Shown here in pieces: positions 1 through 41,949 of a stretch of 41,949 nucleotides of DNA; positions within the stretch are counted from its first letter, which is position 1, and each line of letters begins with the position of its first letter. The notes below the pieces were generated by a model. That model did not search any database. It saw nothing but the letters and a program-made list of their open reading frames with translations, and had not been told where the DNA came from. The stretch lies in IMG/VR virus record IMGVR_UViG_2558860473_000005, positions 1 to 41,949 of that record. The stretch is one strand, 5' to 3'. The position numbers and the translations under genes were made by a program. Source of the stretch: a virus (lineage: Duplodnaviria > Heunggongvirae > Uroviricota > Caudoviricetes).

Positions 1-1248
1 ATGGCACTGAATATTCCATTCAGAAATGCGTACTATCGTTTTGCATCCAGTTACTCATTTCTCTTTTTTATTTCCTGGTCGCTGTGGTGGTCGTTATACG
101 CTATTTGGCTGAAAGGACATCTAGGGTTGACAGGGACGGAATTAGGTACACTTTATTCGGTCAACCAGTTTACCAGCATTCTATTTATGATGTTCTACGG
201 CATCGTTCAGGATAAACTCGGTCTGAAGAAACCGCTCATCTGGTGTATGAGTTTCATCCTGGTCTTGACCGGACCGTTTATGATTTACGTTTATGAACCG
301 TTACTGCAAAGCAATTTTTCTGTAGGTCTAATTCTGGGGGCGCTATTTTTTGGCTTGGGGTATCTGGCGGGATGCGGTTTGCTTGATAGCTTCACCGAAA
401 AAATGGCGCGAAATTTTCATTTCGAATATGGAACAGCGCGCGCCTGGGGATCTTTTGGCTATGCTATTGGCGCGTTCTTTGCCGGCATATTTTTTAGTAT
501 CAGTCCCCATATCAACTTCTGGTTGGTCTCGCTATTTGGCGCTGTATTTATGATGATCAACATGCGTTTTAAAGATAAGGATCACCAGTGCGTAGCGGCA
601 GATGCGGGAGGGGTAAAAAAAGAGGATTTTATCGCAGTTTTCAAGGATCGAAACTTCTGGGTTTTCGTCATATTTATTGTGGGGACGTGGTCTTTCTATA
701 ACATTTTTGATCAACAACTTTTTCCTGTCTTTTATTCAGGTTTATTCGAATCACACGATGTAGGAACGCGCCTGTATGGTTATCTCAACTCATTCCAGGT
801 GGTACTCGAAGCGCTGTGCATGGCGATTATTCCTTTCTTTGTGAATCGGGTAGGGCCAAAAAATGCATTACTTATCGGAGTTGTGATTATGGCGTTGCGT
901 ATCCTTTCCTGCGCGCTGTTCGTTAACCCCTGGATTATTTCATTAGTGAAGTTGTTACATGCCATTGAGGTTCCACTTTGTGTCATATCCGTCTTCAAAT
1001 ACAGCGTGGCAAACTTTGATAAGCGCCTGTCGTCGACGATCTTTCTGATTGGTTTTCAAATTGCCAGTTCGCTTGGGATTGTGCTGCTTTCAACGCCGAC
1101 TGGGATACTCTTTGACCACGCAGGCTACCAGACAGTTTTCTTCGCAATTTCGGGTATTGTCTGCCTGATGTTGCTATTTGGCATTTTCTTCTTGAGTAAA
1201 AAACGCGAGCAAATAGTTATGGAAACGCCTGTACCTTCAGCAATATAG
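1..1248 (+). CDS. cscB: LacY-family sucrose:H+ symporter (CscB-like), 415 aa
   Basis: Full-length ORF from window position 1; strongly hydrophobic multi-TM protein whose sequence I recall as E. coli CscB sucrose permease; host gene outside the prophage. Confidence 0.85.
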   Translation: MALNIPFRNAYYRFASSYSFLFFISWSLWWSLYAIWLKGHLGLTGTELGTLYSVNQFTSILFMMFYGIVQDKLGLKKPLIWCMSFILVLTGPFMIYVYEPLLQSNFSVGLILGALFFGLGYLAGCGLLDSFTEKMARNFHFEYGTARAWGSFGYAIGAFFAGIFFSISPHINFWLVSLFGAVFMMINMRFKDKDHQCVAADAGGVKKEDFIAVFKDRNFWVFVIFIVGTWSFYNIFDQQLFPVFYSGLFESHDVGTRLYGYLNSFQVVLEALCMAIIPFFVNRVGPKNALLIGVVIMALRILSCALFVNPWIISLVKLLHAIEVPLCVISVFKYSVANFDKRLSSTIFLIGFQIASSLGIVLLSTPTGILFDHAGYQTVFFAISGIVCLMLLFGIFFLSKKREQIVMETPVPSAI

Positions 1249-1260
1249 ACGTAAACTTTT

Positions 1261-1298
1261 TCCGGTTGTTGTCGATAGCTCTATATCCCTCAACCGGA
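1261..1298 (+). terminator. Inverted repeat downstream of cscB (TCCGGTTG ... CAACCGGA), possible transcription stop
   Basis: 8-bp perfect inverted repeat with a 22-nt loop, 13 bp after the cscB stop; no clean U-run, so weak. Confidence 0.3.
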
Positions 1299-1689
1299 AA
1301 ATAATAATAGTAAAATGCTTAGCCCTGCTAATAATCGCCTAATCCAAACGCCTCATTCATGTTCTGGTACAGTCGCTCAAATGTACTTCAGATGCGCGGT
1401 TCGCTGATTTCCAGGACATTGTCGTCATTCAGTGACCTGTCCCGTGTATCACGGTCCTGCGAATTCATCAAGGAATGCATTGCGGAGTGAAGTATCGAGT
1501 CACGCCATATTTCGCTATCAGGATTCTGTGTGATGGTTACATCGCCCGGCCCAGGGCTGTTTAGTCATCAGCGCTTTCTGACAGTGCTGAGATTTCAACC
1601 TGTTGCAGTAAAAATGAGTAGATATAAGGCAAGTGTGCTGCCAAACCCATCTTTTACGGGGTGAAGGTAGATTTCGTTTGAAGGGTATC

Positions 1690-1704
1690 TGGTGTCCCCT
1701 GCAG
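1690..1704 (-). other. 15-nt copy of the tRNA-Arg (argW) 3' end incl. CCA (TGGTGTCCCCTGCAG on + strand); putative prophage attachment core (distal junction)
   Basis: Matches the reverse complement of the argW 3' terminus as I recall it; sits between the host cscB side and the excisionase gene. Confidence 0.55.
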
Positions 1705-1777
1705 ACATCTACTTGAGGCAGCAGGGGATTGATTGGAATGGTGTTTTTTAGATGTGAAAAATATTTTACCCGCTATT

Positions 1778-1978
1778 TTACCCATTGGCGCGGCTTAAGA
1801 GCTTATTTTTGAATTCACAATGGTCACGATATAACCATCTTGCTCGCCCGTGGATAACTTTGGCTTTTGGCAGGTCTCCGGACTTAATCCGGTCATAGAT
1901 GAAGGTCTTACCGAAGCCAGTATCGGCCATGATGAATTTCAAATCAACCAGGGAATCAGGCTGTAGTTCGTGTTGCAT
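1778..1978 (-). CDS. torI: AlpA-family excisionase / recombination directionality factor (TorI-like), 66 aa
   Basis: Sequence MQHELQPDSLVDLKFIMADTGFGKTFIYDRIKSGDLP... recalled as TorI/AlpA family; lies just inside the att fragment, at the opposite prophage end from int. Confidence 0.8.
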   Translation of the reverse strand: MQHELQPDSLVDLKFIMADTGFGKTFIYDRIKSGDLPKAKVIHGRARWLYRDHCEFKNKLLSRANG

Positions 1979-1997
1979 GAGTGCTATCTCCGAATAG

Positions 1998-2013
1998 GGA
2001 ATCGAACCTGCAA
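1998..2013 (-). other. Second tRNA-Arg fragment (T-arm region, GGAATCGAACCTGCAA), not a complete tRNA
   Basis: 16-nt match to the reverse complement of the argW T-arm; flanking sequence is not tRNA-like. Confidence 0.5.
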
Positions 2014-2020
2014 ATCAGGC

Positions 2021-2043
2021 AATAAAAAACCGCATTGATGCGG
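2021..2043 (-). terminator. Rho-independent terminator at the end of the leftward early operon
   Basis: Hairpin CCGCAT-loop-ATGCGG followed by a U-run on the minus strand, just downstream of the 2103 stop. Confidence 0.5.
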
Positions 2044-2102
2044 CGATGGTAGGTCTGGATATCTTGAGAAATGAACTGGCCTCATCGAGTGTGAGGCTGT
2101 GG

Positions 2103-2447
2103 TTAGTCCTTGCGTAACTCGCTAATTCTTCTGTAAGTCTCTGGTGCTTTGTTTCCGTGTATCTTCATTTCAGACTTCAACAGAGCAACGAGGGAATCCC
2201 ATTCGTTGAGGATGCCTTTGAATGCCGGAACGCGCTTTGCAACCTTGTCGAATGAATCCCTGATTTCTGGAATCTGCTCAACAAGTGCAACGCATCGTCG
2301 GAAATCGGCTGCGTCATGTGGAGCGCCGAAGTGATGACCATAGATATTCTTTTTCAGTCCACATGCGATTGAGGCAAGAGTTGCGCTACTGATGCCGACA
2401 TCGCCAGTCGATTGCCATTTCAAAACCTTCATAGCCAAATCTGACAT
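2103..2447 (-). CDS. Hypothetical phage protein (114 aa from the internal start; track ORF extends to 2474)
   Basis: ORF track 2103..2474; GGAGA RBS 6 nt upstream of the ATG at 2447, whereas the 2474 start lies inside an upstream terminator hairpin. Confidence 0.55.
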   Translation of the reverse strand: MSDLAMKVLKWQSTGDVGISSATLASIACGLKKNIYGHHFGAPHDAADFRRCVALVEQIPEIRDSFDKVAKRVPAFKGILNEWDSLVALLKSEMKIHGNKAPETYRRISELRKD

Positions 2448-2460
2448 TTCTTGTCTCCAA

Positions 2461-2482
2461 TAAAAAACCGCCATCAGGCGGC
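2461..2482 (-). terminator. Rho-independent terminator between the zinc-ribbon gene and the 114-aa gene
   Basis: Hairpin CCGCC-atca-GGCGG followed by a U-run on the minus strand. Confidence 0.5.
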
Positions 2483-2547
2483 TTGGTGTTCTTTCAGTTC
2501 TTCAATTCGAATATTGGTTACATTGTTTTCATATATGAATAAATAAA

Positions 2548-2727
2548 TTAGCTTTTTTCGTTGCCTTCGCGATCTTTATTAATTTTGACAAACTCGTTTT
2601 TACCACGCTCTCCAAATGCGTCTTTAGAGTCGTTGTATCCGCAATCGCAGCACACATAATCACCAGACCATCCACGCATTGTTTTTTCTTTTGCAATATT
2701 TCCAGAACCGCATTTTGGACAAGACAT
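2548..2727 (-). CDS. Small zinc-ribbon protein (CPKCG ... CCDCG), 59 aa
   Basis: Two CxxC pairs; GGAGG RBS 7 nt upstream of the ATG at 2727 (track ORF 2548..2760 starts at a TTG). Confidence 0.55.
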   Translation of the reverse strand: MSCPKCGSGNIAKEKTMRGWSGDYVCCDCGYNDSKDAFGERGKNEFVKINKDREGNEKS

Positions 2728-2823
2728 ATCACTACCTCCAAAGCATGAGTGAGATGACAACGTAACATTGATTGGAGATTAACAATAGATTGCTGATGTA
2801 AAAGATATGTATAAGCTTCGCTT

Positions 2824-3603
2824 TCAAAGTGGAGGCTCTGGTAGCGGCATCCAGTGAGTCATTTCATGGGCAAGGATATCTGAGTTAAGTTCCGTCCAAC
2901 TATTCCAATACCCAGATTCATCCCACCATTTAACCTCGACATGCTCGCCGTCTGTCACTAACACATCAGCATACCCTTTCGGCATTCGCTCACTACAGCT
3001 TATCCAACCATCCGGAGTTACCGGAGAGTTGCCAGACAGTGCGTTCTGCAATCGTTCCAGCTTAACGTATTCCTGAACCCTGTTTCCGTCGCACGCCTGA
3101 AGCCATTGCACAGCCTTTTGCGCATCAGTGTGAAAGGTACAAGTGCGACCGTCATCAAATTGCATTTCGTAGAGGTCAGCAACCTGTTTAAACTGCGTTT
3201 GTGGCAACTTGTAAGCCTGGCTTGCATGTACGGCACCATAGAGCATGGCTGCACGGCAGGCGTTCCATCCGACAGCTTTTCCGTGTTCAAACGCGCTGTC
3301 AAAGTCATCATCCATTTCCATCGCATCAGGCACAGATACCGTCTCTGGAGGGGCGGCGTAAAGCGGAGTTACGGTAATTTCGTACTCGTTTATATCCTCG
3401 TCGCTGATATTTGCGAAATAGCGAAGGATGCCTTTCTCTCCACGACTACGAGCGTCAGAGTCCTGAATGATATACGCCACAGGCTCTGCTTCCAGCGATG
3501 CCAGCGCAATCCGTGCCAGTTCCATTTGTTCACCACGGGTAAGCCCGTTTTCAAGCGGATTTTTAATGAACAATTCAATACGTTCTTTGGTAATAGTGGC
3601 CAT
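2824..3603 (-). CDS. Phage protein with C-terminal DUF551-like domain, 259 aa
   Basis: C-terminal segment DGWISCSERMPKGYADVLVTDGEHV...WMPLPEPP resembles DUF551 of lambdoid early-region proteins. Confidence 0.6.
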   Translation of the reverse strand: MATITKERIELFIKNPLENGLTRGEQMELARIALASLEAEPVAYIIQDSDARSRGEKGILRYFANISDEDINEYEITVTPLYAAPPETVSVPDAMEMDDDFDSAFEHGKAVGWNACRAAMLYGAVHASQAYKLPQTQFKQVADLYEMQFDDGRTCTFHTDAQKAVQWLQACDGNRVQEYVKLERLQNALSGNSPVTPDGWISCSERMPKGYADVLVTDGEHVEVKWWDESGYWNSWTELNSDILAHEMTHWMPLPEPPL

Positions 3604-3605
3604 GG

Positions 3606-3797
3606 CTATTTCACCTTAATCTCAACATTTCGCAGTTTTAGCTCCACTGGCAGGTCTGACTTTCCGGTTAAAGCTAATGCGAGATTTTCTGGAGTAATGA
3701 GAGCTGTTATTGTTTTCCCCATCGCCAGACGAATAATCATTCGTATTTCGCGATCGTCACATGCTCCTGGTCGAACAATTGATATCTGTCCGTTCAT
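3606..3797 (-). CDS. Small hypothetical phage protein, 63 aa
   Basis: AGGAG RBS immediately upstream of the ATG at 3797; start sits 1 nt after the stop of the upstream Ea22-like gene (translational coupling). Confidence 0.5.
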   Translation of the reverse strand: MNGQISIVRPGACDDREIRMIIRLAMGKTITALITPENLALALTGKSDLPVELKLRNVEIKVK

Positions 3798-3798
3798 C

Positions 3799-5049
3799 TC
3801 ACTCTCCTTTGATGCGAATGCCAGCGGCGCGGATTGCATCGATGACTTCAGAAACTTTGTATGCCATTACCGTTTGGTAATCATCGTGAAAATCTGTTCG
3901 ATGAAGCATGCTGCTACGTTCCGGGAGCAGTATTTCCCGCGCTTCCAGTTCAGCAATCCGCTTCTCTGCTGCTTCCAGCTCATCCAGCAGCGCGTTATCT
4001 TCATCCTCTCTCAACACCACTGTGTCGAAGCTTTCGGCCTGCTTTTTGATTTTTGCAATCAGCGCCTGTTTGTTGATGTTGCTCATTTGGCGGACTCCTG
4101 TGCTCCAAGTTTTGCCCCATACTTCAAGGCTGTTATGCGAAATCAGCGCTTCGCGAACGCATGGCCTGTAGTAGTGATGGAAAGCGAAGGTCAGGCCGAG
4201 TTTTGTCGGGCGATCGTGTTTGCCAAGCAATCCCAGGCGAATACAGATAGTCGTTGCCGTGTAGCCAGAGTGATAGCCAGCAGCACGCTTCATAACTGTT
4301 TCTGCCAGAATGGTGCGGAAATCAGTGCGCCCGAAATTGGTACCTTCGAAAGCGGCGTTAACCACTTCGTCTGTAAGATGTGAATCATCAACTATGCTCA
4401 TACCGCTTCCCCCCTGACGAAGCTGGGCGGCGAACTCGTCGCATACGTGCGTTAAAGAGCAAATCTGGATAGCAGGATGCTCGCGCAACAATTCAACACC
4501 CTGCGCCCGCACTTCAGCCAGGAAGGCGTCGGTGGCTGGGTGCTCTGTCTGGCTATGCATTGCCCATTCAGATAAGTACTCGAAGCAACGGCGAAACTCC
4601 TGCCAATCACTGCACATGTTTAGGTTTCCGCCTTTACACTCGAACTGGTAATTCTCTAAACGGTCTGCAAACGCTCTGCCATTCTCTATGGCACCAAGTG
4701 GAGTTTCAGACTTCAGCCAAGCATTCTCCGCAGCCAGCGCCGCGAGATTAGTCTCAAGCTCTGCAATTCGACACATAGCATCAATATTTGTGTCCTCCAG
4801 GCGCTTAATTTCACCAAGCAGCTCCAGTGCAACCTTTGGGTTGAACGCGGCAACATGACGAGCGTTGTTCTCTGCATTTTTCTGTCCATCAAAGCCGGTC
4901 CATTTGATAACGTCTTCACATCGTTCATCACCGGGCGTGTGCACCGCATAAGTACCAGTATCCGTCGAAATAAATGCGACCCATTCGTCTGGTGTTGCCT
5001 TTTCTGCCGCCTCACGCAGTACCTGATAGTCAATTGTCATTCTCGCCAT
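3799..5049 (-). CDS. Ea22-like (ead/Ea22 family) early-region protein, 416 aa
   Basis: N-terminal IDYQVLREAAEKATPDEW motif typical of Ea22-like proteins; coiled-coil-rich. Confidence 0.7.
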   Translation of the reverse strand: MARMTIDYQVLREAAEKATPDEWVAFISTDTGTYAVHTPGDERCEDVIKWTGFDGQKNAENNARHVAAFNPKVALELLGEIKRLEDTNIDAMCRIAELETNLAALAAENAWLKSETPLGAIENGRAFADRLENYQFECKGGNLNMCSDWQEFRRCFEYLSEWAMHSQTEHPATDAFLAEVRAQGVELLREHPAIQICSLTHVCDEFAAQLRQGGSGMSIVDDSHLTDEVVNAAFEGTNFGRTDFRTILAETVMKRAAGYHSGYTATTICIRLGLLGKHDRPTKLGLTFAFHHYYRPCVREALISHNSLEVWGKTWSTGVRQMSNINKQALIAKIKKQAESFDTVVLREDEDNALLDELEAAEKRIAELEAREILLPERSSMLHRTDFHDDYQTVMAYKVSEVIDAIRAAGIRIKGE

Positions 5050-5702
5050 CCTTCACAGTTGTAATCACTACAGCCTTCAAAATCATATGGGCTGTACTGC
5101 CAGGTTATTTTTCCGCAATGCGGACAATTCCAACGCACCTTCCCGCTTCGCGACTTCTTTCTTCTGTTCTGCTCTTTCAACCAGTCAGGCATGACCAAAC
5201 CTGCGCCCTGAACCATTGTTCTGCGGTTAAATTTATTGATATTGAACGTCCGGCGCTTTGCTGCATCAGCAATGGAAAATGGCAACCAAACTATTCCTGG
5301 TTCGTTTTTGTTGGCGACGCTAAAGATGGTAGCTTTACTGAAGTCATCTGTTGGCAATCCACCGTGTTGAAGCCAGTAAACATCGTTGCCGTTCCAGCTA
5401 CCTTTTTTGTAGGCCACATACGCAGTGCAATCTGACTTAATCAGGCTTTCTGTAGGGATGTACTGGCAATCAACGTGCCACACTGCCATTGCATCCACGC
5501 TATCAGCGCAAACAGGCTGATCGATATCTCGCCCACAATTCCAGGCTTTTTGGGCTTTTTCCAGCGTGTAAACATGAGCGCGATCGATATCAGAACTGTA
5601 ACCATTGCCGTTATGGCAATGGAATGAAGCGTTATTGCCCACAGTTTCACGCGAGCACATCATGTAAAAACGGTTAGTCACTGGCTGCCTCCTTTGCGCC
5701 AC
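5037..5702 (-). CDS. Hypothetical protein with C-terminal CxxC...CxxC zinc-finger motif, 221 aa
   Basis: ORF in the leftward early operon; C-terminal NCPHCGK...CSDYNCEGW. Confidence 0.55.
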
Positions 5703-5841
5703 ATCGCATTCAGATATTTGTTTTCATTCACTGATGGAAAAGAATTTCTCTTAAGCAATTCCTCTCTCGATGGCATTGGCTTTACGCGTTGGCGAATAAT
5801 CATTTCTGCCGGAAGAATGCCGGGATTGTATGCAAGTCCTC

Positions 5842-6123
5842 TCATGATTTACTCTCCACGAACTGGTCAATAGCCATGCTAAGTGACACACCTAAAGTCT
5901 CGATATGCTGCTGAATATCCTGTAGCGTCTGCGCCTGAGATAACAGGATTTCACGGTTGCATAATTCTTTAACCAGATGCTCAAACTTGCTGTAATAACC
6001 GATACGGCTTAGTGTTTCTTTCCCTGCATTCTCGCCTTCTTTGATAATTCCTCTTTCACTAAGAATCAGGTCGTGTTTGGTTCCGGTAATAACGTATTTT
6101 CCGAGGTCGATGTTTAGCTTCAT
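5842..6123 (-). CDS. Hypothetical phage protein, 93 aa
   Basis: ORF in the leftward operon with consistent spacing to neighbours. Confidence 0.5.
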
Positions 6124-6139
6124 TGTTAATTATTCCATG

Positions 6140-6454
6140 TTAATTTATTCGTATGCCTGCTCTTTCTTCATCGAGTTTTTTTAGCTTGTATCGCATAGCT
6201 CTTACTGAATAAATTGAGCGGCAGGTTGCAATTGCTATTTCTTCTGCGGAGAACTTACCGAAAAGTGATACTTCGGCTCTTGTCCATCGTCTTCCACGAA
6301 GTCGGCTAACAATGTCAGCGCCAATCCTTGTTGCTTTCGCCATTACTGCTTTTTCAGTCCTTTCCAGTTTTTCAGCGATAACTTCAACTGGCATTGTTGC
6401 CGCTACTTCGCGCAAGAAATCGACTTCCCATTTCTCCCAAGGAGTCTTTTTCAT
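6140..6454 (-). CDS. Hypothetical protein, possibly a tandem Myb/SANT-like DNA-binding fold, 104 aa
   Basis: Two repeated W/R-rich helical segments; inference only. Confidence 0.45.
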   Translation of the reverse strand: MKKTPWEKWEVDFLREVAATMPVEVIAEKLERTEKAVMAKATRIGADIVSRLRGRRWTRAEVSLFGKFSAEEIAIATCRSIYSVRAMRYKLKKLDEERAGIRIN

Positions 6455-6465
6455 AGGCGATACCG

Positions 6466-6954
6466 TTATTTGATAAGAAGTGAAGGTTTCCCAACTTTGA
6501 GTTGAGCGCCGGGGATATTTATTCCTGCTTTTAGTTGGTGTTTGATTGCCAGTTTGTCGGCTTTAATTGTCGTTTCAAACTCAACGTATTCAGGAGGAAG
6601 GGCGCTTGAGTCGATTATTTCTACAATTTCTGATGGTTTGCGGATTGTTACCTGGTGAATACCTGCTCGAATCTTTTTCTTGCCAACCATTTCAAGCGAT
6701 GAGGCTATATATGCCATAATGCTATCAATCTTATTTTGAATTACTGCTGCTCGTTCATTCAGTGACTTTGCCTCGTCCTTGAGGCGTTCAGCATAACCAG
6801 ATTCATTTTTAATAATGGCAAGAAGTTGCTCTATTTTATCGGTAAATTCTCCTTCCATGCCTTCTATTGTGTCAGCAATCATCTCTGGTTCTAAATCTGA
6901 ATCCATCAATTTTGCGTATTCATTGGCTATTTCATATAGTTTGCTCACTGGCAA
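6466..6954 (-). CDS. Siphovirus Gp157-family protein (companion of RecT-type recombinases), 162 aa
   Basis: Recalled family similarity; overlaps the RecT gene stop as in phage recombination modules. Confidence 0.65.
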   Translation of the reverse strand: MPVSKLYEIANEYAKLMDSDLEPEMIADTIEGMEGEFTDKIEQLLAIIKNESGYAERLKDEAKSLNERAAVIQNKIDSIMAYIASSLEMVGKKKIRAGIHQVTIRKPSEIVEIIDSSALPPEYVEFETTIKADKLAIKHQLKAGINIPGAQLKVGKPSLLIK

Positions 6955-7834
6955 CCTCCAGTTTCGCTTTGCATTCTATGTAAATGGCTTGTACGTTCTG
7001 CTGCAATTTCATTCCAGATGTCAGGCGATATGCTTCTGCAAAATATCGCTTCAAATCATCCATGTTTTCTGCCTGAGCCATTTCATCACAAAGAAGTTGT
7101 GCTTTTTCCATAATTTCCTGCTGGCGTTTCCGTTCATCTTCGCGGATATCTTCCTCTGATTTGTGCGGCATAACTGGTTCCTGATGCATACCTTCATCCT
7201 CGTTAAGCAGGTGAATGGCATTATCCAGTCGCTGGGCTTTAGGCCAGTATTTGCTGGCGCGTTTAACTATTGTTTTACGCGCCATCTCTTCCCAGAATGT
7301 TTTCCACGGTCCATTCTTTGCCTTGCTCGTTGCTTCCACAGCTTTAATTTCTGCCAGACTCATTTCTTCAGTCAGGTAGTCACCATCTGCTGTTTTAACC
7401 GTGCAATAACCTCCAACAATAGAGCCTCGCTCACCAAATGCGTTGTATTTGTGGGTTGGTGCTGAATCAAGGCCATTTGATTCATAGGTGTCGTTTGAGT
7501 ACACCAGTTTGCATTGCCCCCACTTAATTGATCCTGTCGATTGCGCAAGATGAAGTAATCCCATGTAACTGATATCAAGGCACACCATGCCGTCGCGAGG
7601 AACCAGATAAGCCAGTTTGCTGGCCGGGTTTAAGGTGATGCCGATCGCCGCAACATTGATGATGGCGTTCTGTGCGCTGGTTGGATTTGCCAGTGCCGTT
7701 TTAGCCAGGTAATCATTTTTCTGGAAATACTGAATTGCAAACTGGCTTTCCTTAGCCCATGTCACCGTCTGTTCAGTCAATGCTCCGCAGAATAACTGCT
7801 CCTGCTGTTTAACGAATTCAACGATATTGCTCAT
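6932..7834 (-). CDS. recT: RecT-family single-strand annealing recombinase, 300 aa
   Basis: Conserved RecT-like core (LAYLVPRDG...); position matches lambdoid recombination modules. Confidence 0.8.
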   Translation of the reverse strand: MSNIVEFVKQQEQLFCGALTEQTVTWAKESQFAIQYFQKNDYLAKTALANPTSAQNAIINVAAIGITLNPASKLAYLVPRDGMVCLDISYMGLLHLAQSTGSIKWGQCKLVYSNDTYESNGLDSAPTHKYNAFGERGSIVGGYCTVKTADGDYLTEEMSLAEIKAVEATSKAKNGPWKTFWEEMARKTIVKRASKYWPKAQRLDNAIHLLNEDEGMHQEPVMPHKSEEDIREDERKRQQEIMEKAQLLCDEMAQAENMDDLKRYFAEAYRLTSGMKLQQNVQAIYIECKAKLEVASEQTI

Positions 7835-8142
7835 GCAGCTTCTCCATAAATATGTCTGCGTTTGAATATTGCGAAGGCATATTCAGCCTTAACTCTTTCG
7901 GTTATTGCATCCCAGAACCATTCAGCGGCTTTTTCCTGATAGTTACAGTCATCATCTTCCAGCCAGTCGATAGCGTCCTTAGTGTGTTCATCTGGTTTAT
8001 ATGAGCGAAGCATTTCGCTTATTGGGTCGCAACGTTTGCAGAGGCGATCAACTTCACTGTTGATTCGTTCGTAATCTTCATCAGTAAAACTTGCGATGAT
8101 TTGCGATATTTCACGCTTATCATTCAGAGTCAGAATCATCAT
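7831..8142 (-). CDS. Hypothetical early protein, 103 aa
   Basis: ORF overlapping the RecT start by 4 bp. Confidence 0.5.
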   Translation of the reverse strand: MMILTLNDKREISQIIASFTDEDYERINSEVDRLCKRCDPISEMLRSYKPDEHTKDAIDWLEDDDCNYQEKAAEWFWDAITERVKAEYAFAIFKRRHIYGEAA

Positions 8143-8227
8143 CTTTCTCCTGTTCTTTGTGCTGATTGAGCATTTTGTTCATCTGACGAATGAATTCTTC
8201 GTCTGACCAGCTATCTGTAAAACTCAT
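8120..8227 (-). CDS. Small ORF, 35 aa (MSFTDSWSDEEFIRQMNKMLNQHKEQEKDDDSDSE), acidic C-terminus
   Basis: Hand-translated; ATGA overlap with the cIII-like stop and overlaps the next gene start; below the ORF-track size cut-off. Confidence 0.3.
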   Translation of the reverse strand: MSFTDSWSDEEFIRQMNKMLNQHKEQEKDDDSDSE

Positions 8228-8394
8228 GGACGGCCTTGTTGTTTCAAAATATCCCAAAGCTTTTCGAGCAAACTTTTCATTCTTGGTTGTTTAAAGTCTG
8301 CTCCGGTTAAAATATTTTTTCGTGAATGCTGTACCGATAAAATCGGGTTGAAAGGGCGAACCGATGCCGCCCCTGCAATAGCGAACTGTTGCAT
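8224..8394 (-). CDS. cIII: CIII-like protein (FtsH inhibitor family), 56 aa
   Basis: AAGGAG RBS 6 nt upstream of the ATG at 8394; FAIAG motif and LLEKLWDILKQ segment resemble lambda CIII; the track ORF 8224..8499 is an over-extension. Confidence 0.5.
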   Translation of the reverse strand: MQQFAIAGAASVRPFNPILSVQHSRKNILTGADFKQPRMKSLLEKLWDILKQQGRP

Positions 8395-8458
8395 AGGATG
8401 CTCCTTCTGTTTGATTGCATAACGAAAACGCCTCAAGTGAAGCGTTATTGGTATGCAT

Positions 8459-8484
8459 ATAAAAAAGCCCTCACATTGGAGGGC
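8459..8484 (-). terminator. Rho-independent terminator upstream of the cIII-like gene
   Basis: Hairpin GCCCTC-acattg-GAGGGC followed by a U-run on the minus strand. Confidence 0.45.
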
Positions 8485-8577
8485 AAAGAAGATTTCCAAT
8501 AATCAGAACAAGTCGGCTCCTGTTTAGTTACGAGCGACATTGCTCACATAGCAGACTCGTAAATCTGCTATAGGCGC

Positions 8578-8739
8578 TTATTCGCATCGCATGACAACAT
8601 CAAATTTTTCGAGATTACTTTGTCGCAACAATCCTTCTTCTACGCGGTCAGCTTTTCTATAATTATCAAATTCGAAATGTTTAATTACTTCTTTTGTTTC
8701 TCGCTCTATAACTTCAACAATGTATTTCTTATTCATCAT
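8578..8739 (-). CDS. Small hypothetical protein, 53 aa (MMNKKYIVEVIERETKEV...)
   Basis: Hand-translated; ATGA overlap with the upstream gene stop; AT-rich. Confidence 0.35.
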   Translation of the reverse strand: MMNKKYIVEVIERETKEVIKHFEFDNYRKADRVEEGLLRQSNLEKFDVVMRCE

Positions 8740-9032
8740 TCTTCCCCAAGAGCTTTTCTTATTGCTGCGAGACCTTTATTAACAGCTCCATACCATTCTG
8801 GATATGTTGTCGTTGTTCTATTTTTGGTTTGCTTAAGTAATAACTGAAGTGCTTCGAGAAGGTCAGGTGCTGCCGCTATTAGATTGGCATCTTCAATGCA
8901 TTGAACTTCCTCACAGATTGCAATATACGAACGCCAGCCTGCGCCATTTTCAAGTGAGTCTGCCTGGATGATTTTAATCTCATCGCCATCCATCATTATT
9001 TCCCACTTACCTTCAGTACCTTTAAATTCCAT
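8736..9032 (-). CDS. Hypothetical early protein, 98 aa
   Basis: ORF in the leftward N-dependent operon. Confidence 0.5.
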   Translation of the reverse strand: MEFKGTEGKWEIMMDGDEIKIIQADSLENGAGWRSYIAICEEVQCIEDANLIAAAPDLLEALQLLLKQTKNRTTTTYPEWYGAVNKGLAAIRKALGEE

Positions 9033-9050
9033 GTTAGCCTCTGTTGTTTA

Positions 9051-9083
9051 TGCCAAAAATAAAGGCCACCATCAGGCAGCCTT
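9051..9083 (-). terminator. Imperfect hairpin plus U-run (tL1-like)
   Basis: Hairpin AAGGCCACC-atca-GGCAGCCTT with two mismatches, followed by a U-run on the minus strand; overlaps the stop of the 9072..9323 gene. Confidence 0.3.
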
Positions 9084-9323
9084 GTTGTAAATGTTGCAGG
9101 TATCAAGTAAGTAATTAGATGGAGCGCCATAAATTATGAATTCATCGTTTGTCGGGTCCATCTCCATCTCTTGGCCTATTGCCATTCTTGCGTCAGTGTC
9201 GTCAGCGGCGAAGCATAAAACAGCCCACGCCCCCATTGTTTTAAAAAGAACTGCAATTGGCTGTGGTTTTACTGAATTTGCGTTAGCGCGAAAATCACAA
9301 ATCGCACTTTCATGAAACTCCAT
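9072..9323 (-). CDS. Hypothetical early protein, 83 aa
   Basis: ORF immediately downstream of N. Confidence 0.5.
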   Translation of the reverse strand: MEFHESAICDFRANANSVKPQPIAVLFKTMGAWAVLCFAADDTDARMAIGQEMEMDPTNDEFIIYGAPSNYLLDTCNIYNKAA

Positions 9324-9331
9324 ATCTCACC

Positions 9332-9658
9332 TCAAATAAGTGGTTTGCTGCCTAATTTCATTTTCTGGCGACCAACACAAGTCACACCCATTTCACTGCG
9401 TGGCTTGCTGTACCATGTGCGCTGATTCTTGCGCTCAATACGTTGCAGGTTGCTTTCAATCTGTTCGTGGTATTCAGCCAGCACCGTAAGGTCTATCGGA
9501 TTCAGTGCGCTTTCTACTCGTGATTTCGGTTTGCGATTCAGCGAGAGAATAGGGCGGTTAACTGGTTTTGCGCTTACCCCAACCAACAGGGGATTTGCTG
9601 CTTTCCATTGAGCCTGTTTCTCTGCGCGACGTTCGCGGCGGCGTGTTTGTGCATCCAT
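9332..9658 (-). CDS. N: Antitermination protein N (lambda-type), 108 aa
   Basis: Begins MDAQTRRRERRAEKQAQWKAANPLLVG (arginine-rich boxB-binding motif); essentially lambda N by recall; start set at the internal Met of the track ORF. Confidence 0.9.
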   Translation of the reverse strand: MDAQTRRRERRAEKQAQWKAANPLLVGVSAKPVNRPILSLNRKPKSRVESALNPIDLTVLAEYHEQIESNLQRIERKNQRTWYSKPRSEMGVTCVGRQKMKLGSKPLI

Positions 9659-9768
9659 CTGGATTCTCCTGTCAGTTAGCTTTGAGTAACGCGCCGTGAT
9701 GCTTATCTCCACGGTTGCTGTCTTGCAGCTGCATTTCGCGCTACTCAAAGCTTTCTGCTTTGAATGCT

Positions 9769-9799
9769 GCCCTTCTTCAGGGCTTAATTTTTAAGAGCG
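9769..9799 (-). promoter_or_regulatory. nutL (boxA CGCTCTTAA, boxB GCCCTGAAGAAGGGC)
   Basis: Reverse complement reads CGCTCTTAAAAATTAAGCCCTGAAGAAGGGC, the canonical lambda nutL. Confidence 0.85.
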
Positions 9800-9828
9800 T
9801 CACCTTCATGGTGGTTAGTGCGTCCTGC

Positions 9829-9870
9829 TGATGGCTAAATAGTACGATTTGTACTTTATCGAGTCAATAC
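9829..9870 (-). promoter_or_regulatory. Putative PL promoter with OL-type dyad AGTACgatttGTACT
   Basis: On the minus strand: -35 TTGACT, 17-bp spacer, -10 TACTAT, overlapping a perfect 15-bp palindrome that shares the GTAC half-site with the OR sites. Confidence 0.5.
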
Positions 9871-9930
9871 AAAATGTTCTAAATATAATTAGTTTTTTAT
9901 AACGCTTTGTATTTAATGGGTTTATATTTT

Positions 9931-9960
9931 GGAAAAAGAAAACCCGACGCTAAGGTCGGG
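9931..9960 (-). terminator. Rho-independent terminator downstream of cI
   Basis: Hairpin CCCGAC-gctaag-GTCGGG followed by a U-run on the minus strand, about 30 bp after the cI stop. Confidence 0.6.
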
Positions 9961-9992
9961 TTATTGTTGTGTGTTTTAGAGTGGTGAGGCTG

Positions 9993-10652
9993 TTAACTAA
10001 ATGTCTCTTCAGGCCACTGGCTGGCGATAACTTTCCCTACTACGGAACAGCTATCATTGCATGGAATCATTGGATATTGCGGGTTTAGTGGCTGTAGGAA
10101 CACCTGACCGCTATCCCTGATCAGTTTCTTGAAGGTAAACTCGTCACCACCAAGTCTGGCTATGCAGAAATCACCTGGCTCAACAGCCTGATCAGGGTCA
10201 ACGAGAATTAACATCCCGTCAGGAAAGCTTGGCTTGGATCCTGTTGGCGCGGTCATGGAATTACCTTCAACTTCAAGCCAAAACGCACAATCACTGGCTT
10301 TTTTGGTTGTGCTGACCCATCTCTCCGCATCACCTTTGGTAAAGGTTCTAAGCTCAGGCGAGAACATCCCGGCCTGAACATGAGAAAAAACAGGGTACTC
10401 ATATTGTTTTTTAACGGGGGCAGATGAGTATTCGCCAACAGGTGAAAATGTACCGTCGTGGTTGAATGAGACGTTATCAATACCAAGGTATTTAAACACC
10501 ACACCAATCTCGTCAAGAGATGGATGACGAGATCCGCGCAACCAGTGACCAATTCCACCCTGCGTCATACCAAGCTCTTCAGCTAACTTCTCTTGAGTTA
10601 TGCCGAGCTCTTTCATTCTGGATCTAGCCAGTTCATACCATTTCATTTTCAT
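9993..10652 (-). CDS. cI: CI-type prophage repressor (HTH N-terminal domain plus S24/LexA-like C-terminal domain), about 219 aa
   Basis: C-terminal half ([37 protein letters not shown]...) is near-identical to lambda CI by recall; N-terminal DNA-binding domain is different; start taken at MKMKWYEL (10652) or two codons later (10646). Confidence 0.85.
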
Positions 10653-10763
10653 ACCCCTATTATTACGCTCTGTACTAAAACCATCCATGCACAAGATGTA
10701 TTTTTTGTTTGCATTCTAAAAGTACATATCGTATTATTGTTTCATGGTTACTATGGAGGGCAT
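10653..10763 (+). promoter_or_regulatory. OR/PR/PRM region: two GTAC dyads (ATTACgctctGTACT 10662-10676; AGTACatatcGTATT 10721-10735) and putative PR (-35 TTGCAT 10709-10714, -10 TATTAT 10732-10737)
   Basis: Divergent cI-cro intergenic region; the dyads share half-sites with the OL dyad; PR has a 17-bp spacer and is overlapped by the second dyad. Confidence 0.5.
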
Positions 10764-10979
10764 ATGAGCAACCTACGAAAATATCGAGAGTCACTGAATA
10801 TCTCTCAAACAACACTTGCTAAGGCAGTTGGATGCACACAGGGAGCTATCGGACATTGGGAATCTGGTCGTCGCTTCCCAGACCTTAAAACATGCCGTGC
10901 TCTTGTTGAGTGCCTAAACAAGTTAGGCGCAAAAGTCAGTCTTGATGACGTGTTCCCGCCGGAACACAAAGCCGCTTAA
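10764..10979 (+). CDS. cro: Cro-like HTH (XRE-family) regulator, 71 aa
   Basis: GGAGGG RBS upstream of ATG; helix-turn-helix segment ISQTTLAKAVGCTQGAIGHWESG; divergent from cI; not lambda Cro. Confidence 0.8.
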   Translation: MSNLRKYRESLNISQTTLAKAVGCTQGAIGHWESGRRFPDLKTCRALVECLNKLGAKVSLDDVFPPEHKAA

Positions 10980-10988
10980 GACATTCCA

Positions 10989-11019
10989 GCTCTTACACAT
11001 CCCAGCCCTGAAAAAGGGC
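10989..11019 (+). promoter_or_regulatory. nutR (boxA GCTCTTACA, boxB GCCCTGAAAAAGGGC)
   Basis: Matches lambda nutR by recall; the tR1 region follows before cII. Confidence 0.8.
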
Positions 11020-11098
11020 ATCAAATTAAACCACACCTATGGTGTATGCATTTATTTGCATACATTCAATCAATTGTTATCTAAGGAAATACTTACAT

Positions 11099-11392
11099 AT
11101 GGTTCGTGCAAACAAACGCAACGAGGCTCTACGAATCGAGAGTGCGTTGCTTAACAAAATCGCAATGCTTGGAACTGAGAAGACAGCGGAAGCTGTGGGC
11201 GTTGATAAGTCGCAGATCAGCAGGTGGAAGAGGGACTGGATTCCAAAGTTCTCAATGCTGCTTGCTGTTCTTGAATGGGGTGTTGTCGACGACGACATGG
11301 CTCGATTGGCACGACAAGTTGCTTCGATTCTCACCAATAAAAAACGCCCGGCGGCAACCGAGCGTTCTGATCAAATACAAATGGAATTTTAA
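11099..11392 (+). CDS. cII: Transcriptional activator CII (lambda-type), 97 aa
   Basis: MVRANKRNEALRIESALLNKIAMLGTEKTAEAVGVDKSQISRWKRDWIPKF... near-identical to lambda CII by recall. Confidence 0.9.
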   Translation: MVRANKRNEALRIESALLNKIAMLGTEKTAEAVGVDKSQISRWKRDWIPKFSMLLAVLEWGVVDDDMARLARQVASILTNKKRPAATERSDQIQMEF

Positions 11393-11414
11393 CAACATCC
11401 AACGAGGTAATTAT

Positions 11415-11687
11415 ATGCGAAACAAAGGCTTTAATCCACCTGATACACACAAAGAAGCTAAGCGTTTGCGCTTCCTTCGTTCCATTGATGAAAGAACTCA
11501 AATCTCTTTTGTGAAAGTTGCCAGAACTGAGCTTCTGAAGGCTGAGGCGAGGGCGTTGCTCTCGTCTCTACCAAAAGAGGAGGGATATACGTTCATTCCA
11601 AACGCATTTCTGGAAAAGCTTCTCAAAGAAGACATATCCGTAAGTCAGTTTAACGATGTTCTTAAGGTCTTTCGTCAAGGCAGGTAG
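11415..11687 (+). CDS. Hypothetical protein between cII and the replication initiator, 90 aa
   Basis: GAGGT RBS upstream of ATG; occupies a position where lambda has no gene. Confidence 0.5.
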   Translation: MRNKGFNPPDTHKEAKRLRFLRSIDERTQISFVKVARTELLKAEARALLSSLPKEEGYTFIPNAFLEKLLKEDISVSQFNDVLKVFRQGR

Positions 11688-11689
11688 TT

Positions 11690-12637
11690 ATGAGCAATAC
11701 AGCAAAAATCTACGATTTCAGCGCCGCACACGAGCGCAGGAGCAACAGGATGGAGAACCAGAAAACTGGTTACATTCCGTTGTACCGGAGCATTCTGAAA
11801 CAGTCATGGGCGAAAGATGTTTATCTTCGCACCCTGTGGGAAAACCTTCTCCTGAATGCCGCCAGAAAGCCATACAAAGCGAATTTCAAAGGTCATGAAT
11901 GGCATCTGCAACCCGGTCAACTGGTTGTGACAGCAGCTGATTTAGGTCTTCAGTTATGCGACAGACATGGCAAGCCAGCAAGCCGTGATCAGGTTGAGCG
12001 GATGCTTCAGGTTTTTGTGAAAGAGGGGATGATCTCCATTGATGGAGAGAAGCAAAAAGGTCGTGTGATAACCATCACAAATTACCATGAATATGCTCAA
12101 AAAATGGACAATTTACCCGCACATGAAGCCGCACAAACAACCGCACATGATGCCGCACATGACGAAGACAGTAATGGCGCGGCTTTCAGCGCACATGCCG
12201 CACATGAAAGCGCACATGAAGCCGCACAAACAACCGCACATCATGAACAAGAAGGTATTAACAAGAATATAAATAATACCCCCCTACCCCCCAATGGGGG
12301 AGGCGATGGGCAGGTTAAACCTGAACGTCGCAAGGCAGAACGAATCGACTACGAATCCTTCCTGAACGCCTACAACACCGAAGTCGGTGACAGACTGCCA
12401 CACGCTGTTGCGGTCAACGAGAAACGCAAACGCCGCCTGAAGAAAATCATCCCACAACTGAAAACGCCAAACGTGGACGGTTTCAGAGCGTATGTCAGGG
12501 CGTTTGTGCATCAGGCTAAGCCGTTTTACTTCGGAGACAACGACACGGGCTGGACGGCAGATTTTGATTACCTGTTGAGGGAAGATTCGTTAACGGGAGT
12601 ACGGGAAGGGAAGTTTGCAGACAGGGGGATTGCATGA
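11690..12637 (+). CDS. Replication initiator (O-like / P22 gp18-like replisome organiser), 315 aa
   Basis: N-terminal O-like DNA-binding domain; internal [10 protein letters not shown] repeat encoded by the iteron array; position between cII and the helicase. Confidence 0.7.
12117..12245 (+). repeat. Iteron-like direct repeats inside the O-like gene (putative origin), followed by an AT-rich stretch and a GC-rich palindrome
   Basis: 31-bp perfect direct repeat CGCACATGAAGCCGCACAAACAACCGCACAT at about 12118 and 12211 plus at least 7 copies of the CGCACATG core; AT-rich about 12246-12282; CCCCCAATGGGGG palindrome about 12290. Confidence 0.5.
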
Positions 12638-14010
12638 GACAGGATATCGAAGCGAGCGTTATCGGTGGCCTGCTGATTGGTGGATTAACTCCAACCGCCA
12701 GTGACGTTCTGGCAACGCTTGAGCCGGAAGCGTTTTCAATTCCGCTCTACAGGAAAGCCTTCGAAGTTATCCGTAAGCAGGCGAGAAACAGAAACCTAAT
12801 CGACGCGCTGATGGTTGCCGAGGCGTGCGGAGAGGAGCATTTCACGTCAATCCTGATGACCAGTAAGAACTGCCCGAGTGCCGCAAACCTGAAGGGATAT
12901 GCCGGAATGGTCGCGGATAACTATCACCGCCGTCTGGTGCTGGAAATCATGGATGAAATGCGTGAACCAATTCAGAGCGGAACCATCGATACATCGAGTC
13001 AGGCGATGGACGAGCTTGTAAAGCGTCTTTCAGCCATCAGAAAGCCCCGTGACGAGGTTAAACCTGTACGGTTAGGGGAAATCATCACTGACTACACTGA
13101 CACGCTTGACAGGCGTCTGAGGAACGGAGAAGAGTCCGATACCCTGAAGACCGGAATCGAAGAACTTGATGCCATCACCGGAGGGATGAACGCAGAAGAC
13201 CTGGTGATAATCGCTGCTCGTCCTGGTATGGGGAAAACCGAACTGGCGCTGAAGATTGCCGAAGGCGTTGCAAGCCGCGTTATTCCTGGTTCTGACGTCC
13301 GGCGCGGGGTATTGATTTTCTCAATGGAAATGAGCGCATTGCAGATTGCAGAGCGAAGCATTGCCAACGCCGGGAGGATGTCGGTTAGCGTACTGCGAAA
13401 TCCTGCATCGATGGATGACGAAGGCTGGGCGCGTGTTGCTAACGGCATGAGTCAGCTTGCAGATTTGGATGTATGGGTAGTCGATGCCTCGCGGTTATCG
13501 GTCGAAGAAATACGCTCAATCGCAGAACGGCATAAACAGGAAAATCCAAACCTCTCGCTCATCATGGTGGATTATCTTGGCCTGATTGAGAAGCCGAAAG
13601 CAGACCGCAACGACCTCGCAATTGCTCACATCTCCGGAAGCCTGAAGGCGATGGCGAAAGACCTGAAAACACCGGTTATCTCCCTGAGTCAGCTTTCGCG
13701 CGATGTTGAGAAGCGACCAAACAAACGCCCGACAAACGCAGATTTGCGTGATTCAGGAAGCATTGAACAGGATGCAGACTCAATCATCATGCTCTATCGG
13801 GAAGCGGTATATGACGAGAACAGTAGCGCCGCACCATTTGCTGAAATCATTGTGACGAAAAACCGTTTTGGCTCGCTTGGTACGGTTTACCAGCGGTTCT
13901 GCAACGGACACTTTGTTGCATGTGACCAGGATGAAGCCAGACATATTTGCACAACATCAAATGCACCTGCTGCGCGTGGCAGACGATATGCACAAGGGGC
14001 TGACGTATGA
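12634..14010 (+). CDS. Replicative DNA helicase (DnaB family, P22 gp12-like), 458 aa
   Basis: Walker A GMGKTE context, DnaB N- and C-terminal domain architecture; overlaps the O-like stop. Confidence 0.85.
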
Positions 14011-14082
14011 CCATCTACATCACTGAGCTAATAACAGGCCTGCTGGTAATCGCAGGCCTTTTTATTTGGGGGAGAGTAAATC

Positions 14083-14289
14083 GTGGCTGAGTTAATTTTC
14101 TCTGCATTGAGGCTTCTCGGTGCTCTGTGGATGGTGGCGACGTTCATTGTGGTTGCTGTCTGTTTTGTCCGGTTGGTAGGCGAAGGTAAAGACCTGGCGG
14201 GTGTGCTTTTCGGTAGCATTCTCATGTGGGTGATTATCGGTGTTGCGCCTGTCGCTGTAGCAAAAATGGCGTGGTGTTTTGTGAGTTGA
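14083..14289 (+). CDS. Small hydrophobic (probably 2-TM) membrane protein, 68 aa
   Basis: GGGAGAG RBS; GTG start per ORF track; largely hydrophobic sequence. Confidence 0.5.
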   Translation: MAELIFSALRLLGALWMVATFIVVAVCFVRLVGEGKDLAGVLFGSILMWVIIGVAPVAVAKMAWCFVS

Positions 14290-14306
14290 ACTGAGGGTAA
14301 GTATCG

Positions 14307-14621
14307 ATGGACGAATCAAGAAAGCAGTTTGAGGAATACGTTGCCAAAAAATTGAGATTACCATTCGAGATGATAACCGAGGCAAGAAATGGTGATAGGT
14401 ACTTTGCATTTTCAAGCATGGATATTCGTCACTCCTTAAATGAGTGGTGGGCTTTATGGCAGGCATCGCGAGCAGCTATTGAAATAACCGCGCCAAAGTT
14501 TATCGACAGCAGAGAAGCATTAGCCAAAGGGTTTACTGTTGATTATTCCAATGGCTTCGGTGATGCAATGGATGCTTATGAGGAAAACATCCGCGCTGCT
14601 GGAGTCAAAGTGAAGGAGTAA
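14307..14621 (+). CDS. Hypothetical nin-region protein, 104 aa
   Basis: GAGGG RBS upstream of ATG; tightly packed before ninB. Confidence 0.5.
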   Translation: MDESRKQFEEYVAKKLRLPFEMITEARNGDRYFAFSSMDIRHSLNEWWALWQASRAAIEITAPKFIDSREALAKGFTVDYSNGFGDAMDAYEENIRAAGVKVKE

Positions 14622-14623
14622 CG

Positions 14624-15034
14624 ATGAAGCAAACAATCTTCCTCCGAACTAAGCAACAACAGCAAGCCGCAATCAACGCCATCCTCGAAACTCCTCTCGA
14701 TAAAGACAAGCCAGTCACCATCCGCATTACTGACTACAAGCGCAACCTTAACCAGAACGCAAAATTTCACGCGATGCTGGCGGATATCGCACGTCAGGTT
14801 CAATGGTGCGGAAAATGGTTAAAACCGGAACAATGGAAGGTTTTGTTGATCAGCGGTCATGCAGTGGCAACAAAACAGGAAGCTGATGTTTTACCCGGGC
14901 TTGAAGGCGAATACGTCAACATTCGCGAAAGCAGCGCGCAGATGAGCGTGAAGCGTATGGCAAGTCTGATCGAGTACACAACAGCCTGGGCTATTGGTCA
15001 GGGTGTCAGATTTACCGACAGGAGGTACGAATGA
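14624..15034 (+). CDS. ninB: NinB (Orf-family recombination mediator), 136 aa
   Basis: Similarity to lambda NinB by recall; position at the start of the nin region. Confidence 0.75.
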
Positions 15035-15213
15035 GACGACAGCGACGAAATATCACCGACATCATCTGCGAAAACTGCAAATACCTTCCAACGAAACGCT
15101 CAAGAAATAAACGCAAGCCAATCCCAAAAGAATCTGACGTAAAAACCTTCAATTACACGGCTCACCTGTGGGATATCCGGTGGCTTAGAGAACGTGCGAG
15201 GAAAACAAGGTGA
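15031..15213 (+). CDS. ninE: NinE, 60 aa
   Basis: [30 protein letters not shown]... near-identical to lambda NinE by recall. Confidence 0.85.
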
Positions 15214-15380
15214 TTGACCAAAATCGAAGTTACGAACAAGAAAGCGTCGAGCGGGCTTTAACGTGCGCTAACTGCGGTCAGAAGCTGCATGTGCTGGAAG
15301 TTCACGTGTGTGAGCACTGCTGCGCAGAACTGATGAGCGATCCGAATAGCTCAATGTACGAGGAAGAAGACGATGAATGA
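15210..15380 (+). CDS. ninF: NinF, 56 aa (GTG start)
   Basis: Hand-translated [44 protein letters not shown]... matches lambda NinF by recall; overlaps ninE stop and the next gene start. Confidence 0.75.
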
Positions 15381-16095
15381 GTTAATAAATGGCAATGCCA
15401 TCAAAATGACAAGCATTGAAATCGCTGAGTTGGTGGGTAAGCGTCATGACAATGTGAAACGTACCATCGAAACGCTGGCTAAAAATGGTGTTATCCGGCT
15501 TCCTCAAATTGAGGTTTCCGAAAGAATCAATAACTTAGGGTTCAGTGTTCAGTACGAGCATTACGTCTTCGAGGGCGAACAAGGTAAGCGAGACAGTATT
15601 GTCGTTGTTGCCCAGTTGTCGCCAGAGTTCACCGCTCGTCTTGTTGACCGTTGGCGAGAGCTTGAAGAAACTGCGGTTAATATCCCAAAAACGTTACCGG
15701 AAGCGTTGCGCCTTGCTGCTGATCTTGCTGAGCAGAAAATGCAACTGGAAAACCAGCTCGCAATTGCCGCACCTAAAGTTGAGTTTGCCGATCGCGTTGG
15801 CGAGGCCAGCGGAATTTTGATTGGAAACTTTGCAAAGGTTGTTGGTATTGGTCCAAACAAACTGTTTGCGTGGATGCGCGATCACAAAATCCTTATTGCT
15901 TCAGGTTCCCGGCGCAATGTGCCAATGCAGGAATATATGGATCGCGGCTATTTCACAGTGAAAGAAACAGCGGTCAACACAAATCACGGAATACAGATAT
16001 CGTTCACCACAAAAATCACCGGGCGTGGTCAACAGTGGCTGACCAGAAAGCTGCTCGATAACGGAATGCTGAAAGTAACCGGGGAGGCTGCTTAA
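15373..16095 (+). CDS. Rha-family phage regulatory protein / antirepressor-like, 240 aa
   Basis: N-terminal Rha-type motif MTSIEIAELVGKRHDNVKRTIETL; C-terminal antirepressor-like domain. Confidence 0.65.
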   Translation: MNELINGNAIKMTSIEIAELVGKRHDNVKRTIETLAKNGVIRLPQIEVSERINNLGFSVQYEHYVFEGEQGKRDSIVVVAQLSPEFTARLVDRWRELEETAVNIPKTLPEALRLAADLAEQKMQLENQLAIAAPKVEFADRVGEASGILIGNFAKVVGIGPNKLFAWMRDHKILIASGSRRNVPMQEYMDRGYFTVKETAVNTNHGIQISFTTKITGRGQQWLTRKLLDNGMLKVTGEAA

Positions 16096-16385
16096 TGGCT
16101 AACCTACGCAAAGAAGCACGCGGCAGAGAATGCCAGGTACGTATTTACGGCGTATGCAATGGCAACCCTGAAACTACAGTTCTGGCACATTACCGGATGG
16201 CTGGAATTTGCGGAACGGGAATGAAACCTGACGACCTGATCGGCGCATGGGCTTGTAGCGCGTGTCACGATGAAATCGACCGACGCACCCATAACCTCGA
16301 CAACAAAGACGCCAGACTTTACCACCTGGAAGGCGTGATCAGGACGCAGGCGATACTGCTGAAGGAGGGGAAGATTAAGCCATGA
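16095..16385 (+). CDS. YbcO-like DUF1364 protein (putative nuclease), 96 aa
   Basis: Cys-rich motifs ECQVRIYGVCNGNPETTVLAH and ACSACHDEIDRR resembling DLP12 YbcO. Confidence 0.65.
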   Translation: MANLRKEARGRECQVRIYGVCNGNPETTVLAHYRMAGICGTGMKPDDLIGAWACSACHDEIDRRTHNLDNKDARLYHLEGVIRTQAILLKEGKIKP

Positions 16386-16744
16386 ACGAATATCAGTTTG
16401 TGCTTCCATACCCGCCGTCGGTGAACACCTACTGGCGAAGACGGGGAAGCCAATACTACATCAGCGATAAAGGCCAGAAATACCGAAAAGACGTTCAGCA
16501 AATCATCCGCCAACTCAAGTTAGACATTTTCACCAAATCACGACTCCGCATCAAAGTCATCGCAGACGTTCCAGACTCCCGCCGCCGCGACCTCGATAAC
16601 ATCCTGAAAGGTTTACTCGATTCCCTTATCCACGCCGGATTTGCGGAAGACGACGAGCAATTCGATGACATTCGCGTAATTCGTGGTGTGAAAGTACCAG
16701 GCGGACGGCTTGGAATAAAAATCACCGAACTGGAGAACGCATGA
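16382..16744 (+). CDS. rusA: RusA Holliday-junction resolvase, 120 aa
   Basis: RusA-family size and conserved acidic residues; typical nin-region position. Confidence 0.8.
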   Translation: MNEYQFVLPYPPSVNTYWRRRGSQYYISDKGQKYRKDVQQIIRQLKLDIFTKSRLRIKVIADVPDSRRRDLDNILKGLLDSLIHAGFAEDDEQFDDIRVIRGVKVPGGRLGIKITELENA

Positions 16745-16929
16745 ACGCCACAATTCAAACGATACCAGAGCTTCTTATCCAGACACGAGGCAATCAGACC
16801 GAGGTGGCGAGGATGCTTTCCTGTGCAAGAGGAACAGTGCTCAAGTACAACCGAGACAGCAAAGGTGAGCGTCACGTAATAGTTAACGGCGTCCTGATGG
16901 TCAAACAGGGCAAGAGGGGTAGACCATGA
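16741..16929 (+). CDS. ninH: NinH, 62 aa
   Basis: GNQTEVARMLSCARGTVLKY motif matches lambda NinH by recall. Confidence 0.75.
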   Translation: MNATIQTIPELLIQTRGNQTEVARMLSCARGTVLKYNRDSKGERHVIVNGVLMVKQGKRGRP

Positions 16930-17549
16930 GACTCGAAAGTGTAGCTAAATTTCATTCGCCAAAAAGCCCGATGATGAGCGACTCACCACGGGCTACGGCT
17001 TCTGACTCTCTTTCCGGTACTGATGTGATGGCTGCTATGGGGATGGCGCAATCACAAGCCGGATTCGGAATGGCTGCATTCTGCGGTAAGCATGAACTCA
17101 GCCAGAACGACAAACAAAAGGCTATCAACTATCTGATGCAATTTGCACACAAGGTATCGGGGAAATACCGTGGTGTGGCAAAGCTTGAAGGAAATACTAA
17201 GGCAAAGGTACTGCAAGTGCTCGCAACATTCGCTTATGCGGATTATTGCCGTAGTGCCGCGACGCCGGGCGCAAGATGCAGAGATTGCCACGGTACAGGC
17301 CGTGCGGTTGATATAGCAAAAACAGAGCAGTGGGGGAGAGTTGTTGAGAAAGAGTGCGGAAGATGCAAAGGTGTCGGCTATTCAAGGATGCCAGCAAGCG
17401 CCGCATATCGCGCTGTGACGATGCTAATCCCAAATCTTACCCAACCAACCTGGTCACGCACTGTTAAGCCGCTGTATGACGCTCTGGTGGTGCAATGCCA
17501 CAAGGAAGAGTCAATCGCAGACAACATTTTGAATGCGGTCACACGTTAG
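16926..17549 (+). CDS. Q: Late-gene antiterminator Q (lambda-type), 207 aa
   Basis: Sequence essentially lambda Q by recall, including the zinc-binding cysteines. Confidence 0.9.
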   Translation: MRLESVAKFHSPKSPMMSDSPRATASDSLSGTDVMAAMGMAQSQAGFGMAAFCGKHELSQNDKQKAINYLMQFAHKVSGKYRGVAKLEGNTKAKVLQVLATFAYADYCRSAATPGARCRDCHGTGRAVDIAKTEQWGRVVEKECGRCKGVGYSRMPASAAYRAVTMLIPNLTQPTWSRTVKPLYDALVVQCHKEESIADNILNAVTR

Positions 17550-17591
17550 CAGCATGATTGCCACGGATGGCAACATATTAACGGCATAATA

Positions 17592-17626
17592 TTGACTTTT
17601 TGAATAAAGTTGGGTAAATTTGACTC
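17592..17626 (+). promoter_or_regulatory. Late promoter PR' (-35 TTGACT, -10 TAAATT) with qut region
   Basis: Matches the lambda PR' region by recall; 17-bp spacer. Confidence 0.8.
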
Positions 17627-17820
17627 AACGATGGGTTAATTCGCTCGTTGTTGTAGTGAGATGAAAAGAGGCGGCGCTTACTACCGATTCCGCCTAGTTG
17701 GTCACTTCGACGTATCGTCTGGAACTCCAACCATCGCAGGCTGAGAGGTCTGTAAAATGCAATCCCGAAACAGTTCGCAGGTAATAGTTAGAGCCTGCAT
17801 AACGGTTTCGGGATTTTTTA
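17627..17820 (+). ncRNA. 6S RNA-like PR' leader transcript ending at tR'
   Basis: About 194 nt from the predicted start to the tR' hairpin (ATCCCGAAAC ... GTTTCGGGAT + U-run at 17762-17820), as in lambda. Confidence 0.6.
17762..17820 (+). terminator. tR' intrinsic terminator (Q target)
   Basis: 10-bp stem followed by TTTTTT. Confidence 0.8.
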
Positions 17821-17828
17821 TATCTGTG

Positions 17829-18330
17829 TAACAGGTAAGAGCATTCTCCCTTATGGGGCTTGGCTTAAATGCACCGAGTGCTCTTAGCGTTGTGGCAGCA
17901 CAACGATAGTTTTCGTCAGAGTTGGCGACTTTGCGGTTTTTTAGAAACTGACCACAAAGATAAATGCAAACGATGATGTTGTTCTGATGGCGGCGTAATA
18001 GCCTGTAAGTCAGCAAGGTCTTCCGACTCCTTGTAAACAAATTCGGCGCACTGGCCCGGTGTGATTAATAATGGGCACACAACAGGTAAGAGCATTAAAG
18101 AACTGGCAAAGAGCTTAACGGTCTGCGAAAGCATTTCTTAGTGGCACAACTGGCCGGTACAACTGAGTGCTCTTTCCGGTGTGGTGAATGCGCAGGCTGA
18201 TGCGCGCAGGAGAGCTTCGGAAGAACAAGGTGCCTGTATACAAGCCGGAGATCAGCGCCGGCCACCACAGCCAAATCCACCCAGAGTAAAACCGTTGTTC
18301 ATCCTTACCATTCCCTCAGTATTTTGGGCT
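17829..18330 (+). repeat. Tandemly duplicated, diverged ~250-bp unit in the late leader, marked by AACAGGTAAGAGCATT direct repeats (17830-17845, 18081-18096)
   Basis: 16-bp perfect direct repeat 251 bp apart; each unit carries a GAGTGCTCTT...GTTGTG-like segment. Confidence 0.5.
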
Positions 18331-18427
18331 ACAACCCTCAGCCCATTTTTTAAAGCGTACTTCCACCAAGAACCAGACCTAACCAACTCATTGCTGACAC
18401 TCTGTTGATACGGTGGTCTAGTGCGCT

Positions 18428-18460
18428 TTAAAAAAAGAAAACCCAGCATCAATGGCTGGG
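18428..18460 (-). terminator. Minus-strand intrinsic terminator-like hairpin in the late leader
   Basis: CCCAGC-atcaatg-GCTGGG preceded on the + strand by an A-run, i.e. hairpin plus U-run on the minus strand. Confidence 0.4.
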
Positions 18461-18623
18461 CTTCGTGATATGAGCGGCATGTATTGTTGGCGCAATCCAC
18501 GCCTGATTTGCTCATGAATGCGGTCACGAACAAACCCGTTACAAATCAACCGTAACCCGGATTTGTTCAAGCGACCATATCCATAATTCCTAATTTGAAC
18601 AGATCCCCTTCTGGGGGTAAGAC

Positions 18624-18947
18624 ATGAAGATGCCAGAAAAAAATGACCTGTTAGCCGCCATTCTCGCGGCAAAGGAACAAGGCATCGGGGCAATCCTTGC
18701 GTTTGCAATGGCGTACCTTCGCGGCAGATATAATGGCGGTGCGTTTACAAAAACAGTAATCGACGCAACGATGTGCGCCATTATCGCCTGGTTCATTCGT
18801 GACCTTCTCGACTTCGCCGGACTAAGTAGCAATCTCGCTTATATAACGAGCGTGTTCATCGGCTACATCGGTACTGACTCGATTGGTTCGCTTATCAAAC
18901 GCTTCGCTGCTAAAAAAGCCGGAGTAGAAGATGGTGGAAATCAATAA
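18624..18947 (+). CDS. S: Holin S (lambda S107/S105), 107 aa
   Basis: [39 protein letters not shown]... essentially lambda S by recall, incl. dual-start motif. Confidence 0.9.
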
Positions 18948-19407
18948 TCAACGTAAGGCGTTCCTCGATATGCTGGCGTGGTCAGAGGGAACTGATAACG
19001 GACGTCAAAAAACCAGAAATCATGGTTATGACGTCATTGTTGGCGGAGAGCTATTCACTGATTACTCCGATCACCCTCGCAAACTTGTCACGCTAAACCC
19101 CAAACTCAAATCAACAGCAGCCGGACGTTACCAGCTTCTTTCCCGTTGGTGGGATGCCTATCGTAAGCAGCTTGGCCTGAAAGACTTCTCTCCGAAAAGT
19201 CAGGACGCTGTGGCACTGCAACAGATTAAAGAGCGTGGCGCTTTACCGATGATTGATCGCGGTGATATTCGTCAGGCTATCGACCGTTGCAGCAATATCT
19301 GGGCTTCACTGCCGGGGGCTGGTTATGGTCAGTTCGAGCATAAGGCTGACAGCCTGATTGCAAAATTCAAAGAGGCTGGCGGAACGGTCAGAGAGATTGA
19401 GGTATGA
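18931..19407 (+). CDS. R: Endolysin R (lytic transglycosylase), 158 aa
   Basis: Near-identical to lambda R by recall. Confidence 0.9.
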
Positions 19408-19841
19408 GCAGAGTCACCGCGATTATCTCCGCTCTGGTTATCTGCATCATCGTCTGTCTGTCATGGGCTGTTAATCATTACCGTGATAACGCCATGACCT
19501 ACAAAGAGCAGCGCGATAAAGCCACATCCATCATCGCTGATATGCAGAAGCGTCAACGTGATGTAGCAGAACTCGACGCAAGATACACAAAGGAGCTTGC
19601 TGATGCTAACGCGACTATCGAAAGCCTCCGTGCTGATGTTTCTGCTGGTCGTAAGCGCCTGCAAGTCGCCGCCACCTGTGCAAAGTCAACGACCGGAGCC
19701 AGCAGCATGGGCGATGGAGAAAGCCCAAGACTTACAGCAGATGCTGAACTCAATTATTACCGTCTCCGAAGCGGAATCGACAGGATAACCGCGCAGGTTA
19801 ACTACCTGCAGGAATACATCAGGACGCAATGCCTTCGATGA
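19404..19841 (+). CDS. Rz: Spanin inner-membrane subunit Rz, 145 aa
   Basis: N-terminal TM segment and coiled-coil periplasmic domain; N-terminus matches lambda Rz. Confidence 0.85.
19597..19788 (+). CDS. Rz1: Spanin outer-membrane lipoprotein Rz1, embedded in the +1 frame of Rz, 63 aa
   Basis: Lipobox LVVSAC followed by a proline-rich segment; entirely inside Rz. Confidence 0.8.
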
Positions 19842-20280
19842 TAGCGATAATTCTACTCATCATCCTTCACATCTGGCTCTGTAGACAGGGTGGTGATCAC
19901 TTCTGGAGTGAATCCAGATTAAACATCTCATTGCTGATGCTTGAAGTTAAGCATATGGCGCGCGGCAAGGGGCTGCGTTGAGATAAGAGCCAGTTCATTA
20001 CAAAGCCTATCTACGGGTGGGCTTGATAATGAAACCGGAATTTATTCTGGGTAACCAGTTACGGCAGTACAGCGAAACAACCCAAGCCAGAAAGTGGGGA
20101 AATAACACTGGCAGCCACTGAAAGATGAACCTCCAGCCTTATGGCAAAAAAGATTCTTTGTGGTGGCGGACTGATGGAAAGACATCGGATAGAATAAAAC
20201 AGTGGCTAGGGTAGCTGCCGAAAAGCGGAATCGTCACCGCCTGCCACTGAATCTATGACGAACAACTAGACGAGGTTGTG

Positions 20281-20442
20281 ATGAAAAAGTTTATGCAGGC
20301 ATTGGCTATTATCTTAGGAGTTGATACTGCTAGAAATAGTGTCGCTGAGGATGTGATTCTTTCTGAATTGGAAAGAGAATACCGCCTTAACACCTTACAA
20401 ATTAAAATTCTTAAAGATATTTCAACTTTTGGTCGCTACTAG
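20281..20442 (+). CDS. Small hypothetical protein, 53 aa (MKKFMQALAIILGVDTARN...)
   Basis: Hand-translated; GAGG-type RBS upstream; AT-rich; below the ORF-track size cut-off. Confidence 0.4.
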   Translation: MKKFMQALAIILGVDTARNSVAEDVILSELEREYRLNTLQIKILKDISTFGRY

Positions 20443-20452
20443 AGTTTGGATT

Positions 20453-20617
20453 ATGAGTAAAGATCCGAAGGAAGGTGTTGAATACATCACTGGTGCTGAT
20501 GGTGTGAAAAGGCCAATGGCTTATTACAAAGCGGCTGAAGAGAGGGCAAGAATGGAAAATACCCCCAAATGCGGATCATTTTTCGACATGCTGAACCTTC
20601 AACAATGCAAGTTGTGA
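20453..20617 (+). CDS. Small hypothetical protein, 54 aa (MSKDPKEGVEYITGADGVKRP...)
   Basis: Internal ATG of track ORF 20429..20617, 10 nt after the upstream ORF stop; followed by a terminator. Confidence 0.4.
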   Translation: MSKDPKEGVEYITGADGVKRPMAYYKAAEERARMENTPKCGSFFDMLNLQQCKL

Positions 20618-20625
20618 ACAACTAA

Positions 20626-20650
20626 CAGGTCGCTCAGGCGGCCTTTTTTA
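20626..20650 (+). terminator. Rho-independent terminator after the two-gene mini-cassette
   Basis: Hairpin GGTCGC-tcag-GCGGCC followed by TTTTTTATT. Confidence 0.5.
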
Positions 20651-20756
20651 TTGCCATCACAAAAGCCATTCCCTACAGAGTGGCTTTGATAATGGCTTAT
20701 ACCCTACACGGGATAACTTAACTGATATCCCTTTTAACGGATAAATGGAGCCAACA

Positions 20757-20999
20757 ATGGCAGAGATTATTCCCATGACTGAAGAACAGAAATTCCAGTT
20801 AGAGATTTACAAACTGGTCATGAACCAGAACGCAGCCGCAGAAGAAGCATTTCAGTTCATTGGCACTGACGAGCTGAAGCTTGAGCTATTCAAAATTCAC
20901 TTCCAGTCAGGCGGCGCTAATTCAGATATCACGACCCGCACAATCGAAGCGGTGCGTAAATCGAAGGAAGCGTTAGACCTGTTCACTACCGGAGCATAA
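20757..20999 (+). CDS. Hypothetical protein upstream of the terminase genes, 80 aa
   Basis: GGAG RBS 6 nt upstream of the ATG at 20757 (track ORF starts at 20745). Confidence 0.5.
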   Translation: MAEIIPMTEEQKFQLEIYKLVMNQNAAAEEAFQFIGTDELKLELFKIHFQSGGANSDITTRTIEAVRKSKEALDLFTTGA

Positions 21000-21001
21000 A
21001 C

Positions 21002-21442
21002 ATGGCGCGCCCAACGAAGTATCAAGAGGCGTATGCCGAACAGGCACGCAAACTGTGCTTGCTGGGCTATACAGACGCCGAACTCGCGGACTTCTTTGAA
21101 GTTAGCGAGGCAACAATCAACAATTGGAAATTGGAATATCCGGAGTTTTTAGAGTCCATAAAAAAGGGTAAGGCCGTCGCTGATGCAGAAGTTAGTGATC
21201 GTCTTTATCAACGCGCTATGGGCTTCGTGGCTCCAGACATCGATATTCGTGTTATTGAAAACAGAATTGTCGAAACTCCGCTTGAGAAGTATTACCCGCC
21301 TGATACAACCGCCGCCATCTTCTGGCTTAAGAACCGACAGAAGGATAAATGGCGCGACAAGGTTGATCACGAGCTAACAGGCAAAGACGGCGGCGCAATT
21401 CAGATTGAAACATCACCGATGAGCACTCTATTCGGAAAATGA
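21002..21442 (+). CDS. Terminase small subunit (Sf6 gp1-like), 146 aa
   Basis: C-terminal GKDGGAIQIETSPMSTLFGK matches the Sf6 small terminase by recall; directly precedes the large subunit. Confidence 0.8.
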   Translation: MARPTKYQEAYAEQARKLCLLGYTDAELADFFEVSEATINNWKLEYPEFLESIKKGKAVADAEVSDRLYQRAMGFVAPDIDIRVIENRIVETPLEKYYPPDTTAAIFWLKNRQKDKWRDKVDHELTGKDGGAIQIETSPMSTLFGK

Positions 21443-22854
21443 CCTCGATTAATCCTATCTTTGAACCGTTCATTGAGGCGCATCGCTACAAAGTTGCCAA
21501 AGGCGGTCGAGGTAGCGGTAAGTCATGGGCAATTGCGAGGCTGCTTGTTGAAGCGGCGCGTCGGCAGCCTGTGCGTATTCTCTGCGCTCGTGAACTGCAA
21601 AACAGTATCAGCGATTCGGTAATCCGGTTGCTTGAAGATACCATCGAGCGTGAAGGGTATTCGGCTGAGTTTGAAATTCAGCGTTCAATGATTCGTCATC
21701 TCGGAACGAATGCTGAATTCATGTTCTACGGCATCAAAAACAACCCGACGAAGATTAAATCGCTCGAAGGTATTGATATCTGCTGGGTGGAAGAAGCGGA
21801 GGCGGTAACGAAGGAATCATGGGATATCCTGATACCAACCATCCGTAAGCCGTTCTCTGAAATATGGGTGAGCTTTAACCCGAAGAACATCCTCGACGAT
21901 ACCTATCAGCGATTCGTCGTAAATCCTCCTGATGATATTTGTCTGCTGACGGTGAACTACACCGACAACCCGCACTTTCCTGAAGTTCTCCGTCTGGAGA
22001 TGGAAGAGTGCAAACGCAGAAATCCGACACTGTATCGTCACATCTGGCTTGGTGAGCCGGTAAGCGCAAGTGATATGGCAATCATCAAACGTGAATGGCT
22101 TGAAGCCGCAACCGATGCGCACAAGAAACTCGGATGGAAAGCGAAAGGCGCTGTTGTCTCTGCGCATGACCCATCAGATACAGGGCCAGATGCTAAAGGT
22201 TATGCATCGCGTCACGGTTCGGTAGTTAAGCGCATTGCCGAAGGTCTGCTGATGGACATCAACGAGGGTGCTGACTGGGCTACTTCGCTGGCGATTGAAG
22301 ACGGCGCTGACCATTACCTGTGGGATGGTGATGGTGTTGGTGCCGGGCTACGCAGACAGACAACGGAAGCGTTCTCCGGCAAGAAAATCACCGCCACGAT
22401 GTTCAAAGGCAGTGAATCGCCATTCGATGAAGATGCGCCGTATCAGACCGGAGCATGGGCTGATGAAGTCGTACAGGGCGACAACGTTCGCACTATTGGT
22501 GATGTGTTCCGCAATAAGCGAGCGCAATTCTATTACGCGCTGGCTGACAGGCTGTATCTGACATATCGGGCGGTTGTTCACGGTGAGTATGCAGACCCCG
22601 ACGACATGCTGAGCTTCGATAAAGAAGCGATAGGCGAGAAGATGCTGGAGAAGCTGTTTGCAGAACTGACGCAGATTCAGCGCAAATTCAATAACAACGG
22701 GAAGCTGGAGCTTATGACTAAGGTCGAAATGAAGCAGAAGCTCGGTATTCCATCTCCTAACCTGGCTGATGCGCTGATGATGTGCATGCATTGCCCGGAG
22801 TCGGCTGCGCAACCCGACTATTCCAGTTACTCAATTCCTTGTGGTGTAGGTTGA
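21439..22854 (+). CDS. Terminase large subunit (headful-packaging type, Sf6 gp2-like), 471 aa
   Basis: Walker A KGGRGSGKS, ATPase and nuclease domains; overlaps the small subunit stop. Confidence 0.9.
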   Translation: MTSINPIFEPFIEAHRYKVAKGGRGSGKSWAIARLLVEAARRQPVRILCARELQNSISDSVIRLLEDTIEREGYSAEFEIQRSMIRHLGTNAEFMFYGIKNNPTKIKSLEGIDICWVEEAEAVTKESWDILIPTIRKPFSEIWVSFNPKNILDDTYQRFVVNPPDDICLLTVNYTDNPHFPEVLRLEMEECKRRNPTLYRHIWLGEPVSASDMAIIKREWLEAATDAHKKLGWKAKGAVVSAHDPSDTGPDAKGYASRHGSVVKRIAEGLLMDINEGADWATSLAIEDGADHYLWDGDGVGAGLRRQTTEAFSGKKITATMFKGSESPFDEDAPYQTGAWADEVVQGDNVRTIGDVFRNKRAQFYYALADRLYLTYRAVVHGEYADPDDMLSFDKEAIGEKMLEKLFAELTQIQRKFNNNGKLELMTKVEMKQKLGIPSPNLADALMMCMHCPESAAQPDYSSYSIPCGVG

Positions 22855-22855
22855 T

Positions 22856-25054
22856 ATGGCAGAAAAAAAGATGAATGACTGGCATCGCAAGGTGCTGTGC
22901 AACTTTGATAATGCCTGGTCAGCAACGCAGGATATGCGTGAGCAGATTATTGAGGCTCAACGTTTCGTCCGGGTATCCGGCGCACAGTGGGAAGGCAGCA
23001 CAAACGCTGGTTACTCATTTGATGAAGGCAGGTTTGAGCATTATCCGCGCTTTGAGCTGAATAAGATTGCCCGTGAATGTGATCGCATCATTGGCGAGTA
23101 TCGACAGAATCGCATAAGCGTTAAATTCAGGCCGAAGGACGATAAGGCATCGGAAGCTTTAGCCGAAAAGATGAACGGCAAATTCCGCGCTGACTATCAG
23201 GAAACATCCGGTGGCGAAGCGTGTGATAACGCATTTGATGATGCTGTAACGGGCGGATTCGGTTGTTTCCGCATGTGTGCCGATTACGAAGATGAAATGG
23301 ACCCAAGTAACGAGCAGCGACGCATCAGCCTTCTTCCTGTTTACGACCCGGCGACATGCGTCTTCTTCGATCAGGACAGCAAACAATATGACCGCTCTGA
23401 TGCTATGTGGGCTATGGAAATGTTCTCCATGACGCCTAAAGCGTTCGAGGCTGAATACCCTGATTCCATCGCGGCAAGCCTTTCTCGTGATGACACTGGT
23501 ACTCAGTATGACTGGTCAACGCCTGACGCCATCTATGTTGGACGCTACTACGAAGTCCGCATAGAGAAGGTGAAGCTCACAGCATGGCGTAACCCTGTCA
23601 GCGGAGAAACGGCAATCTATGATGAAGAGCAAATCAAAGATATTGTCGACGAGCTGACCGATGGTGCATTCGAACTGATTGGCGAGCGAACGGTGAAGAA
23701 ACGCCGAGTTTATTGCGGTCTTCTGTCTGGCGCTGAATGGCTGGAAGAACCGAAGCGTATTCCGGGCGAACATATTCCTCTCATCCCGGTATATGGGCGT
23801 CGTTCATTTGTTGATAATCAGGAGCGAATCGAAGGCCACGCAGCAAAAGCGATGGATGCACAGCGTCTTGAGAACCTGATGGTTTCCATGATTGCAGATA
23901 ACGCTACTCAGGCTGGCGGCGATGGCATTCCTATCGTGGATGTTGATTTCATTCCCGGTCCATTAATGAATCACTGGGCAGAGAGGAATAAGAAAAGACC
24001 TGCAGTTCTTCCCATGACCAGCAAGAAGGACAAAAACGGAACGGTCATTTCAGAGGCTCAGGTTGCTGGCTGGACACCTCCGACACAAATGCCTCCTGCT
24101 CTTGCTGGGCTACTGCAGTACACCGGAACGGCTATTCAGCAAATTACAGGTGCGTCGCAGCTTGAGAACATGCCGAGCAACGTCGCTACCGATACCGTTG
24201 ATAGCATCTTTAACCGGATGGACACGCAGTCCTATATCTACATGGACAACATGGCTAAATCCATGCGCCGTGCTGGCGTCGTGTGGCTTTCTATGGCTCG
24301 TGAAGTCTATGGCAGCGATACGCCAATGCGCATCGTTAATGAGGATGGCAGCGATGACGTGGCGCTGATGACTGGTGAAGTGGTTGACCGTCAGACAGGG
24401 AAGGTTATCGCGCTTAACGACCTTTCGCAGGGTAACTATGAAGTGACTGTCGATGTCGGTCAGTCGTTCGCTACTCGCCGTGATGCAACGGTTAAGTCGT
24501 TGCTTTCCATGCTGGCACTTATCCCGCCAGGAACGCCGAAGCATGACCTTGTATCGTCGATGATTCTCGACAATATGGACGGCGAAGGGATGGACGACCT
24601 TAAAGAATACAACCGCAATCAGTTGCTTCTGTCTGGCGTTATTAAGCCGAGAACACCAGAAGAACAGCAAATGGTTGAGCAGGCGAAACAACAACAGGCC
24701 AGTCAGCCAGATCCGGCTATGGTTGCTGCGCAAGGTCAGCTTCTTGCTGGTCAGGCTGAATTGCAGAAAGCGCAGAACGAACAGGCAGCCATTCAGGTTA
24801 AAGCATTCCAGGCACAGACTGATGCTCAGGTTGCAGCGGCAAATGTTGTGAAAATCCTCGCATCTGCCGATAGCCAGCAGAAATCTGATATCCGCGAGGC
24901 TCTGAAACTGCTCGGACAGTTCCAGCAACAGCAAGGAGACAATGCCCGTGCTGATGCAGAGCTTGTCCTGAAAAGTCAGGCACAGGGCCATGCGCAGCAC
25001 ATGGACATCAGCAGCATCCTGCAAAAATCAACTCAGCAACAACCACAGCAGTAA
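22856..25054 (+). CDS. Portal protein (P22 gp1-like), 732 aa
   Basis: Size and conserved segments (GEHIPLIPVYGRRSFVD..., Q/A-rich C-terminal barrel) matching the P22 portal. Confidence 0.9.
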   Translation: MAEKKMNDWHRKVLCNFDNAWSATQDMREQIIEAQRFVRVSGAQWEGSTNAGYSFDEGRFEHYPRFELNKIARECDRIIGEYRQNRISVKFRPKDDKASEALAEKMNGKFRADYQETSGGEACDNAFDDAVTGGFGCFRMCADYEDEMDPSNEQRRISLLPVYDPATCVFFDQDSKQYDRSDAMWAMEMFSMTPKAFEAEYPDSIAASLSRDDTGTQYDWSTPDAIYVGRYYEVRIEKVKLTAWRNPVSGETAIYDEEQIKDIVDELTDGAFELIGERTVKKRRVYCGLLSGAEWLEEPKRIPGEHIPLIPVYGRRSFVDNQERIEGHAAKAMDAQRLENLMVSMIADNATQAGGDGIPIVDVDFIPGPLMNHWAERNKKRPAVLPMTSKKDKNGTVISEAQVAGWTPPTQMPPALAGLLQYTGTAIQQITGASQLENMPSNVATDTVDSIFNRMDTQSYIYMDNMAKSMRRAGVVWLSMAREVYGSDTPMRIVNEDGSDDVALMTGEVVDRQTGKVIALNDLSQGNYEVTVDVGQSFATRRDATVKSLLSMLALIPPGTPKHDLVSSMILDNMDGEGMDDLKEYNRNQLLLSGVIKPRTPEEQQMVEQAKQQQASQPDPAMVAAQGQLLAGQAELQKAQNEQAAIQVKAFQAQTDAQVAAANVVKILASADSQQKSDIREALKLLGQFQQQQGDNARADAELVLKSQAQGHAQHMDISSILQKSTQQQPQQ

Positions 25055-25144
25055 TTAACCCATAACGTGCAATGGCTGTCTTTATGAGGCCTGGCACCCT
25101 ATTGCCTTCCGATGGGCTGAACATCGAGTAAACAGGGGTAACAA

Positions 25145-26038
25145 ATGGACCAGATGGCAGAAAACACACCAGAAGTTGAAATCGAACCCGACGCGTCAGA
25201 GCAGATTCCTGATGATGTCGAACTGGCTGAAGAAGTCGAAAAAGCAGATGGCAGTGAGTCCTCAGGAAATGATGCAGAGGAAGCTACTGACACTGATGAC
25301 GACGAATCAGAACAGGAATTCTACTTTGGTGACGAAAAGCTGGATTCGCCAACCAGCGAAGATAGCGCAGAGCATGGACTGGTAAAACACCTGCGCAAGA
25401 CGATTAAAGAGAAAGACCGTGAGCTGAAAGAGCTGATGCGTCAGTCTCAGAAACCCGTCGAGCAGCAGCCGGTAATCACTCAACCACCGCGAATGCCAAA
25501 ACTGGATGATGAGGACATCGGTTTCGATGAAGAAATCTACCAGCAACGCATGGCTAAGTGGGCAGAGGATAACGGCAAGTACCAGCAACAGGAGATGGCT
25601 CGCAAGCAGAAGGAGCAGGAGCTTCAGGCTGCCTATCAAGAGCGATTATCCAAATATCAGCAACGTGTTAAGGCTCTCAAAGTTCCTGGCTATCAGGAAG
25701 CTGAGCAGGCCGTACTCGAGGAAATCCCCATCGAGACACAAAACGCGATCCTGTTTGAGTCAGAGAAGCCGGAAATCGTTGTTCTGGCACTCGGTCGCAA
25801 CGCTGAACTGCGCAAGCAACTGGCAGAAGCTACCAACCCCGTAGCAATTGGTCGTCTGCTGGAACGTATCGAATCGAAGGCCAGAATCATGCCAAAAGCA
25901 AAAACCACGGCAGCCACAACCCCGACAGTTAAGGGGAGCAACGGCGCAGTAATCAACAACCTCGGCAAATTGAAAGCCAAGGCGCTGGAAACTGGTGACT
26001 GGACGCCGTATTTCGCCGCTAAAAAGGCAAAAAAATAA
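25145..26038 (+). CDS. Scaffolding protein (P22 gp8-like), 297 aa
   Basis: Acidic N-terminus, helical Q/K/E-rich body, position between portal and coat. Confidence 0.8.
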   Translation: MDQMAENTPEVEIEPDASEQIPDDVELAEEVEKADGSESSGNDAEEATDTDDDESEQEFYFGDEKLDSPTSEDSAEHGLVKHLRKTIKEKDRELKELMRQSQKPVEQQPVITQPPRMPKLDDEDIGFDEEIYQQRMAKWAEDNGKYQQQEMARKQKEQELQAAYQERLSKYQQRVKALKVPGYQEAEQAVLEEIPIETQNAILFESEKPEIVVLALGRNAELRKQLAEATNPVAIGRLLERIESKARIMPKAKTTAATTPTVKGSNGAVINNLGKLKAKALETGDWTPYFAAKKAKK

Positions 26039-26056
26039 CCTATCGGAGCATTAAGC

Positions 26057-27310
26057 ATGGCTAACCAATTAGCAAAAGACCTTGAAATCATGTTCGAAAA
26101 CTACGTTGAAGGCTTTGAGGCCGCCTGCGTAGTTTCCCGTAACGCTAAAAAATTCCGTCCCGGTGATACAGCAATGCAGCGAGCAGGTGATGTTCTGTAT
26201 CGTCCGCAGCATTACCACATGAACATTGAGGAAGGCCTAGACCTCAGCGGCAAAACGCCAACAGCACTGGTTCAGCGCCTTGTTCCTTCTGTGTTCAAGG
26301 AACCGAAAAACATTCTGTACACTCTGGATGCGCGTGAAATGCGTGACCCGGAACATAAAACTGAAGCTGGTCGCGCCGCAGGTATGCGCCTTGCTGCACA
26401 GATTGACTCTGACCTGATTTCCATGGTTACGCAGCGTGCTACTAACGTGATCACGATGGCTGACTCAACCACTGGTTCACAGGGCCGTGATTTGTGGAAC
26501 TGTGCGGCAGGTATTGATGCCACCATGACGGCGATTGGTGTACCGCAGGGTATCAACCGTCGCTCTTTCTGGAACCCCTTCAACTACAAAGACCTTGCTG
26601 GCGAGCTTGGTCACCGTGCCTACGCTCAGGGCGCAACCCTGACAGCATACGAAAAAGCGCAGATCCCTCCGGTTGCTTCCTTTGATAGCTACAAGACTGA
26701 TATTTCTGGTCGTGTTCCGAAAGGGACAGCAACTTCCATTACGCTGGCAGCAGCACCTGCGCACAAAGTTGAAGCGAAAGATGCTAACGATATGCCAGTT
26801 GATAACCGACAGGGGACCATTACGGTATCTACTGAAGGTTTGCAGGTTGGCGATGCGTTTACCATTGCAGGGGTGAATTCTGTACACCAGATCACCAAAG
26901 ATACCACCGGGCAGCCGCAGGTATTCCGCGTTCTGGCAGTAAGCGGAACGACAGTAACTATCTCCCCGAAAATTCTGCCGCCTGACAACGCGGATGTCGC
27001 CAGCCGTCCATATGCAAACGTTGATGCTAATGCGGCAAGTAGCGCAGCAATCACCATTCTCAACAAAAATTCCGCACCGGCTAACCTGTTCTGGGCTGAT
27101 GGTTCTGTTGAACTGATGTACGGCAAACTGGCGTTCCCGACTGGTCAGGGTCCACAGGTAATGACAGCAACCACCGAGCAGGGCGCTACGCTGATCATGT
27201 CTTACGCCTTCGACCACATCAAAGGCGTAACCACTGCGCGTTTCACCACTCTGTACGGTTGCTCTGTACTGGTTCCTGAATATACGGGCATCGTTATTGC
27301 CGGGCAGTAA
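26057..27310 (+). CDS. Major coat protein (P22 gp5-like), 417 aa
   Basis: Size, position and similarity to P22/Sf6 coat proteins by recall. Confidence 0.85.
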   Translation: MANQLAKDLEIMFENYVEGFEAACVVSRNAKKFRPGDTAMQRAGDVLYRPQHYHMNIEEGLDLSGKTPTALVQRLVPSVFKEPKNILYTLDAREMRDPEHKTEAGRAAGMRLAAQIDSDLISMVTQRATNVITMADSTTGSQGRDLWNCAAGIDATMTAIGVPQGINRRSFWNPFNYKDLAGELGHRAYAQGATLTAYEKAQIPPVASFDSYKTDISGRVPKGTATSITLAAAPAHKVEAKDANDMPVDNRQGTITVSTEGLQVGDAFTIAGVNSVHQITKDTTGQPQVFRVLAVSGTTVTISPKILPPDNADVASRPYANVDANAASSAAITILNKNSAPANLFWADGSVELMYGKLAFPTGQGPQVMTATTEQGATLIMSYAFDHIKGVTTARFTTLYGCSVLVPEYTGIVIAGQ

Positions 27311-27315
27311 TTTAG

Positions 27316-27340
27316 GTGGGGCTTCGGCCCCATTTTTATT
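27316..27340 (+). terminator. Rho-independent terminator after the coat gene
   Basis: Hairpin GGGGC-ttcg-GCCCC followed by ATTTTTATT. Confidence 0.7.
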
Positions 27341-27351
27341 GGGAGAAGACA

Positions 27352-27540
27352 ATGGCACGAACAATGCTCTATAAGCCGGGCAACATGATCACCTGTGGTC
27401 AGTTTGCTGTCGATTACATCATTGTTGATGACGAAGAAGTTAAATCTCACCTGAAAAAAGGCTGGGTAAAAACTCCTGAAGAAACCGCAACGAAGCAAAA
27501 AGTGGCTAAGGCGGAAGAAGATGGCGAAAACGAAGGGTGA
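27352..27540 (+). CDS. Small hypothetical protein between coat and gp4-like genes, 62 aa
   Basis: GGAGAAG RBS; start at the internal Met (MARTMLYKPG) of track ORF 27316..27540. Confidence 0.5.
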   Translation: MARTMLYKPGNMITCGQFAVDYIIVDDEEVKSHLKKGWVKTPEETATKQKVAKAEEDGENEG

Positions 27541-27982
27541 TCTCGTTCTTAAGGCTTTACGAAAAGCCGGGCTGTATTCCAATGCCACGTTGACAGATGC
27601 TGACCCTCAGGCAATTGAAGATGCCATTAATGACCTCGAAGACATGATGGCAGCATGGCAGGCAAAAGGTATCGAGCTTGGGTATCAGTTTGCTGATACA
27701 GAAAACGGCATCATGCCGTTACCTGACGATGATTCAGGTATCCCTGCATGGGCAAATGATGGCGTCGCTTTGAAACTCGCTGTGCAAGTGTGCATGGATA
27801 ACGTCATTCAGCCGTCAGACGCTCTCCTTACCGCTGCTGACAGTGCATATCAGACAATCTGTATCGCTTTAACCAAAATACCACCACTTGAGCGGAGAAA
27901 TGACATGCCTCGCGGTAGTGGTAACAAAAGCGCGTTTACGTGGAATCGGTTTTACATCGAGAAAGATGATCCGAGTACGTGA
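27521..27982 (+). CDS. Head completion / tail-hub accessory protein (P22 gp4-like), 153 aa
   Basis: Gene order after coat mirrors P22 (4, 10, 26); size comparable. Confidence 0.65.
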   Translation: MAKTKGDLVLKALRKAGLYSNATLTDADPQAIEDAINDLEDMMAAWQAKGIELGYQFADTENGIMPLPDDDSGIPAWANDGVALKLAVQVCMDNVIQPSDALLTAADSAYQTICIALTKIPPLERRNDMPRGSGNKSAFTWNRFYIEKDDPST

Positions 27983-27991
27983 GGTGAATAA

Positions 27992-29410
27992 ATGCCGATT
28001 CAGCAACTTCCGCTTATGAAAGGTGTCGGCAAAGACTTTAGAAACGCCGACTATATCGACTATCTGCCAGTGAATATGTTGGCTACACCCAAAGAAATAC
28101 TCAACAGCAGCGGATATCTTCGCTCATTCCCGGGCATTGCCAAACGTTCTGATGTGAACGGTGTATCGCGCGGTGTCGAGTACAACATGGCGCAGAGTGC
28201 TGTTTATCGCGTGTGTGGCGGCAAGCTGTACAAAGGCGAAAGCGAAGTCGGTGACGTCGCCGGAAGTGGTCGCGTATCAATGGCGCATGGTCGAACATCT
28301 CAGGCGGTAGGCGTTAATGGTCAACTGGTCGAGTATCGCTATGATGGCACGGTTAAAACAGTCTCAAACTGGCCTACAGACAGCGGATTCACTCAGTATG
28401 AGTTAGGTTCGGTTCGTGACATTACGCGCTTACGTGGGCGTTATGCGTGGTCAAAAGACGGAACTGATTCATGGTTCATCACTGACCTTGAAGACGAATC
28501 ACATCCTGACCGCTACAGCGCACAATATCGTGCCGAGTCTCAGCCTGACGGTATCATCGGCATCGGAACATGGCGAGACTTCATTGTCTGCTTTGGTTCA
28601 TCGACGATTGAATATTTTTCCATGACTGGTGCAACCACCGTTGGTGCCGCTTTGTATGTCGCACAGCCATCACTGATGGTGCAGAAAGGTATTGCCGGGA
28701 CTTACTGCAAAACGCCGTTTGCTGATTCCTATGCGTTCATCAGCAATCCGGCAACAGGTGCGCCGTCTGTGTACATCATCGGTTCCGGTCAGGTATCACC
28801 AATCGCCAGCGCGAGCATTGAGAAAATACTACGCTCCTACACTGCTGATGAACTGGCTGATGGCGTGATGGAGTCTCTGCGATTTGATGCGCATGAGCTG
28901 CTGATTATCCACCTTCCTCGCCATGTTCTCGTGTACGACGCATCTTCAAGCGCCAATGGTCCGCAATGGTGCGTACTGAAAACAGGACTGTATGACGATG
29001 TGTACCGCGCTATCGACTTCATTTACGAAGGCAATCAGATAACGTGCGGCGATAAGCTGGAATCCGTGACCGGGAAACTGCAATTCGATATCAGCAGCCA
29101 GTATGACAAGCAGCAGGAACACCTGCTGTTTACTCCACTCTTCAAAGCAGATAACGCCAGATGCTTTGATCTGGAGGTGGAATCATCGACGGGTGTTGCT
29201 CAGTACGCTGACCGCCTTTTTCTCTCTGCAACCACTGACGGCATAAATTACGGTCGTGAGCAGATGATTGAGCAGAATGAACCGTTCGTTTACGACAAAC
29301 GCGTTTTGTGGAAGAAAGTAGGGCGCATCAGGAAAAACATTGGTTTCAAATTGCGCGTTATCACGAAGTCACCTGTCACTCTGTCTGGCGCTCAGATAAG
29401 GATTGAGTAA
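27992..29410 (+). CDS. Head completion / packaged-DNA stabilisation protein (P22 gp10-like), 472 aa
   Basis: Same length as P22 gp10 and conserved synteny. Confidence 0.75.
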
Positions 29411-30363
29411 TGGCGGATTCGAATCTCAATGTTCCGGTAATCATTCAGGCTACACGGCTCGACACATCAGTCCTTCCACGCAATATCTTCTCGCAGTCGT
29501 ATCTGCTTTACGTTATCGCACAGGGCACTGATGTTGGTAACGTGGCTAACAAAGCCAACGAGGCCGGACAGGGCGCTTATGATGCGCAGGTCAGGAACGA
29601 TGAGCAGGATGTCACCCTTGCAGACCATGAATCCAGAATTGAAGCTGCTGAAGCAACTCTCATCAATCATGAACATAGAATTGCAGCAGCGGAAAGCACT
29701 CTTGCAGATCATGAAACAAGGATTACGGCTGCTGAAACAGAGCTGGCTGATCACGAGACGCGAATTGCTGCCAATGAATCTGAGTTAGCAAACCATGATG
29801 CGCGCATAACTCAGAATACAACCGATATCGACGCACTTGATACCAGGCTCACAGCGGCAGAGGGAAGTATTTCGACGCTACAAAGCACAGTTGGTGATCA
29901 CTCAACAAGAATATCTGCGCTTGAGTATGCCACCACGCGCAAGAAATCAGAGGTTGTTTACTCAGGGGTATCGGTAACAATTCCGACAGCGCCTACCAAC
30001 CTTGTTAGCCTGCTGAAAACGCTCACGCCGTCATCCGGCACGTTGGCACCATTCTTCGACACCGTTAACAACAAGATGGTTGTGTTCAACGAGAACAAAA
30101 CCCTGTTCTTCAAGCTGTCGATTGTCGGGACGTGGCCCAGTGGAACCGCCAACAGGTCAATGCAGCTAACCTTTTCCGGCTCTGTTCCTGACACACTGGT
30201 AAGCAGTCGCAACTCGGCGACAACGACCGATAACATCCTGTTAGCTACGTTCTTCAGCGTGGATAAAGACGGCTTTCTTGCCACAAATGGCAGCACGTTA
30301 ACCATTCAGTCGAATGGTGCGTCGTTTACTGCCACAACCATCAAGATAATCGCGGAGCAGTAA
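29410..30363 (+). CDS. Tail needle protein (P22 gp26-like) with heptad-repeat coiled coil and C-terminal knob, 317 aa
   Basis: Repeated [10 protein letters not shown] heptads in the middle; conserved N-terminal tip; extended C-terminal domain. Confidence 0.75.
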
Positions 30364-30818
30364 TGATTCAGTTCAAACCAACGCGAAACATCGACCTGAT
30401 AGAAGCCGTGGGAAATCACCCCGACATTATCACCGGGAGCAACAACGGTGATGGATACGACTACAAGCCTGAATGCCGTTACTTCGAGGTGAACGTGCAC
30501 GGGCAGTTCGGCGGAATTGTTTACTATCAGGAGATTCAGCCGCTTACATTCGATTGCCACGCCATGTACCTGCCAGAGGTTCGTGGATTCAGCAAGGAAA
30601 TCGGGATGGCGTTCTGGCGATACATTCTTACTAACACCACCGTTCAGTGCGTCACATCGTTCGCTGCACGCAAATTCCGCCACGGTCAGATGTACTGCGC
30701 AATGATTGGCCTTAAGCGTGTAGGAACCATCAAGAAATACTTCAAAGGCGTGGATGACGTGACGTTTTACAGCGCCACACGCGAAGAACTAATCGACTTC
30801 CTGAATCACGGGAGATAG
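30363..30818 (+). CDS. Head assembly protein (P22 gp14-like), 151 aa
   Basis: Position and size in the conserved 26-14-7-20-16 order. Confidence 0.6.
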   Translation: MIQFKPTRNIDLIEAVGNHPDIITGSNNGDGYDYKPECRYFEVNVHGQFGGIVYYQEIQPLTFDCHAMYLPEVRGFSKEIGMAFWRYILTNTTVQCVTSFAARKFRHGQMYCAMIGLKRVGTIKKYFKGVDDVTFYSATREELIDFLNHGR

Positions 30819-30820
30819 CC

Positions 30821-31513
30821 ATGTTATATGCATTTAAGCTGGGCAGAAAACTGCGCGGAGAGGAACCTTATTGCCCTGAAAAAGGCGGGAAAGGTGGCAG
30901 TTCTGATAAAAGTGCAAAGTATGCCGCAGAAGCTCAGAAGTATGCCGCAGACCTGCAAAATCAGCAGTGGCAGACGATCATGAAAAACCTTGCTCCGTTC
31001 ACGCCTCTTGCGGAGCAGTATGTTAACCAGCTTCAGAACCTTTCCAGTTTAGAAGGTCAGGGGCAGGCACTTAATCAGTATTACAACTCTCAGCAGTATA
31101 AAGACCTTGCAGGTCAGGCTCGTTACCAGAGTCTGGCGGCAGCGGAAGCAACAGGTGGATTGGGTTCCACTGCAACCGGTAATCAGTTAGCAACAATCGC
31201 ACCAACGCTTGGTCAGCAATGGCTATCTGGTCAGATGAACAACTACCAGAATCTGGCAAATATTGGTCTTGGCGCACTGCAAGGTCAGGCAAACGCCGGG
31301 CAGACATATGCCAACAATATGAGTCAGATTTCGCAGCAAAGTGCGGCTCTTGCAGCGGCAAATGCCAACAGACCATCAGCAATGCAATCTGCTATTGGCG
31401 GAGGTGCGTCTGGTGCTATTGCTGGGGCCGGACTTGCGAAATTAATTGGTTCATCAACTCCGTGGGGGGCTGCGATCGGCGGCGGTCTTGGTCTGCTTGG
31501 CTCGTTGTTTTAA
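30821..31513 (+). CDS. Ejection (DNA transfer) protein, P22 gp7-like, 230 aa
   Basis: Size, synteny, Gly/Ala-rich C-terminus. Confidence 0.7.
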   Translation: MLYAFKLGRKLRGEEPYCPEKGGKGGSSDKSAKYAAEAQKYAADLQNQQWQTIMKNLAPFTPLAEQYVNQLQNLSSLEGQGQALNQYYNSQQYKDLAGQARYQSLAAAEATGGLGSTATGNQLATIAPTLGQQWLSGQMNNYQNLANIGLGALQGQANAGQTYANNMSQISQQSAALAAANANRPSAMQSAIGGGASGAIAGAGLAKLIGSSTPWGAAIGGGLGLLGSLF

Positions 31514-31523
31514 GGGGTAATCA

Positions 31524-32855
31524 ATGGCTACGTGGCAACAGGGTATTAATTCTGGTGGTTTTCTGGCTGGAATTGGTGCGCAAAATGAGAATGCGCCAAA
31601 GGCAAGCGACATTAACGCAACGCTTGGTCTGATTCGCGAAAACAATGAACTGGCTCGCTCAGGTGCAAATAACGTTGGTCTGACCGCGTTACGTGGTCTG
31701 GCTGGAGTTGCTGATATTTACAATCAGGAACAGCAACAGAAAGCTATTAGTGCGTTCAATAAGGTTCACGCTGATGCATGGGCTTCTGGTGATCCATCGG
31801 GACTATTTAAGTTTGCCCGGGAAAATCCAGCGTTTGTTGCACAGGCACAACAGGCGTTTTCCGGTCTTAATGAGCAGCAACGCAACGATATGGGCGATTT
31901 AGCCATGAGGGCTAACGTCGCTCTTTCTCAGGGACCGGAAGCCTACAGTAAATTCATTACTGACAACAAGGACAGGTTAAATCGCGTTGGTGCTAATGCT
32001 GACTGGATGATTCAGACAGGTATCCAGAATCCAGAGCAGCTATCACACATGCTGACTACTATGACGCTAGGGGCTGTTGGTCCGGATAAAATGCTGGATT
32101 ATCAGGATAAGATGGTTGGTCGCCAACTTGAGAAAGGGCGATTGGATGAAAGCATCCGTCAGGCTGACATGGAGAACGCGAGAGGATGGGCAAATATCCA
32201 AAACGCTCAACTAGACAGGGCTCAGCGGGCACAAATGCATAATGATAACGTAGCCCTGAAGTTGCAGGAATTAGGGATGAAACAACAGGAAAGCGGAAAG
32301 ATTGACCCAAAACTTGTTCGAGATCTGAATAGTGATATTAATGGGTTCTCAAAGAATTATTCTGCAATGCGCAGTGCTTCTGACAACCTACAAGCCCTTG
32401 GGAAGCGCAACACTCCAGCCGCGCAGTTGGGAATGATTTTCAACTATATGAAATCGCTGGATCCGCAATCTGTGGTACGCGAAGGTGAGCAAGTGCAGGT
32501 AAAACGCACTGATGGAATATTTGGCACACTTGGTAACTATGTTAGCCAATTATCTAACGGCAAGATGCTGAATAATGAGCAAGTCCAAGACTTAATCAAC
32601 ACCTCAAAACTGATGGCAAATACTGAAGGCGAAAAGTTTAACCAGCAAATGGATGATTATCTTTCAACTTATGGAGATTCTCTCCCCAGCGGACTAACTA
32701 AGCAATTGCAATCCAGAAAAGCCAAGCTGTATGAAGATATTCAGCAGCCTGCGCAACAACAGAGCAATAACCAACAACCGACAAATACCCAACAGCAGCA
32801 GAGTCAATCCGGATCATATACCTCAAAATCAGGCATTCAATTTACGGTGGAATGA
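31524..32855 (+). CDS. Ejection protein, P22 gp20-like, 443 aa
   Basis: Size and synteny; Q/N-rich low-complexity segments. Confidence 0.7.
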
Positions 32856-34978
32856 TGAAAGTAACTGCAAACGGAAAGACATTTACCTTCCCTGATGGTA
32901 CGAGCACGGAAGATATTGGCACCGCCATTGATGAGTATTTTGCTGGTCAGGCTGTTCAGCAACAAACAGTTAATCAGGCCAATAATGAACCAGCGCGTGA
33001 AGAACCATCATTGATGCAACAAGCTGGCGATTGGCTCACTGGTGGTCAAAGTGCAGGGCAAATTGCAGAACAGGCTGGTCGTGGTCTGGTAAACATACCA
33101 TTTGACGTATTGCAGGGTGGCGCAAGTCTGATTAATGCAATCAGTCAGGGGCTTGGTGGGCCAAAAGTATTGGATGATGTCTATCGTCCAGTCGATCGAC
33201 CGACAGACCCTTACGCGCAAGCCGGTGAAACAATTGGTGGGTATCTCCTGCCAATTGGCACAGCGGCAAAAGCTGCTGGAGCGCCAGCAAAGCTCGCTGG
33301 AGATATCGGTTCCGCAGGAAACATGATTGCAGGTTCTCTTGCTGATGCTGCAAATCAGGAGGGCGATTTTGCACAAAATGCTGCCATTAACGGTGGTATC
33401 AATATTGGTGCTCAAGGCGTTCTTTCAGGTGTCGGGCGCGTTATTGCGCCAAGGGTTTCACAGGCTCTTGGTGGTGCAGCACTGAATTCTGCTAATGATG
33501 TTTCCAGGATGGCAAAGTCAGGTGCTGGGCGTCAGTCAATTGCCAGTCAGGCCGCTAATGTGTCCGAAGATGTAGCAAAAGCGGCTGAGTCTGCTGGAAT
33601 TGATATAAACGCATTAACACCAGGAATGCGATCTGGAAGTCGTGGAATTGCACAAGCCGAAGGCGCATTGGCATCAACACCAGGAATCGTTCAGGACGCC
33701 CATCAGGCAGCATTTAACGAAATATCATCAAAGTTAAGTCGAAACCTTGATGAATTTGGGGCCGCATCTGGAACGGCATCAGAAAAAAGTGCGGCTATAA
33801 AACAAAGGATTCTTCAAAATCTTGATCAGATGAAGGATGCCGAGCGCGCGGCATGGGATGACGTGCGGTCAACAATGCCAAATCAAAAATCAAGAATGCT
33901 AAATGGTAATGCCGTTATTCAGGCAGAGCGATCTGCTGGCATACCGCTTACTCCTGAAATGAAACAGTTTGTTCAGGCAAACAATCAAGGTGGAGTAACA
34001 TTTGATGGCATGAAAGCATGGAGAGCGAAATTTGCTGATGCGGAGCAAAAATATAAGCGTAGCGGAGAGGCAAATGCGGCAAGGAGAGCAGGGGAAATAC
34101 GCCGGGCAATTACTGATGATATGCGCACAATGGCGGAAAACGGCGGATTTCTTGATGACTGGCAAAAAGCTAATGATCTGTCTAAAGCGAGGTTATCAGC
34201 ACAAGAGAGTGCAGAGTCTGTTTTCGGGCGTGATTTGGCAACAGATGCACTGATTACGAATGGAGTAAAATCCCTTCAATCATCGTCAGCTAAAGGTCTT
34301 AATGGTCCTGCTGGATTCCATTCTATGATCCGCGCGCTGCCAGAATCAGAGCGTGTTCCTGCTATATCATCAATGTTGCAAGATGCTATCTCGCATGGTG
34401 TACGTGGTGGCAAAGCTGATGCAGCAGGAATTAACCATATCGCAGAGATACTCACTCCACAAAATGTAAAAGCCATTAGCCGATATTCCTCAGAGCTTGG
34501 AAGAATTGCAGATGCATATGGCACTCTTGCAAGAGCAGCAGTGAAACCTCAGCAGTATATTGAAAGAACAGGGAGAACTGCCAATGTACTACGCGATCTG
34601 GATGCTGGTTTATCCAACGTCACATCAACAGTGTTAAATGCAATTGCTAACTCAACATCAGGTGCCATTGTTGGTGGAGCAGGAGGGGGCATTGCAGGCG
34701 CTGCCGCAGGTGCTTTAGTTGGCGCTGGGTTAAAAGGCGCTGTATCTAAAATTGCCACCACACGTAGTGGTCGATATGCGATAGAGAAAGCTGTTCAGGA
34801 AGCCACCAAAGCAGTAAGAGCAGGCGGAAGCAAAGAAGCATTACTGGCGGCGGAACGCAGATTTATGGCAAATAAGGCCGCCGTAAAAGCAATACGTGAT
34901 ACAGTCGGAAACGAAGAGTTTCAGCGCTTAGCGAGGGCTGGTATTGTGGCATCGCTAAGCGGAATGGCACGGGAGTAA
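32852..34978 (+). CDS. Ejection protein, P22 gp16-like, 708 aa
   Basis: Size and synteny; Ala/Gly-rich. Confidence 0.7.
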
Positions 34979-35311
34979 TTAATCATCCATGGATGGATTG
35001 AGCTTATCTCGTGTTGATGTGGCGGTTTTCCCTACATTCCTAAGCCAAGCTTTCAAATCCTTGATATTGTCATTGATTTCATGAATATCTTCCTTTTTTA
35101 ATCTGTCAATATTATTTTCAATAATTTCAATGGATTGCTCAATATCAGATATAGTGAATGATAGTTTGCTCTTCTCATCTGTTATTGAGTTTTTAAGTAC
35201 TTCGTTCTCAGTCTTGAGGTCAGATATCTTTTGCTTTAAAGATGCCAGTTGGCACTGAACCACAATGAGTGCGATAGCTATCACGACAAATGTTGCATAC
35301 ACGCTAACCAC
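34979..35311 (-). CDS. Membrane-anchored coiled-coil protein (N-terminal TM helix then coiled coil), 110 aa; cassette gene C
   Basis: Hydrophobic YATFVVIAIALIVVQ segment followed by heptad-like K/E-rich sequence; GTG start; AT-rich by eye. Confidence 0.55.
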   Translation of the reverse strand: MVSVYATFVVIAIALIVVQCQLASLKQKISDLKTENEVLKNSITDEKSKLSFTISDIEQSIEIIENNIDRLKKEDIHEINDNIKDLKAWLRNVGKTATSTRDKLNPSMDD

Positions 35312-35322
35312 CTTGGTTTTAT

Positions 35323-35676
35323 CTACTTGAGGACTAATCCGTTAAGTGCATCAAGGATTTTAGATACGTAACTACCGAAAATGTAGGTGCAAAAAGCAAA
35401 AACAACCGTGACGACAGCACCGATAGCCTTAATGGTTGTTTTCATTGTGGTGATACTAGTTTCAATACTGCTAAGCCTGGTGTCAATTGACTTCACGTCT
35501 TTTTGAATGATCTCAATGTCACGCTTGATATAGCTGACATCAGACTCTAACTTTGCGACCCTTGATTCCATGCCATCACCTCCTTCGCCTCCAGACCTGT
35601 TCTTATCCTTTGTGTTCTCAGGATGGATACGAGATATGTTTTTTTCACTAATTGATGTTTCAATTATATCAAGCAT
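35323..35676 (-). CDS. Tail-anchored coiled-coil membrane protein (XhlA-like architecture), 117 aa, or 82 aa from the internal start at 35571; cassette gene B
   Basis: Coiled-coil segment then C-terminal hydrophobic helix AIGAVVTVVFAFCTYIFGSYV; strong GGAGG RBS before the internal Met; 8-bp overlap with gene A if the long start is used. Confidence 0.55.
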   Translation of the reverse strand: MLDIIETSISEKNISRIHPENTKDKNRSGGEGGDGMESRVAKLESDVSYIKRDIEIIQKDVKSIDTRLSSIETSITTMKTTIKAIGAVVTVVFAFCTYIFGSYVSKILDALNGLVLK

Positions 35677-36079
35677 CTTTCACATGACTCACGGAAAAGT
35701 AGGCTTGCGCAGAATGCACTAGAGTGTTGTCTTTGCTGATGGATACTCGAATTAAGTAATCCCCGTCAGCATCAAGTTTGCATTTATCGAAATGCATAGA
35801 CATCGATGTTGCCAAGGTGTTCCTGATCTCATTGTGTCCTTTTGCCTTAATCCATACGCCTTTATCACCGCTTACACTGATTTCTAACTCATTCTCGATT
35901 CTATAGAGACAAGCTGAAACCCAATATGGTGTATCATGAATTAAACCGAGAAAGTGAACCTGAAAATCAAGGTCAGTAGTCACAGGTAACTCATCTGTCT
36001 CCATGATTAACATGGGTGATTTTTCATCATTTTCAGACTTATGGTAAGGAAAAAGGAATGCTATTTTTTCAGTGTTCAT
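35669..36079 (-). CDS. Hypothetical soluble protein, 136 aa; cassette gene A
   Basis: Start overlaps the mnt stop by 4 bp (translational coupling); no recognisable family. Confidence 0.55.
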   Translation of the reverse strand: MNTEKIAFLFPYHKSENDEKSPMLIMETDELPVTTDLDFQVHFLGLIHDTPYWVSACLYRIENELEISVSGDKGVWIKAKGHNEIRNTLATSMSMHFDKCKLDADGDYLIRVSISKDNTLVHSAQAYFSVSHVKDA

Positions 36080-36318
36080 TTCCCATCCCTTAAACGTTTA
36101 AGTACATTGATGGTTACATCAAGAGCCTCTTGCTCTGACTTTGCCAGTTGCTGACTGCTTAATGGTATAACCTGCTCTTTATGCATTTTTATCCACAACT
36201 GGATAGCAGCAATAATCTCAGCATTGATAGAGCGTCGATTAGTGGCAGCAATATGCGTAAGTTGCTGTTTTATCTCATCTGGCATTCTTACGTTGAATTG
36301 CGGATCATTTCTAGCCAC
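36076..36318 (-). CDS. mnt: Mnt-like ribbon-helix-helix repressor, 80 aa
   Basis: MARNDPQFNVRMPDEIKQQL... resembles P22 Mnt; divergent from arc; GTG start with GGAGA RBS. Confidence 0.75.
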   Translation of the reverse strand: MARNDPQFNVRMPDEIKQQLTHIAATNRRSINAEIIAAIQLWIKMHKEQVIPLSSQQLAKSEQEALDVTINVLKRLRDGK

Positions 36319-36411
36319 GTCATTCTCCTTTTATTTATTGACATGCTAGAACGGTAGTAGTACGCTTTCAATAGTAGTACGGTGCTATCATTTGATGAAA
36401 TGGAGGTGAAT
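36319..36411 (+). promoter_or_regulatory. immI-like divergent promoter/operator region (Pant-like -35 TTGACA 36338-36343; direct repeats TAGTAGTAC at about 36355 and 36373)
   Basis: Intergenic region between divergent mnt and arc; candidate -35/-10 elements on both strands overlapped by two 9-bp direct repeats. Confidence 0.45.
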
Positions 36412-36573
36412 ATGCAAGGTGCAAGAAAAATGCCGCAGTTCAATTTGCGGTGGCCTAAAGAAGTATTGGATTTGGTACGCAAGGTGGCGGAAGAGAATGG
36501 TCGGTCTGTTAATTCTGAGATTTATCAGCGAGTAATGGAAAGCTTTAAGAAGGAAGGGCGCATTGGTGCGTAA
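36412..36573 (+). CDS. arc: Arc repressor (ribbon-helix-helix), 53 aa
   Basis: [53 protein letters not shown] is near-identical to P22 Arc by recall; GGAGGTG RBS. Confidence 0.9.
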
Positions 36574-36577
36574 AGTT

Positions 36578-36609
36578 GAAGCCCCAACTGCTGGAACAGT
36601 CAGGGCTTC
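36578..36609 (+). promoter_or_regulatory. Extended hairpin in the arc-ant intercistronic region
   Basis: GAAGCCC...GGGCTTC with inner ACTG/CAGT stem; no U-run on either strand. Confidence 0.35.
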
Positions 36610-36641
36610 GGTATCAACAAAACTTACGAGGTATTATTGAT

Positions 36642-37532
36642 ATGTCAAGCTTAGCAAAGTCAACTGTAAATTGCACTAATAGCATCATCATTTCTGACGT
36701 CAAGATTCATATGGATTCAGAGGGGCGTTACTCGCTTAATGACCTTCATGTAGCGTCTGGGAAGGAGGAAAAACATCAGCCAGCTTTCTTCATGCGTAGA
36801 AATGAAACTATTGAATTAATTAATGAAATTTTTAATTCTGCGGATATGCAGAATAAGAATCCCGTCCTTTCTAAGAAAGGTCGATATGGTGGAACCTACG
36901 TGTGCAAGGAGCTTGTTTACTCCTACGCCATGTGGATTAGTGCATCCTTTGCGCTGAAGGTTATCCGTGCATATGACGCAATGGTTACTGCCACACAAGA
37001 TAGGAAGGCTATTGGAGGTAAAACTTCAGTAGCTGAACGCACACCGCTACGAGATGCAGTAAACATGCTGGTAGGAAAGAAAGGACTTCGCTATGACGAT
37101 GCATACAATATGGTTCATCAGCGTTTTGGTATTGACAGCATTGATGAACTTTCAATTGAACAAATCCCGCTGGCCGTAGAGTACATCCACAGGGTAGTGC
37201 TTGAAGGTGAGTTCATTGGCAAACAAGAGAAGAAAACCAACGAGCTTTCTGCAAAAGAAGCAAACAGCCTTGTATGGTTATGGGATTATGCCAACCGTTC
37301 ACAGGCATTATTCCGCGAACTGTATCCGGCGCTAAAACAAATTCAATCGAACTATTCCGGCAGATGCTACGACTACGGTCATGAGTTCTCGTATGTTATC
37401 GGAATGGCGAGAGACGTTTTAATAAACCACACACGAGATGTTGATATTAATGAGCCAGACGGACCAACGAATCTTTCCGCATGGATGAGACTTAAGAATA
37501 AAGAATTACCTCCTTCAGTACATAACTACTGA
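36642..37532 (+). CDS. ant: Antirepressor Ant (KilA-N domain N-terminus), 296 aa
   Basis: KilA-N-like segment ([24 protein letters not shown]...); downstream of arc as in P22 immI; GAGGT RBS. Confidence 0.8.
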
Positions 37533-37570
37533 CAGATAACCAACGCAACGACCCAGCTTCGGCTGGGTTT

Positions 37571-37593
37571 TTTTATGCCCAAAATTCACCGTA
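37571..37593 (+). terminator. Rho-independent terminator after ant
   Basis: Hairpin CCCAGC-ttcg-GCTGGG followed by TTTTTTT. Confidence 0.75.
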
Positions 37594-37632
37594 GCCATGC
37601 TGCGGCGATTCCTTGTATCTGGAGCAAATTAA

Positions 37633-39441
37633 ATGACAGATTCAATAAATGCCAATGTTGTAGTGAGCATGCCATCGCAACTCTTCACTATGGCTCGTTC
37701 TTTTAAAGCCGTAGCCAATGGCAAAATTTATATCGGTAAAATTGACACTGACCCGGTAAATCCTGAAAACCAGATTCAGGTTTATGTAGAGAACGAAGAC
37801 GGCTCTCACGTTCCTGTTTCTCAACCAATCATCATTAACGCTGCTGGTTACCCAGTATATAACGGACAGATTGCCAAGTTTGTAACCGTGCAAGGCCATT
37901 CTATGGCTGTTTATGATGCGTATGGTGCACAGCAGTTTTATTTTCCTAATGTGCTGAAGTATGACCCTGATCAGTTTGGTCCAGACTTCAAAGAGCAGTT
38001 ATCTCAATCAGGGGAATACATTAATGATGATTCAAAAGGTGATGCATTAATTGGCGTAAGACAGCCCGTTGCCGGGTCGGTAGCTATCACACAGCATGAT
38101 AAAAACGCACAAATAATCAACTTAAAAGATTTTGGTGCTAAGTGCGATGGTGTAACTGATGACACAGTGGCAATTCAGGCTGCTGTAGCTGCTGCGCATA
38201 CTGGTGTCCGTATAGTTCAACCTGCAGGGGTTTGCCTTACATCTCAGCCGTTGTCATTCACTAGTCCTGCATTTTGGTATGGAGATGATGGCGCTCGCAT
38301 TAAGCTCATTAGTGGCAGTCATGACTATGTTATGGAAATTGATCTTCGCGGGCCTAGTGGTTCGTTCTGGGGTTATGGGTCACATATTGAAAACATTATC
38401 TTTGATGGTGGTGGTCACGCAAAAGATGGCCTTTCATTGCGTGGTGTTATCGGAGGTATATTCAAAAATATTCGTGGGACAAATATATCAAGGACCGCTA
38501 TTCATGAATGGTGGACCCAACTTTGCCACTATGAAAATATTCAATGCAGTAATAATATTGAAGCATTCCAAACAACCCCTATTCACGGAATCTTATCTGA
38601 TTGTGAGTTTGGAACTGGTAATGATCGTGGGTCTTCTGCAAATACTTACATGAATACCACTATTGAACATACCTCTGGTAGTGGGATTTGTGGGGTGTTT
38701 ATGTCTAATTGTACATTTATAAATGGCACATCAGAAGGTAACGATATTGGCATTGAGTTTGGTCACGCTACTGATGATAGAAACCAATCAGTTGGGAATT
38801 CAGTTATTGGCATGGATCTTGAAGTTAATTCTTTAACTGATGTGTTATTACATAAAACAACATATGCAAATGACTTTATTGGTCTAAAAGCTGGTTATTC
38901 ATCTCCAGCCATTCAGGTGCAAGGCTCATATGCTAATAGCTTTATTGGTGGAGTAAGCAGTGGTATAGATTTTGACTCATCATCGCATGATAATAAAGTA
39001 ATAGGTATGAATCTTTTAGGCAACGATTCTATCATCGTAGATAACGGGTTAAGAAATTCATATGAGAATATTTTCAATATTTCATCTGGAGCTAAAAAAG
39101 AAAGCACTAACCCTTATCCATCGCGTAGCAACAATATAATTTCATCAAATGGTACTGTGCAAATTAACCCATTTTTATCATCATACTGTGTTGTGTCGGC
39201 TACTGGTTCACCAATTAATGTTACGTCTGTAGCAAAAAAATTAGACGGTGCGACTATTGATATGACTATTCATAACATTTCTGGATCTGATGAATTAATA
39301 GTAAACTGGTCTTCTGACTTCAGAGTTTCTGGATGGACAAGCCCGGCAACAGGGCGCCACCGGTCTATAAGATTTGCTTATGATGCAAACTACGGATACT
39401 GGACTGCTATATCTATGAGTCAGTCAGATATTCTGAACTAA
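37633..39441 (+). CDS. Tailspike protein: P22-type N-terminal head-binding domain plus divergent beta-helix receptor-binding domain, 602 aa
   Basis: First ~115 residues match the P22/Sf6 tailspike N-terminus by recall; the rest has repetitive G/N/S/T-rich strands typical of parallel beta-helix depolymerases. Confidence 0.85.
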
Positions 39442-39453
39442 GATTTATGCTGT

Positions 39454-39476
39454 GGGGGGGATTATTCCCCCTGTTT
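39454..39476 (+). terminator. Terminator between the convergent tailspike and acyltransferase genes
   Basis: Hairpin GGGGGG-attatt-CCCCC followed by TGTTTTACTTT; overlaps the acyltransferase stop. Confidence 0.55.
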
Positions 39477-40595
39477 TACTTTCCTCATATCCACCAGTTT
39501 ACCAGGGATGCTCATAAATATCTTATTTCTAATCTTGTTAGTAAGTATCACTTCAATATATTTATGCGAAAGAAATGCAATAAAAATTGATAAAATTAGT
39601 AAAATAGTGAACCCGTATACATTGTGCATCACACCTGGATTATTAGCCTCAACCTGCCATGAAATGTAACTACCTACCTGGTTATGAAGCAGATACCATG
39701 AGAAGGAAATATCACCAAGCATTACAAAAAATGATGGTGTAATTTTTGTTATAACTTCATCATTTATTACGAACGCCACTAAGAGGAAGTATGCAATGAT
39801 GCCTGTCTTTAAATTATAACCTTCAATAGAACCATTGAAGACTGCAGTCATAAAAATTAATGCCGATATAGCAGTGAATGAGTATTTTAATCTATTGCTC
39901 CATGATTTTGCTGAACGCACTGTGTGCCCAGCAAGGATGCCTAAAGCAAATTCAATTACTATCGGATTTGTTAAAAAGCTAAGTTCTGGAGTACCAGTTT
40001 TATAACCTGAAGTGGATAATGTTACATTTCCAGTCAACATATATCCTACAAGGATAGTTGTCATTATCCATACGACTATGCCAGAGGTTCTTTTATTGAA
40101 TAATAAACAAAGTGCGAATACAAGATAGAAGTATAATTCATAGTTAAGCGTCCATCTAATAACAAATATACCACCAGCATCAACATACAAAGGAGGGTAC
40201 GCATCCGTAAAAGGAGAGAATGTTAAAGCACTCAGTAAGTTTTCCACCTTAGCTTGGTCAACGAAGATTCCAACTTCCCATGTAAAGTAGAAAGCTGTAA
40301 AGAGAGCAATAAAATATGTAGGAAAAATCCTTGTGAGTCTTTCTACGGAAAAGAATATAGCAGACTTTATACCAGATGGCTTACGGCTAGTGATATGCAT
40401 CATAATAAAACCACTTATTACGAAGAACAAATCAACACCAGCAGAACCCCAAGATAAATATTTATTAGGGATAGTTAAATCTCCATACAATGGTGATAAC
40501 CAAAATCTGTAGTGAAAAAGAACTACAGACAATGCAGCTAATCCTCTAAGTATCTGTACTGAGCTAAGTTTATTGTTCATTATTAAACCGATCAC
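39462..40595 (-). CDS. Acyltransferase family 3 (OafA/Oac-like) integral membrane O-acetyltransferase, 377 aa
   Basis: Multi-TM protein with acyltransferase-3-like N-terminal motif (ILRGLAALSVVLFHY); very AT-rich by eye; between tailspike and int, as oac is in Sf6. Confidence 0.75.
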   Translation of the reverse strand: MIGLIMNNKLSSVQILRGLAALSVVLFHYRFWLSPLYGDLTIPNKYLSWGSAGVDLFFVISGFIMMHITSRKPSGIKSAIFFSVERLTRIFPTYFIALFTAFYFTWEVGIFVDQAKVENLLSALTFSPFTDAYPPLYVDAGGIFVIRWTLNYELYFYLVFALCLLFNKRTSGIVVWIMTTILVGYMLTGNVTLSTSGYKTGTPELSFLTNPIVIEFALGILAGHTVRSAKSWSNRLKYSFTAISALIFMTAVFNGSIEGYNLKTGIIAYFLLVAFVINDEVITKITPSFFVMLGDISFSWYLLHNQVGSYISWQVEANNPGVMHNVYGFTILLILSIFIAFLSHKYIEVILTNKIRNKIFMSIPGKLVDMRKVKQGE

Positions 40596-40791
40596 TTTCT
40601 GTAAATGTCATTCACATGATTATGCGATAAAATCCATAGTAATCCATTATAAATTTTTCTATATGAAACATAAGAAAAATTCACTGAGTTGTTGAATTGA
40701 TACATCTCATCTTTCAACGACAATGTCTACAAAACACACAAAGCTTTGCACTGGATTGCAATGATTTGTGTCATTCGATAGTTAATGTGGA

Positions 40792-41949
40792 TCACTCCAC
40801 CTTTTCATCAAGCCAGTCCGCCCACCATTGCATCATTTCTCTGCGCTTATCGAGATACTGAGCATGGTTGTAAATCCCGCGCACAGAACCGCCGTTGGCA
40901 TGTGCCAGCTGCACTTCAATAGCGTCAGCAGGCCATTCGTGCTCGTTCATAATCGTGCTGAATTCATGCCTGAATCCGTGACCGCTTTCCAGACCTTCAT
41001 AGCCGATTTGTTTGATCACAAGCAATACCGCGTTCTCGCAGATTGGCTTCTTCTTATCGTTGCGCCCGGCAAAAACAAACTCTGAGACTGGTTTGGTGAT
41101 TGAGCTTAGCGTAGTGAGAAGTTCAACTACCTGGTCTGACATAGGAACCACATGAATTTTGCGTCCCTTCATCACGCTGGCGTCGATGGTGATAATCCTG
41201 TTTTCAAAATCGACGTTCTTCCATAGCATAGAACGAAGCTCTTTCGTTCTTAGGGCTGTGTAGCGTAAAACTTTGGTCGCAATGAGCGATACGATACTTC
41301 CTGAAAATGTTGCCAGTGCTTTGTTGAATGCCGGGATCTGGTCTGCAGGAAGAAACGGGAAGTTCTTCTTGCGGTATCCTTTCATGGCGTCAGCAAGGTC
41401 AGGTGCCGGGTTATATTTAGCCCTGCCGGTGACAATAGCGTAACGGAAAACCTCGCCGCATCTTCTGCGGGCTTTATTGGCTCGTTCCATTGCACCGCGA
41501 TCTTCAAATCTGCGGATTACTTCCAGCAGTTGCATTGGCTCAATATCCTGAATTTCAAGGCCGCCGATGATAGGTAAAATGTCGTCATCAAACATTTTTG
41601 CAAGTTCAGTCGCATACCCTACTGACCATACTTGCTTCTTGTGCTCGTACCATTCCTTGTAAATCGCACTAAAGGAATTGTTGTTAGACGAAGCCTTTTT
41701 CGCCTTTACCGGATCGATGCCAACCGAGATGTCTTTCCTCGCGGTCCATGCCTTATCCCTTGCCTCCTGCAAAGTCATAAGCGGATATTTTCCTACGGTC
41801 AGTATTTTTTCCTTACCGTCAATCTTGTAGCGAAGCTGCCATACCTTTTTCCCGGATACAGGGACATAAAGGTACAGGCCATTACCATCGAGAAGGCGGT
41901 ATGGTTTTTCTTTCGGCTTTGCTGCTTCAATCTGCTTAACGGTGAGCAT
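40792..41949 (-). CDS. intS: Tyrosine integrase (P4-type phage integrase family; IntS/Sf6 Int-like), 385 aa
   Basis: N-terminal SAM-like domain and C-terminal catalytic domain with conserved R...HGFRH...Y residues; start codon at the last 3 nt of the window. Confidence 0.85.
   Translation of the reverse strand: MLTVKQIEAAKPKEKPYRLLDGNGLYLYVPVSGKKVWQLRYKIDGKEKILTVGKYPLMTLQEARDKAWTARKDISVGIDPVKAKKASSNNNSFSAIYKEWYEHKKQVWSVGYATELAKMFDDDILPIIGGLEIQDIEPMQLLEVIRRFEDRGAMERANKARRRCGEVFRYAIVTGRAKYNPAPDLADAMKGYRKKNFPFLPADQIPAFNKALATFSGSIVSLIATKVLRYTALRTKELRSMLWKNVDFENRIITIDASVMKGRKIHVVPMSDQVVELLTTLSSITKPVSEFVFAGRNDKKKPICENAVLLVIKQIGYEGLESGHGFRHEFSTIMNEHEWPADAIEVQLAHANGGSVRGIYNHAQYLDKRREMMQWWADWLDEKVE

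Follow-up and report, generated by a model that had tools for sequence, protein, structure and literature searches.

Among the described systems, the closest to the locus presented here are the IntS-TorI modules of the prophage KplE1 (CPS-53) and of the phages HK620 and Sf6, in which the integrase gene and the excisionase gene are located at opposite ends of the prophage and, in the phage, on either side of attP (PMC2951348, PMC3509656, PMC8787464). The literature on this module covers a core of 16-17 nt together with the arm sites and, in attL, the TorI sites (PMC2951348, PMC3509656, PMC8787464). The 16-nt core was given as CTGCAGGGGACACCAT, and the arm-type sites contain a TAAA motif (PMC2951348). 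The cores of the TorI sites I1 to I5 read GTTCG, GATCG or GTCCG; through the promoter-proximal sites, TorI represses the promoter PintS (PMC2951348). In the annotation of K-12, the 15-nt attR piece is listed as the pseudogene pawZ.

The DNA analyzed here, referred to as the window, has a length of 41,949 nt and carries a P22-like prophage, which runs from the cscB side to the ATG of intS (Table 1). It shows the same layout as KplE1, HK620 and Sf6, with torI beside the core and intS at the opposite end, and is a member of this group. The core CTGCAGGGGACACCA, a torI of 98-100% identity, the repeats of the P arm and the 16-mer upstream of torI are shared with all three. Homologues of torI lie at the same place in HK620 (hkaC) and Sf6 (gene 18). 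Two differences from the known module are seen at the attR of the window: the tRNA end is followed by CACCAG where the module has CACCAT, and the chromosomal flank is csc and not dsdC. A csc regulon beside the variable region at argW has been described (PMC3032704).

The intact argW is not visible in the window, since this ends at the ATG of intS; tRNA genes and Rfam families were not detected within the window using ARAGORN and Rfam. The gene and the second core copy upstream of intS were read in K-12 and in the close relative BS15R-A instead. The junction of the latter is 98.6% identical to that of the window, and its gene order is yfdC-argW-intS-prophage-torI-core-cscB, with an intact argW 161 bp upstream of intS. 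The initial annotation had named a missing tRNA and core past the integrase as the finding that would speak against its interpretation, which is inapplicable here because BS15R-A has argW beyond intS. In the B' flank between cscB and the core, no argW-like piece was found.

Table 1. Features of the prophage junction and of the opposite prophage end, with their positions in the window.
Feature	Position	Strand	Basis or remark
cscB-like sucrose/oligosaccharide MFS permease gene, chromosomal, adjoining the prophage	1..1248	+	ORF; BS15R-A counterpart annotated as 'oligosaccharide MFS transporter'
Bacterial flank (B'), from cscB to the attachment core	1249..1689		many csc-type loci show the same flank after the core
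attR core CTGCAGGGGACACCA, argW positions 61-75, pawZ-type tRNA fragment	1690..1704	-	sequence match
TGCAGGG, putative strand-exchange (overlap) region	1697..1703	-	deduced
GATGTC, putative phage-side core-type half-site; with the preceding 3 nt a decayed T-loop remnant	1704..1709	-	relatives read TTCGAT+GTN
TCCCCTGC, inverted copy in the P arm of GCAGGGGA from the core	1721..1728	-	perfect 8-nt inverted repeat
Two direct GGGTAAAATA repeats, P-arm IntS arm-type sites, overlapping the torI stop codon	1762..1783	-	repeat search
torI, excisionase / recombination directionality factor (RDF), 66 aa	1778..1978	-	98-100% identity to proteins named TorI
torI Shine-Dalgarno sequence GGAG	1988..1991	-	GGAGAT nearly invariant in the leader alignment
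T-loop look-alike GGTTCGATTCC, argW positions 51-61, candidate protein-binding control site	1998..2008	-	conservation
Full 16-nt argW identity TTGCAGGTTCGATTCC, gene positions 46-61	1998..2013	-	sequence match
TTGCCTGATTTGC, listed in the HK620 annotation as the site bound by cII at a predicted pI promoter; also the mosaic joint to other lambdoid phages	2010..2022	-	HK620/Sf6 annotation, alignment
Intrinsic terminator, tL3-like hairpin and T tract, directly upstream of the T-loop look-alike	2023..2044	-	common to HK022 and 434, annotated as terminator there
intS, integrase gene at the opposite prophage end	40792..41949	-	window stops at its ATG; attL and argW beyond

Two strings on either side of torI had been reported as parts of argW, and both were found where they had been placed (TGGTGTCCCCTGCAG at 1690-1704 and GGAATCGAACCTGCAA at 1998-2013), each being single-copy in the window even with two mismatches allowed. 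They are 293 bp apart, close to the earlier figure of about 290 bp, and the gap holds the 66-codon torI as described. The argW sequence assumed in the initial annotation was confirmed, as the argW genes of K-12 and of a close relative both end in ...AATTGCAGGTTCGATTCCTGCAGGGGACACCA. The strings are the reverse complements of argW positions 46-61 and 61-75, and their contiguity in the intact tRNA, with an overlap of 1 nt, was thereby verified. Since the longest other matches to argW in the 42-kb window reach only 10-11 nt, the identities of 15 and 16 nt are not due to chance. The title of the initial annotation, a single 'split copy' of the tRNA end, is nevertheless misleading. Two separate things had been taken for one, namely the attR core and a phage-borne element in the leader of torI.

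The first piece is the already known, ordinary attR core of an IntS/TorI-type (KplE1/HK620/Sf6) module, whose prophage is located in argW. It corresponds exactly to the classical duplication of a tRNA 3' end at a prophage junction, as described for pawZ. In the window, 15 of the 16 nt of CTGCAGGGGACACCA(T) are present, and the 16th base is a G from the chromosomal side. As is typical of the module, torI lies directly inside the core-bearing junction, and arm-type repeats of the form GGGTAAAA are found between torI and the core at 1762-1783. The doubled GGGTAAA of these repeats is nearly invariant across 15 lineages. Furthermore, TGCAGGG follows the stop codon of torI at a distance of 74 nt in every one of the 17 lineages examined, and in the window as well. 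Due to this constant length and the conserved arm-type repeats, the stretch between torI and the core is to be regarded as a working P arm and not as an insert. In Cedecea and Edwardsiella, the core and the inverted copy in the P arm change together (TCCCTG / CAGGGA).

The strand exchange is probably located in TGCAGGG. This assignment is based on the inverted pair GATGTC / GACACC, which brackets the heptamer in attP, and on attR junctions with unusual B' flanks, which have only TGCAGGG(G) in common.

The second piece is positioned 19 nt before the start codon of torI, in its leader and just after the intrinsic terminator. The genomes of HK620 and Sf6, which are derived from virions, contain the core, the torI homologue and ...CCTGATTTGCAGGTTCGATTCCCTATTCGGAGATAGCACTCATG at a spacing identical to that of the window. 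The core, torI and the upstream 16-mer piece are likewise present in KplE1 of K-12, and both strings occur at a distance of 270-300 nt in at least 120 viral contigs. Other phages were compared at the edge of the module, namely HK022, 434, mEp043 and Stx phages, which have other integration modules. The DNA to the right is common to them as far as the terminator hairpin and the first TTGC, after which they diverge, and this puts the second piece at the very edge of the integration module. In vitro, excision works with an attR of 135 bp, for which the inner primer was placed inside torI, at its 3' end (module described in PMC2951348, PMC3509656, PMC8787464), so that the second piece is outside the minimal in-vitro excision substrate.

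Judged by these comparisons, the second piece is phage DNA and a second partial look-alike of the argW T-arm, and not the severed half of the core copy. It differs from a classical duplication in that it is present in the free phage, lies 293 bp from the core, corresponds to the T-loop instead of the 3' end and has no core after it. Of the first alternative offered in the initial annotation, the short core of 15-16 nt and the phage-borne nature of the second fragment, which is seen in HK620 and Sf6, could be retained, and its role as passive homology could not: it is instead among the most conserved non-coding blocks of the module, as described below. A T-arm-like piece before torI is mentioned neither in the module literature covered here (PMC2951348, PMC3509656, PMC8787464) nor in the database records, and a full-text literature search for the 11-mer returned nothing relevant.

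The second alternative of the initial annotation, in which two successive integration or recombination events at argW left a second tRNA fragment nested inside the junction, would be in line with argW being a hot spot, and several loci do have tandem islands after the core. However, the fragment moves together with the phage, and its presence inside the free genomes of HK620 and Sf6 already refutes this history. In addition, an Int-mediated event would put a core beside the T-arm piece, and none is located there; the window contains no second core and no other argW piece of more than 11 nt, and no second integrase is found nearby. Such nested remnants can be considered practically excluded.

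A single ancestral attP with about 31 nt of the argW 3' end could also have been split by a torI cassette, leaving the upstream half as a passive scar. In E. coli-type modules the two blocks of identity do abut exactly (argW 46-61 / 61-75). This abutment is specific to the E. coli lineage, as only there position 61 is a C (GTC) beside the core. Most lineages read TTCGAT followed by GTA, GTT or GTC to the left of TGCAGGG, in the register of TTCGAT+TCC in the tRNA, and the E. coli version at this place, GTAGAT+GTC, is a further decayed form of the T-loop. The core of the relatives is thus accompanied by a T-loop remnant of its own. In Serratia fonticola and Pantoea BAV3049 the upstream piece moreover runs on as GATTCCTG, like the tRNA, into CCTG, and overlaps the core by CTG. 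The segment between the two pieces holds the functional P arm, and an ancestor lacking this segment would have had no P arm. Finally, a scar would not stay invariant at 10 of 11 positions with four-fold degenerate sites only 47% identical. Taken together, a split ancestral copy is quite improbable.

The conservation of the leader was analyzed in TorI-family loci. These were gathered through protein similarity, taking one genome per species and, in addition, assemblies. The element is carried by ten lineages (E. coli, Enterobacter, Atlantibacter, Citrobacter, Cedecea, Hafnia, Edwardsiella, Pantoea stewartii, Pantoea BAV3049 and Serratia), and the torI DNA of the carriers other than E. coli is 69-83% identical to that of the window. 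In these lineages, the block GGTTCGATT(C/T)C varies in a single one of its 11 columns, which leaves 10 invariant, a count inflated by the recognition of the carriers through the 9-mer GGTTCGATT; a check for near matches mitigates this effect without removing it. The base after the 11-mer is a C in eight of the ten lineages, unlike the T of the tRNA. The mean pairwise identity amounts to 0.97 for the 11-mer, compared to 0.47 for the four-fold sites and 0.565 for the third positions of torI, and to 0.41 and 0.53 for the six bases before and the eleven bases after the 11-mer, respectively. If the sites were as free as third codon positions, of which 10 of 66 are invariant, the chance of 10 invariant sites among 11 adjacent ones would be about 5e-8. 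The 11-mer is as conserved as the known arm-type sites, with the whole P arm being just 0.61 identical. Its position is also nearly fixed: counted from the first G, the distance to the ATG amounts to 29-30 nt in nine of the ten lineages and to 36 nt in Serratia.

The constrained part of the 16-nt identity with argW comprises about 11-13 bases. The part shared among the lineages is GGTTCGATTCC, in most of them with CA before it. The TTG at the 5' end of the 16-mer is specific to E. coli, where other lineages have ACAGG, CCAGG, ATAGG or GCCGG. Its G is polymorphic within the E. coli type, giving TTTACAGG variants, and the outer TTGCA is lineage-specific or partly conserved. Among the E. coli-type copies, a partly unbiased sample, four singleton variants were found in the 11-mer, and the common polymorphisms are located just outside of it. 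Further torI leaders in viral contigs keep the element, including those of distant xis genes starting MRELRDDSL, and one viral contig contains it as a tandem duplicate. Conversion against the argW of the host was considered as the source of the invariance and rejected, as the identity spans just 11-16 nt and the flanking bases are consistently unlike those of the tRNA (CCC for CCT; ACAGG or CCAGG for GCAGG).

About half of the sampled TorI lineages are without the element. The leaders of Klebsiella, Cronobacter, Mixta, Rahnella, Tatumella, Arsenophonus, Proteus, Erwinia and several Pantoea are unrelated to it, and the leader of Dryocola shows an apparent clean deletion between CTGG repeats. 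The element is therefore dispensable. Near matches or intermediate forms of the 11-mer were not found among the protein-sampled loci that lack it. It is either perfect or absent, a pattern which selection together with mosaic replacement would produce.

A functionless hitch-hiker, the conservation of which only appears so because of recent spread or sampling, would be in line with the near identity of the E. coli-type modules to each other and with the many lineages that manage without the element. It would, however, hardly keep the 11-mer in common despite differences of 17-31% in the torI DNA and of about 50% in the flanks, and decayed intermediates should have turned up, which were not found. 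Neutrality is accordingly given very little weight. More likely, purifying selection keeps the 11-mer across genera, and a control site seems likelier than a scar. From the distribution and conservation of the second piece it appears very probable that it is phage-borne, selected and functional.

Two types of function other than the binding of a protein of the module were weighed. The first one is a cII-activated promoter of the pI type, as annotated at this position in HK620 and Sf6, where the annotation of Sf6 also includes a 'boundary sequence'. On this view, the second half-site for cII would be supplied by the TTGC of the 16-mer, and the remainder would serve as promoter spacer. The pI/cII integrase promoter of lambda occupies the same place after a tL3-like terminator and before xis and has the TTGC in common, and lambda-type phages show TTGCGTGTAATTGC at the homologous place, directly after the shared terminator. 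At the annotated site, the half-sites are separated by 5 nt and not by 6 as in TTGC-N6-TTGC. The first TTGC reads TTAC in about 40% of the E. coli-type copies, including K-12, and the second one is missing from all other lineages and polymorphic within E. coli. The conserved block is thus another sequence than in lambda pI, GGTTCGATTCC and not the TTGC repeats. A sigma-70 consensus promoter was not found at the annotated pI. This explanation is regarded as improbable.

The second one is a function in the leader of the torI mRNA, where pairing of UUCG with YGGA in the Shine-Dalgarno region may limit translation, or a mimic of the T-loop may attract a tRNA-binding factor. The UUCG:YGGA pairing is possible in 86% of the alignment cells, with only C or T in the partner column, the distance to the ATG is nearly fixed, and the element fits GUUCNANNC. 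In some lineages a hairpin with an 8-nt loop can be formed (73.5% paired, matched by 9 of 500 shuffles), which is weakly supported in the leader alignment. A T stem in the register of the tRNA is not kept, however, as 51% of the cells pair and only two G-C pairs beside the loop persist. The fold of the leader is no better than that of shuffled sequences (z = -0.97), and a helix of 4 bp with two wobble pairs is marginal. The pairing would also account for UUCG and not for the other seven invariant bases. A function in the RNA is therefore considered unlikely, although less so than the promoter. Separately, a faithful RNA mimic of the tRNA T-arm, with a stem of 5 bp and a loop of 7 nt, was rejected, since the stem is lost and no tRNA or Rfam match was obtained.

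The 11-bp block resembles a binding site for a protein of the module, because it is invariant, keeps no RNA fold, has a nearly fixed position and is linked to this module only. The account favored here consists of two parts, an ordinary attR core and a selected phage element in the torI leader that is a candidate site for TorI or IntS, and is assigned a probability of roughly 0.6 on the grounds of the sequence comparisons. Its more specific form, in which a DNA copy of the argW T-loop before torI acts as an operator read by TorI and/or IntS, is put forward tentatively. The element would then be a site in double-stranded DNA that is bound by one or both of the recombination proteins of the module. 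Binding across the path of read-through transcription into torI would damp or tune the synthesis of the excisionase, which would in this way be fed back on the occupancy of the same proteins that assemble at attL and attB. The repression would have to act on read-through transcription, since no sigma-70 consensus promoter is predicted at the element. By read-through, normally silenced by Rho, torI is reportedly expressed, a result said to go back to work by Menouni et al. in 2013.

For TorI as the ligand, several features of the sequence can be cited. The core pentamer of TorI operators, G(T/A)(T/C)CG, is present as GTTCG inside the element, together with a CAG-type flank. Between the element and the site I4 of E. 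coli (TGGTTCGCTTC), 9 of 10 positions agree, and the flank GATTT-CAG is common to the element and I3. In several lineages a second core of the TorI type (GTTCGG, GTCCGG or GATCGG) is found 12 nt downstream, where it overlaps the ribosome-binding site. Repression of a promoter by TorI bound at I4/I5 has been described (PMC2951348). Compared with I1 to I5 (Panis et al., 2010, PMC2951348), the candidate element shares GTTCG and the CAG-type 5' flank; it is, however, a single site on the P side before torI with a purine after GTTCG and is far more conserved, whereas I1 to I5 form a cooperative array in the P' arm. Where the element has an A after GTTCG, a pyrimidine is found in every TorI site, mapped or orthologous. 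Furthermore, the fragment of attL used in the published gel shift with TorI contained the T-arm of argW, and the five TorI sites reported are all in the P' arm. As no TorI site was reported at the T-arm in this fragment, the T-loop is argued not to be a strong TorI site.

IntS is a candidate because the sequence of the element would equal the chromosomal half-site of this protein: GGTTCGATTCC, argW positions 51-61, forms the left half of attB and ends where the putative overlap TGCAGGG begins. The leader can also be read as GATTCC, 7 nt and GAGAT, which is similar to a pseudo-core. The TorI sites and the phage-side core half-site vary among the lineages and the element does not, so the invariance over 11 nt is not explained by the known tolerance of either protein.

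A comparable arrangement is seen in the P4 family, in which (G)GTTCGAT / CTTCGATT lies between inverted arm-type repeats just before int. The core architecture of P4, TTTGATGTT joined to TGAGTCC, is like the GATGT(N)+TG.. of the module. The motif of the P4 family adjoins int, whereas the element of the window adjoins the excisionase gene, and upstream of the vis gene of P4 no similar motif was found. The target of P4 is leuX, and the match of the P4 motif to the T-loop of this tRNA is presumably inexact. The same motif of the P4 type was also observed in P4-like elements that follow the argW core in tandem.

The TorI family is tight, with an identity of at least 56%. Relatives of TorI aimed at another tRNA were not found in it, and nearly every readable attR junction has an argW-type core. 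When viral contigs were scanned for the element with its first base left free to vary, the hits beyond torI leaders were real tRNAs, att fragments or chance matches in coding sequence.

The junction itself is a textbook IntS/TorI module, and the conserved T-loop look-alike before torI is new relative to the literature covered here. For annotation, this calls for caution, as a tRNA-like fragment near the end of a prophage need be neither a scar of integration nor a second att site. Should the element bind nothing, a known prophage junction and a conserved leader motif remain. The decision to excise rests on the expression of the excisionase gene, and the authors of the KplE1 studies have pointed out that grasping the control of excision requires the study of RDF gene expression (PMC2951348). 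A strongly selected leader element which is identical to a tRNA T-loop is a concrete candidate for the control of torI. If the reading as an operator is true, it would be the missing control point for the expression of the RDF in a module where int and xis are uncoupled.

At the attR junction of the window, the end of the tRNA sequence is followed by CACCAGAT (1688-1690), whereas CACCAT is found in attP and in the attR of K-12. The identity with the phage core is therefore restricted to 15 nt, and the crossover lay on the tRNA side of the differing base. The adjoining chromosomal flank (1249-1689) is common to many strains of the csc type. At the attR junctions of four comparison loci (L130, L133, L140, and L148), the tRNA-like sequence extends only as far as TGCAGGGG(ACA), where unrelated DNA begins, as would be expected from integration into secondary sites which have only the overlap region in common.

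Other P4-like integrase modules are located in tandem directly past the attR argW core in seven comparison loci (L047, L111, L130, L140, L005, L021, and L153). In each of these modules, (G)GTTCGAT or GAGTTCGA, flanked by inverted arm-type repeats, immediately precedes the ATG of int. The tandem module of L047 contains ATTGCTGGTTCGATT, in which 14 of 15 positions agree with argW. In P4 itself, CTTCGATT occupies the equivalent place before int (L338, about 3925-3945).

The T-loop element is duplicated in tandem (CAGGTTCGATTCCCGT CAGGTTCGGTTCCCAT) ahead of a torI homolog in IMGVR_UViG_2901296437_000004 (L239, about 12249-12290). The leader of Dryocola sp. BD626 (L136) reads TTGCCTGGAGGAAAGCATG just upstream of position 10001, and it looks like an Atlantibacter-type leader from which 27 nt comprising the T-loop element were deleted between two CTGG repeats. 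Two contigs labeled as Actinomycetes and Parachlamydiaceae metagenome-assembled genomes (L133 and L149) contain torI modules of enterobacterial type whose leader is like that of Atlantibacter or Citrobacter, probably due to binning contamination. In the cII site that is annotated in HK620, the first TTGC (window 2019-2022) is replaced by TTAC in about 40% of the E. coli-type copies, including KplE1 of K-12 (equivalent position in L003, about 10457-10460).

Next to intS, two ORFs were identified. In Sf6, an O-antigen acetylase gene occupies the position corresponding to that of the 377-aa ORF.

Open reading frames beside the integrase gene intS
Feature	Window position	Strand	Location
377-aa ORF	39462-40595	minus	between the 602-aa ORF and intS
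602-aa ORF	37633-39441	plus	on the far side of the 377-aa ORF from intS

Finally, a perfect 8-nt inverted repeat, TCCCCTGC / GCAGGGGA, with 18 nt separating its arms (1695-1702 and 1721-1728), is located between the core and the P arm. In Cedecea and Edwardsiella the core reads CAGGGA and the P-arm copy TCCCTG; both arms of the repeat therefore covary. This covariation suggests either a functional pairing or a second core-type site.

Follow-up and report, generated by a model that had tools for sequence, protein, structure and literature searches.

The analysed stretch of viral DNA, called the window in the following (41,949 nucleotides), raises the question of what kind of element it carries and how the parts of this element came together. 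The original prediction had described positions 1690-41949 as a genome-scale mosaic, in which lambda-like regulatory and lysis modules are fused to Sf6/P22-type replication genes and podovirus morphogenesis genes. Judged from its sequence, this segment is very probably a single, apparently complete P22-like (Lederbergvirus) lambdoid prophage of the short-tailed type. It is equally well supported that the prophage genome comprises positions 1690-41949 and about 175 bp past the window end. There is also little doubt that it resides between cscB and tRNA-Arg(CCT) argW in an E. coli chromosome, integrated into the 3′ end of argW. The ends of the element carry the following features:

1690-1704: att core at the prophage end distal to int, TGGTGTCCCCTGCAG, which repeats the final 15 nt of argW
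1778-1978, minus strand: excisionase, a recombination directionality factor of the TorI/HkaC type
1998-2013: second argW-derived sequence, the 16-mer GGAATCGAACCTGCAA
40792-41949, minus strand: integrase IntS, a P4-family tyrosine recombinase, which ends exactly at the window end (41949)

The 15-nt core was found only once in the window as an exact match, at 1690-1704, while none is expected by chance, and the same 15-mer forms the 3′ end of tRNA-Arg(CCT) in two sequences compared. The 16-mer directly abuts the att core within argW, and its region is the one in which the cII-activated integration promoter is annotated in HK620. In a contig 100% identical to the window, tRNA-Arg(CCT) argW is located 162 nt beyond int. 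The integrase contains the Pfam domains Arm-DNA-bind_3, Phage_int_M and Phage_integrase, is 99-100% identical at the amino acid level to the integrases of Sf6, HK620 and CUS-3, and shares 35% identity over 402 aa with the P4 integrase (E 1e-70); homology searches of the prophage with the integrases of lambda or P22 gave no match. The likeness to P4 Int, the core copy and the argW gene beside int bear out the prediction of an argW-specific integrase of the P4 family. The excisionase is 100% identical (aa) to Sf6 gp18, HK620 HkaC and the Kapi1 excisionase, and it is named TorI in relatives. The csc/argW locus is also occupied in 683R2 and 611R6. The annotation of HK620 int cites the K-12 prophage CPS-53.

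The assignment to the P22-like phages is based on the virion genes and on the early gene layout. The former are organized as follows:

21002-22854, plus strand: small and large terminase subunits (Pfam Terminase_3)
22856-27310, plus strand: portal, scaffold and coat (Pfam P22_portal, 5e-170; P22_CoatProtein, 3e-75)
27316-30363, plus strand: a small ORF, gp4, gp10 and the tail needle gp26 with an Sf6-type knob (317 aa)
30363-34978, plus strand: gp14 and the ejection proteins gp7, gp20 and gp16, internally mosaic
37633-39441, plus strand: tailspike, a conserved head-binding domain followed by a receptor-binding domain

The genes terS, terL, portal, scaffold, coat, gp4, gp10, gp26, gp14, gp7, gp20, gp16 and tailspike are present in canonical order, with the Pfam families P22_portal, P22_CoatProtein, P22_Tail-4, Phage_stabilise, Phage_tail_NK, P22_gp7, Inj_translocase, Phage_P22_gp16 and Head_binding (P22_Tail-4, Phage_stabilise and Phage_tail_NK were labelled by Pfam on a contig identical to the window), and the prophage gene set is devoid of long-tail genes. 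N, cI, cro, cII, O, the helicase gene, nin, Q and the lysis genes likewise follow each other in order, and the best phage matches to the window are all Lederbergvirus. The procapsid genes can be assigned to the CUS-3 subtype of the P22-like phages: portal, scaffold and coat are 97%, 98% and 94% identical (aa) to CUS-3, compared to 56%, 33% and no match for Sf6 and 35%, no match and 29% for P22. TerS is 97% identical to CUS-3, and TerL is 100% identical to both CUS-3 and Sf6. The block from terminase to tailspike, which had been called P22/Sf6-like, thus holds a complete P22-type virion set, but its head genes are of the CUS-3 subtype. A P22-type short-tailed virion would be assembled, which would adsorb through an O-antigen-directed tailspike.

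The prophage is predicted to be intact and to form short-tailed particles. All essential genes align full-length to their homologues, a reading by which inactivating point mutations without truncation would escape notice; each function is present in one copy and in canonical order, and neither IS elements nor pseudogenes were found in the prophage gene set. These observations argue against a non-functional sequence, whether a remnant of a defective prophage or two prophages wrongly joined in the assembly. Such an origin is improbable, even though the source assembly is a draft and prophages at argW, such as CPS-53 of K-12, are often decayed. In addition, the left end has the att core copy and argW lies on the right side, the right 14.3 kb are the same in two assemblies, and individual junctions reappear in independent phages.

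Nucleotide matches to lambda (NC_001416) comprise seven segments of 90-98% identity, and lambda covers only 3.9 kb, less than 10%, of the element:

9357-9684: N segment, 94% identical to lambda
9746-9833: nutL segment, 98%
9999-10403: 3′ part of cI, 93%
10986-11388: nutR-cII segment, 97%
15038-15375: ninE/F segment, 96%
16925-17845: Q-PR'-tR'-orf64, 97% (97.4%) to lambda 43885-44805
18507-19652: S-R and the 5′ part of Rz, 90%

The lambda-like character was verified for N, both nut boxB sites, the C-terminal domain of cI, cII, ninE/F, Q, PR', S and R, but not for ninH, which is only 56% identical to lambda (aa), nor for Rz, both of which the original prediction had named as lambda-like. The early gene order is also that of lambda, while there is no likeness in the virion genes, int/xis, O and P, the recombination genes, Cro and the DNA-binding domain of cI. 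A recent hybrid formed directly from lambda and an Sf6- or P22-like phage would agree with the high identities of the seven segments and with a Q protein 100% identical to that of lambda. It is nevertheless very unlikely, because all seven segments are closer to a P22-like phage or prophage than to lambda (683R2, Sf6, HK620, Kapi1, CUS-3 and the Z1323 prophage), because lambda accounts for so small a part of the element, and because a lambda-identical Q and lambda-like cI C-termini have already been reported in P22-like phages (PMC2629481). As each lambda-like segment is better matched by a P22-like phage, the mosaic can be explained without fusion with lambda. To speak of lambda modules fused to Sf6/P22 ones is misleading: all P22-like lambdoid phages are laid out in this way, with N-cI-cro-cII-O-helicase-nin-Q-lysis and then the P22-type virion genes. 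The same architecture and mosaicism are already published for HK620, Sf6, CUS-3, epsilon34 and Sf101 (PMC2629481 for epsilon34; PMC4159516 for Sf101; PMC10883804).

That the element is a genome-scale mosaic was confirmed, as whole-element alignments revealed no single known phage that is collinear with it. The best named phage by coverage is Kapi1, with 23.7 of 40.3 kb aligned. At least 26 tiles from ten relatives were required to cover the element, and even then 7.8 kb, which had no match of at least 90% among the ten relatives compared locally, were left over. In total, 83 breakpoints were mapped, and 44 of them lie at most 30 nt from a gene end, compared to 11.1 ± 3.1 for random positions. 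Intragenic junctions are present in cI, Rz, the tail needle gene, gp20, gp16, ant and the tailspike gene; those in cI, the tailspike gene and ant are at domain borders, and the intragenic breakpoints in the ejection genes are at 32125 and 32999. The match to lambda Q begins at the ATGA overlap of ninH and Q, and both kinds of predicted junctions, inside genes (cI) and at boundaries with ATGA overlaps, were found. A variant of one known phage (CUS-3, Kapi1 or Sf6), collinear with it and altered by point divergence and a few indels, is the least probable origin and is refuted within the collections searched, since, despite an equal gene order in all three and matches of 22.1 kb to CUS-3 and 23.7 kb to Kapi1, more than 40% is unaligned with each of the latter two (immunity, most of the early-left arm, ejection proteins, tailspike receptor domain and acyltransferase), and none of the phage records or complete E. 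coli genomes covers at least 80% of either half of the element. The patchwork would be the outcome of ordinary lambdoid allele exchange, in which phages recombine at gene ends, at domain linkers and at short boundary stretches of conserved sequence, and such a mosaic origin would not require any special fusion event with lambda. Cognate parts travel together, namely N with both lambda boxB sites and Q with PR'.

The named relatives illustrate this patchwork. CUS-3 (CP000711), a K1-specific P22-like phage, shares the argW site, a 100% identical integrase, TerS through gp10 (94-100% aa), O and helicase (99%), roi-ybcO-rusA-ninH, S and R, Rz and gp16 (96%), with 22.1 of 40.3 kb aligned, but it has another immunity, another N, a 21-type Q, another early-left arm, an endosialidase tailspike, and neuO in place of the acyltransferase gene. 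Kapi1 (vB_EcoP_Kapi1, MT813197), which has the top overall nucleotide coverage, shares the RecT module, O and helicase, nin, the lambda-type Q, the CUS-3-type head genes and integration at argW; in contrast, it has a P22-type C2/Cro immunity, another N, tRNA genes after Q, another Rz, different gp14, gp20 and gp16, another tailspike receptor domain, and no acyltransferase. Sf6 (NC_005344) is alike in the integrase, the xis/attP region, the lambda-type N and boxB sites, S-R-Rz/Rz1 (95% nt), the knob on the tail needle, and the placement of an acyltransferase gene between its tailspike and int genes. It differs in its 434-like immunity, HK022-type O and helicase (22-31% aa), 21-type Q, Sf6-subtype portal, scaffold and coat, the absence of immI, and an Oac that is only 26% identical. 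vB_EcoP-683R2, Dewey, Louie and 720R6 share the cI-cro allele, and 683R2 is also located between cscB and argW, but its replication module and tailspike are different, its Q is of the 21 type and its head genes are of the Sf6 subtype. The Stx phages VT2-Sakai and Nil2 are likewise alike in the cI-cro allele (94% nt), while their virion genes are unrelated.

The immunity and early control region contains the following features:

9332-9655, minus strand: antiterminator N, lambda/Sf6 allele (start codon not fixed; the frame is open to 9748)
9769-9783, minus strand: nutL boxB, identical to that of lambda
9993-10652, minus strand: CI repressor, hybrid relative to lambda (Pfam HTH_3 and Peptidase_S24)
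10764-10979, plus strand: Cro of the HTH_3 type, VT2-Sakai/Nil2 allele (Pfam HTH_3, 6.3e-12)
11005-11019, plus strand: nutR boxB, identical to that of lambda
11099-11392, plus strand: CII activator, lambda allele (98% aa; Pfam Phage_CII, 5e-48)

The C-terminal 129 aa of CI, the S24 autocleavage domain, are 97.7% identical to lambda cI, while the N-terminal 90 aa are only 28% identical to lambda and 27% to P22 and Sf6. Cro is 100% identical to that of 683R2, gave no match to Cro of lambda, P22, Sf6 or HK620, and shares only the HTH_3 fold class with P22/Sf6. The cI-cro region (10380-11000) is 94.2% identical (nt) over 97% of the query to VT2-Sakai and Nil2 and 99-99.7% to the P22-like phages 683R2, Dewey, Louie and 720R6, with 99.5% for 683R2, Dewey and 720R6, and 63 phage records cover at least 80% of this query. 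The view that the CI N-terminus and Cro are P22/Sf6-like had to be given up, and the immunity (5′ part of cI, intergenic operator region and cro) is, by its sequence, of the VT2-Sakai/Nil2 Stx-phage type. Lambda immunity (imm-lambda) was rejected based on the CI N-terminus and the missing match to lambda Cro, and P22 immC and the 434-like immunity of Sf6 were rejected on the same grounds. A scan for operator repeats yielded weak repeats of the TAC..GTA type in OL, and none was scored in OR. N is 91% identical (aa) to lambda N and 94% to Sf6 N (Pfam N36, 2.5e-26). A TTGC-N6-TTGC motif at 11108-11121 is in the position of lambda PRE. Lysogeny would be held by a CI whose DNA-binding domain is of the VT2-Sakai/Nil2 type and whose RecA-cleavable domain is of the lambda type, early antitermination is predicted to operate through a lambda-specificity N at lambda-type nutL and nutR, and CII may act at the PRE-like site and at a PaQ-like site within Q.

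The functions downstream of cII are encoded by:

11690-12637, plus strand: O-type replication initiator (Pfam Phage_rep_O)
12634-14010, plus strand: DnaB-type replicative helicase of the P22 gene 12 type (Pfam DnaB, DnaB_C)
14083-16929, plus strand: nin region (a 2-TM ORF, a PHROG 343 ORF, NinB, NinE, NinF, Roi (Rha/KilAC), YbcO, RusA and NinH)
16926-17549, plus strand: late antiterminator Q, lambda allele (100% aa; Pfam Antiterm)
17592-17845, plus strand: PR' (TTGACT-17-TAAATT, promoter scan) and a lambda-type late leader
18624-19841, plus strand: lysis cassette with holin S, endolysin R and Rz, in which Rz1 is embedded (19597-19788)

O is 99% identical (aa) to CUS-3, 58% to P22 gp18 (C-terminal part only) and 22% to Sf6; the helicase is 99% identical to CUS-3, 90% to P22 and 31% to Sf6 and HK620, and it has no match to lambda P. 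Of the predicted P22/Sf6-like character of the replication genes, the P22 half could be retained, as a CUS-3/P22 allele, but not the Sf6 half. The O gene contains 12-nt iterons (CCGCACATGA..) at 12105-12259, the presumed origin, at which replication would start with the phage's own DnaB-type helicase. The nin alleles are largely those of HK620/Kapi1/CUS-3, and only ninE/F are also lambda-like (93-96% aa). The TTGC-N6-TTGC motif at 17213-17226 is in the position of lambda PaQ. Late genes are predicted to be turned on by the lambda-specificity Q at PR', and lysis would proceed via S, R and Rz/Rz1. S and R are 98-99% identical (aa) to lambda, Sf6 and CUS-3, while Rz is 98% identical to Sf6, 90% to P22 and 59% to lambda, and thus is not the lambda allele.

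The early-left arm consists of three parts:

2103-6123, minus strand: "ea" accessory region
6140-8142, minus strand: recombination module with a Gp157-like protein, RecT and flanking small ORFs
8224-9323, minus strand: a cIII-like ORF and three small early-left ORFs (PHROGs 6949, 1273 and 2471, no assigned function)

The ea region encodes a PHROG 1229 protein, an EaG-like protein, a DUF551 protein, an Ead/Ea22-like protein (416 aa), a PHROG 2457 protein, a DUF2737 protein and an Sf6 gp24-like ORF. It has patchy matches to P22, HK620, Sf6, Gally and 611R6, and two stretches have no match in any of the ten relatives. The recombination module (Pfam RecT, 2.6e-33; Sipho_Gp157, 3.2e-36) is 88-100% identical (aa) to Kapi1. 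An identical RecT protein occurs in 790 indexed blocks of the collection, and the four such places examined lie in prophages with other immunity, replication and integration genes, an example of modules turning up in other genomic settings.

Between gene 16 and the tailspike gene, a second control region is present:

34979-36079, minus strand: three small ORFs without assigned function, where P22 carries sieA
36076-37532, mixed strands: immI region, consisting of
36076-36318, minus strand: mnt-like gene (45-48% to P22 Mnt)
36382-36573, plus strand: arc (92% aa to P22)
36574-36640, minus strand: sar antisense RNA (Rfam sar, 66.3 bits versus the 43-bit threshold)
36576-37532, plus strand: ant (C-terminal 170 aa 86% to P22)

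With mnt, arc, ant and sar in this place, the prediction of a P22-like immI proved correct, and the N-terminus of Ant is KilA-N and not P22_AR_N. This second immunity region would back up CI. The original prediction also attributed superinfection exclusion to an acquired module, and here the result was negative. SieA, SieB and gp17 of P22 and SieB, RexA and RexB of lambda gave no tblastn match at E ≤0.01, SieA being represented by the P22 protein, PADLOC yielded no real match on the prophage, only a marginal coiled-coil one, and no Gtr homologue was found in the prophage. The three ORFs at the sieA position belong to PHROGs without assigned function and have no SieA homology, and two of the three have one TM segment and a coiled coil.

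Receptor modification had also been predicted, and it is plausible that it is specified by a gene between tailspike and int:

39462-40595, minus strand: membrane acyltransferase of the Acyl_transf_3 family, candidate O-antigen O-acetylase (Pfam, 6e-23)

It occupies the position of Sf6 oac, is 26% identical (aa) to Sf6 Oac, has a GC content of about 36-37%, and at the nucleotide level has no match in the phage or complete E. coli collections. The enzyme is likely to modify the lysogen's surface polysaccharide. The adjacent tailspike has a Head_binding domain (2.4e-65) and a pectate-lyase-like match. Its receptor-binding domain is unlike that of any of the ten relatives compared, matches to PDB sequences span only aa 1-188, and of 5,426 complete E. 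coli genomes, one has a match of 99.6% nucleotide identity. In two other assemblies, P22-like prophages located next to the bio operon carry the tailspike and acyltransferase genes at 98.8-98.9% identity. It is tempting to speculate that the receptor domain (aa 189-602) and the acyltransferase form an uncharacterised serotype-conversion/host-range cassette for an unstudied O-antigen. Equally tentatively, this cassette might move as a unit between P22-like prophages with differing integrases (argW versus bio operon).

Taken together, the prophage is a previously undescribed combination within a long-known phage group, for which mosaicism is the normal state. As a worked example of lambdoid modular exchange it is clean and complete, with little to offer beyond annotation, and its module map shows the expected immunity, antitermination and integration specificities of the lysogen. 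Only the tailspike and the acyltransferase are possibly instructive, as they may define an uncharacterised O-antigen specificity and its modification.

About 65 phage-type ORFs were found between position 1690 and the end of the window, next to a sucrose/oligosaccharide MFS permease gene (1-1248) that is annotated as cscB in relatives. They are directed leftward from 1778 to 10652 and rightward from 10764 to 34978, followed by a short mixed-strand block up to the integrase, the ORF of which has its terminus exactly at 41949. The top matches among 50,697 phage records were all P22-like Lederbergvirus (Gally, 611R6, Kapi1, 683R2, CUS-3, HK620, Sf6), and the P22-type virion gene set was present in full. 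Because all essential genes yielded full-length alignments to functional homologues, each function was represented by a single copy and no IS element was found, the prophage is likely to be intact. Between cscB and the att core (1249-1689) lies a short ORF, annotated as a DUF4942 fragment in relatives, which may be left over from an earlier element at the argW hotspot.

The original prediction, made from the sequence alone, had described the element as lambda-like modules fused to Sf6/P22-type modules. Alignments revealed that 4.0 kb of its 40.3 kb could be aligned with lambda, 10.3 kb with P22, 11.8 kb with Sf6, 17.5 kb with HK620, 22.1 kb with CUS-3 and 23.7 kb with Kapi1. A single collinear relative was rejected, since at least 80% of either half was reached by no phage record and by none of the 5,426 complete E. 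coli genomes; as had been predicted, the element is not collinear with one known phage throughout, and the best named phage, Kapi1, aligned over 23.7 kb. A greedy cover with ten relatives at an identity of at least 90% resulted in 26 tiles and nine gaps, which together comprised 7.8 kb. The mosaicism exceeds chance: 44 of 83 clustered alignment ends were at most 30 nt away from a gene end, compared with 11.1 +/- 3.1 for random positions (maximum 23 in 2,000 trials). Four-nucleotide start/stop overlaps were found 12 times (11 ATGA/TCAT and one GTGA). At the ATGA of ninH/Q the lambda Q match starts and the CUS-3 match stops, and other junctions lie at domain borders inside genes (cI at 10403, the tailspike gene at 37976, ant at about 37030-37200) or elsewhere within genes (Rz, tail needle, gp20, gp16, terS, portal, O). 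The predicted junctions within cI and at gene boundaries with ATGA overlaps were both recovered.

A module check against lambda, P22, Sf6, CUS-3, HK620 and Kapi1 yielded the following lambda-like segments.

Lambda-like segments of the element and their nucleotide identities to lambda
9357-9684, N, 94%
9746-9833, nutL, 98%
9999-10403, 3' part of cI, 93%
10986-11388, nutR-cII, 97%
15038-15375, ninE/F, 96%
16925-17845, Q through PR', leader and orf64, 97% (Q protein 100%)
18507-19652, S, R and the first part of Rz, 90%

The lambda-like character predicted for N, cII, ninE/F, Q, PR' and S-R was therefore verified (90-98% nucleotide identity), but ninH and Rz, which had been included, are not those of lambda. 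NinH is only 56% identical to its lambda counterpart, and Rz is closer to that of Sf6 (98%) and P22 (90%) than to that of lambda (59%). Both boxB hairpins are identical to those of lambda nutL and nutR, and PR' has the sequence TTGACT-17-TAAATT. Sites of the type TTGC-N6-TTGC are present at the positions of lambda PRE and PaQ; only these two were taken seriously, as the overall scan revealed no enrichment (6 found versus 4 expected). A direct lambda parent was rejected, since each of the seven lambda-like segments had a closer match than lambda in some other P22-like phage or prophage. The pattern is the textbook lambdoid state, and no fusion with lambda.

This is in line with the literature. 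P22-like phages are a lambdoid branch with highly mosaic early operons, several of them have a Q that is 98-99% identical to lambda Q, and repressors are known that join a lambda-like C-terminal domain to an N-terminal domain related to those of L, VT2-Sa and Nil2 (PMC2629481). Sf101 has been described as a mosaic in which modules of CUS-3, Sf6 and HK phages are combined, with an O-acetylase (PMC4159516), and a high variability has been described for the ejection proteins and the interval from gene 16 to gene 9 (PMC10883804). Modules of the element recur in other backgrounds, namely RecT and the tailspike and acyltransferase cassette. The identical 300-aa RecT (6932-7834, minus strand) is indexed in 790 blocks of a public assembly collection, and the four places shown were lambdoid prophages that differ in their repressors, replication genes and integrases.

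The immunity region had been predicted to contain a P22/Sf6-like CI N-terminus and Cro, which turned out to be wrong. The C-terminal 129 residues of CI are close to lambda CI (97.7% identity), but for the 90 residues at the N-terminus the identity drops to 28% with lambda and to 27% with both P22 and Sf6. Cro is an HTH_3 protein to which the Cro proteins of lambda, P22, Sf6 and HK620 gave no match. Because the cI-5'/operator/cro region (10380-11000) shares 94% identity with VT2-Sakai, Nil2 and many Stx phages, and 99.0-99.7% with four P22-like phages (683R2, Dewey, 720R6 and Louie), the immunity is, judged by this similarity, of the VT2-Sakai/Nil2 type. A search for operator repeats yielded nothing in OR, and those detected in OL were only weak ones of the TAC..GTA type. 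The predicted second immunity region, immI, was confirmed, with an mnt-like gene, arc (92% identity to P22), ant (C-terminus of the protein 86%) and the sar antisense RNA (66 bits). Ant (36576-37532, plus strand) is a domain chimera, in which a KilA-N N-terminal domain replaces P22_AR_N and is joined at about 37020-37200 to the P22-type C-terminal domain.

For replication, the element has an O-type initiator with 12-nt iterons within the gene and a DnaB-type helicase. The predicted Sf6/P22-type was correct for the kind of module, which P22 and Sf6 share, and P22 also shares the allele (helicase 90%, C-terminal part of O 58%). In contrast, the Sf6/HK620 allele has identities of only 22-31%, and it is CUS-3 and Kapi1 that have the same allele as the element (97-99% at the amino acid level). 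Similarly, the P22/Sf6-like terminase-to-tailspike block was verified as a P22-type virion set, but not in its head subtype. The portal, scaffold and coat proteins are 94-98% identical to those of CUS-3, whereas Sf6 has 56% for portal, 33% for scaffold and no match for coat; on this basis the head genes are assigned to the CUS-3 subtype. The tail needle gene contains a 42-nt tandem repeat (2.5 copies, 29613-29715) where the similarity to CUS-3/HK620 ends, and the needle of 317 aa has an Sf6-type knob and exceeds that of Sf6 (gene 8254-9102, about 282 aa).

An acquired exclusion module had also been proposed, but this claim had no basis because homologues of SieA, SieB, gp17, RexA/B and GtrA/B were absent from the window. 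Three small ORFs (34979-36079, minus strand) occupy the position of P22 sieA; they encode a coiled-coil protein with an N-terminal TM (87% to a CUS-3 ORF), an XhlA-like coiled-coil protein with a C-terminal TM and a soluble 136-aa protein. PADLOC detected no defence system among ten accessory ORFs, apart from a marginal JetC coiled-coil match. Several small ORFs had no Pfam match, and all fall into PHROGs phage families of unknown function. The 416-aa Ea22-like protein was not retrieved by exact-sequence look-up, for which a different start call is probably responsible.

The predicted start at 1690 and the argW specificity of the integrase were both correct, because the 15-mer TGGTGTCCCCTGCAG, which occurs only once in the window (1690-1704), is the 3' end of tRNA-Arg(CCT) argW as read in E. 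coli QML220601, and argW lies beside int in an identical contig. This contig (AHHP01000003.1, GCA_000498275.1), retrieved by exact-sequence look-up of the tailspike, is 100% identical to 27633-41949 and extends past it; argW lies there 162 nt beyond the start of int, and yfdC and mlaA come next. The far att site is thus about 160 bp outside the window, in which a tRNA scan found zero tRNA genes. The integrase (Arm-DNA-bind_3, Phage_int_M and Phage_integrase domains) is 99-100% identical to those of Sf6, HK620 and CUS-3. Its predicted membership in the P4 family was supported by 35% identity to P4 Int across 402 residues, and lambda Int and P22 Int had no match in the window.

Besides the last 15 nt of argW, the phage also contains, at 1998-2013, the 16 nt located immediately before them in that gene. 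The two motifs are 293 bp apart with the xis/torI gene in between, and it looks as if xis lies within an old 30-nt block of argW homology. The pair is also present, at a spacing of 308 nt, in Sf6, HK620, Kapi1, 683R2, 611R6 and the Z1323 prophage, and the inner 16-mer overlaps the region of the cII-activated integration promoter according to the HK620 annotation. In the CUS-3 record (CP000711) the inner 16-mer (40192-40207) was taken as 'attR core', and the record ends there. Because an E. coli UM146 prophage (UM146 stretch 2144-2379), which matches the window like CUS-3 does, has a torI/xis gene beyond this motif, the CUS-3 record may be missing ~300 bp at its end, the excisionase among them. 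An int-alpA RNA motif (RF02996, 20199-20261, plus strand, 41.1 bits versus a threshold of 35.8 bits) lies far from the integrase, with the lysis genes on one side and two small ORFs on the other; it closely follows a 140-bp block that is conserved among CUS-3, HK620, P22 and Sf6.

In the tailspike the head-binding domain is conserved, and matches in a PDB sequence search were confined to the N-terminal 188 aa. Between its gene and int, at the position of oac in Sf6, lies an Acyl_transf_3 gene (39462-40595, minus strand) with a low GC content of about 36-37%. It had no nucleotide match in the 50,697 phage records or the 5,426 complete E. coli genomes, and the nearest non-identical proteins (78-79% identity) are from Salmonella enterica. 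Phase-variable repeats, which CUS-3 neuO has, were not found in or near the gene. The tailspike and acyltransferase cassette is present with 98.8-98.9% nucleotide identity in GCA_054242325.1 and GCA_054854455.1, where it forms the end of P22-like prophages that adjoin ybhB and the bio operon and has no integrase gene called beside it on that side. In E. coli QML220601 this tailspike is likewise found at argW, but the acyltransferase is missing. The cassette is the only part of the element with a modest potential for novelty.

Taken together, the original observation was largely right, and its interpretation held for the mosaicism, but was wrong for immunity, imprecise for the replication and head types and unsupported for exclusion. 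As a combination the element is new, but it belongs to a thoroughly described kind of phage, and the points on mosaicism are already in the literature.

Follow-up and report, generated by a model that had tools for sequence, protein, structure and literature searches.

The best described relatives of the locus studied here are found in the early-left operon of lambdoid phages. Phages P22 and HK620 share a 59 amino acid (aa) gene, called eaG in the first and hkaD in the second, which is located directly upstream of the t'I terminator. The P22 annotation is itself doubtful ('EaG(?)'). Phage HK022 has a 114 aa gene, gene 32, which lies with its own terminator between t'I and the excisionase gene and is labelled "N15 early protein homolog" in the HK022 record. 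Lambda has an intact orf55, directly followed by xis. [quoted passage not shown] Terminators inside the operon have been suggested, in P22-like phages, to stop transcripts which lack gp24/gp23 modification (PMC8022706). The Rac prophage contains Lar/RalR, a small zinc ribbon with four cysteines, whose gene is close to xis in an early-left operon of the lambdoid type. Another possible comparison is with morons, insertions which separate two genes that are neighbours in a related phage, and which have a promoter and a terminator of their own.

We have compared these systems with a stretch of 41,949 nt (virus record IMGVR_UViG_2558860473_000005), the whole of which we call the window. It opens with cscB, a chromosomal sucrose permease gene (1-1248, plus strand), labelled "oligosaccharide MFS transporter" in the matching RefSeq loci. 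A P22/HK620-like prophage extends from about 1690 through the end of the window. It is integrated beside cscB by means of a recombination module of the argW type, IntS/TorI, whose excisionase is torI/hkaC (PMC3509656). Other prophage markers are the head-binding domain of a P22-type tailspike, an S24 repressor of the CI type and RecT. All genes from 1778 to about 9700 are on the minus strand, including those for RecT, Gp157, Ead/Ea22-like and DUF551 proteins. Every ORF between RecT and torI is on this strand, which is the pL-strand position of the ea/exo-xis accessory genes. The features used below are the following:

1689-1704: attR core, from the 16 bp HK620 attP core mapped onto the window
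1778-1978, minus strand: torI/hkaC excisionase gene (recombination directionality factor), from the RefSeq annotation of identical loci
1985-2023, minus strand: region of a pI-type (cII-activated) integration promoter, 5' of torI, from homology to the HK620 annotation
2023-2044, minus strand: second intrinsic terminator, the orf114 cassette's own, hairpin plus T-run (scan site 2044-2029)
2079-2097, minus strand: hairpin without a U-tract, just past the orf114 stop codon in the conserved 3' flank of the cassette, from the terminator scan and folding
2103-2447, minus strand: orf114, homologue of HK022 gene 32, from its ORF, ribosome binding site and PHROG 1229
2458-2521, minus strand: lambda t'I terminator and 3' remnant of lambda orf55 (...NIRIEELKEHQAA), 98.4% identical to lambda 29102-29165
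2548-2727, minus strand: eaG (P22 EaG, HK620 HkaD, 'Eag protein'), from its ORF, ribosome binding site and PHROG 2945
2728-2823, minus strand: 96 nt non-coding leader of eaG, co-inherited with it according to genome counts
6932-7834, minus strand: RecT
9993-10694: CI-type repressor
40792-41949, minus strand: IntS-type integrase, a prophage gene

An earlier note on this DNA had described eaG and orf114 as a pair of moron-type accessory genes close to the prophage junction, bracketed by terminators and perhaps expressed independently of antitermination. We consider it likely that they are instead two separate modules of the ea/exo-xis kind, placed at the distal end of a pL operon, gated by antitermination and perhaps coding for early modulator proteins. 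Both genes are indeed near the prophage end, but the gene closest to the junction is torI. The two terminators which the note had placed between the genes and after the second one are found at 2465-2484 and 2029-2044. The genes are not bracketed by them, as there is none upstream of the first gene.

The internal starts with strong ribosome binding sites have been confirmed for both genes. In the case of eaG, the ATG is at 2727 and the stop codon at 2548-2550, with a Shine-Dalgarno sequence GGAGG (2739-2735) 7 nt 5' of the ATG. This start is internal because the longest ORF (70 aa) begins at a TTG, at 2760. For orf114, the ATG is at 2447 and the stop codon at 2103-2105, and GGAG (2458-2455) again precedes the start codon by 7 nt. 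The longest ORF at this place has 123 aa and its ATG (2474) falls inside the terminator hairpin; the alignments of the family start at MSDLAMK, which supports the 114 aa start.

The 59 aa gene is eaG of P22, which is also hkaD of HK620. The window has 97-99% DNA identity to these phages over leader, gene and terminator, at the same site of the operon, and nothing material differs. The protein matches PHROG 2945 over residues 1-58 (E 3.6e-31) and is named in the P22 record L06296 (eaG), in HK620 (hkaD) and in identical E. coli loci of RefSeq ('Eag protein'). The family is narrow, with homologues which are 85-98% identical. More divergent database entries are chimeras which switch frame with an overlapping ORF, and these probably arise through homopolymer assembly errors. 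The ORF in question has 79 aa and overlaps eaG in another frame of the same strand (2529-2768, minus). The homology search which the earlier note had proposed places the two genes in PHROG 2945 and PHROG 1229. The records of P22, HK620, HK022 and lambda already list these genes and t'I. We have searched the literature on eaG, hkaD, the PHROG numbers and the ea genes, and a functional study has not been found.

The two CxxC pairs reported for the 59 aa protein are present, as CPKC (C3/C6) and CCDC (C26/C29). In the AF2 model, residues 1-32 form a beta-hairpin ribbon (pLDDT about 80); the protein also has a basic tail. A zinc ribbon of about 60 aa with four cysteines (C3, C6, C26, C29) is what characterizes Lar-type proteins. 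In the Rac prophage, RalR also has a comparable relative position, as it is close to xisR. EaG might be a functional protein of the Lar/RalR type, which protects early phage DNA by relieving type I restriction or as a small DNase. From the sequence comparisons, we regard this as possible but rather doubtful. The match to Pfam PF14354 (Lar_restr_allev) has an E value of 6.4e-5, and several near-identical relatives carry PF14354 in precomputed tables; its 23.6 bits are nevertheless under the cut-off of 28.6. TIGR03655 (Lar) gives E 0.022 and 15 bits, far under its cut-off of 39.6, so neither curated threshold places EaG in the family. BLASTP against RalR/Lar of K-12 finds 30% identity across 54 aa (E 1e-3), an alignment which reaches past the cysteines. 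On the other hand, the likeness is mostly due to these four cysteines, other zinc-ribbon families (HVO_2753, PRK14890) give similar scores, and EaG does not keep the W-N-x-R signature of the C-terminal end of Lar. An Rfam search did not detect any RalA-like antisense RNA at the EaG locus. Searches of Pfam, NCBIfam, PHROG and PDB for characterised anti-defence relatives gave this weak Lar-like signal for EaG and none for the orf114 protein. PADLOC, whose library consists of defence rather than anti-defence proteins, had no match to either of them.

The 96 nt leader of eaG is present in 271 of the 5,426 complete E. coli genomes, as compared with 327 for the gene. This co-inheritance, the unusual size of the gap for a tightly packed operon and the terminator directly downstream would fit a true moron, formed by leader, eaG and t'I, expressed from its own promoter and possibly active in the lysogen. 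A relaxed scan finds a promoter-like site in the leader, TTTACA-15-TGtTAATCT (2802->2776, 8/12), which has an extended -10 TG. We consider this explanation improbable. The -10 matches only 3/6 positions, the spacer has 15 nt and the site fails the standard scan. Folding of the leader gives no excess structure (z = -0.57), and it has no match in an Rfam search of 1200-4000 at E <= 1, in which nothing was found. The notes in the P22 record define the Ea proteins as early proteins. As no copy of the leader falls below 97% identity, its conservation tells nothing either way.

The terminator between the two genes is lambda t'I. Its hairpin (2484-2465) and U-tract (2467-2462) are intact, with a folding energy of -13.4 kcal/mol (z = -2.9). 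The label t'I in the P22 record L06296 also rests on identity with lambda. According to the translation of lambda orf55, the matching 64 bp of lambda are the 3' end of this gene, whose stop codon is in the hairpin loop. The window therefore keeps a remnant of orf55, in contrast with the intact gene of lambda, and a cassette has been inserted after the terminator, where lambda continues with xis. The 64 bp t'I core is found in 2,491 of the 5,426 genomes. It is far commoner than either flanking gene, and in lambdoid prophages it thus behaves as a frequent mosaic joint.

A second terminator is located downstream of orf114, with a folding energy of -8.3 kcal/mol (z = -2.8). Its U-tract side repeats 13 bp of t'I, AATAAAAAACCGC (2021-2033 and 2459-2471), and the orf114 cassette is flanked by this direct repeat. 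Just past the orf114 stop codon there is another hairpin (2097-2079, -8.6 kcal/mol, z-score -2.6). The flank which contains it is common to HK022 (96%) and to the 3' flank of P22 eaC (83.5%). In all, the terminator scan of 1200-4200 gives 8 sites, as against 2.6 +/- 2.0 in shuffled sequences.

DNA searches show the region to be a patchwork of familiar lambdoid sequences, and comparison with related phages shows how this arrangement is built. By pairwise BLAST, HK620 matches the window at 1700-2044 and at 2458-2856, and its single terminator (1699-1723) aligns to both terminators of the window. Compared with HK620, where orf114 is absent and t'I abuts pI, the orf114 cassette (about 2045-2457) is therefore inserted. 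The pI region, mapped from the HK620 features 1664-1702 and 1689-1701 (97% identity, offset +321), is the downstream boundary of the accessory segment. HK022 has the whole cassette and both terminators (window 2016-2521, 96%); over HK022 and the other phages which carry the gene with its terminator, identity is 96-100%. HK022 differs in that the cassette follows a lambda orf55-type gene, not eaG, and adjoins an unrelated int/xis module. An orf55-type gene also takes the place of eaG in lambda.

P22 has eaC in the slot between t'I and pI, which is empty in HK620 and in lambda. This gene shares with orf114 both its 5' flank (Shine-Dalgarno sequence and ATGTCAG) and its 3' flank (window 2048-2132, 83.5%). 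The alignments of the slot flanks cover 2016-2132 and 2441-2471 of the window, and 1370-1453 and 2064-2085 of P22 L002. The fact that slot cassettes share their flanks, including the Shine-Dalgarno sequence and the first codons, suggests that they are exchanged by homologous recombination. The first module consists of the 96 nt leader, eaG, the orf55 remnant and lambda t'I, and the second one is a cassette of ~415-440 bp, formed by orf114 and its own terminator, in the t'I-pI slot.

Both genes are mosaic and variably present among related phages, as expected for dispensable accessory genes. The accessory status given to them in the earlier note is well founded, since HK620 has no orf114, and HK022 and lambda have no eaG. 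A P22 prophage in which eaC-eaE was replaced by a KmR cassette is reported to yield no viable phage (PMC11016777). We have not counted this as evidence of essentiality, because a polar effect on xis is expected.

The description of the genes as a pair does not agree with their distribution. Among the 5,426 complete E. coli genomes, orf114 is found in 915 (about 17%) and eaG in 327, and they are adjacent, as they are here, in only 116. These counts, together with the strong terminator and the mosaic joint between them, point to independent modules instead of a functional pair. A two-component unit at the prophage end, such as a toxin-antitoxin or an effector-adaptor system, would account for two small, adjacent genes on the same strand, and for the 116 genomes which keep the exact arrangement. 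We find it hardly tenable, as most copies of either gene lack the other: HK620 and P22 have eaG without orf114, while HK022 and 434 have orf114 and an orf55-type gene like that of lambda. The toxin-antitoxin reading has been rejected on this distribution.

The position of both genes, directly upstream of pI and torI, might also suggest that they regulate excision or integration. Position is the only argument for this, and we consider it very unlikely. KplE1 and HK620 have a conserved IntS/TorI module, which is functional in both, and neither carries orf114. This gene is also found next to the unrelated int/xis modules of HK022 and of lambda-type phages, and even in virulent phages without integrase. 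The reading of the genes as excision regulators has been rejected on these grounds.

The two modules are thus best discussed as accessory genes of the pL operon, and the next question is how they are expressed. The Shine-Dalgarno sequence of orf114 begins 3 nt past the U-tract of t'I. This leaves no room for a promoter, so that the orf114 mRNA must traverse t'I. A sigma-70-like scan of the minus strand from 1200 to 4200 (at least 9/12) finds a single site (1331-1304), which is downstream of both genes, and there are no promoter-like sites at threshold between 2000 and 2900. The scan is limited to the sigma-70 consensus, and relaxing it yields only weak 8/12 sites. The suggestion that the terminators imply independent expression is therefore not supported, there being no promoter of at least 9/12 and no space for one before orf114.

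The moron-type label is only partly justified. Like a moron, the orf114 cassette separates genes which adjoin each other in a related phage, and a terminator (2029-2044) comes with it; eaG is also followed by a terminator (2465-2484). Unlike a moron, orf114 has no promoter of its own, and eaG has the single weak 8/12 candidate, with a -10 of 3/6, in its leader. The terminators probably belong to a classical pL operon gated by antitermination and would not be marks of autonomous morons.

On the basis of this anatomy, eaG and orf114 would be transcribed from pL upon infection or induction. Unmodified polymerase would halt at t'I, and only the antiterminated transcript (N/gp24-type) would get to orf114, the second terminator, torI and beyond. 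As the antiterminated transcript would read through both terminators, these would gate expression and not insulate the genes. Neither of them should be expressed in a repressed lysogen. With low confidence, we suggest that both proteins are small host- or DNA-directed modulators, which would act within minutes of the onset of lytic growth. EaG would tentatively be closest to the zinc-ribbon proteins of the Lar/RalR type, whose action is on DNA and in the alleviation of restriction. The orf114 protein is a member of a very large unnamed family of helical domains, found in early and recombination regions of phages which infect Proteobacteria and Actinobacteria. The exo-xis gene products described in PMC8614690 include no homologue of either protein. 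All that the window shares with that region of lambda and Stx phages is the Ead/Ea22-like protein (3799-5049) and the orf55 remnant.

The residual interest of the locus is in the orf114 family. The protein matches PHROG 1229 over its full length (residues 1-114, E 7.1e-52). Its identity is 100% to the proteins of mEp043 and mEp213 and 97-98% to those of HK022 and 434, and homologues are also found in g341c and in many Stx phages. It is annotated as "hypothetical" almost everywhere, with "lipoprotein" in one Stx2 phage record. In a profile search of 1.84 billion representative sequences, 2,818 proteins pass E <= 1e-3 and 624 pass E <= 1e-10. Aligning 45 diverse members shows invariant residues W11, S20, P43, D45, D48, R51, C52 and W83, and the orf114 protein keeps the family motif W...GxSS...PxDxxDxxRC...W.

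The fold search which the earlier note had suggested has given a confident model and no match to a solved fold. AF2 predicts an all-helical protein with seven helices (pLDDT 93, pTM 0.86). We have found no relatives in Pfam, NCBIfam, PADLOC or PDB, where sequence searches with either the single sequence or the profile give only noise. A Pfam scan of the 45 diverse members and of 10 longer fusion proteins does not show any consistent domain. The BFVD search gives only uncharacterised phage homologues, one of them from Clavibacter phage CN1A, and the relatives found with a broad profile are all labelled 'hypothetical protein'. When a narrow alignment is used against genome contigs, just 4 enterobacterial loci are obtained.

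Homologues are found in phages, both temperate and virulent, of Vibrio, Salmonella, Escherichia, Yersinia, Aeromonas, Mannheimia and Arthrobacter. They are typically placed among small early genes which adjoin recombination or replication genes. In distant relatives these include RusA, RecT-like, exonuclease, YqaJ, SSB and helicase genes, a closeness which may reflect merely the early region. That the family is so broad, and that some of its polar residues never vary, suggests that its target or substrate is conserved, and the spread over phages of Proteobacteria and Actinobacteria suggests that this conservation is universal. The family can be considered phage dark matter: It is widespread, early, confidently folded, rich in invariant polar residues and annotated nowhere. 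Its members are present in HK022, 434 and mEp043, which are genetically tractable model phages, and a function found for orf114 could extend to thousands of proteins.

A 558 aa ORF in a 1.9 kb Logan contig (SRR30503383) has PolyA_pol/CCA-adding and HD domains, followed by a C-terminal domain of the orf114 family. We have discounted this fusion (P0201), which is found in a single contig and may be due to a lost stop codon. The other longer proteins with this domain have no recognisable partner domain.

Several other features of the prophage should be mentioned. The 3' end of the tRNA-Arg gene argW seems to be split. One piece, TGGTGTCCCCTGCAG, is the att core (1690-1704), and the next segment, GGAATCGAACCTGCAA(A)T, lies ~290 bp away (1997-2015), within the region of pI and the cII box. 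The entire torI gene is found between both pieces, an arrangement shared with HK620, which suggests that torI was inserted into an older, longer segment of tRNA homology in attP. TorI/HkaC also has a match to the PADLOC model mad1 (E 7.6e-14), which most likely reflects shared AlpA-type HTH homology, and not a defence function.

A 377 aa protein of the Acyl_transf_3 family (39462-40595, minus) has its gene between those for the tailspike and the integrase, where P22-like phages usually carry O-antigen-modifying genes for lysogenic conversion. The gene is a better moron candidate than eaG or orf114. The Ead/Ea22-like protein (416 aa, minus strand) is a patchwork, separate segments of which match many PHROGs. 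Downstream of its gene, a 77 aa ORF (3606-3839, minus) matches PHROG 1222 from residue 15 only, so that its true start is probably an internal ATG, which gives a 63 aa protein. A 221 aa protein (5037-5702, minus) matches PHROG 2457 (E 2e-118) and has a C-terminal CPHCG...C..C motif. Judging from this motif, it may be a further uncharacterised zinc-binding early protein of the same operon.

Follow-up and report, generated by a model that had tools for sequence, protein, structure and literature searches.

What do the early genes at positions 3606-5702 of this phage DNA encode, and do they form, as a reading of the sequence alone proposed, a non-essential accessory cluster of the kind in which lambdoid phages place host-takeover and anti-defence genes? 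The window is the whole 41,949-nt stretch of DNA that was analysed. The region derives from a P22/HK620-like E. coli prophage, and its early genes lie on the minus strand in a leftward, N-antiterminated operon. Three features lie upstream of the cluster.

9332-9748, N homologue
9867-9839, pL-like promoter
9993-10694, cI-type repressor gene

No terminator-like sites were found on the minus strand from 8427 to 2484, and the genes are tightly packed, with overlaps or gaps of 1-13 nt. The minus strand carries ORFs of 221, 416 and 77/63 aa within 3606-5702 and a 259-aa ORF just beyond; all four (221, 416, 63 and 259 aa) strongly match phage protein families. The plus-strand ORFs at 3106-4383 and 4974-5435 were set aside as shadow ORFs, the first with a PHROG match to 42 residues and the second with none. 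The sequence-only reading had described sizeable genes and a coupled 63-aa gene in a leftward early operon. The ORFs and the operon hold up, but the 416-aa ORF comprises three genes and the 221-aa ORF encodes 214 aa, and the DUF551 gene, which had been placed inside 3606-5702, lies at 2824-3603. The cluster and its neighbours are as follows.

5678..5845, minus strand, DUF2737 gene upstream of the 214-aa gene (PF10930 at 111.8 bits)
5037..5681, minus strand, 214-aa gene of phrog_2457, the P7 Upf87.6 family (called from start context, homologue length and conservation)
3799..5049, minus strand, 416-aa composite ORF, read as an in-frame fusion of three genes
4402..5049, minus strand, module 1, Ea22-like gene of ~216 aa (residues 1-216; PF13935, phrog_368)
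4409..4414, minus strand, G6 run (C6 on the plus strand), 8 nt upstream of the module-2 ATG
4087..4401, minus strand, module 2, 105-aa phrog_18088 gene ('MSIVDD...')
4115..4118, minus strand, G4 run (C4 on the plus strand), towards the 3' end of module 2, 31 nt before the coupled start
3799..4086, minus strand, module 3, short Ea22-like gene of 95 aa (C-terminal matches to phrog_1667, phrog_11761 and phrog_20344)
3606..3797, minus strand, 63-aa gene at the HK620 hkaF position (phrog_1222 at 1.3e-40, positions 1-63 of 63)
2824..3603, minus strand, gene for the 259-aa DUF551 protein (PF04448)
2548-2760, Lar-like zinc-ribbon ORF of 70 aa, 60 nt downstream of the DUF551 gene

Judged from the sequences, the 416-aa ORF unites in frame, in a way seen only here, genes that near-identical relatives keep separate. 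No identical product is on record, and a search of 5.8 billion proteins returned no full-length homologue (best coverage 51%). Each of the three modules matches a PHROG family over roughly its full length. The ORF starts at ATG 5049 or else at ATG 5040, the second candidate, where start and 214-aa stop overlap as ATGA. The earlier description of a "416-aa Ea22-like protein" is too broad, as the Ead/Ea22 domain of module 1 (PF13935 Ead_Ea22, 77.3 bits vs a cutoff of 27) covers residues 5-110 only. Behind it come a helical region and a C-terminal domain whose last residues are ...FAAQLRQGGS; the phrog_368 match spans positions 2-238 of 239, and at query residue 215 the related proteins P0123, P0125 and P0229 terminate with '...LRKGGSQ*' or '...LRKGGNQ*'. 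The module is acidic (net charge -16, pI 4.7). Module 2 matches phrog_18088 at 3.8e-53 (positions 4-102 of 109). E. coli prophages carry it as a stand-alone gene of 105 aa (WP_072020654), with its own CDS annotation in the related records L005 and L006. It is rare: 2 of 5426 complete E. coli genomes have it. Module 3 opens with an Ea22-type leader (MSNINKQAL...), 8 nt downstream of an AGGAG Shine-Dalgarno sequence, and continues through a coiled-coil segment to the canonical Ea22 tail ...AGIRIKGE, which is common to lambda Ea22. Its C-terminus recurs in P0124, P0146 and P0231, and for L005 the NCBI annotation has a partial ead/Ea22-like CDS at this place. Both internal ATGs, those of modules 2 and 3, are preceded by Shine-Dalgarno motifs.

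The fusion is a matter of two G-runs. The DNA of L005 is 99% identical to the window except for two 1-nt G indels. Seven records can be compared at the first run, which has five G in L005, L006, L007 and L101, seven in L014 and L102, and six in the window only; of these lengths, only G6 joins module 1 to module 2. Put into the window sequence, G5 would end the product at 216 aa with QGEAV* and G7 at 220 aa with QGGKRYEHS*. The second run counts three G in L005, L006, L007 and L101 and four in the window and L014; in L014 the product is the 401-aa protein P0121, and the extra G at 4115-4118 carries reading into module 3. A G5-to-G6 slip alone as the origin of the fusion was dropped, given that junction 1 has three tract lengths and junction 2 contributes a second tract.

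The window's G6 allele could be a sequencing error. In its full form this reading takes the fusion to be an artefact or decay, that is, a homopolymer sequencing or assembly error at 4409-4414 (possibly also at 4115-4118) or a neutral frameshift that arose recently in a silent prophage, with three proteins as the true products. We consider this possible, though doubtful. The fused product is seen nowhere else, G6 occurs in one of the seven records, both differences from the 99%-identical relatives are single bases in G-runs, and both internal genes retain a Shine-Dalgarno sequence and an ATG. An error-prone or decaying sequence sits less well with the other high-identity alignments of the window, which lack unpaired coding homopolymer indels (the only two lie in a stretch without an ORF of at least 120 aa), or with the G6 frame, which keeps the family-consensus ...LR(K/Q)GGS ending. 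G4 is also present in the independent assembly L014, from which P0121 is read. Moreover, the first run has 5 or 7 G among independent records, so variation at this position is real even if the window instance is not.

Could such variation serve a purpose? The G-runs may be imagined as a slipped-strand contingency switch that toggles the Ea22-like proteins between split and fused forms and diversifies early-protein function within a phage population. Tract lengths of 5, 6 and 7 and of 3 and 4 occur among seven sequences that are otherwise ~97-99% identical, every length produces a different module-1 C-terminus or a fusion, and the tracts sit 8 and 31 nt ahead of coupled start codons. Runs of 4-7 G are, however, short for high-frequency slippage, the comparison covers seven records of which some perhaps share a common ancestry, and the fusion is seen once only. 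The downstream genes keep independent starts, so a switch would alter little, and we regard this reading as very improbable.

The 214-aa gene lies upstream of the composite ORF. Its start is GTG 5681, which GGAGG precedes by 7 nt and which overlaps the DUF2737 stop as GTGA, and the resulting length of 214 aa, as in homologues, replaces the 221 aa reported earlier. The 221-aa ORF matches phrog_2457 at 2e-118 (positions 2-220 of 222). The family comprises at least 1144 clusters at 50% identity, has no Pfam model, and is found in phages of hosts from Escherichia to Vibrio, Aeromonas, Acinetobacter and Pseudomonas. The gene is under purifying selection (pN/pS 0.23, 54 alleles). The family motifs FY, G.GY, VD.Q, GND and C..CG...C are all present in the window's protein and form invariant columns in alignment A1 and in a 92-member alignment. 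The cysteines, first described as CxxC...CxxC, are arranged as CxxC...CxxxxC (C193-x2-C196 ... C211-x4-C216), and in alignment A1 the first three are invariant whereas C216 varies.

The 214-aa protein is predicted to consist of two tandem alpha/beta domains (~5-71 and ~88-145, 214-aa numbering), a basic helix with a net charge of +8, and a C-terminal zinc ribbon. Its AlphaFold model has a pLDDT of 91.7 and shows the putative zinc ribbon as a beta-hairpin; short strands are predicted at residues 189-192 and 199-202. An internal duplication is detectable in the family (hhalign P = 1.5e-4) and is obvious in P0384. No fold analogue of the model was found in PDB or BFVD, and since these are the two collections searched, 'no known fold' is valid for them only. 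Structure prediction, which had been suggested as a check, thus gave a confident model without a PDB analogue for this protein and a poor one for the whole 416-aa ORF, whose AF2 model (pLDDT 49.9, with low-confidence long helices at residues 56-136) was for that reason left out of the fold search.

Sequence matches add little to this picture. The zinc-ribbon matches of the family are weak (eL43-type and assorted others in Pfam/PDB, E 0.01-0.2), a family-wide scan of weak matches returned assorted zinc ribbons and sub-threshold DUF2849 only, and ten longer or fused family members carry no Pfam domains. Divergent members match Pfam DUF2849 (PF11011) over one or the other tandem domain at 16-19 bits vs a cutoff of 22.5. 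The match is absent from the window's own protein, all such matches fall below the gathering score, and they are functionally uninformative because DUF2849 is itself uncharacterised. The P7 record describes Upf87.6 as a 'putative tyrosine protein phosphatase'. The HCx5R(S/T) loop has Tyr in place of Arg, there is no phosphatase Pfam match, and the Cys of the FHC motif is R, A, G or L in homologues; we rejected the annotation because this Cys is not conserved across the family. Charge and zinc ribbon are the two features that suggest nucleic-acid binding by the 214-aa protein. Zinc ribbons can mediate protein contacts too.

The 214-aa gene recurs in temperate-phage early operons. The neighbours of its homologues are an exonuclease and Gam followed by a methyltransferase in Vibrio, an exonuclease and RecT followed by Dam and RdgC in Aeromonas, and YfdP and YfdQ followed by xis and int in a Yersinia prophage, which places this last homologue within a yfdPQRST early region (yfdP-yfdQ...xis-int). 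Distant homologues have heterogeneous neighbourhoods, two of them without informative neighbours. One named relative, P7 Upf87.6, is 97% identical to the 214-aa protein and is also followed by an Ead-like gene (Upf88.3), although P7 and other P1-like plasmids differ in being P1-type plasmid prophages with C1 operator control ('hea' operon).

The downstream half of the cluster resembles HK620. The ATG of the 63-aa gene lies 1 nt past the Ea22 stop with GGAG in front, and the order Ea22-like gene, 63-aa gene, DUF551 gene is that of hkaG-hkaF-hkaE and the P22 ea genes. DNA identity to HK620 is 94% from the 3' end of hkaG through hkaF to the 5' end of hkaE, and the two prophages are of one type, both having a TorI/HkaC-type excisionase and structural genes like those of P22. 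HK620 differs in the body of the Ea22-like gene and in the upstream genes (the 214-aa gene and DUF2737), and matches ~18% of window 2000-8200. In the 259-aa protein, PF04448 DUF551 occupies residues 199-258 (58.1 bits vs a cutoff of 22). According to PHROG matches, its N-terminal modules are common to other ea-region proteins; residues 36-135 recur within P0121. The protein is strongly acidic (net charge -22, pI 4.5). It shares the DUF551 C-terminal domain with CPS-53/KplE1 YfdS, which is much shorter, and heads of the YfdS type carry the module-1 C-terminus in L005 and L014. The 70-aa ORF beyond it matches the Lar family (PF14354) below the gathering score, at 22.9 bits vs a cutoff of 28.6, and Lar kinship is only a lead. 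L008 has an annotated Lar family gene in the equivalent region, and a Lar-like annotation also exists in phage Louie.

Many phages match the DNA of the region in pieces only. At the upstream boundary, the last codons of DUF2737 (...WRKGGSQ*) are a conserved junction cassette, AAAGGAGGCAGCCAGTGA, that holds the Shine-Dalgarno sequence and the start of the 214-aa gene, and a GG[SNI]Q* / GGAGGCANCCAGTGA junction is common to unrelated upstream genes in 36 related loci. The junction scan of a genome contig collection gave no match, because that collection holds one genome per species. At the downstream boundary, the 214-aa gene is followed by a gene that opens MARMTIDYQ... and has diverse bodies in at least 73 of 77 close copies with a downstream ORF. 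This Ea22-type follower of the zinc-protein gene, together with the high mosaicism of the genes, supports the accessory status that the sequence-only reading had assigned to them. Overall, the region is one of ordinary lambdoid mosaicism with two modest curiosities.

The best explanation, to which we give about an even chance, is that the genes are separately exchangeable, translationally coupled accessory cassettes in the N-antiterminated pL transcript. Each cassette would consist of an ORF with its own ribosome-binding junction, and recombination at short conserved junctions would shuffle cassettes among lambdoid, P22-like and P1/P7-like phages. Three junctions were seen here, namely ...GG(S/N)Q*/GTG, the Ea22 leader and the AGIRIKGE Ea22 tail. 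The 416-aa ORF would then represent an Ea22-like gene A, phrog_18088 and a short Ea22-like gene B, joined where G-runs by ATGA-type junctions are one G longer or shorter than in relatives. In the same account the Ea22-like proteins would be acidic coiled-coil oligomers that engage a host factor soon after infection or induction and, as lambda and Phi24B Ea22 may do, bias development to lysogeny and host survival. The 214-aa protein would contact nucleic acid through the +8 basic helix and zinc ribbon and a partner through its tandem alpha/beta domains, and would act on DNA transactions with neighbouring recombination, end-protection or methylation genes. All genes of the cluster would presumably be dispensable for lytic growth.

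How much of the developmental role can be borrowed from known systems? Ea22 and DUF551 proteins had been called functionally uncharacterised, which is too strong. Deletion of ea22 in lambda and Phi24B led to a reported pro-lysogenic phenotype for the gene (PMC7093339), an NMR structure exists for the C-terminal domain of lambda Ea22 (PMC10834534), and the DUF551 protein YfdS is linked to H2O2 sensitivity, its over-expression contributing to inhibition of oriC initiation (PMC4776307). Ea22 of lambda and Stx phages (exo-xis region) has the same early pL-operon position, Ead/Ea22 domain and acidity as the proteins in the window, for which helical, coiled-coil-like segments are predicted as well, and the leaders align (IDYQVLREAAE in the window vs INSQALREAAE in lambda Ea22). 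Mosaic architecture including DUF551-bearing variants is documented for Ea22 (PMC10834534) and the window is mosaic too. The likeness of lambda Ea22 to the window modules, however, consists of the leader, the N-terminal region (25% identity) and the last 8 residues. For the C-terminal domain, no PDB chain matched the window ORF at E <= 1, and BLASTP aligned the N-terminal region and the last 8-17 residues only. Unlike lambda Ea22, the window 'Ea22' ORF is read as an in-frame fusion of two Ea22-like genes with an unrelated gene of 105 aa. Since the characterised C-terminal domain is not shared, the case for carrying the pro-lysogenic function over to the window modules is weak.

The host-takeover and anti-defence role proposed from the sequence has fared less well, having circumstantial points only in its favour: the sub-threshold Lar-like neighbour, acidic proteins, mosaicism and distant methylase neighbours. 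On this view the zinc-ribbon protein and its acidic neighbours, Ea22-like and DUF551, would inhibit host restriction or other immunity early in infection, for example as DNA mimics or nuclease blockers. The early-left operon is the home of Ral, Gam and Abc-type functions, and in relatives this operon includes Ral and anti-RecBCD genes. The Lar-like ORF 60 nt downstream of the DUF551 gene (below the Pfam cutoff, but with an annotated counterpart in L008), the net charges of -16 and -22 with pI 4.5-4.7, and the DNA methyltransferases adjoining distant homologues of the 214-aa gene point the same way, and modular diversity this extreme is suggestive of diversifying selection. Neither acidity nor mosaicism is specific, however, and the sole family genetics, those of Ea22, gave a developmental, pro-lysogenic phenotype and not defence evasion (PMC7093339). 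Characterised anti-restriction and anti-defence proteins are unmatched by sequence or fold. We judge the anti-defence reading unlikely.

Scans of all proteins with Pfam, NCBIfam, PHROGs and PADLOC returned family names without function. PADLOC models matched none of six region proteins at E <= 0.01; they describe defence systems and not anti-defence, so this result is uninformative on an anti-defence role. PDB sequence searches with the 416-, 259- and 77-aa proteins and with the 214-aa profile gave nothing or zinc-ribbon noise. Across Pfam, NCBIfam, PHROGs, PDB sequence search and fold search there was no homology to a characterised function, whether housekeeping or anti-defence. Clear housekeeping homology was what the sequence-only reading had named as telling against it, and since no housekeeping-like match appeared in any search, its view of the genes is not contradicted on this count. 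A literature search on Upf87.6, phrog_2457, hkaG, or Ea22 with anti-defence yielded nothing relevant.

A bolder proposal makes the 214-aa protein, with its tandem novel alpha/beta domain, basic helix and zinc ribbon, the type of a structurally new early family that is widespread in Gammaproteobacteria temperate phages, a nucleic-acid binder paired with the coupled Ea22-type coiled-coil protein. The pair might, for example, be a sensor and effector that tune the choice between lysis and lysogeny or that stop a host system from targeting DNA, with the G-runs as a slippage switch re-wiring its Ea22-like partners. We hold this to be quite improbable.

By itself, the result neither opens nor settles long-standing questions. 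For annotation, listing a '416-aa Ea22-like protein' as a new architecture would be misleading, as the ORF reads as a set of three coupled genes that meet in one frame at two unstable G-runs. In terms of phage biology the gain is modest, a base-pair view of the limits of early-left cassettes, which are conserved junctions containing the ribosome-binding site. The phrog_2457/Upf87.6 family, large and without a Pfam model, has a confident predicted fold without a solved analogue and is for this reason a reasonable target for structural and functional work.

The window is an HK620/P22-like (Lederbergvirus-type) Escherichia coli prophage. Its excisionase sits at one end of the element and its integrase at the other, the same layout as in KplE1 and HK620, and a P22-type tailspike, an antirepressor and sar RNA are all found in it. 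The features that frame the early gene cluster are:

1-1248, host sucrose permease gene, LacY family, adjoining the prophage
1778-1978, TorI/HkaC-type excisionase
2548-2760, minus strand, 70-aa zinc-ribbon ORF just downstream of the DUF551 gene; strong phrog_2945 match
6932-7834, RecT, upper end of the early-left unit
9083, 8484 and 8446, minus strand, terminator-like hairpins downstream of the N homologue
9332-9748, minus strand, N homologue upstream of the cluster
9867-9839, minus strand, pL-like promoter upstream of the cluster
9993-10694, minus strand, cI-type repressor upstream of the cluster
20199-20261, plus strand, int-alpA sRNA match (Rfam RF02996, 41 bits, cutoff 35.8), between lysis and terminase genes
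36574-36640, minus strand, sar RNA (Rfam RF00262, 66 bits, cutoff 43)
36576-37532, KilA-N/P22_AR_C antirepressor-like gene adjoining sar RNA
39462-40595, minus strand, Acyl_transf_3 family acyltransferase between tailspike and integrase
40792-41949, integrase, far end of the window

The csc and dsd loci are the host genes adjoining the prophage in relatives. The sar RNA is the P22 immI antisense RNA, and the acyltransferase is likely an O-antigen-modifying (serotype-conversion) gene. DNA matches to 2000-8200 are best with Escherichia phages vB_EcoP-611R6, Gally, HK140 and HK620, and a single phage match covers at most 59% of it; such partial coverage is the usual lambdoid mosaic picture.

The sequence-only reading had assigned the cluster to a leftward early operon, rightly so: repressor, pL-like promoter and N homologue lie upstream, and a search of the minus strand found no terminator-like hairpin between the one at 8446 and the one at 2484-2465, which comes after the 70-aa Lar-like ORF. 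RecT to the Lar-like ORF is thus a single early-left transcription unit. Its cluster ORFs exist as genes, each with a very strong phage-family match, and they are translationally coupled. The 63-aa gene (3606-3797), whose ATG follows the preceding stop by 1 nt, is a full-length match to phrog_1222. A 259-aa DUF551 gene is present as reported, at 2824-3603, outside the 3606-5702 originally allotted to the cluster. The zinc-finger gene is also real, and its product is better read as 214 aa than as 221 aa (5037-5681, minus strand), because GGAGG stands 7 nt upstream of GTG 5681, this start overlaps the stop of the DUF2737 gene (5678-5845, minus strand) as GTGA, and homologues are 214 aa long. Its C-terminal cysteine pattern is CxxC...CxxxxC instead of CxxC...CxxC, and the fourth Cys is not invariant. 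Against the Lar restriction-alleviation family (PF14354) the 70-aa ORF scores 22.9 bits, below the cutoff of 28.6. A Lar family gene is annotated in this operon of relatives. An antisense 425-aa ORF (3106-4383, plus strand) opposite the Ea22-like and DUF551 genes was taken as a shadow ORF; its PHROG match (phrog_23547) covers only the first 42 residues.

What had been read as a 416-aa Ea22-like protein (3799-5049, minus strand) is an in-frame fusion of three genes that relatives keep separate. Its 1442 relatives among 5.8 billion proteins reach a maximum coverage of 51%, and no gene with the exact 416-aa product is on record. The modules are:

4402-5049, minus strand, module 1; residues 1-215 equal complete Ea22-like proteins (233-273 aa) ending LRKGGSQ or LRKGGNQ, and match phrog_368 at positions 2-238 of 239
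4087-4401, minus strand, module 2; residues 217-314 match phrog_18088 at positions 4-102 of 109
3799-4086, minus strand, module 3; starts with its own Ea22-type leader (MSNINKQAL...), and residues 322-416 equal the C-terminal part of other Ea22-like proteins

Module 2 DNA is rare: of 5426 complete E. coli genomes, only 2 carry it. The fusion region shares 99% identity over 745 nt with two complete E. coli genomes, where separate genes with ATGA stop/start overlaps are annotated. These genomes differ from the window in length by two single G's only: tract 4409-4414 is G6 in the window and G5 in both genomes, while tract 4115-4118 is G4 and G3, respectively. Each extra G moves the upstream frame into that of the next gene. 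A Shine-Dalgarno is kept at both internal ATGs (the G-run itself; AGGAG 8 nt upstream). The AF2 model of the whole ORF is poor (pLDDT 49.9) and was left out of further analysis.

Seven independent records were compared for tract length. At the first tract, four related loci (L005, L006, L007, L101) have G5, the window has G6 and two others (L014, L102) have G7; at the second, the window and L014 have G4 and four records have G3. Set to G5 in the window background, the first tract gives a 216-aa product ending QGEAV, and set to G7 a 220-aa product ending QGGKRYEHS, so the fusion arises from G6 only. The L014 G4 allele yields another fusion, the 401-aa protein P0121 with a DUF551 end. High-identity alignments to relatives reveal no unpaired homopolymer indels in coding sequence elsewhere in the window, hence its sequence is not generally error-prone. 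Against the close relative L008, the sole unpaired single-base homopolymer differences outside the Ea22 region are at 18053 and 18430 (GG vs G; A7 vs A6), in a stretch without any ORF of at least 120 aa between a 207-aa ORF (ending 17549) and the lysis genes. The L008 counterpart of this 207-aa ORF is annotated 'antitermination protein'. Tract-length variation at both G-run sites is genuine; the G6 state, unique to the window among the seven records compared, is provisional.

The PF13935 match of the 416-aa ORF is limited to residues 5-110. In BLASTP, lambda Ea22 aligns to its leader and N-terminal region at 25% identity and to the terminal ...AGIRIKGE, while the ORF gives no match to the lambda Ea22 C-terminal domain, for which the PDB has an NMR structure (PMC10834534). 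Ea22 is a known mosaic in which the N-terminus and coiled coil are common and the acidic C-terminal domains vary, and one Stx-phage variant bears DUF551 (PMC10834534). To call Ea22 and DUF551 proteins functionally uncharacterised was too strong: deletion of ea22 favors lytic development (PMC7093339), and oxidative-stress and replication-initiation phenotypes are described for YfdS, a DUF551 protein of CPS-53 (PMC4776307). Both module 1 (net charge -16) and the window's DUF551 protein (net charge -22) are strongly acidic. The Ea22-like modules would act like lambda Ea22, as oligomeric acidic adaptors biasing development to lysogeny.

The 214-aa protein belongs to phrog_2457 and has no match in Pfam, NCBIfam or PADLOC. 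Lambdoid, P22-like, Stx and P1/P7-type phages have copies of 94-98% identity, P7 Upf87.6 among them, and homologues are present in Acinetobacter genomes (50-55%), Aeromonas prophages (36-38%), and Vibrio and Pseudomonas phages (28-44%). With clustering at 50% identity, an exhaustive profile search finds 1144 clusters for E <= 1e-3 and 271 for E <= 1e-10. The gene is under purifying selection (pN/pS 0.23, 54 distinct alleles), and the wider family conserves FY, G.GY, R..D.P, VD.Q, GND, R and C..CG...C....C. A confident AlphaFold model (pLDDT 91.7, pTM 0.75) predicts two alpha/beta units that resemble each other, a helix spanning 173-186 and short hairpins where the cysteines lie. Both hhalign (P = 1.5e-4) and a repeat plain by eye in the homologue P0384 show the units to be a tandem duplication. 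In BFVD, resemblance is to one domain only, from unnamed small phage proteins, and sub-threshold matches of divergent members to DUF2849, itself uncharacterised, are the sole remote lead. The P7 record note 'putative tyrosine phosphatase' is ruled out, since the Cys is not conserved in the family. The segment preceding the putative zinc ribbon carries a net +8, and the protein may bind nucleic acid via the basic helix and zinc ribbon, with a role in DNA transactions.

The downstream ORF was inspected in 77 IMG/VR loci with close copies of the 214-aa gene. In at least 73 its start falls inside the final 13 nt of that gene, and it opens with MARMTIDYQ(A/V)LR..., an Ea22-type leader followed by very different bodies; P7 has the same gene pair. 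A start motif is recognisable in 36 of these loci, and there the upstream genes, though unrelated, invariably end ...GG(S/N/I)Q in a common GGAGGCANCCAGTGA junction (5670-5705 in the window; also loci L015-L094). This junction provides the 214-aa gene with its ribosome-binding site and start. The final few codons of every upstream gene are thus part of the downstream ribosome-binding cassette, and the cassettes are bounded by short conserved sequences. Such junctions are the classical lambdoid mosaic boundary, familiar from HK97, HK022 and HK620 comparisons. Distant homologues have no Ea22-like gene after them, and most are still in early regions:

Vibrio phage D96a: exonuclease, Gam-like, 214-aa homologue, DNA methyltransferase
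Aeromonas prophage: DUF3799 exonuclease, RecT, two unknown genes, 214-aa homologue, Dam, RdgC
Yersinia prophage: repressor, YfdP, YfdQ, two unknown genes, 214-aa homologue, xis, int
Acinetobacter: homologue in a prophage early region
Pseudomonas phage Dolphis: homologue after a GIY-YIG endonuclease

One metagenomic homologue lies just upstream of terminase genes instead, and two further metagenomic contexts offered no informative neighbours.

The cluster proteins have no recognisable enzymatic or housekeeping homology, in line with the sequence-only reading. The anti-defence function it proposed for them is possible but speculative. The cluster is ordinary lambdoid mosaicism of accessory genes, of modest interest on two counts: phrog_2457 is a large, unstudied family without a PDB analogue, and the Ea22-like region holds a gene fusion dependent on tract length.

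Follow-up and report, generated by a model that had tools for sequence, protein, structure and literature searches.

Whether a phage can rely on recombination functions of its own is determined by inhibitors of RecBCD, which are also signals watched by defence systems, including retron Ec48, P2 OLD and Gabija. Only four anti-RecBCD types, namely Gam, GamL, Abc2 and MuGam, have been counted among lambdoid phages, and the phages lacking these four types are read as host-dependent (PMC12315714). Lambda Gam (PF06064, phrog_259; PDB 2UUZ and 5MBV) is encoded in the slot between cIII/kil and the annealing-protein gene. GamL of phi80, also found in HK639 (phrog_1050), is very different from lambda Gam in sequence and similar to it in predicted fold (PMC12315714). 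It retains the Gam N-terminus MNAYLTYDRIE, is annotated as toxic without Mog, and lies directly 5′ of a RecT-type gene, the order in HK639 being Kil, GamL, RecT, MuGam-like. The early-left module of P22 combines an annealing protein with small accessory genes (arf, erf, abc1, abc2) and has no exonuclease. Lastly, the module of phage HK140 has already been catalogued as consisting of an annealing protein and a MuGam-type protein, with neither nuclease nor SSB (Zheng et al. 2025, PMC12315714).

The recombination module analyzed here belongs to a lambda-like prophage of E. coli contained in a stretch of 41,949 nt, referred to below in its entirety as the window. The prophage is an HK140-type, P22-like lambdoid element, and the module, 94% identical in DNA sequence to the Rec module of the HK140 type, is located in its N-dependent early-left operon. 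Like the P22 module, it is an early-left set of genes that pairs an annealing protein with small accessory genes, among them an Abc1-family gene, and has no exonuclease; unlike the P22 module, it encodes RecT instead of Erf and contains no Abc2, in place of which are found a MuGam-type protein and a candidate Gam-fold protein of 103 aa. We favor, with moderate confidence, a reading of the whole locus in which this 103-aa protein is a highly diverged RecBCD inhibitor of the lambda Gam fold embedded in a RecT/MuGam-type Gp157 module.

Gene Organization and Expression of the Module

On the minus strand, the genes are arranged in the order cIII-like, 35-aa ORF, 103-aa ORF, RecT, Gp157 and Abc1-family gene; the first five are present at the positions where the initial annotation had placed them. 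The cIII-like gene (8224..8394, 56 aa) is preceded by an AAGGAG ribosome-binding site and belongs to phrog_550, “CIII anti-termination” (E 1e-22), with no match in Pfam. The small genes had been described as linked by ATGA-type overlaps, which is accurate for the start of the 35-aa ORF on the cIII stop and for the start of RecT on the stop of the 103-aa gene, where a GGAG lies within the last codons of the latter, whereas the 35-aa and 103-aa ORFs share a 23-nt overlap that is not of the ATGA type. RecT and Gp157 do overlap, by 17 nt. As read from the nucleotide sequence, gene overlap at each junction is consistent with coupled translation.

Upstream of the cIII-like gene, a terminator scan revealed two tandem intrinsic-terminator-like hairpins on the minus strand (8427..8484), one at 8484-8467 (GCCCTC..GAGGGC followed by TTTTTT) and the other at 8446-8427, and it found no terminator-like site on the same strand from 8394 to 5800. 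Given the position of these hairpins, the downstream module would need N antitermination for its expression; a lambda-type N protein is encoded inside ORF 9332-9748. Copies of the block of genes that are 92-98% identical to it occur in phages HK140, mEpX1, Gally, Kapi1 and others, and among 5,426 complete E. coli genomes 264 carry it, a recurrence indicating that the arrangement is not due to chance. No exonuclease gene was detectable in the early-left region. The window holds a single Chi site, a count that does not differ from chance, and Chi is therefore not discriminating.

RecT, Gp157 and the Abc1-Family Gene

The annealing protein (6932..7834, minus strand, 300 aa) is a member of the RecT family of single-strand annealing proteins, as indicated by its matches to PF03837 (E 2.6e-33; 115.7 bits for a cut-off of 24), TIGR00616 (E 2.2e-21; 76.8 bits for a cut-off of 52.65) and phrog_148 (E 1.5e-91). 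Its neighbor (6466..6948, minus strand, 160 aa) is a Siphovirus Gp157-family protein according to PF05565 (E 3.2e-36; 125 bits for a cut-off of 28.6), which all 24 of its 24 aligned homologues match as well. Translation of Gp157 likely starts at the GTG at position 6948, with a GGAGG 6 nt upstream, instead of the TTG at 6954 given in the list of ORFs; almost every full-length homologue listed likewise has the resulting length of 160 aa.

The initial annotation had recognized no Gam-like gene in this region, a view that the classification of Gp157 argues against. The protein belongs to phrog_253 (E 5.1e-53), labeled “Mu Gam-like end protection,” and it matches the Mu Gam profile PF07352 over almost its whole length, albeit below threshold (18 bits for a cut-off of 28.3, E 0.0028), a match seen in 4 of 24 family members. 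On the basis of this label and of the MuGam typing of HK140 (PMC12315714), Gp157 is classed as a DNA-end protector of the phage Mu Gam type. Its AF2 model, a long helix (residues 21-87) followed by a beta domain, recalls the long N-terminal helix and beta domain of Mu Gam/Ku, from which Gp157 differs in belonging to a separate Pfam and PHROG family (PF07352 and phrog_491 for Mu Gam/Ku). Comparison of the Gp157 family with Mu Gam alone using hhalign (probability 1.3%) is uninformative owing to the low diversity of both sides, and among predicted viral structures Foldseek matched the model to other Gp157 (“resistance”) proteins alone, thus adding no structural link to Mu Gam. Gp157 proteins are not known to bind DNA ends.

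Downstream, a 104-aa helix-turn-helix-like protein (6140..6454, minus strand) belongs to phrog_323 (E 2.8e-20), which also takes in P22 Abc1 (E 1.3e-23) and Mu gp9 (E 5.2e-29). The gp9 gene adjoins gam in Mu, and Gp157 and Mu Gam consequently share a phrog_323 neighbor. A homologue of the 104-aa protein was named Abc1-like by the annotators of phage Gally; direct blastp against Abc1 gave no similarity, which makes the relationship a remote one. In the homology search for Gam and the Abc proteins proposed in the initial annotation, tblastn detected no lambda Gam, Abc1 or Abc2 across the whole window (best E 3.2 for Abc2), whereas the gene at 6140-6454 shares the PHROG family of Abc1.

A 103-aa Acidic Protein in the gam Slot

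The gene at 7831..8142 (minus strand) codes for a 103-aa acidic protein, predicted to be all-helical, to which scans of Pfam, NCBIfam and PHROG assigned no function, its PHROG family being phrog_3486. It follows cIII and immediately precedes the recombination genes, the slot occupied by gam in lambda. In phage Dewey, RecT, Gp157 and an Abc1-like gene (~90% identical DNA) come after a bona fide lambda Gam, and the DNA homology between Dewey and the window ends 2 nt beyond the RecT start codon. HK639 offers a further precedent: there, a Gam-fold protein of unrelated sequence is encoded directly 5′ of RecT and a MuGam-like gene, as would be the case here.

An exhaustive search for the family of the 103-aa protein retrieved 53 proteins, each standing for one cluster at 50% identity, of which 32 are ~97-110 aa long and alignable at 24-52% identity; the possibility of a spurious ORF was rejected on these grounds. 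At all 12 diverse loci inspected, the family gene abuts or overlaps the gene that opens a recombination module (a PF27050 gene intervening between it and the module in one of the 12), the partners being RecT and YqaJ, Erf and YqaJ, a DUF3799 nuclease, or RecT and Gp157. Five of these loci have a cIII gene upstream and three have a Kil-like small ORF there, and neither Gam nor Abc2 is encoded within 4 kb of the family gene at any of the 12.

Family members and Gam also resemble each other in composition, with respective medians of 102 and 98 aa, pI 4.65 and 4.71, and a net charge of -9 in both cases; the protein of the window itself has a pI of ~4.7 and a net charge of ~-9. Moreover, the best-conserved part of the family sequence, T..A...L...D.D.[YF]Q[ED], aligns gap-free with the invariant Gam stretch SK.AI..AFDDDVEFQE, and the motif D-D-D-x-x-[FY]-Q-E opens the last helix of Gam and of the 103-aa protein alike. 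The 103-aa gene is the best tblastn match of lambda Gam across the window, and blastp of the two proteins gives E 1e-4. Comparison of the family with lambda Gam using hhalign yielded a probability of 8% and E 0.004 over 27 columns only, no match to PF06064 was obtained at E up to 1, and profiles built on 6- and 33-sequence alignments returned nothing above noise from PDB sequences, Gam not being recovered. The 103-aa protein thus differs from Gam in having no Pfam or significant profile match. There is no statistically sound similarity to Gam, and homology at the sequence level is not established.

Nor is the protein a member of the GamL family: hhalign against GamL gave a probability of 3.6%, and phrog_3486 is matched by the 103-aa protein as well as by five distant relatives, phrog_1050 by none of them. 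In contrast with phi80 GamL, it does not contain the N-terminus MNAYLTYDRIE, and no Mog-like gene was seen in the window. Against P22 Abc2 (phrog_656), blastp returned nothing (E 3.2). The predicted model, built on a 6-sequence alignment and with a pLDDT of only 58-66 for residues 41-70, adopts a small all-helical fold of the GamS type, and GamS is its best PDB match; Foldseek of the model against the PDB gave no match below E 2 and did not report Gam. Where Gam has one long N-terminal helix, two are predicted in the 103-aa protein (residues 6-17 and 21-37).

The initial annotation had proposed the 103-aa or the 35-aa protein as the RecBCD-modulating partner of the module, and had held that a Gam or Abc homologue elsewhere in the prophage would refute this idea, in which case the MuGam-type Gp157 and the Abc1-family gene would count against it. 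Considering the slot and the contexts of the family, the 103-aa protein is most plausibly an unrecognized Gam-like protein and not a stand-in for a missing Gam; for this protein the proposal is supported, while the 35-aa ORF has only a short N-terminal match to HK446 Gp33 and P22 Arf. The 103-aa protein is probably a very diverged RecBCD inhibitor of the lambda Gam type, and its family likely represents a third sequence type of Gam-fold protein.

Like Gam, the 103-aa protein would form an acidic helical dimer that sits in the DNA-binding site of RecBCD and keeps the enzyme off phage DNA ends, and Gp157, as a protein of the Mu Gam/Ku type, would cap double-strand ends. RecT could next anneal single-stranded phage DNA made at replication forks or by nucleases of the host, which would lead to recombination-dependent replication and to the formation of concatemers.

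Alternative Readings of the Small Genes

A second anti-RecBCD function looks redundant in a module that already has a MuGam-type protein; both types nevertheless coexist in Dewey and HK639, which counters the argument. Gp157 may still be the sole anti-RecBCD protein, with the 103-aa protein playing another early role, e.g., inhibition of another host nuclease or of a defence, its likeness to Gam being that of a generic helical bundle. We consider this unlikely, albeit worthy of attention: the 2025 survey of lambdoid phages assigned the type SAP-4 plus MuGam to the HK140 module, counted the gene 5′ of RecT neither in the module nor as anti-RecBCD, left the whole 103-aa family unscored in this respect, and typed SEN22 as devoid of anti-RecBCD despite its 96%-identical copy of the 103-aa gene (PMC12315714), and neither sequence comparison nor Foldseek against the PDB ties the protein significantly to Gam. 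It is very unlikely that the 103-aa protein is instead a cofactor of the annealing protein, as Arf is for Erf in P22. Its gene does lie directly 5′ of RecT and overlaps it, like arf and erf, but the family also precedes Erf, as well as DUF3799/RecE-like nucleases with an annealing gene further on, and is therefore not bound to one annealing-protein family; the weak Foldseek matches of the model to the T4 mediator UvsY (E 5.7-8) are not significant, and UvsY was set aside.

The putative 35-aa ORF (8120..8227, minus strand; acidic, pI 4.3) belongs to phrog_17766 (E 4.9e-15), and its residues 1-20 only match phrog_2123, the family of HK75/HK446 Gp33 (E 5.3e-9). HK75 Gp33 alone triggers P2 OLD, as do Gam and gp5.9, and its authors proposed it as a new inhibitor or manipulator of RecBCD (bioRxiv 10.64898/2026.07.10.737580). 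That the 35-aa ORF is a RecBCD-modulating factor, as a short form of Gp33, would agree with this activity and with the identity of 15 of its first 16 residues to HK446 Gp33 and to an 83-aa ORF of HK97. We find it quite improbable: the likeness is confined to the N-terminal 16-21 residues, the ORF and HK446 Gp33 being unrelated past the first 16, and comparison with the SPN9CC version shows 2 synonymous and 8 non-synonymous codon differences, hence no sign of purifying selection, while the first 50 nt, which are conserved, behave as a mosaic recombination joint. A 62-aa “recombinase” annotated in SPN9CC was dropped as a homologue since its frame differs from that of the true one. Similarity to P22 Arf is weak (phrog_2445, E 0.08; blastp without correction for composition, E 1e-4 across 21 acidic residues), and in Kapi1 the ORF comes after kil, the place of arf in P22. 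The 35-aa ORF could thus code for a truncated Gp33/Arf-type accessory peptide, or be a mere translated linker coupling cIII to the 103-aa gene.

Implications for Lambdoid Phages

It is conceivable, although we give it little credence, that the 103-aa family forms a third Gam-fold lineage that, beyond mere blocking of RecBCD, re-programs the enzyme as P22 Abc2 does, or targets, e.g., SbcCD, thereby supplying the 5′ resection missing from the exonuclease-less RecT/Gp157 module; together with the MuGam-type protein and the Gp33-like peptide, it would then provide layered control of host nucleases. Returning to the favored reading, if phrog_3486 comprises RecBCD inhibitors of the Gam fold, SEN22 and other phages currently typed as devoid of anti-RecBCD would need re-typing, and each of the 264 complete E. 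coli genomes (among 5,426) with the block would gain a second anti-RecBCD candidate. Modules that combine a Gam-type with a MuGam-type protein would then be more common than the single reported case of HK639 suggests, and the 103-aa protein would be a compact new part for recombineering and for probing the defences that guard RecBCD.

Organization of the Recombination Module

The recombination module is part of a leftward early operon on the minus strand, in which a cIII-like gene (8224-8394, 56 aa; phrog_550, E 1e-22) is followed by an acidic 35-aa ORF (8120-8227), a 103-aa ORF (7831-8142), the RecT gene (6932-7834, 300 aa; PF03837, E 2.6e-33), the Gp157 gene (6466-6948, 160 aa; PF05565, E 3e-36), and genes for a helix-turn-helix-like protein (6140-6454, 104 aa; phrog_323) and a DUF5405 protein (5842-6123, 93 aa; PF17399). 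Two tandem terminator-like hairpins on the same strand (8467-8484 and 8427-8446) lie upstream of the cIII-like gene, and no terminator-like site was found within the cIII-to-DUF5405 unit. Apart from small corrections, the five-gene module stands as placed by the initial annotation. ATGA-type overlaps, described there as linking the small genes, are present at the cIII/35-aa and 103-aa/RecT junctions; the 35-aa and 103-aa ORFs share 23 nt instead. The RecT/Gp157 overlap it reported is 17 nt long, given a Gp157 start at GTG 6948; this codon has GGAGG ahead of it and yields a 160-aa product, as in nearly all full-length homologues listed. The same block is found in phages HK140, mEpX1, Gally, and Kapi1; among complete E. 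coli genomes, 264 of 5,426 carry it. Downstream of the module, ORF 5037-5702 (minus strand) encodes 221 aa with a cysteine-rich C-terminus (CPHCG...CSDYNCEGW) and has no Pfam match.

Gp157 and the Known Anti-RecBCD Functions

Lambda Gam, Abc1, and Abc2 were not detectable by tblastn across the whole window, and no exonuclease domain occurs in the early-left ORFs. The earlier view that no Gam-like gene is present is nevertheless weakened on two counts, as Gp157 falls into phrog_253 and the 104-aa protein into phrog_323. Gp157 matches phrog_253, described as “Mu Gam-like end protection,” with an E-value of 5e-53; its match to the Pfam Mu Gam profile is nearly full-length and sub-threshold (E 0.0028), and is present in 4 of 24 homologues. 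The predicted model has a beta domain after a long N-terminal helix. HK140, which is 94% identical to the window over this block, carries a module typed as annealing protein type 4 plus MuGam (the Mu Gam-type DNA-end protector), without nuclease and without SSB (Zheng, Casjens, Davidson, Amundsen, Smith 2025, PMC12315714), and in Firmicutes phages Mu gam-like and orf157-like genes hold the same place beside annealing-protein genes (2021 survey, PMC8093625). Attempts to obtain a firmer link between Gp157 and Mu Gam yielded none; Gp157 is a likely, but not proven, Mu Gam-type end protector.

The profile of phrog_323 is matched by the 104-aa protein (E 2.8e-20), P22 Abc1 (1.3e-23), and Mu gp9 (5.2e-29). 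A phrog_323 gene adjoins the Mu Gam-type gene both in phage Mu (5482-6325 of locus L017; gp9 beside gam) and in the window (6140-6948), and the two proteins may constitute a conserved functional pair. In phage HK639 (5973-6892 of locus L019), a gene annotated ‘regulator’ holds the place of the phrog_323 gene.

A 103-aa Protein Family in the gam Slot

In phage Dewey, RecT, Gp157, and phrog_323 genes about 90% identical in DNA to those of the window are preceded by a genuine lambda Gam gene (phrog_259, E 1e-50). DNA homology covers window positions 6120 to 7836, ending 2 nt beyond the RecT start codon, and resumes only upstream of cIII. The order in HK639 is Kil, phi80-type GamL, RecT, MuGam-like, and regulator; thus, three unrelated-looking genes, Dewey Gam, HK639 GamL, and the 103-aa gene, alternate in one slot. 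Members of the 103-aa family (phrog_3486) abut or overlap the first gene of a recombination module in 12 diverse loci, with partners as varied as RecT and YqaJ (L009, L016, L023, L024), RecT (L013), Erf and YqaJ (L015), a DUF3799 RecE-like nuclease (L014 and L010, the latter with a RecT-like gene after it), and RecT and Gp157 (L012 and L022, the latter with a PF27050 gene in between); L025 ends before the downstream gene is identifiable. A 96%-identical copy in Salmonella phage SEN22 (KT630648.2, 26495-26803) lies directly upstream of an exodeoxyribonuclease VIII gene. With a cIII gene upstream in five loci (the window, L015, L016, L023, and L025) and a Kil-like small ORF in three (L009, L015, and L016), these loci share the lambda order of cIII, kil, gam, annealing protein, and exonuclease. 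No Gam or Abc2 was found within 4 kb of the family loci, and mutual exclusion is only suggestive because the loci were picked through the family.

The 103-aa protein has no named function in Pfam, NCBIfam, or PHROG. An exhaustive profile search yielded only 53 cluster representatives, mostly close to 100 aa, and 32 of them (97-110 aa) align to the window protein at 24-52% identity. The family resembles Gam in length, pI, and net charge (102 aa, 4.65, and -9 vs. 98 aa, 4.71, and -9), and the 103-aa gene is the best match to Gam anywhere in the window. The best-conserved part of the family can be aligned gap-free with SK.AI..AFDDDVEFQE, a stretch invariant in Gam (blastp E 1e-4; hhalign E 0.004, probability 8%); this likeness does not establish sequence homology. 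Comparison with GamL gave an hhalign probability of 3.6%, Pfam and PDB sequence searches returned nothing, and Foldseek missed Gam when queried with a predicted model built on a shallow alignment and weak in its middle section. A published precedent for such divergence is the pair of lambda Gam and phi80 GamL, whose sequences differ greatly while their predicted folds are alike (PMC12315714). In our reading, the E-A/V-A ending of most members reflects overlap with the ribosome-binding site and start codon of the gene that follows. The E. coli protein P0025 (69 aa) is a natural in-frame fusion of the 35-aa ORF N-terminus to the last 42 residues of the 103-aa protein; its joint lies at DDD codons contained in both genes (cf. 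7831-8227), as if sequence between short repeats had been deleted.

The 35-aa ORF

Of the first 16 residues of the 35-aa ORF, 15 are shared with two ORFs that lie between kil and erf, one in HK97 (83 aa) and one in HK446 (Gp33, 56 aa); the [WF]SDEEFI motif recurs in P22 Arf, whose gene occupies the equivalent place. HK75 Gp33 alone is reported to trigger P2 OLD, as do Gam and T7 gp5.9, and has been proposed by the same authors as a new RecBCD inhibitor or manipulator (2026 preprint, 10.64898/2026.07.10.737580). The likeness stops after about 20 residues, however, the 50 nt held in common behave as a mosaic joint, and comparison with a 60-aa version in phage SPN9CC reveals 2 synonymous and 8 non-synonymous codon changes. 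The ORF may encode a shortened accessory peptide, or may be translated merely as a spacer that separates cIII from the 103-aa gene. In SPN9CC (2817-3093 of locus L004), the 62-aa ORF that RefSeq records ahead of erf as a ‘recombinase’ is probably a mis-annotation, since the frame that is conserved belongs to a different, overlapping 60-aa ORF at 2911-3093 (phrog_17766, E 1.9e-47).

The Prophage as a Whole

Nearly the whole of a P22-like lambdoid prophage is contained in the window. A lambda-type N protein, a cI-like repressor, and a cro-like gene are encoded at 9.3-11 kb, and O and DnaB-type genes for replication and a P22-type tailspike are also present. A host cscB-like LacY-family sugar permease (1-1248) occupies the left end, followed by a torI-type excisionase region (within 1-2100); the far right end carries an O-antigen acyltransferase (39462-40595) and a tyrosine integrase (40792-41949). 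Hence int and xis are at opposite ends (39462-41949 and 1-2100 regions), a layout resembling that of the KplE1 prophage, which sits at argW; the window contains no tRNA gene. The single Chi site (GCTGGTGG) in 41.9 kb, at 40171-40178 within the acyltransferase ORF, is a count not different from chance; lambdoid phages with their own recombination module typically have few Chi sites (PMC12315714). Near the left end of the operon, ORF 2548-2760 (minus strand) encodes a 70-aa zinc-ribbon protein that matches the Lar restriction-alleviation family below the cut-off (PF14354, E 1e-4), and may be an anti-restriction gene. Upstream of the module, the 98-aa ORF 8736-9032 (phrog_1273) shares the start M.FKGT.G.W and the motif AAP[DE]LLEALQ with an 80-aa gene of Dewey (4606-4848 of locus L002) located between kil and gam; the two represent an uncharacterised family whose place in early-left operons varies.

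Proposed Working of the Module

The operon would be transcribed after N antitermination, with translation possibly coupled over the overlapping junctions. Acting like Gam, an acidic helical dimer of the 103-aa protein would fill the site at which RecBCD binds DNA, Gp157 would cap double-strand ends, and RecT would anneal single strands; as the module encodes no exonuclease, these would come from forks or host nucleases.

The suggestion that the 103-aa protein is the RecBCD-modulating partner draws on its gam slot, its module-heading contexts, its short sequence likeness to Gam, and its Gam-like composition, although not on established homology, and on balance we lean toward a Gam-like protein. 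The survey of lambdoid phages does not count this family as anti-RecBCD, scoring the SEN22 type as without such a function and HK140 as MuGam only (PMC12315714). In the main rival reading, which we regard as less probable, Gp157 would be the sole means of countering RecBCD and the 103-aa protein would serve some other early purpose. A RecT-specific cofactor is unlikely, since members of the family stand ahead of Erf and nuclease genes as well.

As a whole, the module has been catalogued before. What is new is the proposal that phrog_3486 represents a Gam-fold protein of a third sequence type, which can be tested by standard assays; if true, Gam-type and MuGam-type functions would often occur together.

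Follow-up and report, generated by a model that had tools for sequence, protein, structure and literature searches.

In lambda imm434 and imm21 hybrids, the immunity cassette is swapped as a block that runs from a conserved joint in the PL leader to the end of cro. Among classical lambdoid hybrids and in the modular evolution of repressors, the mosaic joint lies in the linker between the repressor domains, as it does in the locus described here. The same cI architecture, with the head found here joined to a lambda-like tail, is found in VT2-Sakai, Stx2 II, Stx1-converting phage (AP005153), Nil2, 2851, and the PA4-type PST1 phages. The PA4-type phage corresponds to the Stx2a prophage of strain Sakai and carries OL1-3 and OR1-3 (Yin et al. 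2015, PMC4587872). As cited in PMC10742460, Fattah et al. 2000 described CI proteins of VT2-Sakai and lambda that are highly similar in the C-terminal part and little similar in the N-terminal part. [quoted passage not shown] In the 933W system, CI is likewise lambdoid and combines an HTH head with an S24 tail, and the five symmetric 15-bp operators have the half-site xG(A/T)AC and are reportedly bound non-cooperatively (PMC3317979).

The analyzed stretch of DNA, referred to as the window, comprises all 41,949 nucleotides of the IMG/VR record IMGVR_UViG_2558860473_000005. It is a prophage adjoining a host gene, P22-like and non-Stx with a P22-type immI region, and it has a full complement of large reading frames of the size of morphogenesis genes. 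A tRNA gene scan of the window found none. Within it lies what is very probably an intact lambdoid immunity cassette of VT2-Sakai (Sp5) type, set in a P22-like prophage with lambda-type neighbors. The cassette consists of OL, a terminator, cI, OR, and cro, and the N/nutL and nutR/cII modules alongside are lambda-type. The genes and boundaries of the region are as follows.

9332-9658, minus strand: N antiterminator gene, lambda-like (Pfam N36, E 1.5e-26; 93.9% DNA identity to lambda N)
9769-9799, minus strand: nutL, with boxB GCCCTGAAGAAGGGC (9769-9783) and boxA CGCTCTTA (9792-9799); stem-loop detected
9820-9833: left mosaic joint GCGTCCTGCTGATG at the PL transcript start, common to lambda, VT2-Sakai, and the window
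9993-10652, minus strand: cI, 219 aa (Pfam HTH_3, E 8e-11; Peptidase_S24, E 1.8e-28)
9993-10403, minus strand: C-terminal part of cI, residues 84-219 (hinge and S24 domain), lambda-like
10404-10652, minus strand: N-terminal DNA-binding domain of cI, residues 1-83, VT2-Sakai type (HTH_3; recognition helix TQGGIGHW)
10764-10979, plus strand: cro, encoding a 71-aa, all-helical Cro of HTH_3 type (Pfam) with recognition helix TQGAIGHW
10986-11392, plus strand: right lambda-like flank with nutR (boxA AGCTCTTA, 10988-10995; boxB, 11005-11019) and cII (11100-11392)

Homology to lambda, as detected by blastn, ends at 9833 and at 10403 and starts again at 10986. The nutL/PL leader (9746-9833), the cI tail (9999-10403), and the nutR-cII stretch (10986-11388) were 97.7, 93.3, and 97.3% identical to lambda DNA, respectively, while 9834-9934 and 10404-10985 are non-lambda DNA. 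The joint inside cI falls in the hinge at about codon 84 (approximately 10403/10404). The mosaic layout of the original prediction, with lambda-like N, nutL, nutR, and cII around a CI that has a lambda-like C-terminal half and with a non-lambda HTH domain and Cro, is borne out. The measured identities to lambda are 94-98% in DNA for the flanking elements and 97% over the last 136 residues of CI.

The C-terminal part of CI (residues 84-219) matches lambda CI at 132 of 136 positions, and the four differences are S139C, E171D, E217D, and G236S in lambda mature numbering. At the DNA level the identity of the tail is 92.7-93.3%. Ala94-Gly95, Ser132, and Lys175 align to A111-G112, S149, and K192 of lambda, and all catalytic and cooperativity positions that were checked in the tail are as in lambda. 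Matches in the PDB for this part were 3bdn and 8gmu. The head (residues 1-83), in which the HTH_3 match spans residues 11-58 (E 8.3e-11), was only about 14% identical to lambda in local alignment. With an HTH head and a Peptidase_S24 domain that has the Ala-Gly site and the Ser/Lys dyad, the protein is a lambdoid CI-type repressor, and the layout is lambdoid as well, as cI and cro diverge around a tripartite OR and OL1-3 lie between N and cI.

Cro was 36% identical to lambda Cro in a gap-rich alignment that is not collinear, and it differs from lambda Cro in fold type, being an HTH_3 protein that resembles the CI head (35% identity). The recognition helices of the two proteins are nearly the same, TQGAIGHW in Cro and TQGGIGHW in CI. 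Against the 434 and P22 C2 repressors in the PDB, head and Cro gave marginal matches only (E 0.006-0.4), and the head, Cro, and operator set of the window are not those of 434, 21, or P22.

The closest agreement was found with phages of the VT2-Sakai type. The cI-OR-cro block was 92.7% identical in DNA to that of Nil2, Stx1-converting phage, Stx2 II, 2851, and the PA-series phages. The CI head shared 96.4% protein identity with CI of VT2-Sakai-type Stx phages, Cro was 99% identical (one substitution) to that of Stx1-converting phage and VT2-Sakai, and both recognition helices are identical to those of VT2-Sakai-type phages. The window belongs to this type by its CI head, its Cro, and the sequences of its six operators, which are given below.

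9840-9856: OL1 (putative), TAGTACGATTTGTACTT; top weight-matrix match of the window, leave-one-out rank 1
9841-9855: dyad AGTACGATTTGTACT in OL
9865-9881: OL2 (putative), CAATACAAAATGTTCTA; leave-one-out rank 5 of 41,933
9898-9914: OL3 (putative), TATAACGCTTTGTATTT; leave-one-out rank 6
10661-10677: OR3 (putative), TATTACGCTCTGTACTA; from the weight matrix, AP005153, and relatives
10662-10676: dyad ATTACGCTCTGTACT in OR
10687-10703: OR2 (putative), ATGCACAAGATGTATTT; weakest match, leave-one-out rank 25 of 41,933; abuts the PRM -35 hexamer
10720-10736: OR1 (putative), AAGTACATATCGTATTA; second-best weight-matrix match; overlaps the PR spacer and -10 hexamer
10721-10735: dyad AGTACATATCGTATT in OR, overlapping PR

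The discriminating operator tests were a dyad search at one mismatch or fewer and a leave-one-out weight matrix. The search for AGTAC-N5-GTACT across the prophage, which had been proposed as a check, gave three matches in 41.9 kb at this threshold, all of them in OL or OR, with 0.46 expected and three reached in 2 of 100 shuffles. At two mismatches or fewer the search was not discriminating (12 matches against 8.7 expected). In the leave-one-out weight matrix, the six 17-mers ranked 1, 2, 5, 6, 6, and 25 among 41,933 positions. They share the pattern (T/A)A-n-TAC-N5-GTA-n-T(T/A). The three dyads first noted in OL and OR are real, while their count was too low, as there are six 17-bp sites, three in each region; OL2, OL3, and OR2 were not among the dyads of the original prediction.

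Each of the six 17-mers is one or two bases away from a putative operator annotated in AP005153 (OL1 by one base, OL2 by two, OL3 by one) and likewise from the VT2-Sakai operators as given in Table S1 of PMC10742460. The substitutions relative to the VT2-Sakai type fall on central or outermost bases, except at position 3 of OL3. In the relatives L006-L010, the top weight-matrix matches were the three OR and two or three OL sites, with operator spacing kept and central bases variable. No such operator sites appeared when the controls lambda and 933W were scanned with the matrix. Position and half-site sequence of the operators are kept across relatives whose CI proteins are 64-85% identical, and OR2 has the same position and the same deviant half-site, GTGCAT, in all relatives compared. 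The reading of the GTAC-type dyads as putative operators is supported by these results.

The lambda operator consensus TATCACCGCCGGTGATA is absent at OL and OR, where the sites read TA-n-TAC-N5-GTA-n-TA in place of the lambda half-site TATCAC. Scores of the window sites lay between 12 and 20 bits, while the best lambda operator (OR2) reached 5.4 bits. With a head of about 14% identity and a Cro that is not collinear with lambda Cro, the window falls outside imm-lambda. The tripartite OL and OR of 17-bp sites are nonetheless a likeness to lambda, as are the t_imm-like terminator, the lambda-like N, nut, and cII elements, a geometry of OR2, OR3, and PRM within 1-2 bp of that of lambda, and a probable leaderless cI mRNA.

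A head of 933W type was ruled out, as identity to the 933W counterpart is 24% both for CI and for Cro; the GTAC operator core is all that the two have in common here. The core GTAC-N5-GTAC of 933W OR1 (CGTAC-N5-GTACG) is the same as in the window. However, half-sites of 933W have a pyrimidine at position 6, where purines bind much more poorly (PMC3317979), and a purine stands there in 12 of 12 half-sites of the window. None of the 933W operators scores well with the window motif.

The spacings between operators were 33 bp (OR1-OR2), 26 bp (OR2-OR3), 25 bp (OL1-OL2), and 33 bp (OL2-OL3). Relatives with 64-85% identical CI keep them at 33-34 and 26 bp in OR and at 25-26 and 33-34 bp in OL. In lambda, by comparison, OR1 and OR2 are 24 bp apart and OR2 lies over the PR -35 hexamer, while in the window it sits 5 bp upstream of that hexamer. 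OL and OR are separated by 0.88 kb in the window, which has no cargo genes between OL and cI, compared with about 2.3 kb in Stx phages; the rexAB genes of lambda, or anything like them between cI and OL, were not found. The promoters and the terminator are listed here.

9839-9867, minus strand: PL (predicted), TTGACT - 17 bp - TACTAT; OL1 lies over the spacer and -10 hexamer, OL2 overlaps the -35 hexamer
9941-9962, minus strand: intrinsic terminator downstream of cI, t_imm-like; the block 9935-9970 is 88.9% identical to lambda DNA just downstream of rexB
10659-10687, minus strand: PRM (proposed), TGGATG - 17 bp - AATAAT, 6 nt before the cI ATG at 10652
10709-10737, plus strand: PR (predicted), TTGCAT - 17 bp - TATTAT; -35 at 10709, -10 at 10737

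PL, PR, and PRM are assigned by position and conservation, because a consensus promoter scan of the region found 3 promoter-like sites against 3.0 expected and thus no enrichment. PR is present at 10709/10737 as originally described and overlaps the third dyad. The TTG of its -35 hexamer and its whole -10 hexamer are kept in relatives. The PRM block GTGCATGGATG...GCGTAATAAT and the position of the cI ATG are invariant in six relatives, and a putative PRM is annotated at the same place in AP005153. An Rfam search found nothing inside the immunity region.

The six 17-bp operators, PR, and PRM of the VT2-Sakai type lie at the same places as in the window. Differences concern the surroundings: the flanks of Stx phages are annotated as HK97/HK022-like and those of the window are lambda-type, and the cassette of the window is carried by a P22-like prophage that is not an Stx phage and has a P22-type immI. 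The switch, consisting of cI, cro, and six putative operators, is an ordinary and previously described one, and the hybrid repressor, its operators, and the type are already present in the literature and in database annotation. Of the "distinct immunity specificity" originally proposed, the non-lambda DNA-binding specificity stands, while a new specificity made in this phage does not, as it is that of the VT2-Sakai type (92.7% DNA identity). The case that had been named against the proposal, a head of a known immunity type with different operators, is found in its first half only: the head is of a known type and the operators are the same ones.

A module exchange inside cI had also been proposed, and its joint does lie in the hinge, but the exchange was not made in the present phage, as the hybrid cI is common to Stx phages. 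A recent crossover between a lambda-like and a heteroimmune phage, giving this phage a new specificity, would agree with the return of lambda homology within cI at about 10403, with flanks that are 94-98% lambda-like, and with the presence of the lambda-like tail on several head types. It is nevertheless extremely improbable. Stx phages of the VT2-Sakai type, in which N and cII are not lambda-like, carry the same hybrid cI in full length, the flanks (97-98%) are far closer to lambda than the tail (92.7%), and the tail comes no nearer to lambda than the Stx-phage allele does (92.9%). Nor is the tail of the window more than 99% identical to that of a lambda-immunity phage residing in the same host. 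The tail alleles of the window, lambda, and Stx1-converting phage share 91-93% DNA identity with differences that are almost all synonymous, and in many relatives head and tail have diverged in step (84/85%, 64/64%), so that the joined architecture is itself found down to 64/64%. Moreover, the type was described in 2000 (Fattah et al., as cited in PMC10742460) and occurs in 786 of 5,426 complete E. coli genomes (about one in seven). Judged from sequence comparison, the exchange inside cI is old and not local. Lambda-type tails (at least 80% identity) occur on at least four head types, and the recombinant may be either lambda or the VT2-Sakai type. Specificity is carried by the block of head, cro, and operators, and the exchange changed only the attached tail. 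Decay of the region into a non-working remnant of a cryptic prophage is likewise extremely improbable, although it would fit the position beside a host gene and a stop codon in cI of the VT2-Sakai reference record. Against it stand intact cI, cro, N, and cII genes, mostly synonymous substitutions, and the complete set of morphogenesis-size reading frames. The cassette is functional as far as its sequence tells, because five phages that were isolated in viable form (Dewey, Louie, vB_EcoP-720R6, vB_EcoP-683R2, and phi458) have a 98-99% identical region and because by far most of the differences among tail alleles are synonymous.

Given the example of lambda and the 97% conservation of the lambda-type tail, the old hybrid repressor likely operates as follows. 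CI dimers would bind OL1-3 and OR1-3 through the recognition helix TQGGIGHW of the head, with CI on OL1/OL2 blocking PL and CI on OR1 blocking PR. On OR2, beside the weak -35 hexamer TGGATG, CI probably activates PRM, whose transcript would begin at the cI AUG and yield a leaderless cI mRNA. OR3 overlaps the PRM -10 hexamer, and PRM would be shut off at high CI. The lambda-type tail would provide dimerization and cooperativity between pairs of dimers, and it probably also allows a loop of about 0.9 kb between OL and OR, while RecA-stimulated self-cleavage at Ala94-Gly95 by Ser132/Lys175 would lead to prophage induction. Cro, with nearly the same recognition helix, would bind the same sites and open the lytic program. 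For a lysogen, the prediction is immunity to phages of the VT2-Sakai type and sensitivity to lambda, 434, 21, and 933W.

Two other accounts of the switch were weighed against this lambda-like mechanism. The tight 26-bp pair is OR2-OR3 and not OR1-OR2, the spacings of OR and OL are kept in relatives with 64-85% identical CI, and OR2 is placed upstream of the PR -35 hexamer. These observations would fit a logic unlike that of lambda, in which OR2-OR3 and OL1-OL2 are coupled, or in which binding is non-cooperative, as documented for 933W (PMC3317979), and OR1 alone represses PR. Such a logic is rather unlikely with a tail that is 97% lambda and has its checked cooperativity positions unchanged. 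Cooperativity of lambda CI tolerates altered spacing if the sites stay roughly in helical phase, and 33 bp lies about 0.9 turn beyond the 24 bp of lambda. The geometry of OR2 and PRM, within 1 bp of that of lambda, suggests the same activation role. Cross-immunity with lambda, through residual recognition of lambda-type sites or mixed oligomers formed via the common tail, is very unlikely. It was reported between VT2-Sakai and lambda by Fattah et al. 2000, as cited in PMC10742460, which would contradict the predicted sensitivity to lambda, and an EMSA reported there shows a shift of VT2-Sakai operators by lambda CI, at an apparent KD of 3.7-6.4 uM. Operators of both types are also 17 bp long and have A-C in positions 5-6 and G-T in positions 12-13. 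However, the heads are about 14% identical, lambda operators score poorly (5.4 bits at best against 12-20 bits), and the micromolar binding is 10-30x weaker than that of lambda CI to lambda OR1/OL1, with the KD quoted without a non-specific DNA control in the passage of PMC10742460 that gives it.

While the discovery value of the locus is small, as the type is known and very common in E. coli, it illustrates modular evolution cleanly, since the PL start, the hinge of the repressor, and the end of cro each mark a joint. The conserved 33/26-bp spacing may give this widespread switch a cooperativity pattern different from that of lambda. Formation of mixed CI dimers or mixed cooperative or looping complexes by co-resident heteroimmune prophages is doubtful; it is conceivable because lambda-type tails (at least 80% identity, 97% here) sit on at least four heads. 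If such complexes form, repression and induction would be subject to cross-talk, for example among a lambda-immunity prophage, a P22-like prophage, and a VT2-Sakai-type Stx2 prophage, and they could underlie the reported cross-immunity of VT2-Sakai and lambda. The Stx2a prophage of O157:H7 Sakai is governed by a switch of the VT2-Sakai type, so that a host with a harmless P22-like prophage of the same switch type should be protected by immunity against such Stx phages, and a repressor of the window type could co-repress a resident Stx prophage.

The region around cI very probably constitutes a working immunity switch of the VT2-Sakai type that operates like that of lambda. In plus-strand order, its features form the early control region of the prophage:

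9332-9658, minus: N (Pfam N36)
9769-9783 and 9792-9799: boxB and boxA of nutL
9867-9839, minus: PL, TTGACT-17-TACTAT
9941-9962: intrinsic terminator
9993-10652, minus: cI, 219 aa, HTH_3 and Peptidase_S24
111-bp cI-cro spacer: holds PR, TTGCAT-17-TATTAT, at 10709-10737
10764-10979: cro, 71 aa, HTH_3
10988-10995 and 11005-11019: boxA and boxB of nutR
11100-11392: cII

The OL-OR distance is only about 0.88 kb because the interval between cI and OL contains no equivalent of rexAB or of the Stx-phage cargo.

The original prediction of a lambda-like CI tail joined to a foreign head and Cro between lambda-like flanks was correct by protein alignment, PDB search, and blastn against lambda. From Tyr84 to the end, 132 of 136 residues are those of lambda CI, the differences being S139C, E171D, E217D, and G236S (mature numbering), while the first 83 residues are about 14% identical in a local alignment. 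Ala94-Gly95, Ser132, and Lys175 align with lambda A111-G112, S149, and K192, respectively, and the same residue occurs at 15 of 15 cooperativity or induction positions of lambda CI that were compared. In the PDB, CI matched the lambda repressor in its intact form (3bdn, E 5e-96) as well as structures of the lambda C-terminal domain, and the head had marginal matches only. The blastn matches to lambda were:

9357-9684: N, 93.9% identity
9746-9833: nutL and PL leader, 97.7%
9935-9970: terminator, 88.9%, matching sequence just downstream of rexB
9999-10403: cI tail, 93.3%
10986-11388: nutR-cII, 97.3%

No blastn match to lambda was found at 9834-9934 (OL) or 10404-10985 (cI head, OR, and cro). The recognition helices of CI (TQGGIGHW) and Cro (TQGAIGHW) are nearly alike, and the two proteins are 35% identical over 62 residues, which is consistent with competition between them for the same operators. 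The 82-aa PDB entry 28tn, a "lambda repressor-like protein", matches Cro residues 1-69 (E 2.4e-16), so a template exists for the Cro family.

Three AGTAC-N5-GTACT dyads had been proposed as operators. They are the sole matches at up to one mismatch in 41.9 kb (0.46 expected) and all fall within OL or OR; with two mismatches allowed, matches across the window were not above chance. The dyads stand, while the count of three does not, since the 17-bp putative operators annotated in the Stx1-converting phage record AP005153, three in OL and three in OR, map to six sites in the window. A symmetric weight matrix was made from the six sites, and leave-one-out ranks were taken out of 41,933 window positions:

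9840-9856: putative OL1, TAGTACGATTTGTACTT, rank 1
9865-9881: putative OL2, CAATACAAAATGTTCTA, rank 5
9898-9914: putative OL3, TATAACGCTTTGTATTT, rank 6
10661-10677: putative OR3, TATTACGCTCTGTACTA, rank 6
10687-10703: putative OR2, ATGCACAAGATGTATTT, rank 25
10720-10736: putative OR1, AAGTACATATCGTATTA, rank 2

Every site has A-C at positions 5-6 and G-T at 12-13, and the matrix built from the six scores them above all other window positions. Relatives with CI 64-85% identical (metagenomic contigs and one Citrobacter contig) retain the recognition helix TQGG(I/V)GHW. Their best matrix hits fell in the cI-cro interval (three) and beside N (two or three), with half-sites kept, the central five bases variable, and the spacing the same. 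These hits independently support the six operators. The OL and OR of the controls, lambda and 933W, lacked such sites. Beyond OL and OR, weak operator-like 17-mers occur just downstream of N (AATCACAAATCGCACTT, 9293-9309) and at the end of cII (AAATACAAATGGAATTT, 11373-11389). A separate 17-mer right of OL, AAATACAATTGGTTATG, is conserved in lambda (1260-1276), 933W (1870-1886), and VT2-Sakai (1512-1528). Chance or unrelated sequence conservation probably accounts for all three.

The -10 hexamer and spacer would be covered by OL1 in PL and by OR1 in PR. On the cI strand, PRM is predicted as OR2-TGGATG-17 bp-AATAAT-6 nt-ATG, its weak -35 hexamer sharing one base with OR2 and its -10 hexamer overlapped by OR3; transcription likely starts at the A of the cI ATG (10652). 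This arrangement agrees with the lambda PRM layout to 1-2 bp, including a predicted leaderless cI mRNA. Six relatives have the blocks GTGCATGGATG and GCGTAATAAT unchanged, with the same distance to the first ATG, and AP005153 has a putative PRM annotated at the same spot. A generic promoter scan showed no enrichment in the immunity region, so the promoter geometry is drawn solely from position and conservation.

Centre-to-centre spacings in the window are 33 (OR1-OR2), 26 (OR2-OR3), 25 (OL1-OL2), and 33 bp (OL2-OL3); with the relatives L006-L010 included they are 33-34, 26, 25-26, and 33-34 bp, respectively. This conserved spacing is asymmetric, the tight pair being promoter-proximal at PL and promoter-distal at PR. 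Unlike in lambda, the PR -35 hexamer lies outside OR2. The conserved spacing may imply a CI cooperativity pattern other than that of lambda.

OR1 of 933W (L004, 4832-4846), CGTAC-TGAAA-GTACG, shares the GTAC-N5-GTAC core despite only 24% identity between the two repressors. All window operators have a purine at half-site position 6, where 933W has a pyrimidine, and purines there are reported to weaken 933W repressor binding (Bullwinkle et al. 2012, PMC3317979); this position may therefore be a discriminator.

Megablast of 9700-11100 against phage records matched 123 records. The region occurs at 97.9-99.3% identity in five isolated phages (Dewey, vB_EcoP-720R6, vB_EcoP-683R2, Louie, and phi458), and cI through cro (9993-10979) is 92.7% identical to Nil2, Stx1-converting phage, Stx2 II, 2851, and PA-series Stx2a phages. 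The PA4-type phage, the Stx2a prophage of strain Sakai, has OL1-3 and OR1-3 (Yin et al. 2015, PMC4587872). VT2-Sakai operators in PMC10742460 (Table S1) are the same as those annotated in AP005153 and differ from the window sites by 1-2 bases. By the account of that paper, Fattah et al. 2000 had reported that VT2-Sakai CI resembles lambda CI strongly in the C-terminal part and little in the N-terminal part. CI of this type and lambda CI are both placed in "clade I" at 61% overall identity (PMC8951638). The segment of head, OR, and cro is present in 786 of 5,426 complete E. coli genomes. A distinct immunity specificity was thus not borne out, as kinship, literature, and genome counts make it a known and very common one; the observation behind it is confirmed and its interpretation partly supported. 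In the VT2-Sakai reference record NC_000902 (2901-3596), cI carries a stop codon at recognition helix residue 1 (MT*GGIGHW) and therefore appears as two RefSeq fragments; it is only 2 bases off the intact cI of Stx1-converting phage.

The same prophage carries a P22-type second immunity region (immI) at 36076-37532:

36076-36318, minus: Mnt-like
36382-36573, plus: Arc-like
36574-36640, minus: sar antisense RNA (Rfam, 66 bits)
36576-37532, plus: antirepressor-size ORF

An antirepressor may therefore act on the lambda-tailed CI as well. At its left end (1-1248 and about 1250-2100), the window begins inside a host gene annotated as a sucrose transporter/permease in related records, which puts a prophage-host junction close by. 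The window contains no tRNA gene. An Rfam int-alpA sRNA match lies in the late region (20199-20261, plus strand; 41 bits against a gathering score of 35.8).

The switch reading builds on results established here: the parts and their boundaries, the motif statistics, sequence conservation, and identity to a known type. By analogy with lambda, CI would bind the operators with roles in repression and activation, act cooperatively and through looping, be cleaved in a RecA-dependent manner, and determine a homoimmunity pattern. The only data pointing elsewhere come from PMC10742460, which cites a report of cross-immunity between VT2-Sakai and lambda (Fattah et al. 2000) and describes lambda CI as binding VT2-Sakai operators in the micromolar range. 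True cross-immunity between the two types is nevertheless unlikely, because the heads are unrelated and lambda operators score poorly with the window operator motif.

Module exchange inside cI had also been proposed, and the mosaic joint in the hinge is real, but tail alleles and head/tail combinations show that it is not recent and not confined to this phage. Pairwise DNA identity among the tail alleles of the window, lambda, and Stx1-converting phage is 91.0-92.9%, with 25-31 of their 29-37 differences in synonymous codons; in contrast, the flanks are 97-98% lambda-like. The left joint is at GCGTCCTGCTGATG (9820-9833), where the PL transcript starts, a sequence conserved in lambda, VT2-Sakai, and the window; the right joint lies directly after the cro stop codon. 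Domain-by-domain identities among 120 cluster representatives placed lambda-like tails (at least 80%) on four head kinds: lambda-type, window-type, one about 52% identical to the window head (Salmonella, Enterobacter), and an unrelated 212-215-aa type. The window-type head is also joined to a tail only 58% identical (the representative P0028), and head and tail diverge in step in many proteins (84/85%, 64/64%). These combinations indicate that hinge shuffling is a general feature of the repressor family. There is a small chance of cross-talk between heteroimmune repressors with a common lambda-type tail.

Follow-up and report, generated by a model that had tools for sequence, protein, structure and literature searches.

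The replication origin of phage lambda lies in the middle of its O gene, where four contiguous 18-bp iterons, each an inverted repeat, are followed by an AT-rich tract; in Stx phages, extra iterons lengthen the O protein (PMC7466680). For lambda and P22, the phage L paper (PMC8022706) counts four repeats apiece, each ~20 bp long. In gene 18 of phage L there are six imprecise 11-bp repeats, described as "likely the origin" (PMC8022706), and the GenBank record of this phage (MW013503) annotates the origin as putative (rep_origin 31650-31726). The phage L sequence contains three head-to-tail TGTCCAACGGA units, a spacer with ACCAGTAATGACGCGGC, three more units, and an AT-rich tract. The published account (PMC8022706) gives the six imprecise repeats, but does not mention their split arrangement or the spacer, which is shared with the locus considered here.

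The window (the whole 41,949-nt stretch of DNA that was analysed) represents a mosaic P22-like E. coli phage or prophage, with its best partial matches to Kapi1, CUS-3, and 611R6. An O-like gene within it contains an array of short repeats, read in the original prediction as a lambdoid-type origin embedded in the initiator gene. The gene context, the position in the linker, the lambda-like order of elements, and conservation at the DNA level all support this reading, and the segment 12116-12301 is very probably a phage theta replication origin inside the linker-coding part of its own initiator gene. To judge from its sequence, this putative origin is lambdoid, with a phage-L-like split-array layout and a new, uncharacterised iteron specificity. 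No description of this iteron type was found in the literature on CUS-3, HK620, Sf6, or P22 iterons, nor were binding, unwinding, or origin-activity experiments on this initiator type found in the searchable literature; two papers on Eru replication regions of Stx phages do not mention iterons.

The initiator gene and its surroundings

The product of the O-like gene (Table 1) also matches PHROG 345 ("replication initiation O-like," E 4e-100), and the gene has 98-99% DNA identity to its counterparts in CUS-3, HF4s, Gally, JEP4, and many Stx2a-converting phages. The last ~120 amino acids are of the P22/ST104 gene-18 type, near-identical to those of ST104 gene 18, with homology in this C-terminal domain starting at about aa 195. 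Genes for a cI-type repressor, cro, and cII all lie upstream. Downstream, a 4-bp overlap joins the initiator ORF to a gene for a 458-aa DnaB-type helicase, as in P22 gene 12, and not for a loader of the lambda P type; this helicase would be the partner of the initiator's C-terminal domain. In Klebsiella and Yersinia phage relatives, the same N-terminal domain and iterons occur with genes annotated as P. No origin is annotated at this site in CUS-3, Kapi1, or the matching E. coli genomes, where the gene is labelled "replication protein" only.

An upstream 90-aa ORF was considered as a source of the iteron-binding protein, and ruled out: relatives with the same iterons have other genes at this location.

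Table 1. Coordinates of the initiator gene, the elements of the putative origin, and the adjoining helicase gene, numbered from the first base of the window.
Feature	Position	Strand	Remarks
O-like replication initiator gene, 315 aa	11690..12637	+	Pfam Phage_rep_O, E 3e-15, aa 20-132
N-terminal winged-helix DNA-binding domain, aa 1-141, coding part	11690..12112	+	predicted
Left iteron array, four 12-bp units	12116..12163	+	cores CCGCACAT/CCGCACAA at 12117, 12129, 12141, 12153
33-bp spacer, GAAGACAGTAATGGCGCGGCTTTCAGCGCACAT	12164..12196	+	off-register ninth core copy at right end
Right iteron array, four head-to-tail 12-bp units	12197..12244	+	cores at 12198, 12210, 12222, 12234
SCGCACAW core starts	12117, 12129, 12141, 12153, 12189, 12198, 12210, 12222, 12234	+	
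CAT CAT GAA CAA GAA block (12239-12253) and A-rich tract	12239..12279	+	
C-rich block, ACCCCCCT-ACCCCCC-AAT-GGGGG	12279..12301	+	doubled C-run and inverted repeat
DnaB-type replicative helicase gene, 458 aa	12634..14010	+	Pfam DnaB_C, E 8e-79; DnaB N-terminal domain, E 4.5e-13; PHROG 19

Anatomy of the iteron arrays

The repeats had originally been described as a 31-bp perfect direct repeat, at least seven copies of an CGCACATG core, and an encoded peptide repeat of 10 amino acids. The direct repeat is exact: the copies beginning at 12118 and 12211 differ at the first base beyond each end. The O-like ORF likewise has two copies of the peptide, at aa 144 and aa 175. The core count was too high: the region (12118-12218) has six exact copies of CGCACATG, and the window's seventh is a minus-strand copy outside it, at 9414-9421. 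Over the whole window the chance expectation for this sequence is 2.0, and none of 100 shuffles reached seven.

The core supported by comparison among relatives is SCGCACAW. It has nine copies in the region, all on the plus strand, at start-to-start distances of 12, 12, 12, 36, 9, 12, 12, and 12 bp, only eight of which fall in the conserved 12-bp register. The real repeat unit is thus 12 bp long, arranged head to tail, with the core CCGCACA(T/A), and 4 + 4 such units are a better description of the region than a 31-bp repeat with seven CGCACATG cores. Tandem Repeats Finder independently located two arrays of period 12 (12117-12162 and 12198-12241), with modest scores (73-75% matches). Across 142 units from 22 loci, the unit consensus reads n[C/g]CGCACA[T/a], after which come three positions with a loose preference for purines. 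The two arrays encode initiator aa 143-185. Neither inverted copies of the core nor internal dyads within the units were found in the region: where lambda and P22 have dyad-symmetric iterons of ~18-20 bp, the units here are 12 bp long and one-directional.

The off-register copy at 12189-12196 was rejected as a ninth iteron. It is 9 bp out of register, reads GCGTACAT or is otherwise degenerate in most close relatives, and shows more polymorphism than any other stretch in the 39 close haplotypes, with 2.38 minor haplotypes per column. DnaA boxes (TTATNCACA, up to one mismatch) are not enriched in the window (32 matches vs. 40 expected), and there are none in the putative origin. Alternative-frame ORFs extend over the repeats at 12087-12272 (plus strand) and 12113-12250 (minus strand); these are by-products of the repeat.

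One layout in many relatives

Homologues of the N-terminal domain were collected as phage records of 47-100% identity, 36 prophage loci from other Enterobacterales, and 80 near-identical viral contigs. The IMG/VR scan yielded only loci 99-100% identical in the N-terminal domain, which were used for polymorphism and not for covariation; the polymorphism set comprises 59 near-identical loci with 39 distinct haplotypes. Absence of the repeats from close homologues had been named as grounds for abandoning the origin reading, but they are present in every homologue examined: in seven phage records, in 59 near-identical viral contigs, and in 33 of the 36 prophage loci, the remaining three being two truncated by stop codons (L013 and L043) and one contig fragment (L044).

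All intact and long-enough homologues have a single layout, consisting of three or four units, a 33-bp spacer, three or four more units, CAT CAT GAA CAA GAA, and the A-rich tract. It is constant across prophages of Escherichia, Klebsiella, Yersinia, Xenorhabdus, Enterobacter, Brenneria, Sodalis, Proteus, and Pantoea, and no length change was found among the 59 close relatives (39 haplotypes). Genes whose N-terminal domains are 47-52% identical have unrelated 12-bp units (YCCGAWGAACCA, GAGGTAACAAA, and GTCGAAGGTAGT/GACGAGCCTCCA) in the same layout. The split-array class, as defined in the present analysis from related loci and phage L, has two blocks of three to four units of 11-12 bp, a spacer with the centre AGTAATGRCGCGGC, and an AT-rich tract, all of which are found in the window. 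As far as could be found, this shared split-array layout and its invariant spacer have apparently not been pointed out before.

Selection at the DNA level

The base just ahead of the core, a third codon position, is C without exception (zero entropy) in 24 species-level loci. The amino acid specified by this codon nonetheless varies at five unit positions out of six (entropy 1.2-2.35 bits); only at the first is it always proline. Of 142 units, 140 have GCA as the alanine codon of the core, vs. 26% GCA in the N-terminal domains of the same genes. Nine loci have CCGCGCA instead, in 55 of their 56 units, against a GCG background of 13%: here the synonymous position has been switched throughout the locus, while the four bases between cores still differ from unit to unit. 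Counted per column over the 39 close haplotypes, minor haplotypes come to 0.20 in the cores, as against 1.38 at variable unit positions and 0.79 in the spacer; the A-rich tract has none.

A fixed third base beside a varying encoded residue is the opposite of the pattern that selection on the protein gives. Purifying selection on the cores and the A-rich tract acts on the DNA and not on the peptide. By these comparisons, the conservation pattern is explicable only by selection on DNA sequence.

The predicted winged-helix domain and the iteron core

An AlphaFold2 model of aa 1-141, of moderate confidence overall (pLDDT 74.8; residues 31-137 mostly exceed 80), predicts a winged helix, having helices at 82-88 and 99-111, wing strands at 115-120 and 124-129, and an end at about aa 136. 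The second of these helices, aa 99-111 (nt 11984-12022), is the predicted recognition helix. A Foldseek search of the model against the PDB gave only weak generic matches (E ≥ 0.008), all to winged-helix DNA-binding proteins, TubR among them, and the initiator has no match in the PDB by sequence; there is therefore no structural template for the binding mode.

The iteron core changes with the type of N-terminal domain, from CCGCACA to CCGCGCA, YCCGAWGAACCA, GAGGTAACAAA, and others. Exactly two alignment columns, 82 and 100, perfectly distinguish loci of the two core types, CCGCACA and CCGCGCA. Residue 82, the first of helix 2, is A or P with CCGCACA and S with CCGCGCA; residue 100, the second of the predicted recognition helix, is D with CCGCACA and H with CCGCGCA. 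Two loci (L020 and L024) are recombinants, in which the first ~75 residues are CCGCACA-like (63 of 74 and 71 of 72 identical, respectively) and both the helix-turn-helix and wing half and the iterons are of the CCGCGCA type. The covariation between residues and bases may go back to one ancestral event followed by recombination, and linkage contributes to it, the DNA-binding half being encoded right beside the iterons.

The spacer

The centre of the spacer is CCAGTAATGRCGCGGC in relatives and GACAGTAATGGCGCGGC in the window, and is kept whatever the iteron type. The window spacer reads GAAGACAGTAATGGCGCGGCTTTC..., with the split-array centre motif AGTAATGRCGCGGC, and its centre, between the left and right arrays, is AGTAATGGCGCGGC. 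Length and centre are both kept in 30 of 31 parsed loci, the exception (L019) having been mis-parsed by the script, and the 45-bp start-to-start jump from the last left unit to the right block is constant in relatives. The centre is also present in loci with unrelated units and in phage L. It does not covary with the initiator, and this conservation independent of initiator type suggests a second reader or binder. The origin model itself leaves the conservation of the spacer unexplained.

The A-rich tract and the inverted repeat

The AT-rich stretch that had been noted after the repeats is at 12243-12279, and is 78% A+T (21 A and 8 T). The 40-nt minimum of GC content here is 22.5% (12240-12279), vs. 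46.6% for the window as a whole, and only 367 of 41,909 40-nt windows are as low. In the block that overlaps its left end, CAT CAT GAA CAA has zero entropy at all three codon positions in the 24 species-level loci, and the final GAA has 0.41 bits; from 12246 to 12279, all 34 columns are without polymorphism among the 39 haplotypes. The tract is the presumed DNA-unwinding element.

The GC-rich palindrome of the original prediction is present as CCCCC-AAT-GGGGG at 12288-12300, but it is not a true palindrome: it is a 5-bp inverted repeat (arms CCCCC, 12288-12292, and GGGGG, 12296-12300) with a centre of odd length (3 nt). It is associated with the right half of the DnaB-helicase type. Elsewhere it takes the forms CCCCC-TAAC-GGGGG (ST104 gene 18), CCCCC-GAT-GGGGG (prophage locus L034), TCCCCT-GA-AGGGGA (L041), and CCCCCC-A-GGGGG (ENT1); loci with a lambda-P type of partner have lambda's own inverted repeat at the position of the C-rich block. 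The C5-N(1-4)-G5 repeat is read in differing codon registers and encodes different peptides (PPNGG, PPMGD, SPEGD, and TPQGE), and since it is kept across these, it points to a role at the DNA level.

A probable origin in two halves

Similarity to P22-type O genes starts at 12263. From there on, through the rest of the A-rich tract and the C-rich block to the C-terminal domain, the sequence resembles that of many otherwise different O genes, including ST104/P22-type gene 18 and those of HK446, mEp213, Nil2, and phage 1717. Conversely, the same N-terminal domain and iterons are found joined to at least three right halves, of the lambda, P22, and Xenorhabdus types. The lambda type of right half, present in Klebsiella, Yersinia, and many other loci, comprises lambda's TCGTC(A/C)GAGAATTCTGGCGAATCCTCTGAC, an O C-terminus of the lambda type, and a gene that carries the annotation P. 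Because the same N-terminal domain and iterons occur with other right halves, the putative origin is best described as a left half (N-terminal domain and iterons) and a right half (inverted repeat, C-terminal domain, and partner), joined at the A-rich tract. Exchange of such halves fits the classical division of O into an origin-specific N-terminal half and a partner-specific C-terminal half.

Comparison with lambda, P22, and phage L

The locus has the general features of lambdoid origins: it lies in the linker between the N- and C-terminal domains, its repeats are specific to the initiator type, and the AT-rich tract is promoter-distal to the iterons. As in lambda, the putative origin occupies the middle, linker-coding part of a Phage_rep_O gene that is transcribed from pR; repeats, A-rich tract (with A on the top strand), and inverted repeat follow one another as in the annotated lambda origin; and the repeats add residues to the O protein (PMC7466680). 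The units are built differently, however. Lambda has ITN1-4, of ~18 bp and with dyad symmetry, and the window has eight one-directional 12-bp units, split 4 + 4 by a 33-bp spacer. Protein similarity between lambda O and the window initiator is limited to ~20 N-terminal residues, and the partner in lambda is the P loader, rather than a DnaB-type helicase. As the units are without dyad symmetry and all copies are on one strand, the lambda binding mode is not simply transferable.

With the P22/ST104 module, the window shares a near-identical C-terminal region of ~120 aa, a DnaB-type helicase, and the DNA from 12263 on, including ACCCCC-TTA-CCCCC-N3-4-GGGGG. The P22/ST104 N-terminal domain, however, is unrelated in sequence to that of the window initiator, and the iterons of that module (~17-20 bp) are dyad-symmetric, TTAGC-N7-GCTAA, and contiguous, while those of the window are neither.

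The split layout is that of phage L, which also has its array in the linker of an O-like gene with a DnaB-like helicase gene next to it; in both phages, origin function is read from the sequence. The phage L unit is 11 bp long, is unrelated in sequence to the 12-bp unit of the window, and gives no peptide repeat, and phage L gp18 is 23% identical to the window initiator.

Possible functions of the repeats

From the features described above we infer initiator binding, unwinding at the A-rich tract, helicase recruitment, and origin activity, in steps that might run as follows. On loss of the repressor, transcription from pR would make the O-like protein, whose N-terminal winged helix would read the 8-bp core CCGCACA(T/A) in the eight same-direction 12-bp units. 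The two blocks of four units, with the 33-bp spacer between them, would give rise to a multimeric initiator-DNA complex. The resulting strain, probably together with transcription through the site, would open the adjacent A-rich tract (12243-12279), and the P22-gene-18-type C-terminal domain would bring in the phage's DnaB-type helicase, encoded directly downstream.

The repeats could conceivably serve the protein instead, as a flexible or metal-binding His/Ala-rich linker (AHxxAHxx...), with the DNA repeats as a by-product. They are in frame, the AH dipeptide is kept in ~30 loci, and the lengthening of Stx phage O proteins by extra iterons (PMC7466680) is in keeping with this, but we regard it as very unlikely: third codon positions in the core are fixed where the neighbouring residue varies, the choice of GCA or GCG is uniform within each locus and far from background codon usage, the same DNA layout encodes quite different peptides in relatives (for example PDEPSEEPS and EVTKQVSNEV), and in phage L the 11-bp period shifts the frame from unit to unit. 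That the array is a functionless tandem repeat, generated by neutral slippage in a tolerant linker, is scarcely credible. Short-period tandem repeats are common in linkers and the Tandem Repeats Finder scores are modest, but slippage would homogenise whole units, and the cores are far more constrained than the four variable bases between them; moreover, length is invariant among the 59 close relatives, and the 3 + 3 or 4 + 4 register with its 45-bp jump is kept across genera.

A further alternative is that the arrays are protein-binding sites with some role other than initiation, for example in titration or handcuffing of O for control of copy number or timing, as a partition-like centromere, or for another phage or host binder, and that unwinding takes place elsewhere. 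The plasmid centromeres R1 parC and pBtoxis tubC consist of two blocks of 11-12-bp direct repeats with a spacer of ~35 bp, a layout like that of the arrays here; TubR is among the weak fold matches of the initiator model, and the conservation of the spacer independently of initiator type suggests a second binder. Against this, the arrays are at the exact position of the lambda iterons, beside an invariant A-rich tract and inverted repeat; the core covaries with the initiator's own winged helix; the gene just upstream differs among iteron-sharing relatives, and so does not encode the binder; and elsewhere in the window the core motif is at chance level only. We consider a non-initiation role improbable.

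If the repeats are the iterons of an origin, as preferred here, a more elaborate proposal can be made, which we put forward tentatively and would not ourselves bet on. It has two parts, to be taken together. These origins would form a distinct architectural class, in which initiator monomers make two short head-to-tail filaments on 11-12-bp sites, with an invariant 33-bp spacer and an A-rich opening site; and their specificity would be re-set by a simple code, D100H (with A82S) going together with G in place of A at position 6 of the core in all units. In such a class, a second, conserved factor would recognise the spacer, be it a protein of the host or some conserved part of O.

Significance and distribution

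An origin in an O-like gene is what a specialist would expect, and the arrangement is usual for such a phage. What the analysis adds is a defined core and register, the evidence for selection at the DNA level, and a natural switch of specificity. An origin at this site would also account for the odd His/Ala repeat in the initiator linker. The natural A/G switch in the core, with one or two winged-helix residues, provides a test case for how initiator-origin specificity can change without loss of function, and the origin is likewise a test case for phage mosaicism that recombines origin halves at an invariant joint.

Replication amplifies the toxin gene dose of toxin-converting prophages, and a known origin and core would be a defined target for studying or blocking the replication of such prophages. 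The origin type is carried by at least 50 records of Stx2a-converting phages, as well as by K1-capsule-modifying (CUS-3) phages, and of 5,426 complete E. coli genomes, 272-283 (~5%) contain the origin segment.

Conserved spacer between the iteron blocks

The center of the spacer that separates the two iteron blocks is itself conserved sequence, reading CCAGTAATGRCGCGGC in related loci and GACAGTAATGGCGCGGC in the window. It is kept among initiators with only 23–52% identity and unrelated iterons, and in several of its codons the third base is retained although the encoded amino acid varies.

Features in and around the putative origin, with other repeats of the window. Coordinates are those of the window unless a locus is named.
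Feature	Position	Strand	Description
Spacer center	within 12164–12188		conserved sequence
Spacer center, related O-like locus L047	within 31683–31715		conserved sequence
Spacer center, related O-like loci L004 and L040–L046			conserved sequence
ORF across iterons, other frame	12087–12272	+	61 aa
ORF across iterons, other frame	12113–12250	−	45 aa
ORF between cII and O	11415–11687	+	90 aa; PHROG 2519 match, E 7.5e-57
Terminator-like hairpin	11341–11368	−	12 pairs, then T-run; strong
Tandem repeat	29613–29715		period 42, 2.5 copies
Tandem repeat	32754–32798		period 18, 2.5 copies

Recombinant, interrupted, and truncated initiators

In two contig loci (L020 and L024; N-domain codons 1–140), the first ~75 residues belong to one lineage, and the helix-turn-helix, wing, and iterons to another. 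Both are natural recombinants within the initiator N-terminal domain. Two other O-like genes are broken by stop codons and probably belong to decaying prophages: in Xenorhabdus ehlersii (L013) the stop lies ~20 codons past the left iteron block and a spacer-like segment, with the right block absent, and in a Symbiopectobacterium MAG (L043) the interruption is at residue 78.

Of the database proteins that match the N-domain (P0001–P0012 and others), most are “partial” and stop at 150–210 aa, either inside the repeat region or shortly past it. Short-read assemblies thus seem to break often at the putative origin, perhaps as a result of several prophages per genome sharing it.

Other reading frames, repeats, and neighboring features

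The peptides encoded by the two overlapping ORFs across the iterons are PHM- and MCG-rich; the simplest reading is that these frames arise as by-products of the repeat. The two tandem repeats elsewhere in the window probably belong to genes for structural or tail proteins.

The PHROG family matched by the ORF preceding O is of unknown function, and a Pfam search of this ORF gave no match; for its homologue in the related phage Kapi1, a CDD Phage_rep_O motif is noted in the record. In relatives that share the O N-domain, a different gene occupies this place (one for a DNA-binding protein, or one for a KilAC antirepressor).

The hairpin is antisense to cII, inside its 3′ end, the same position and form as the terminator of the oop antisense RNA of lambdoid phages.
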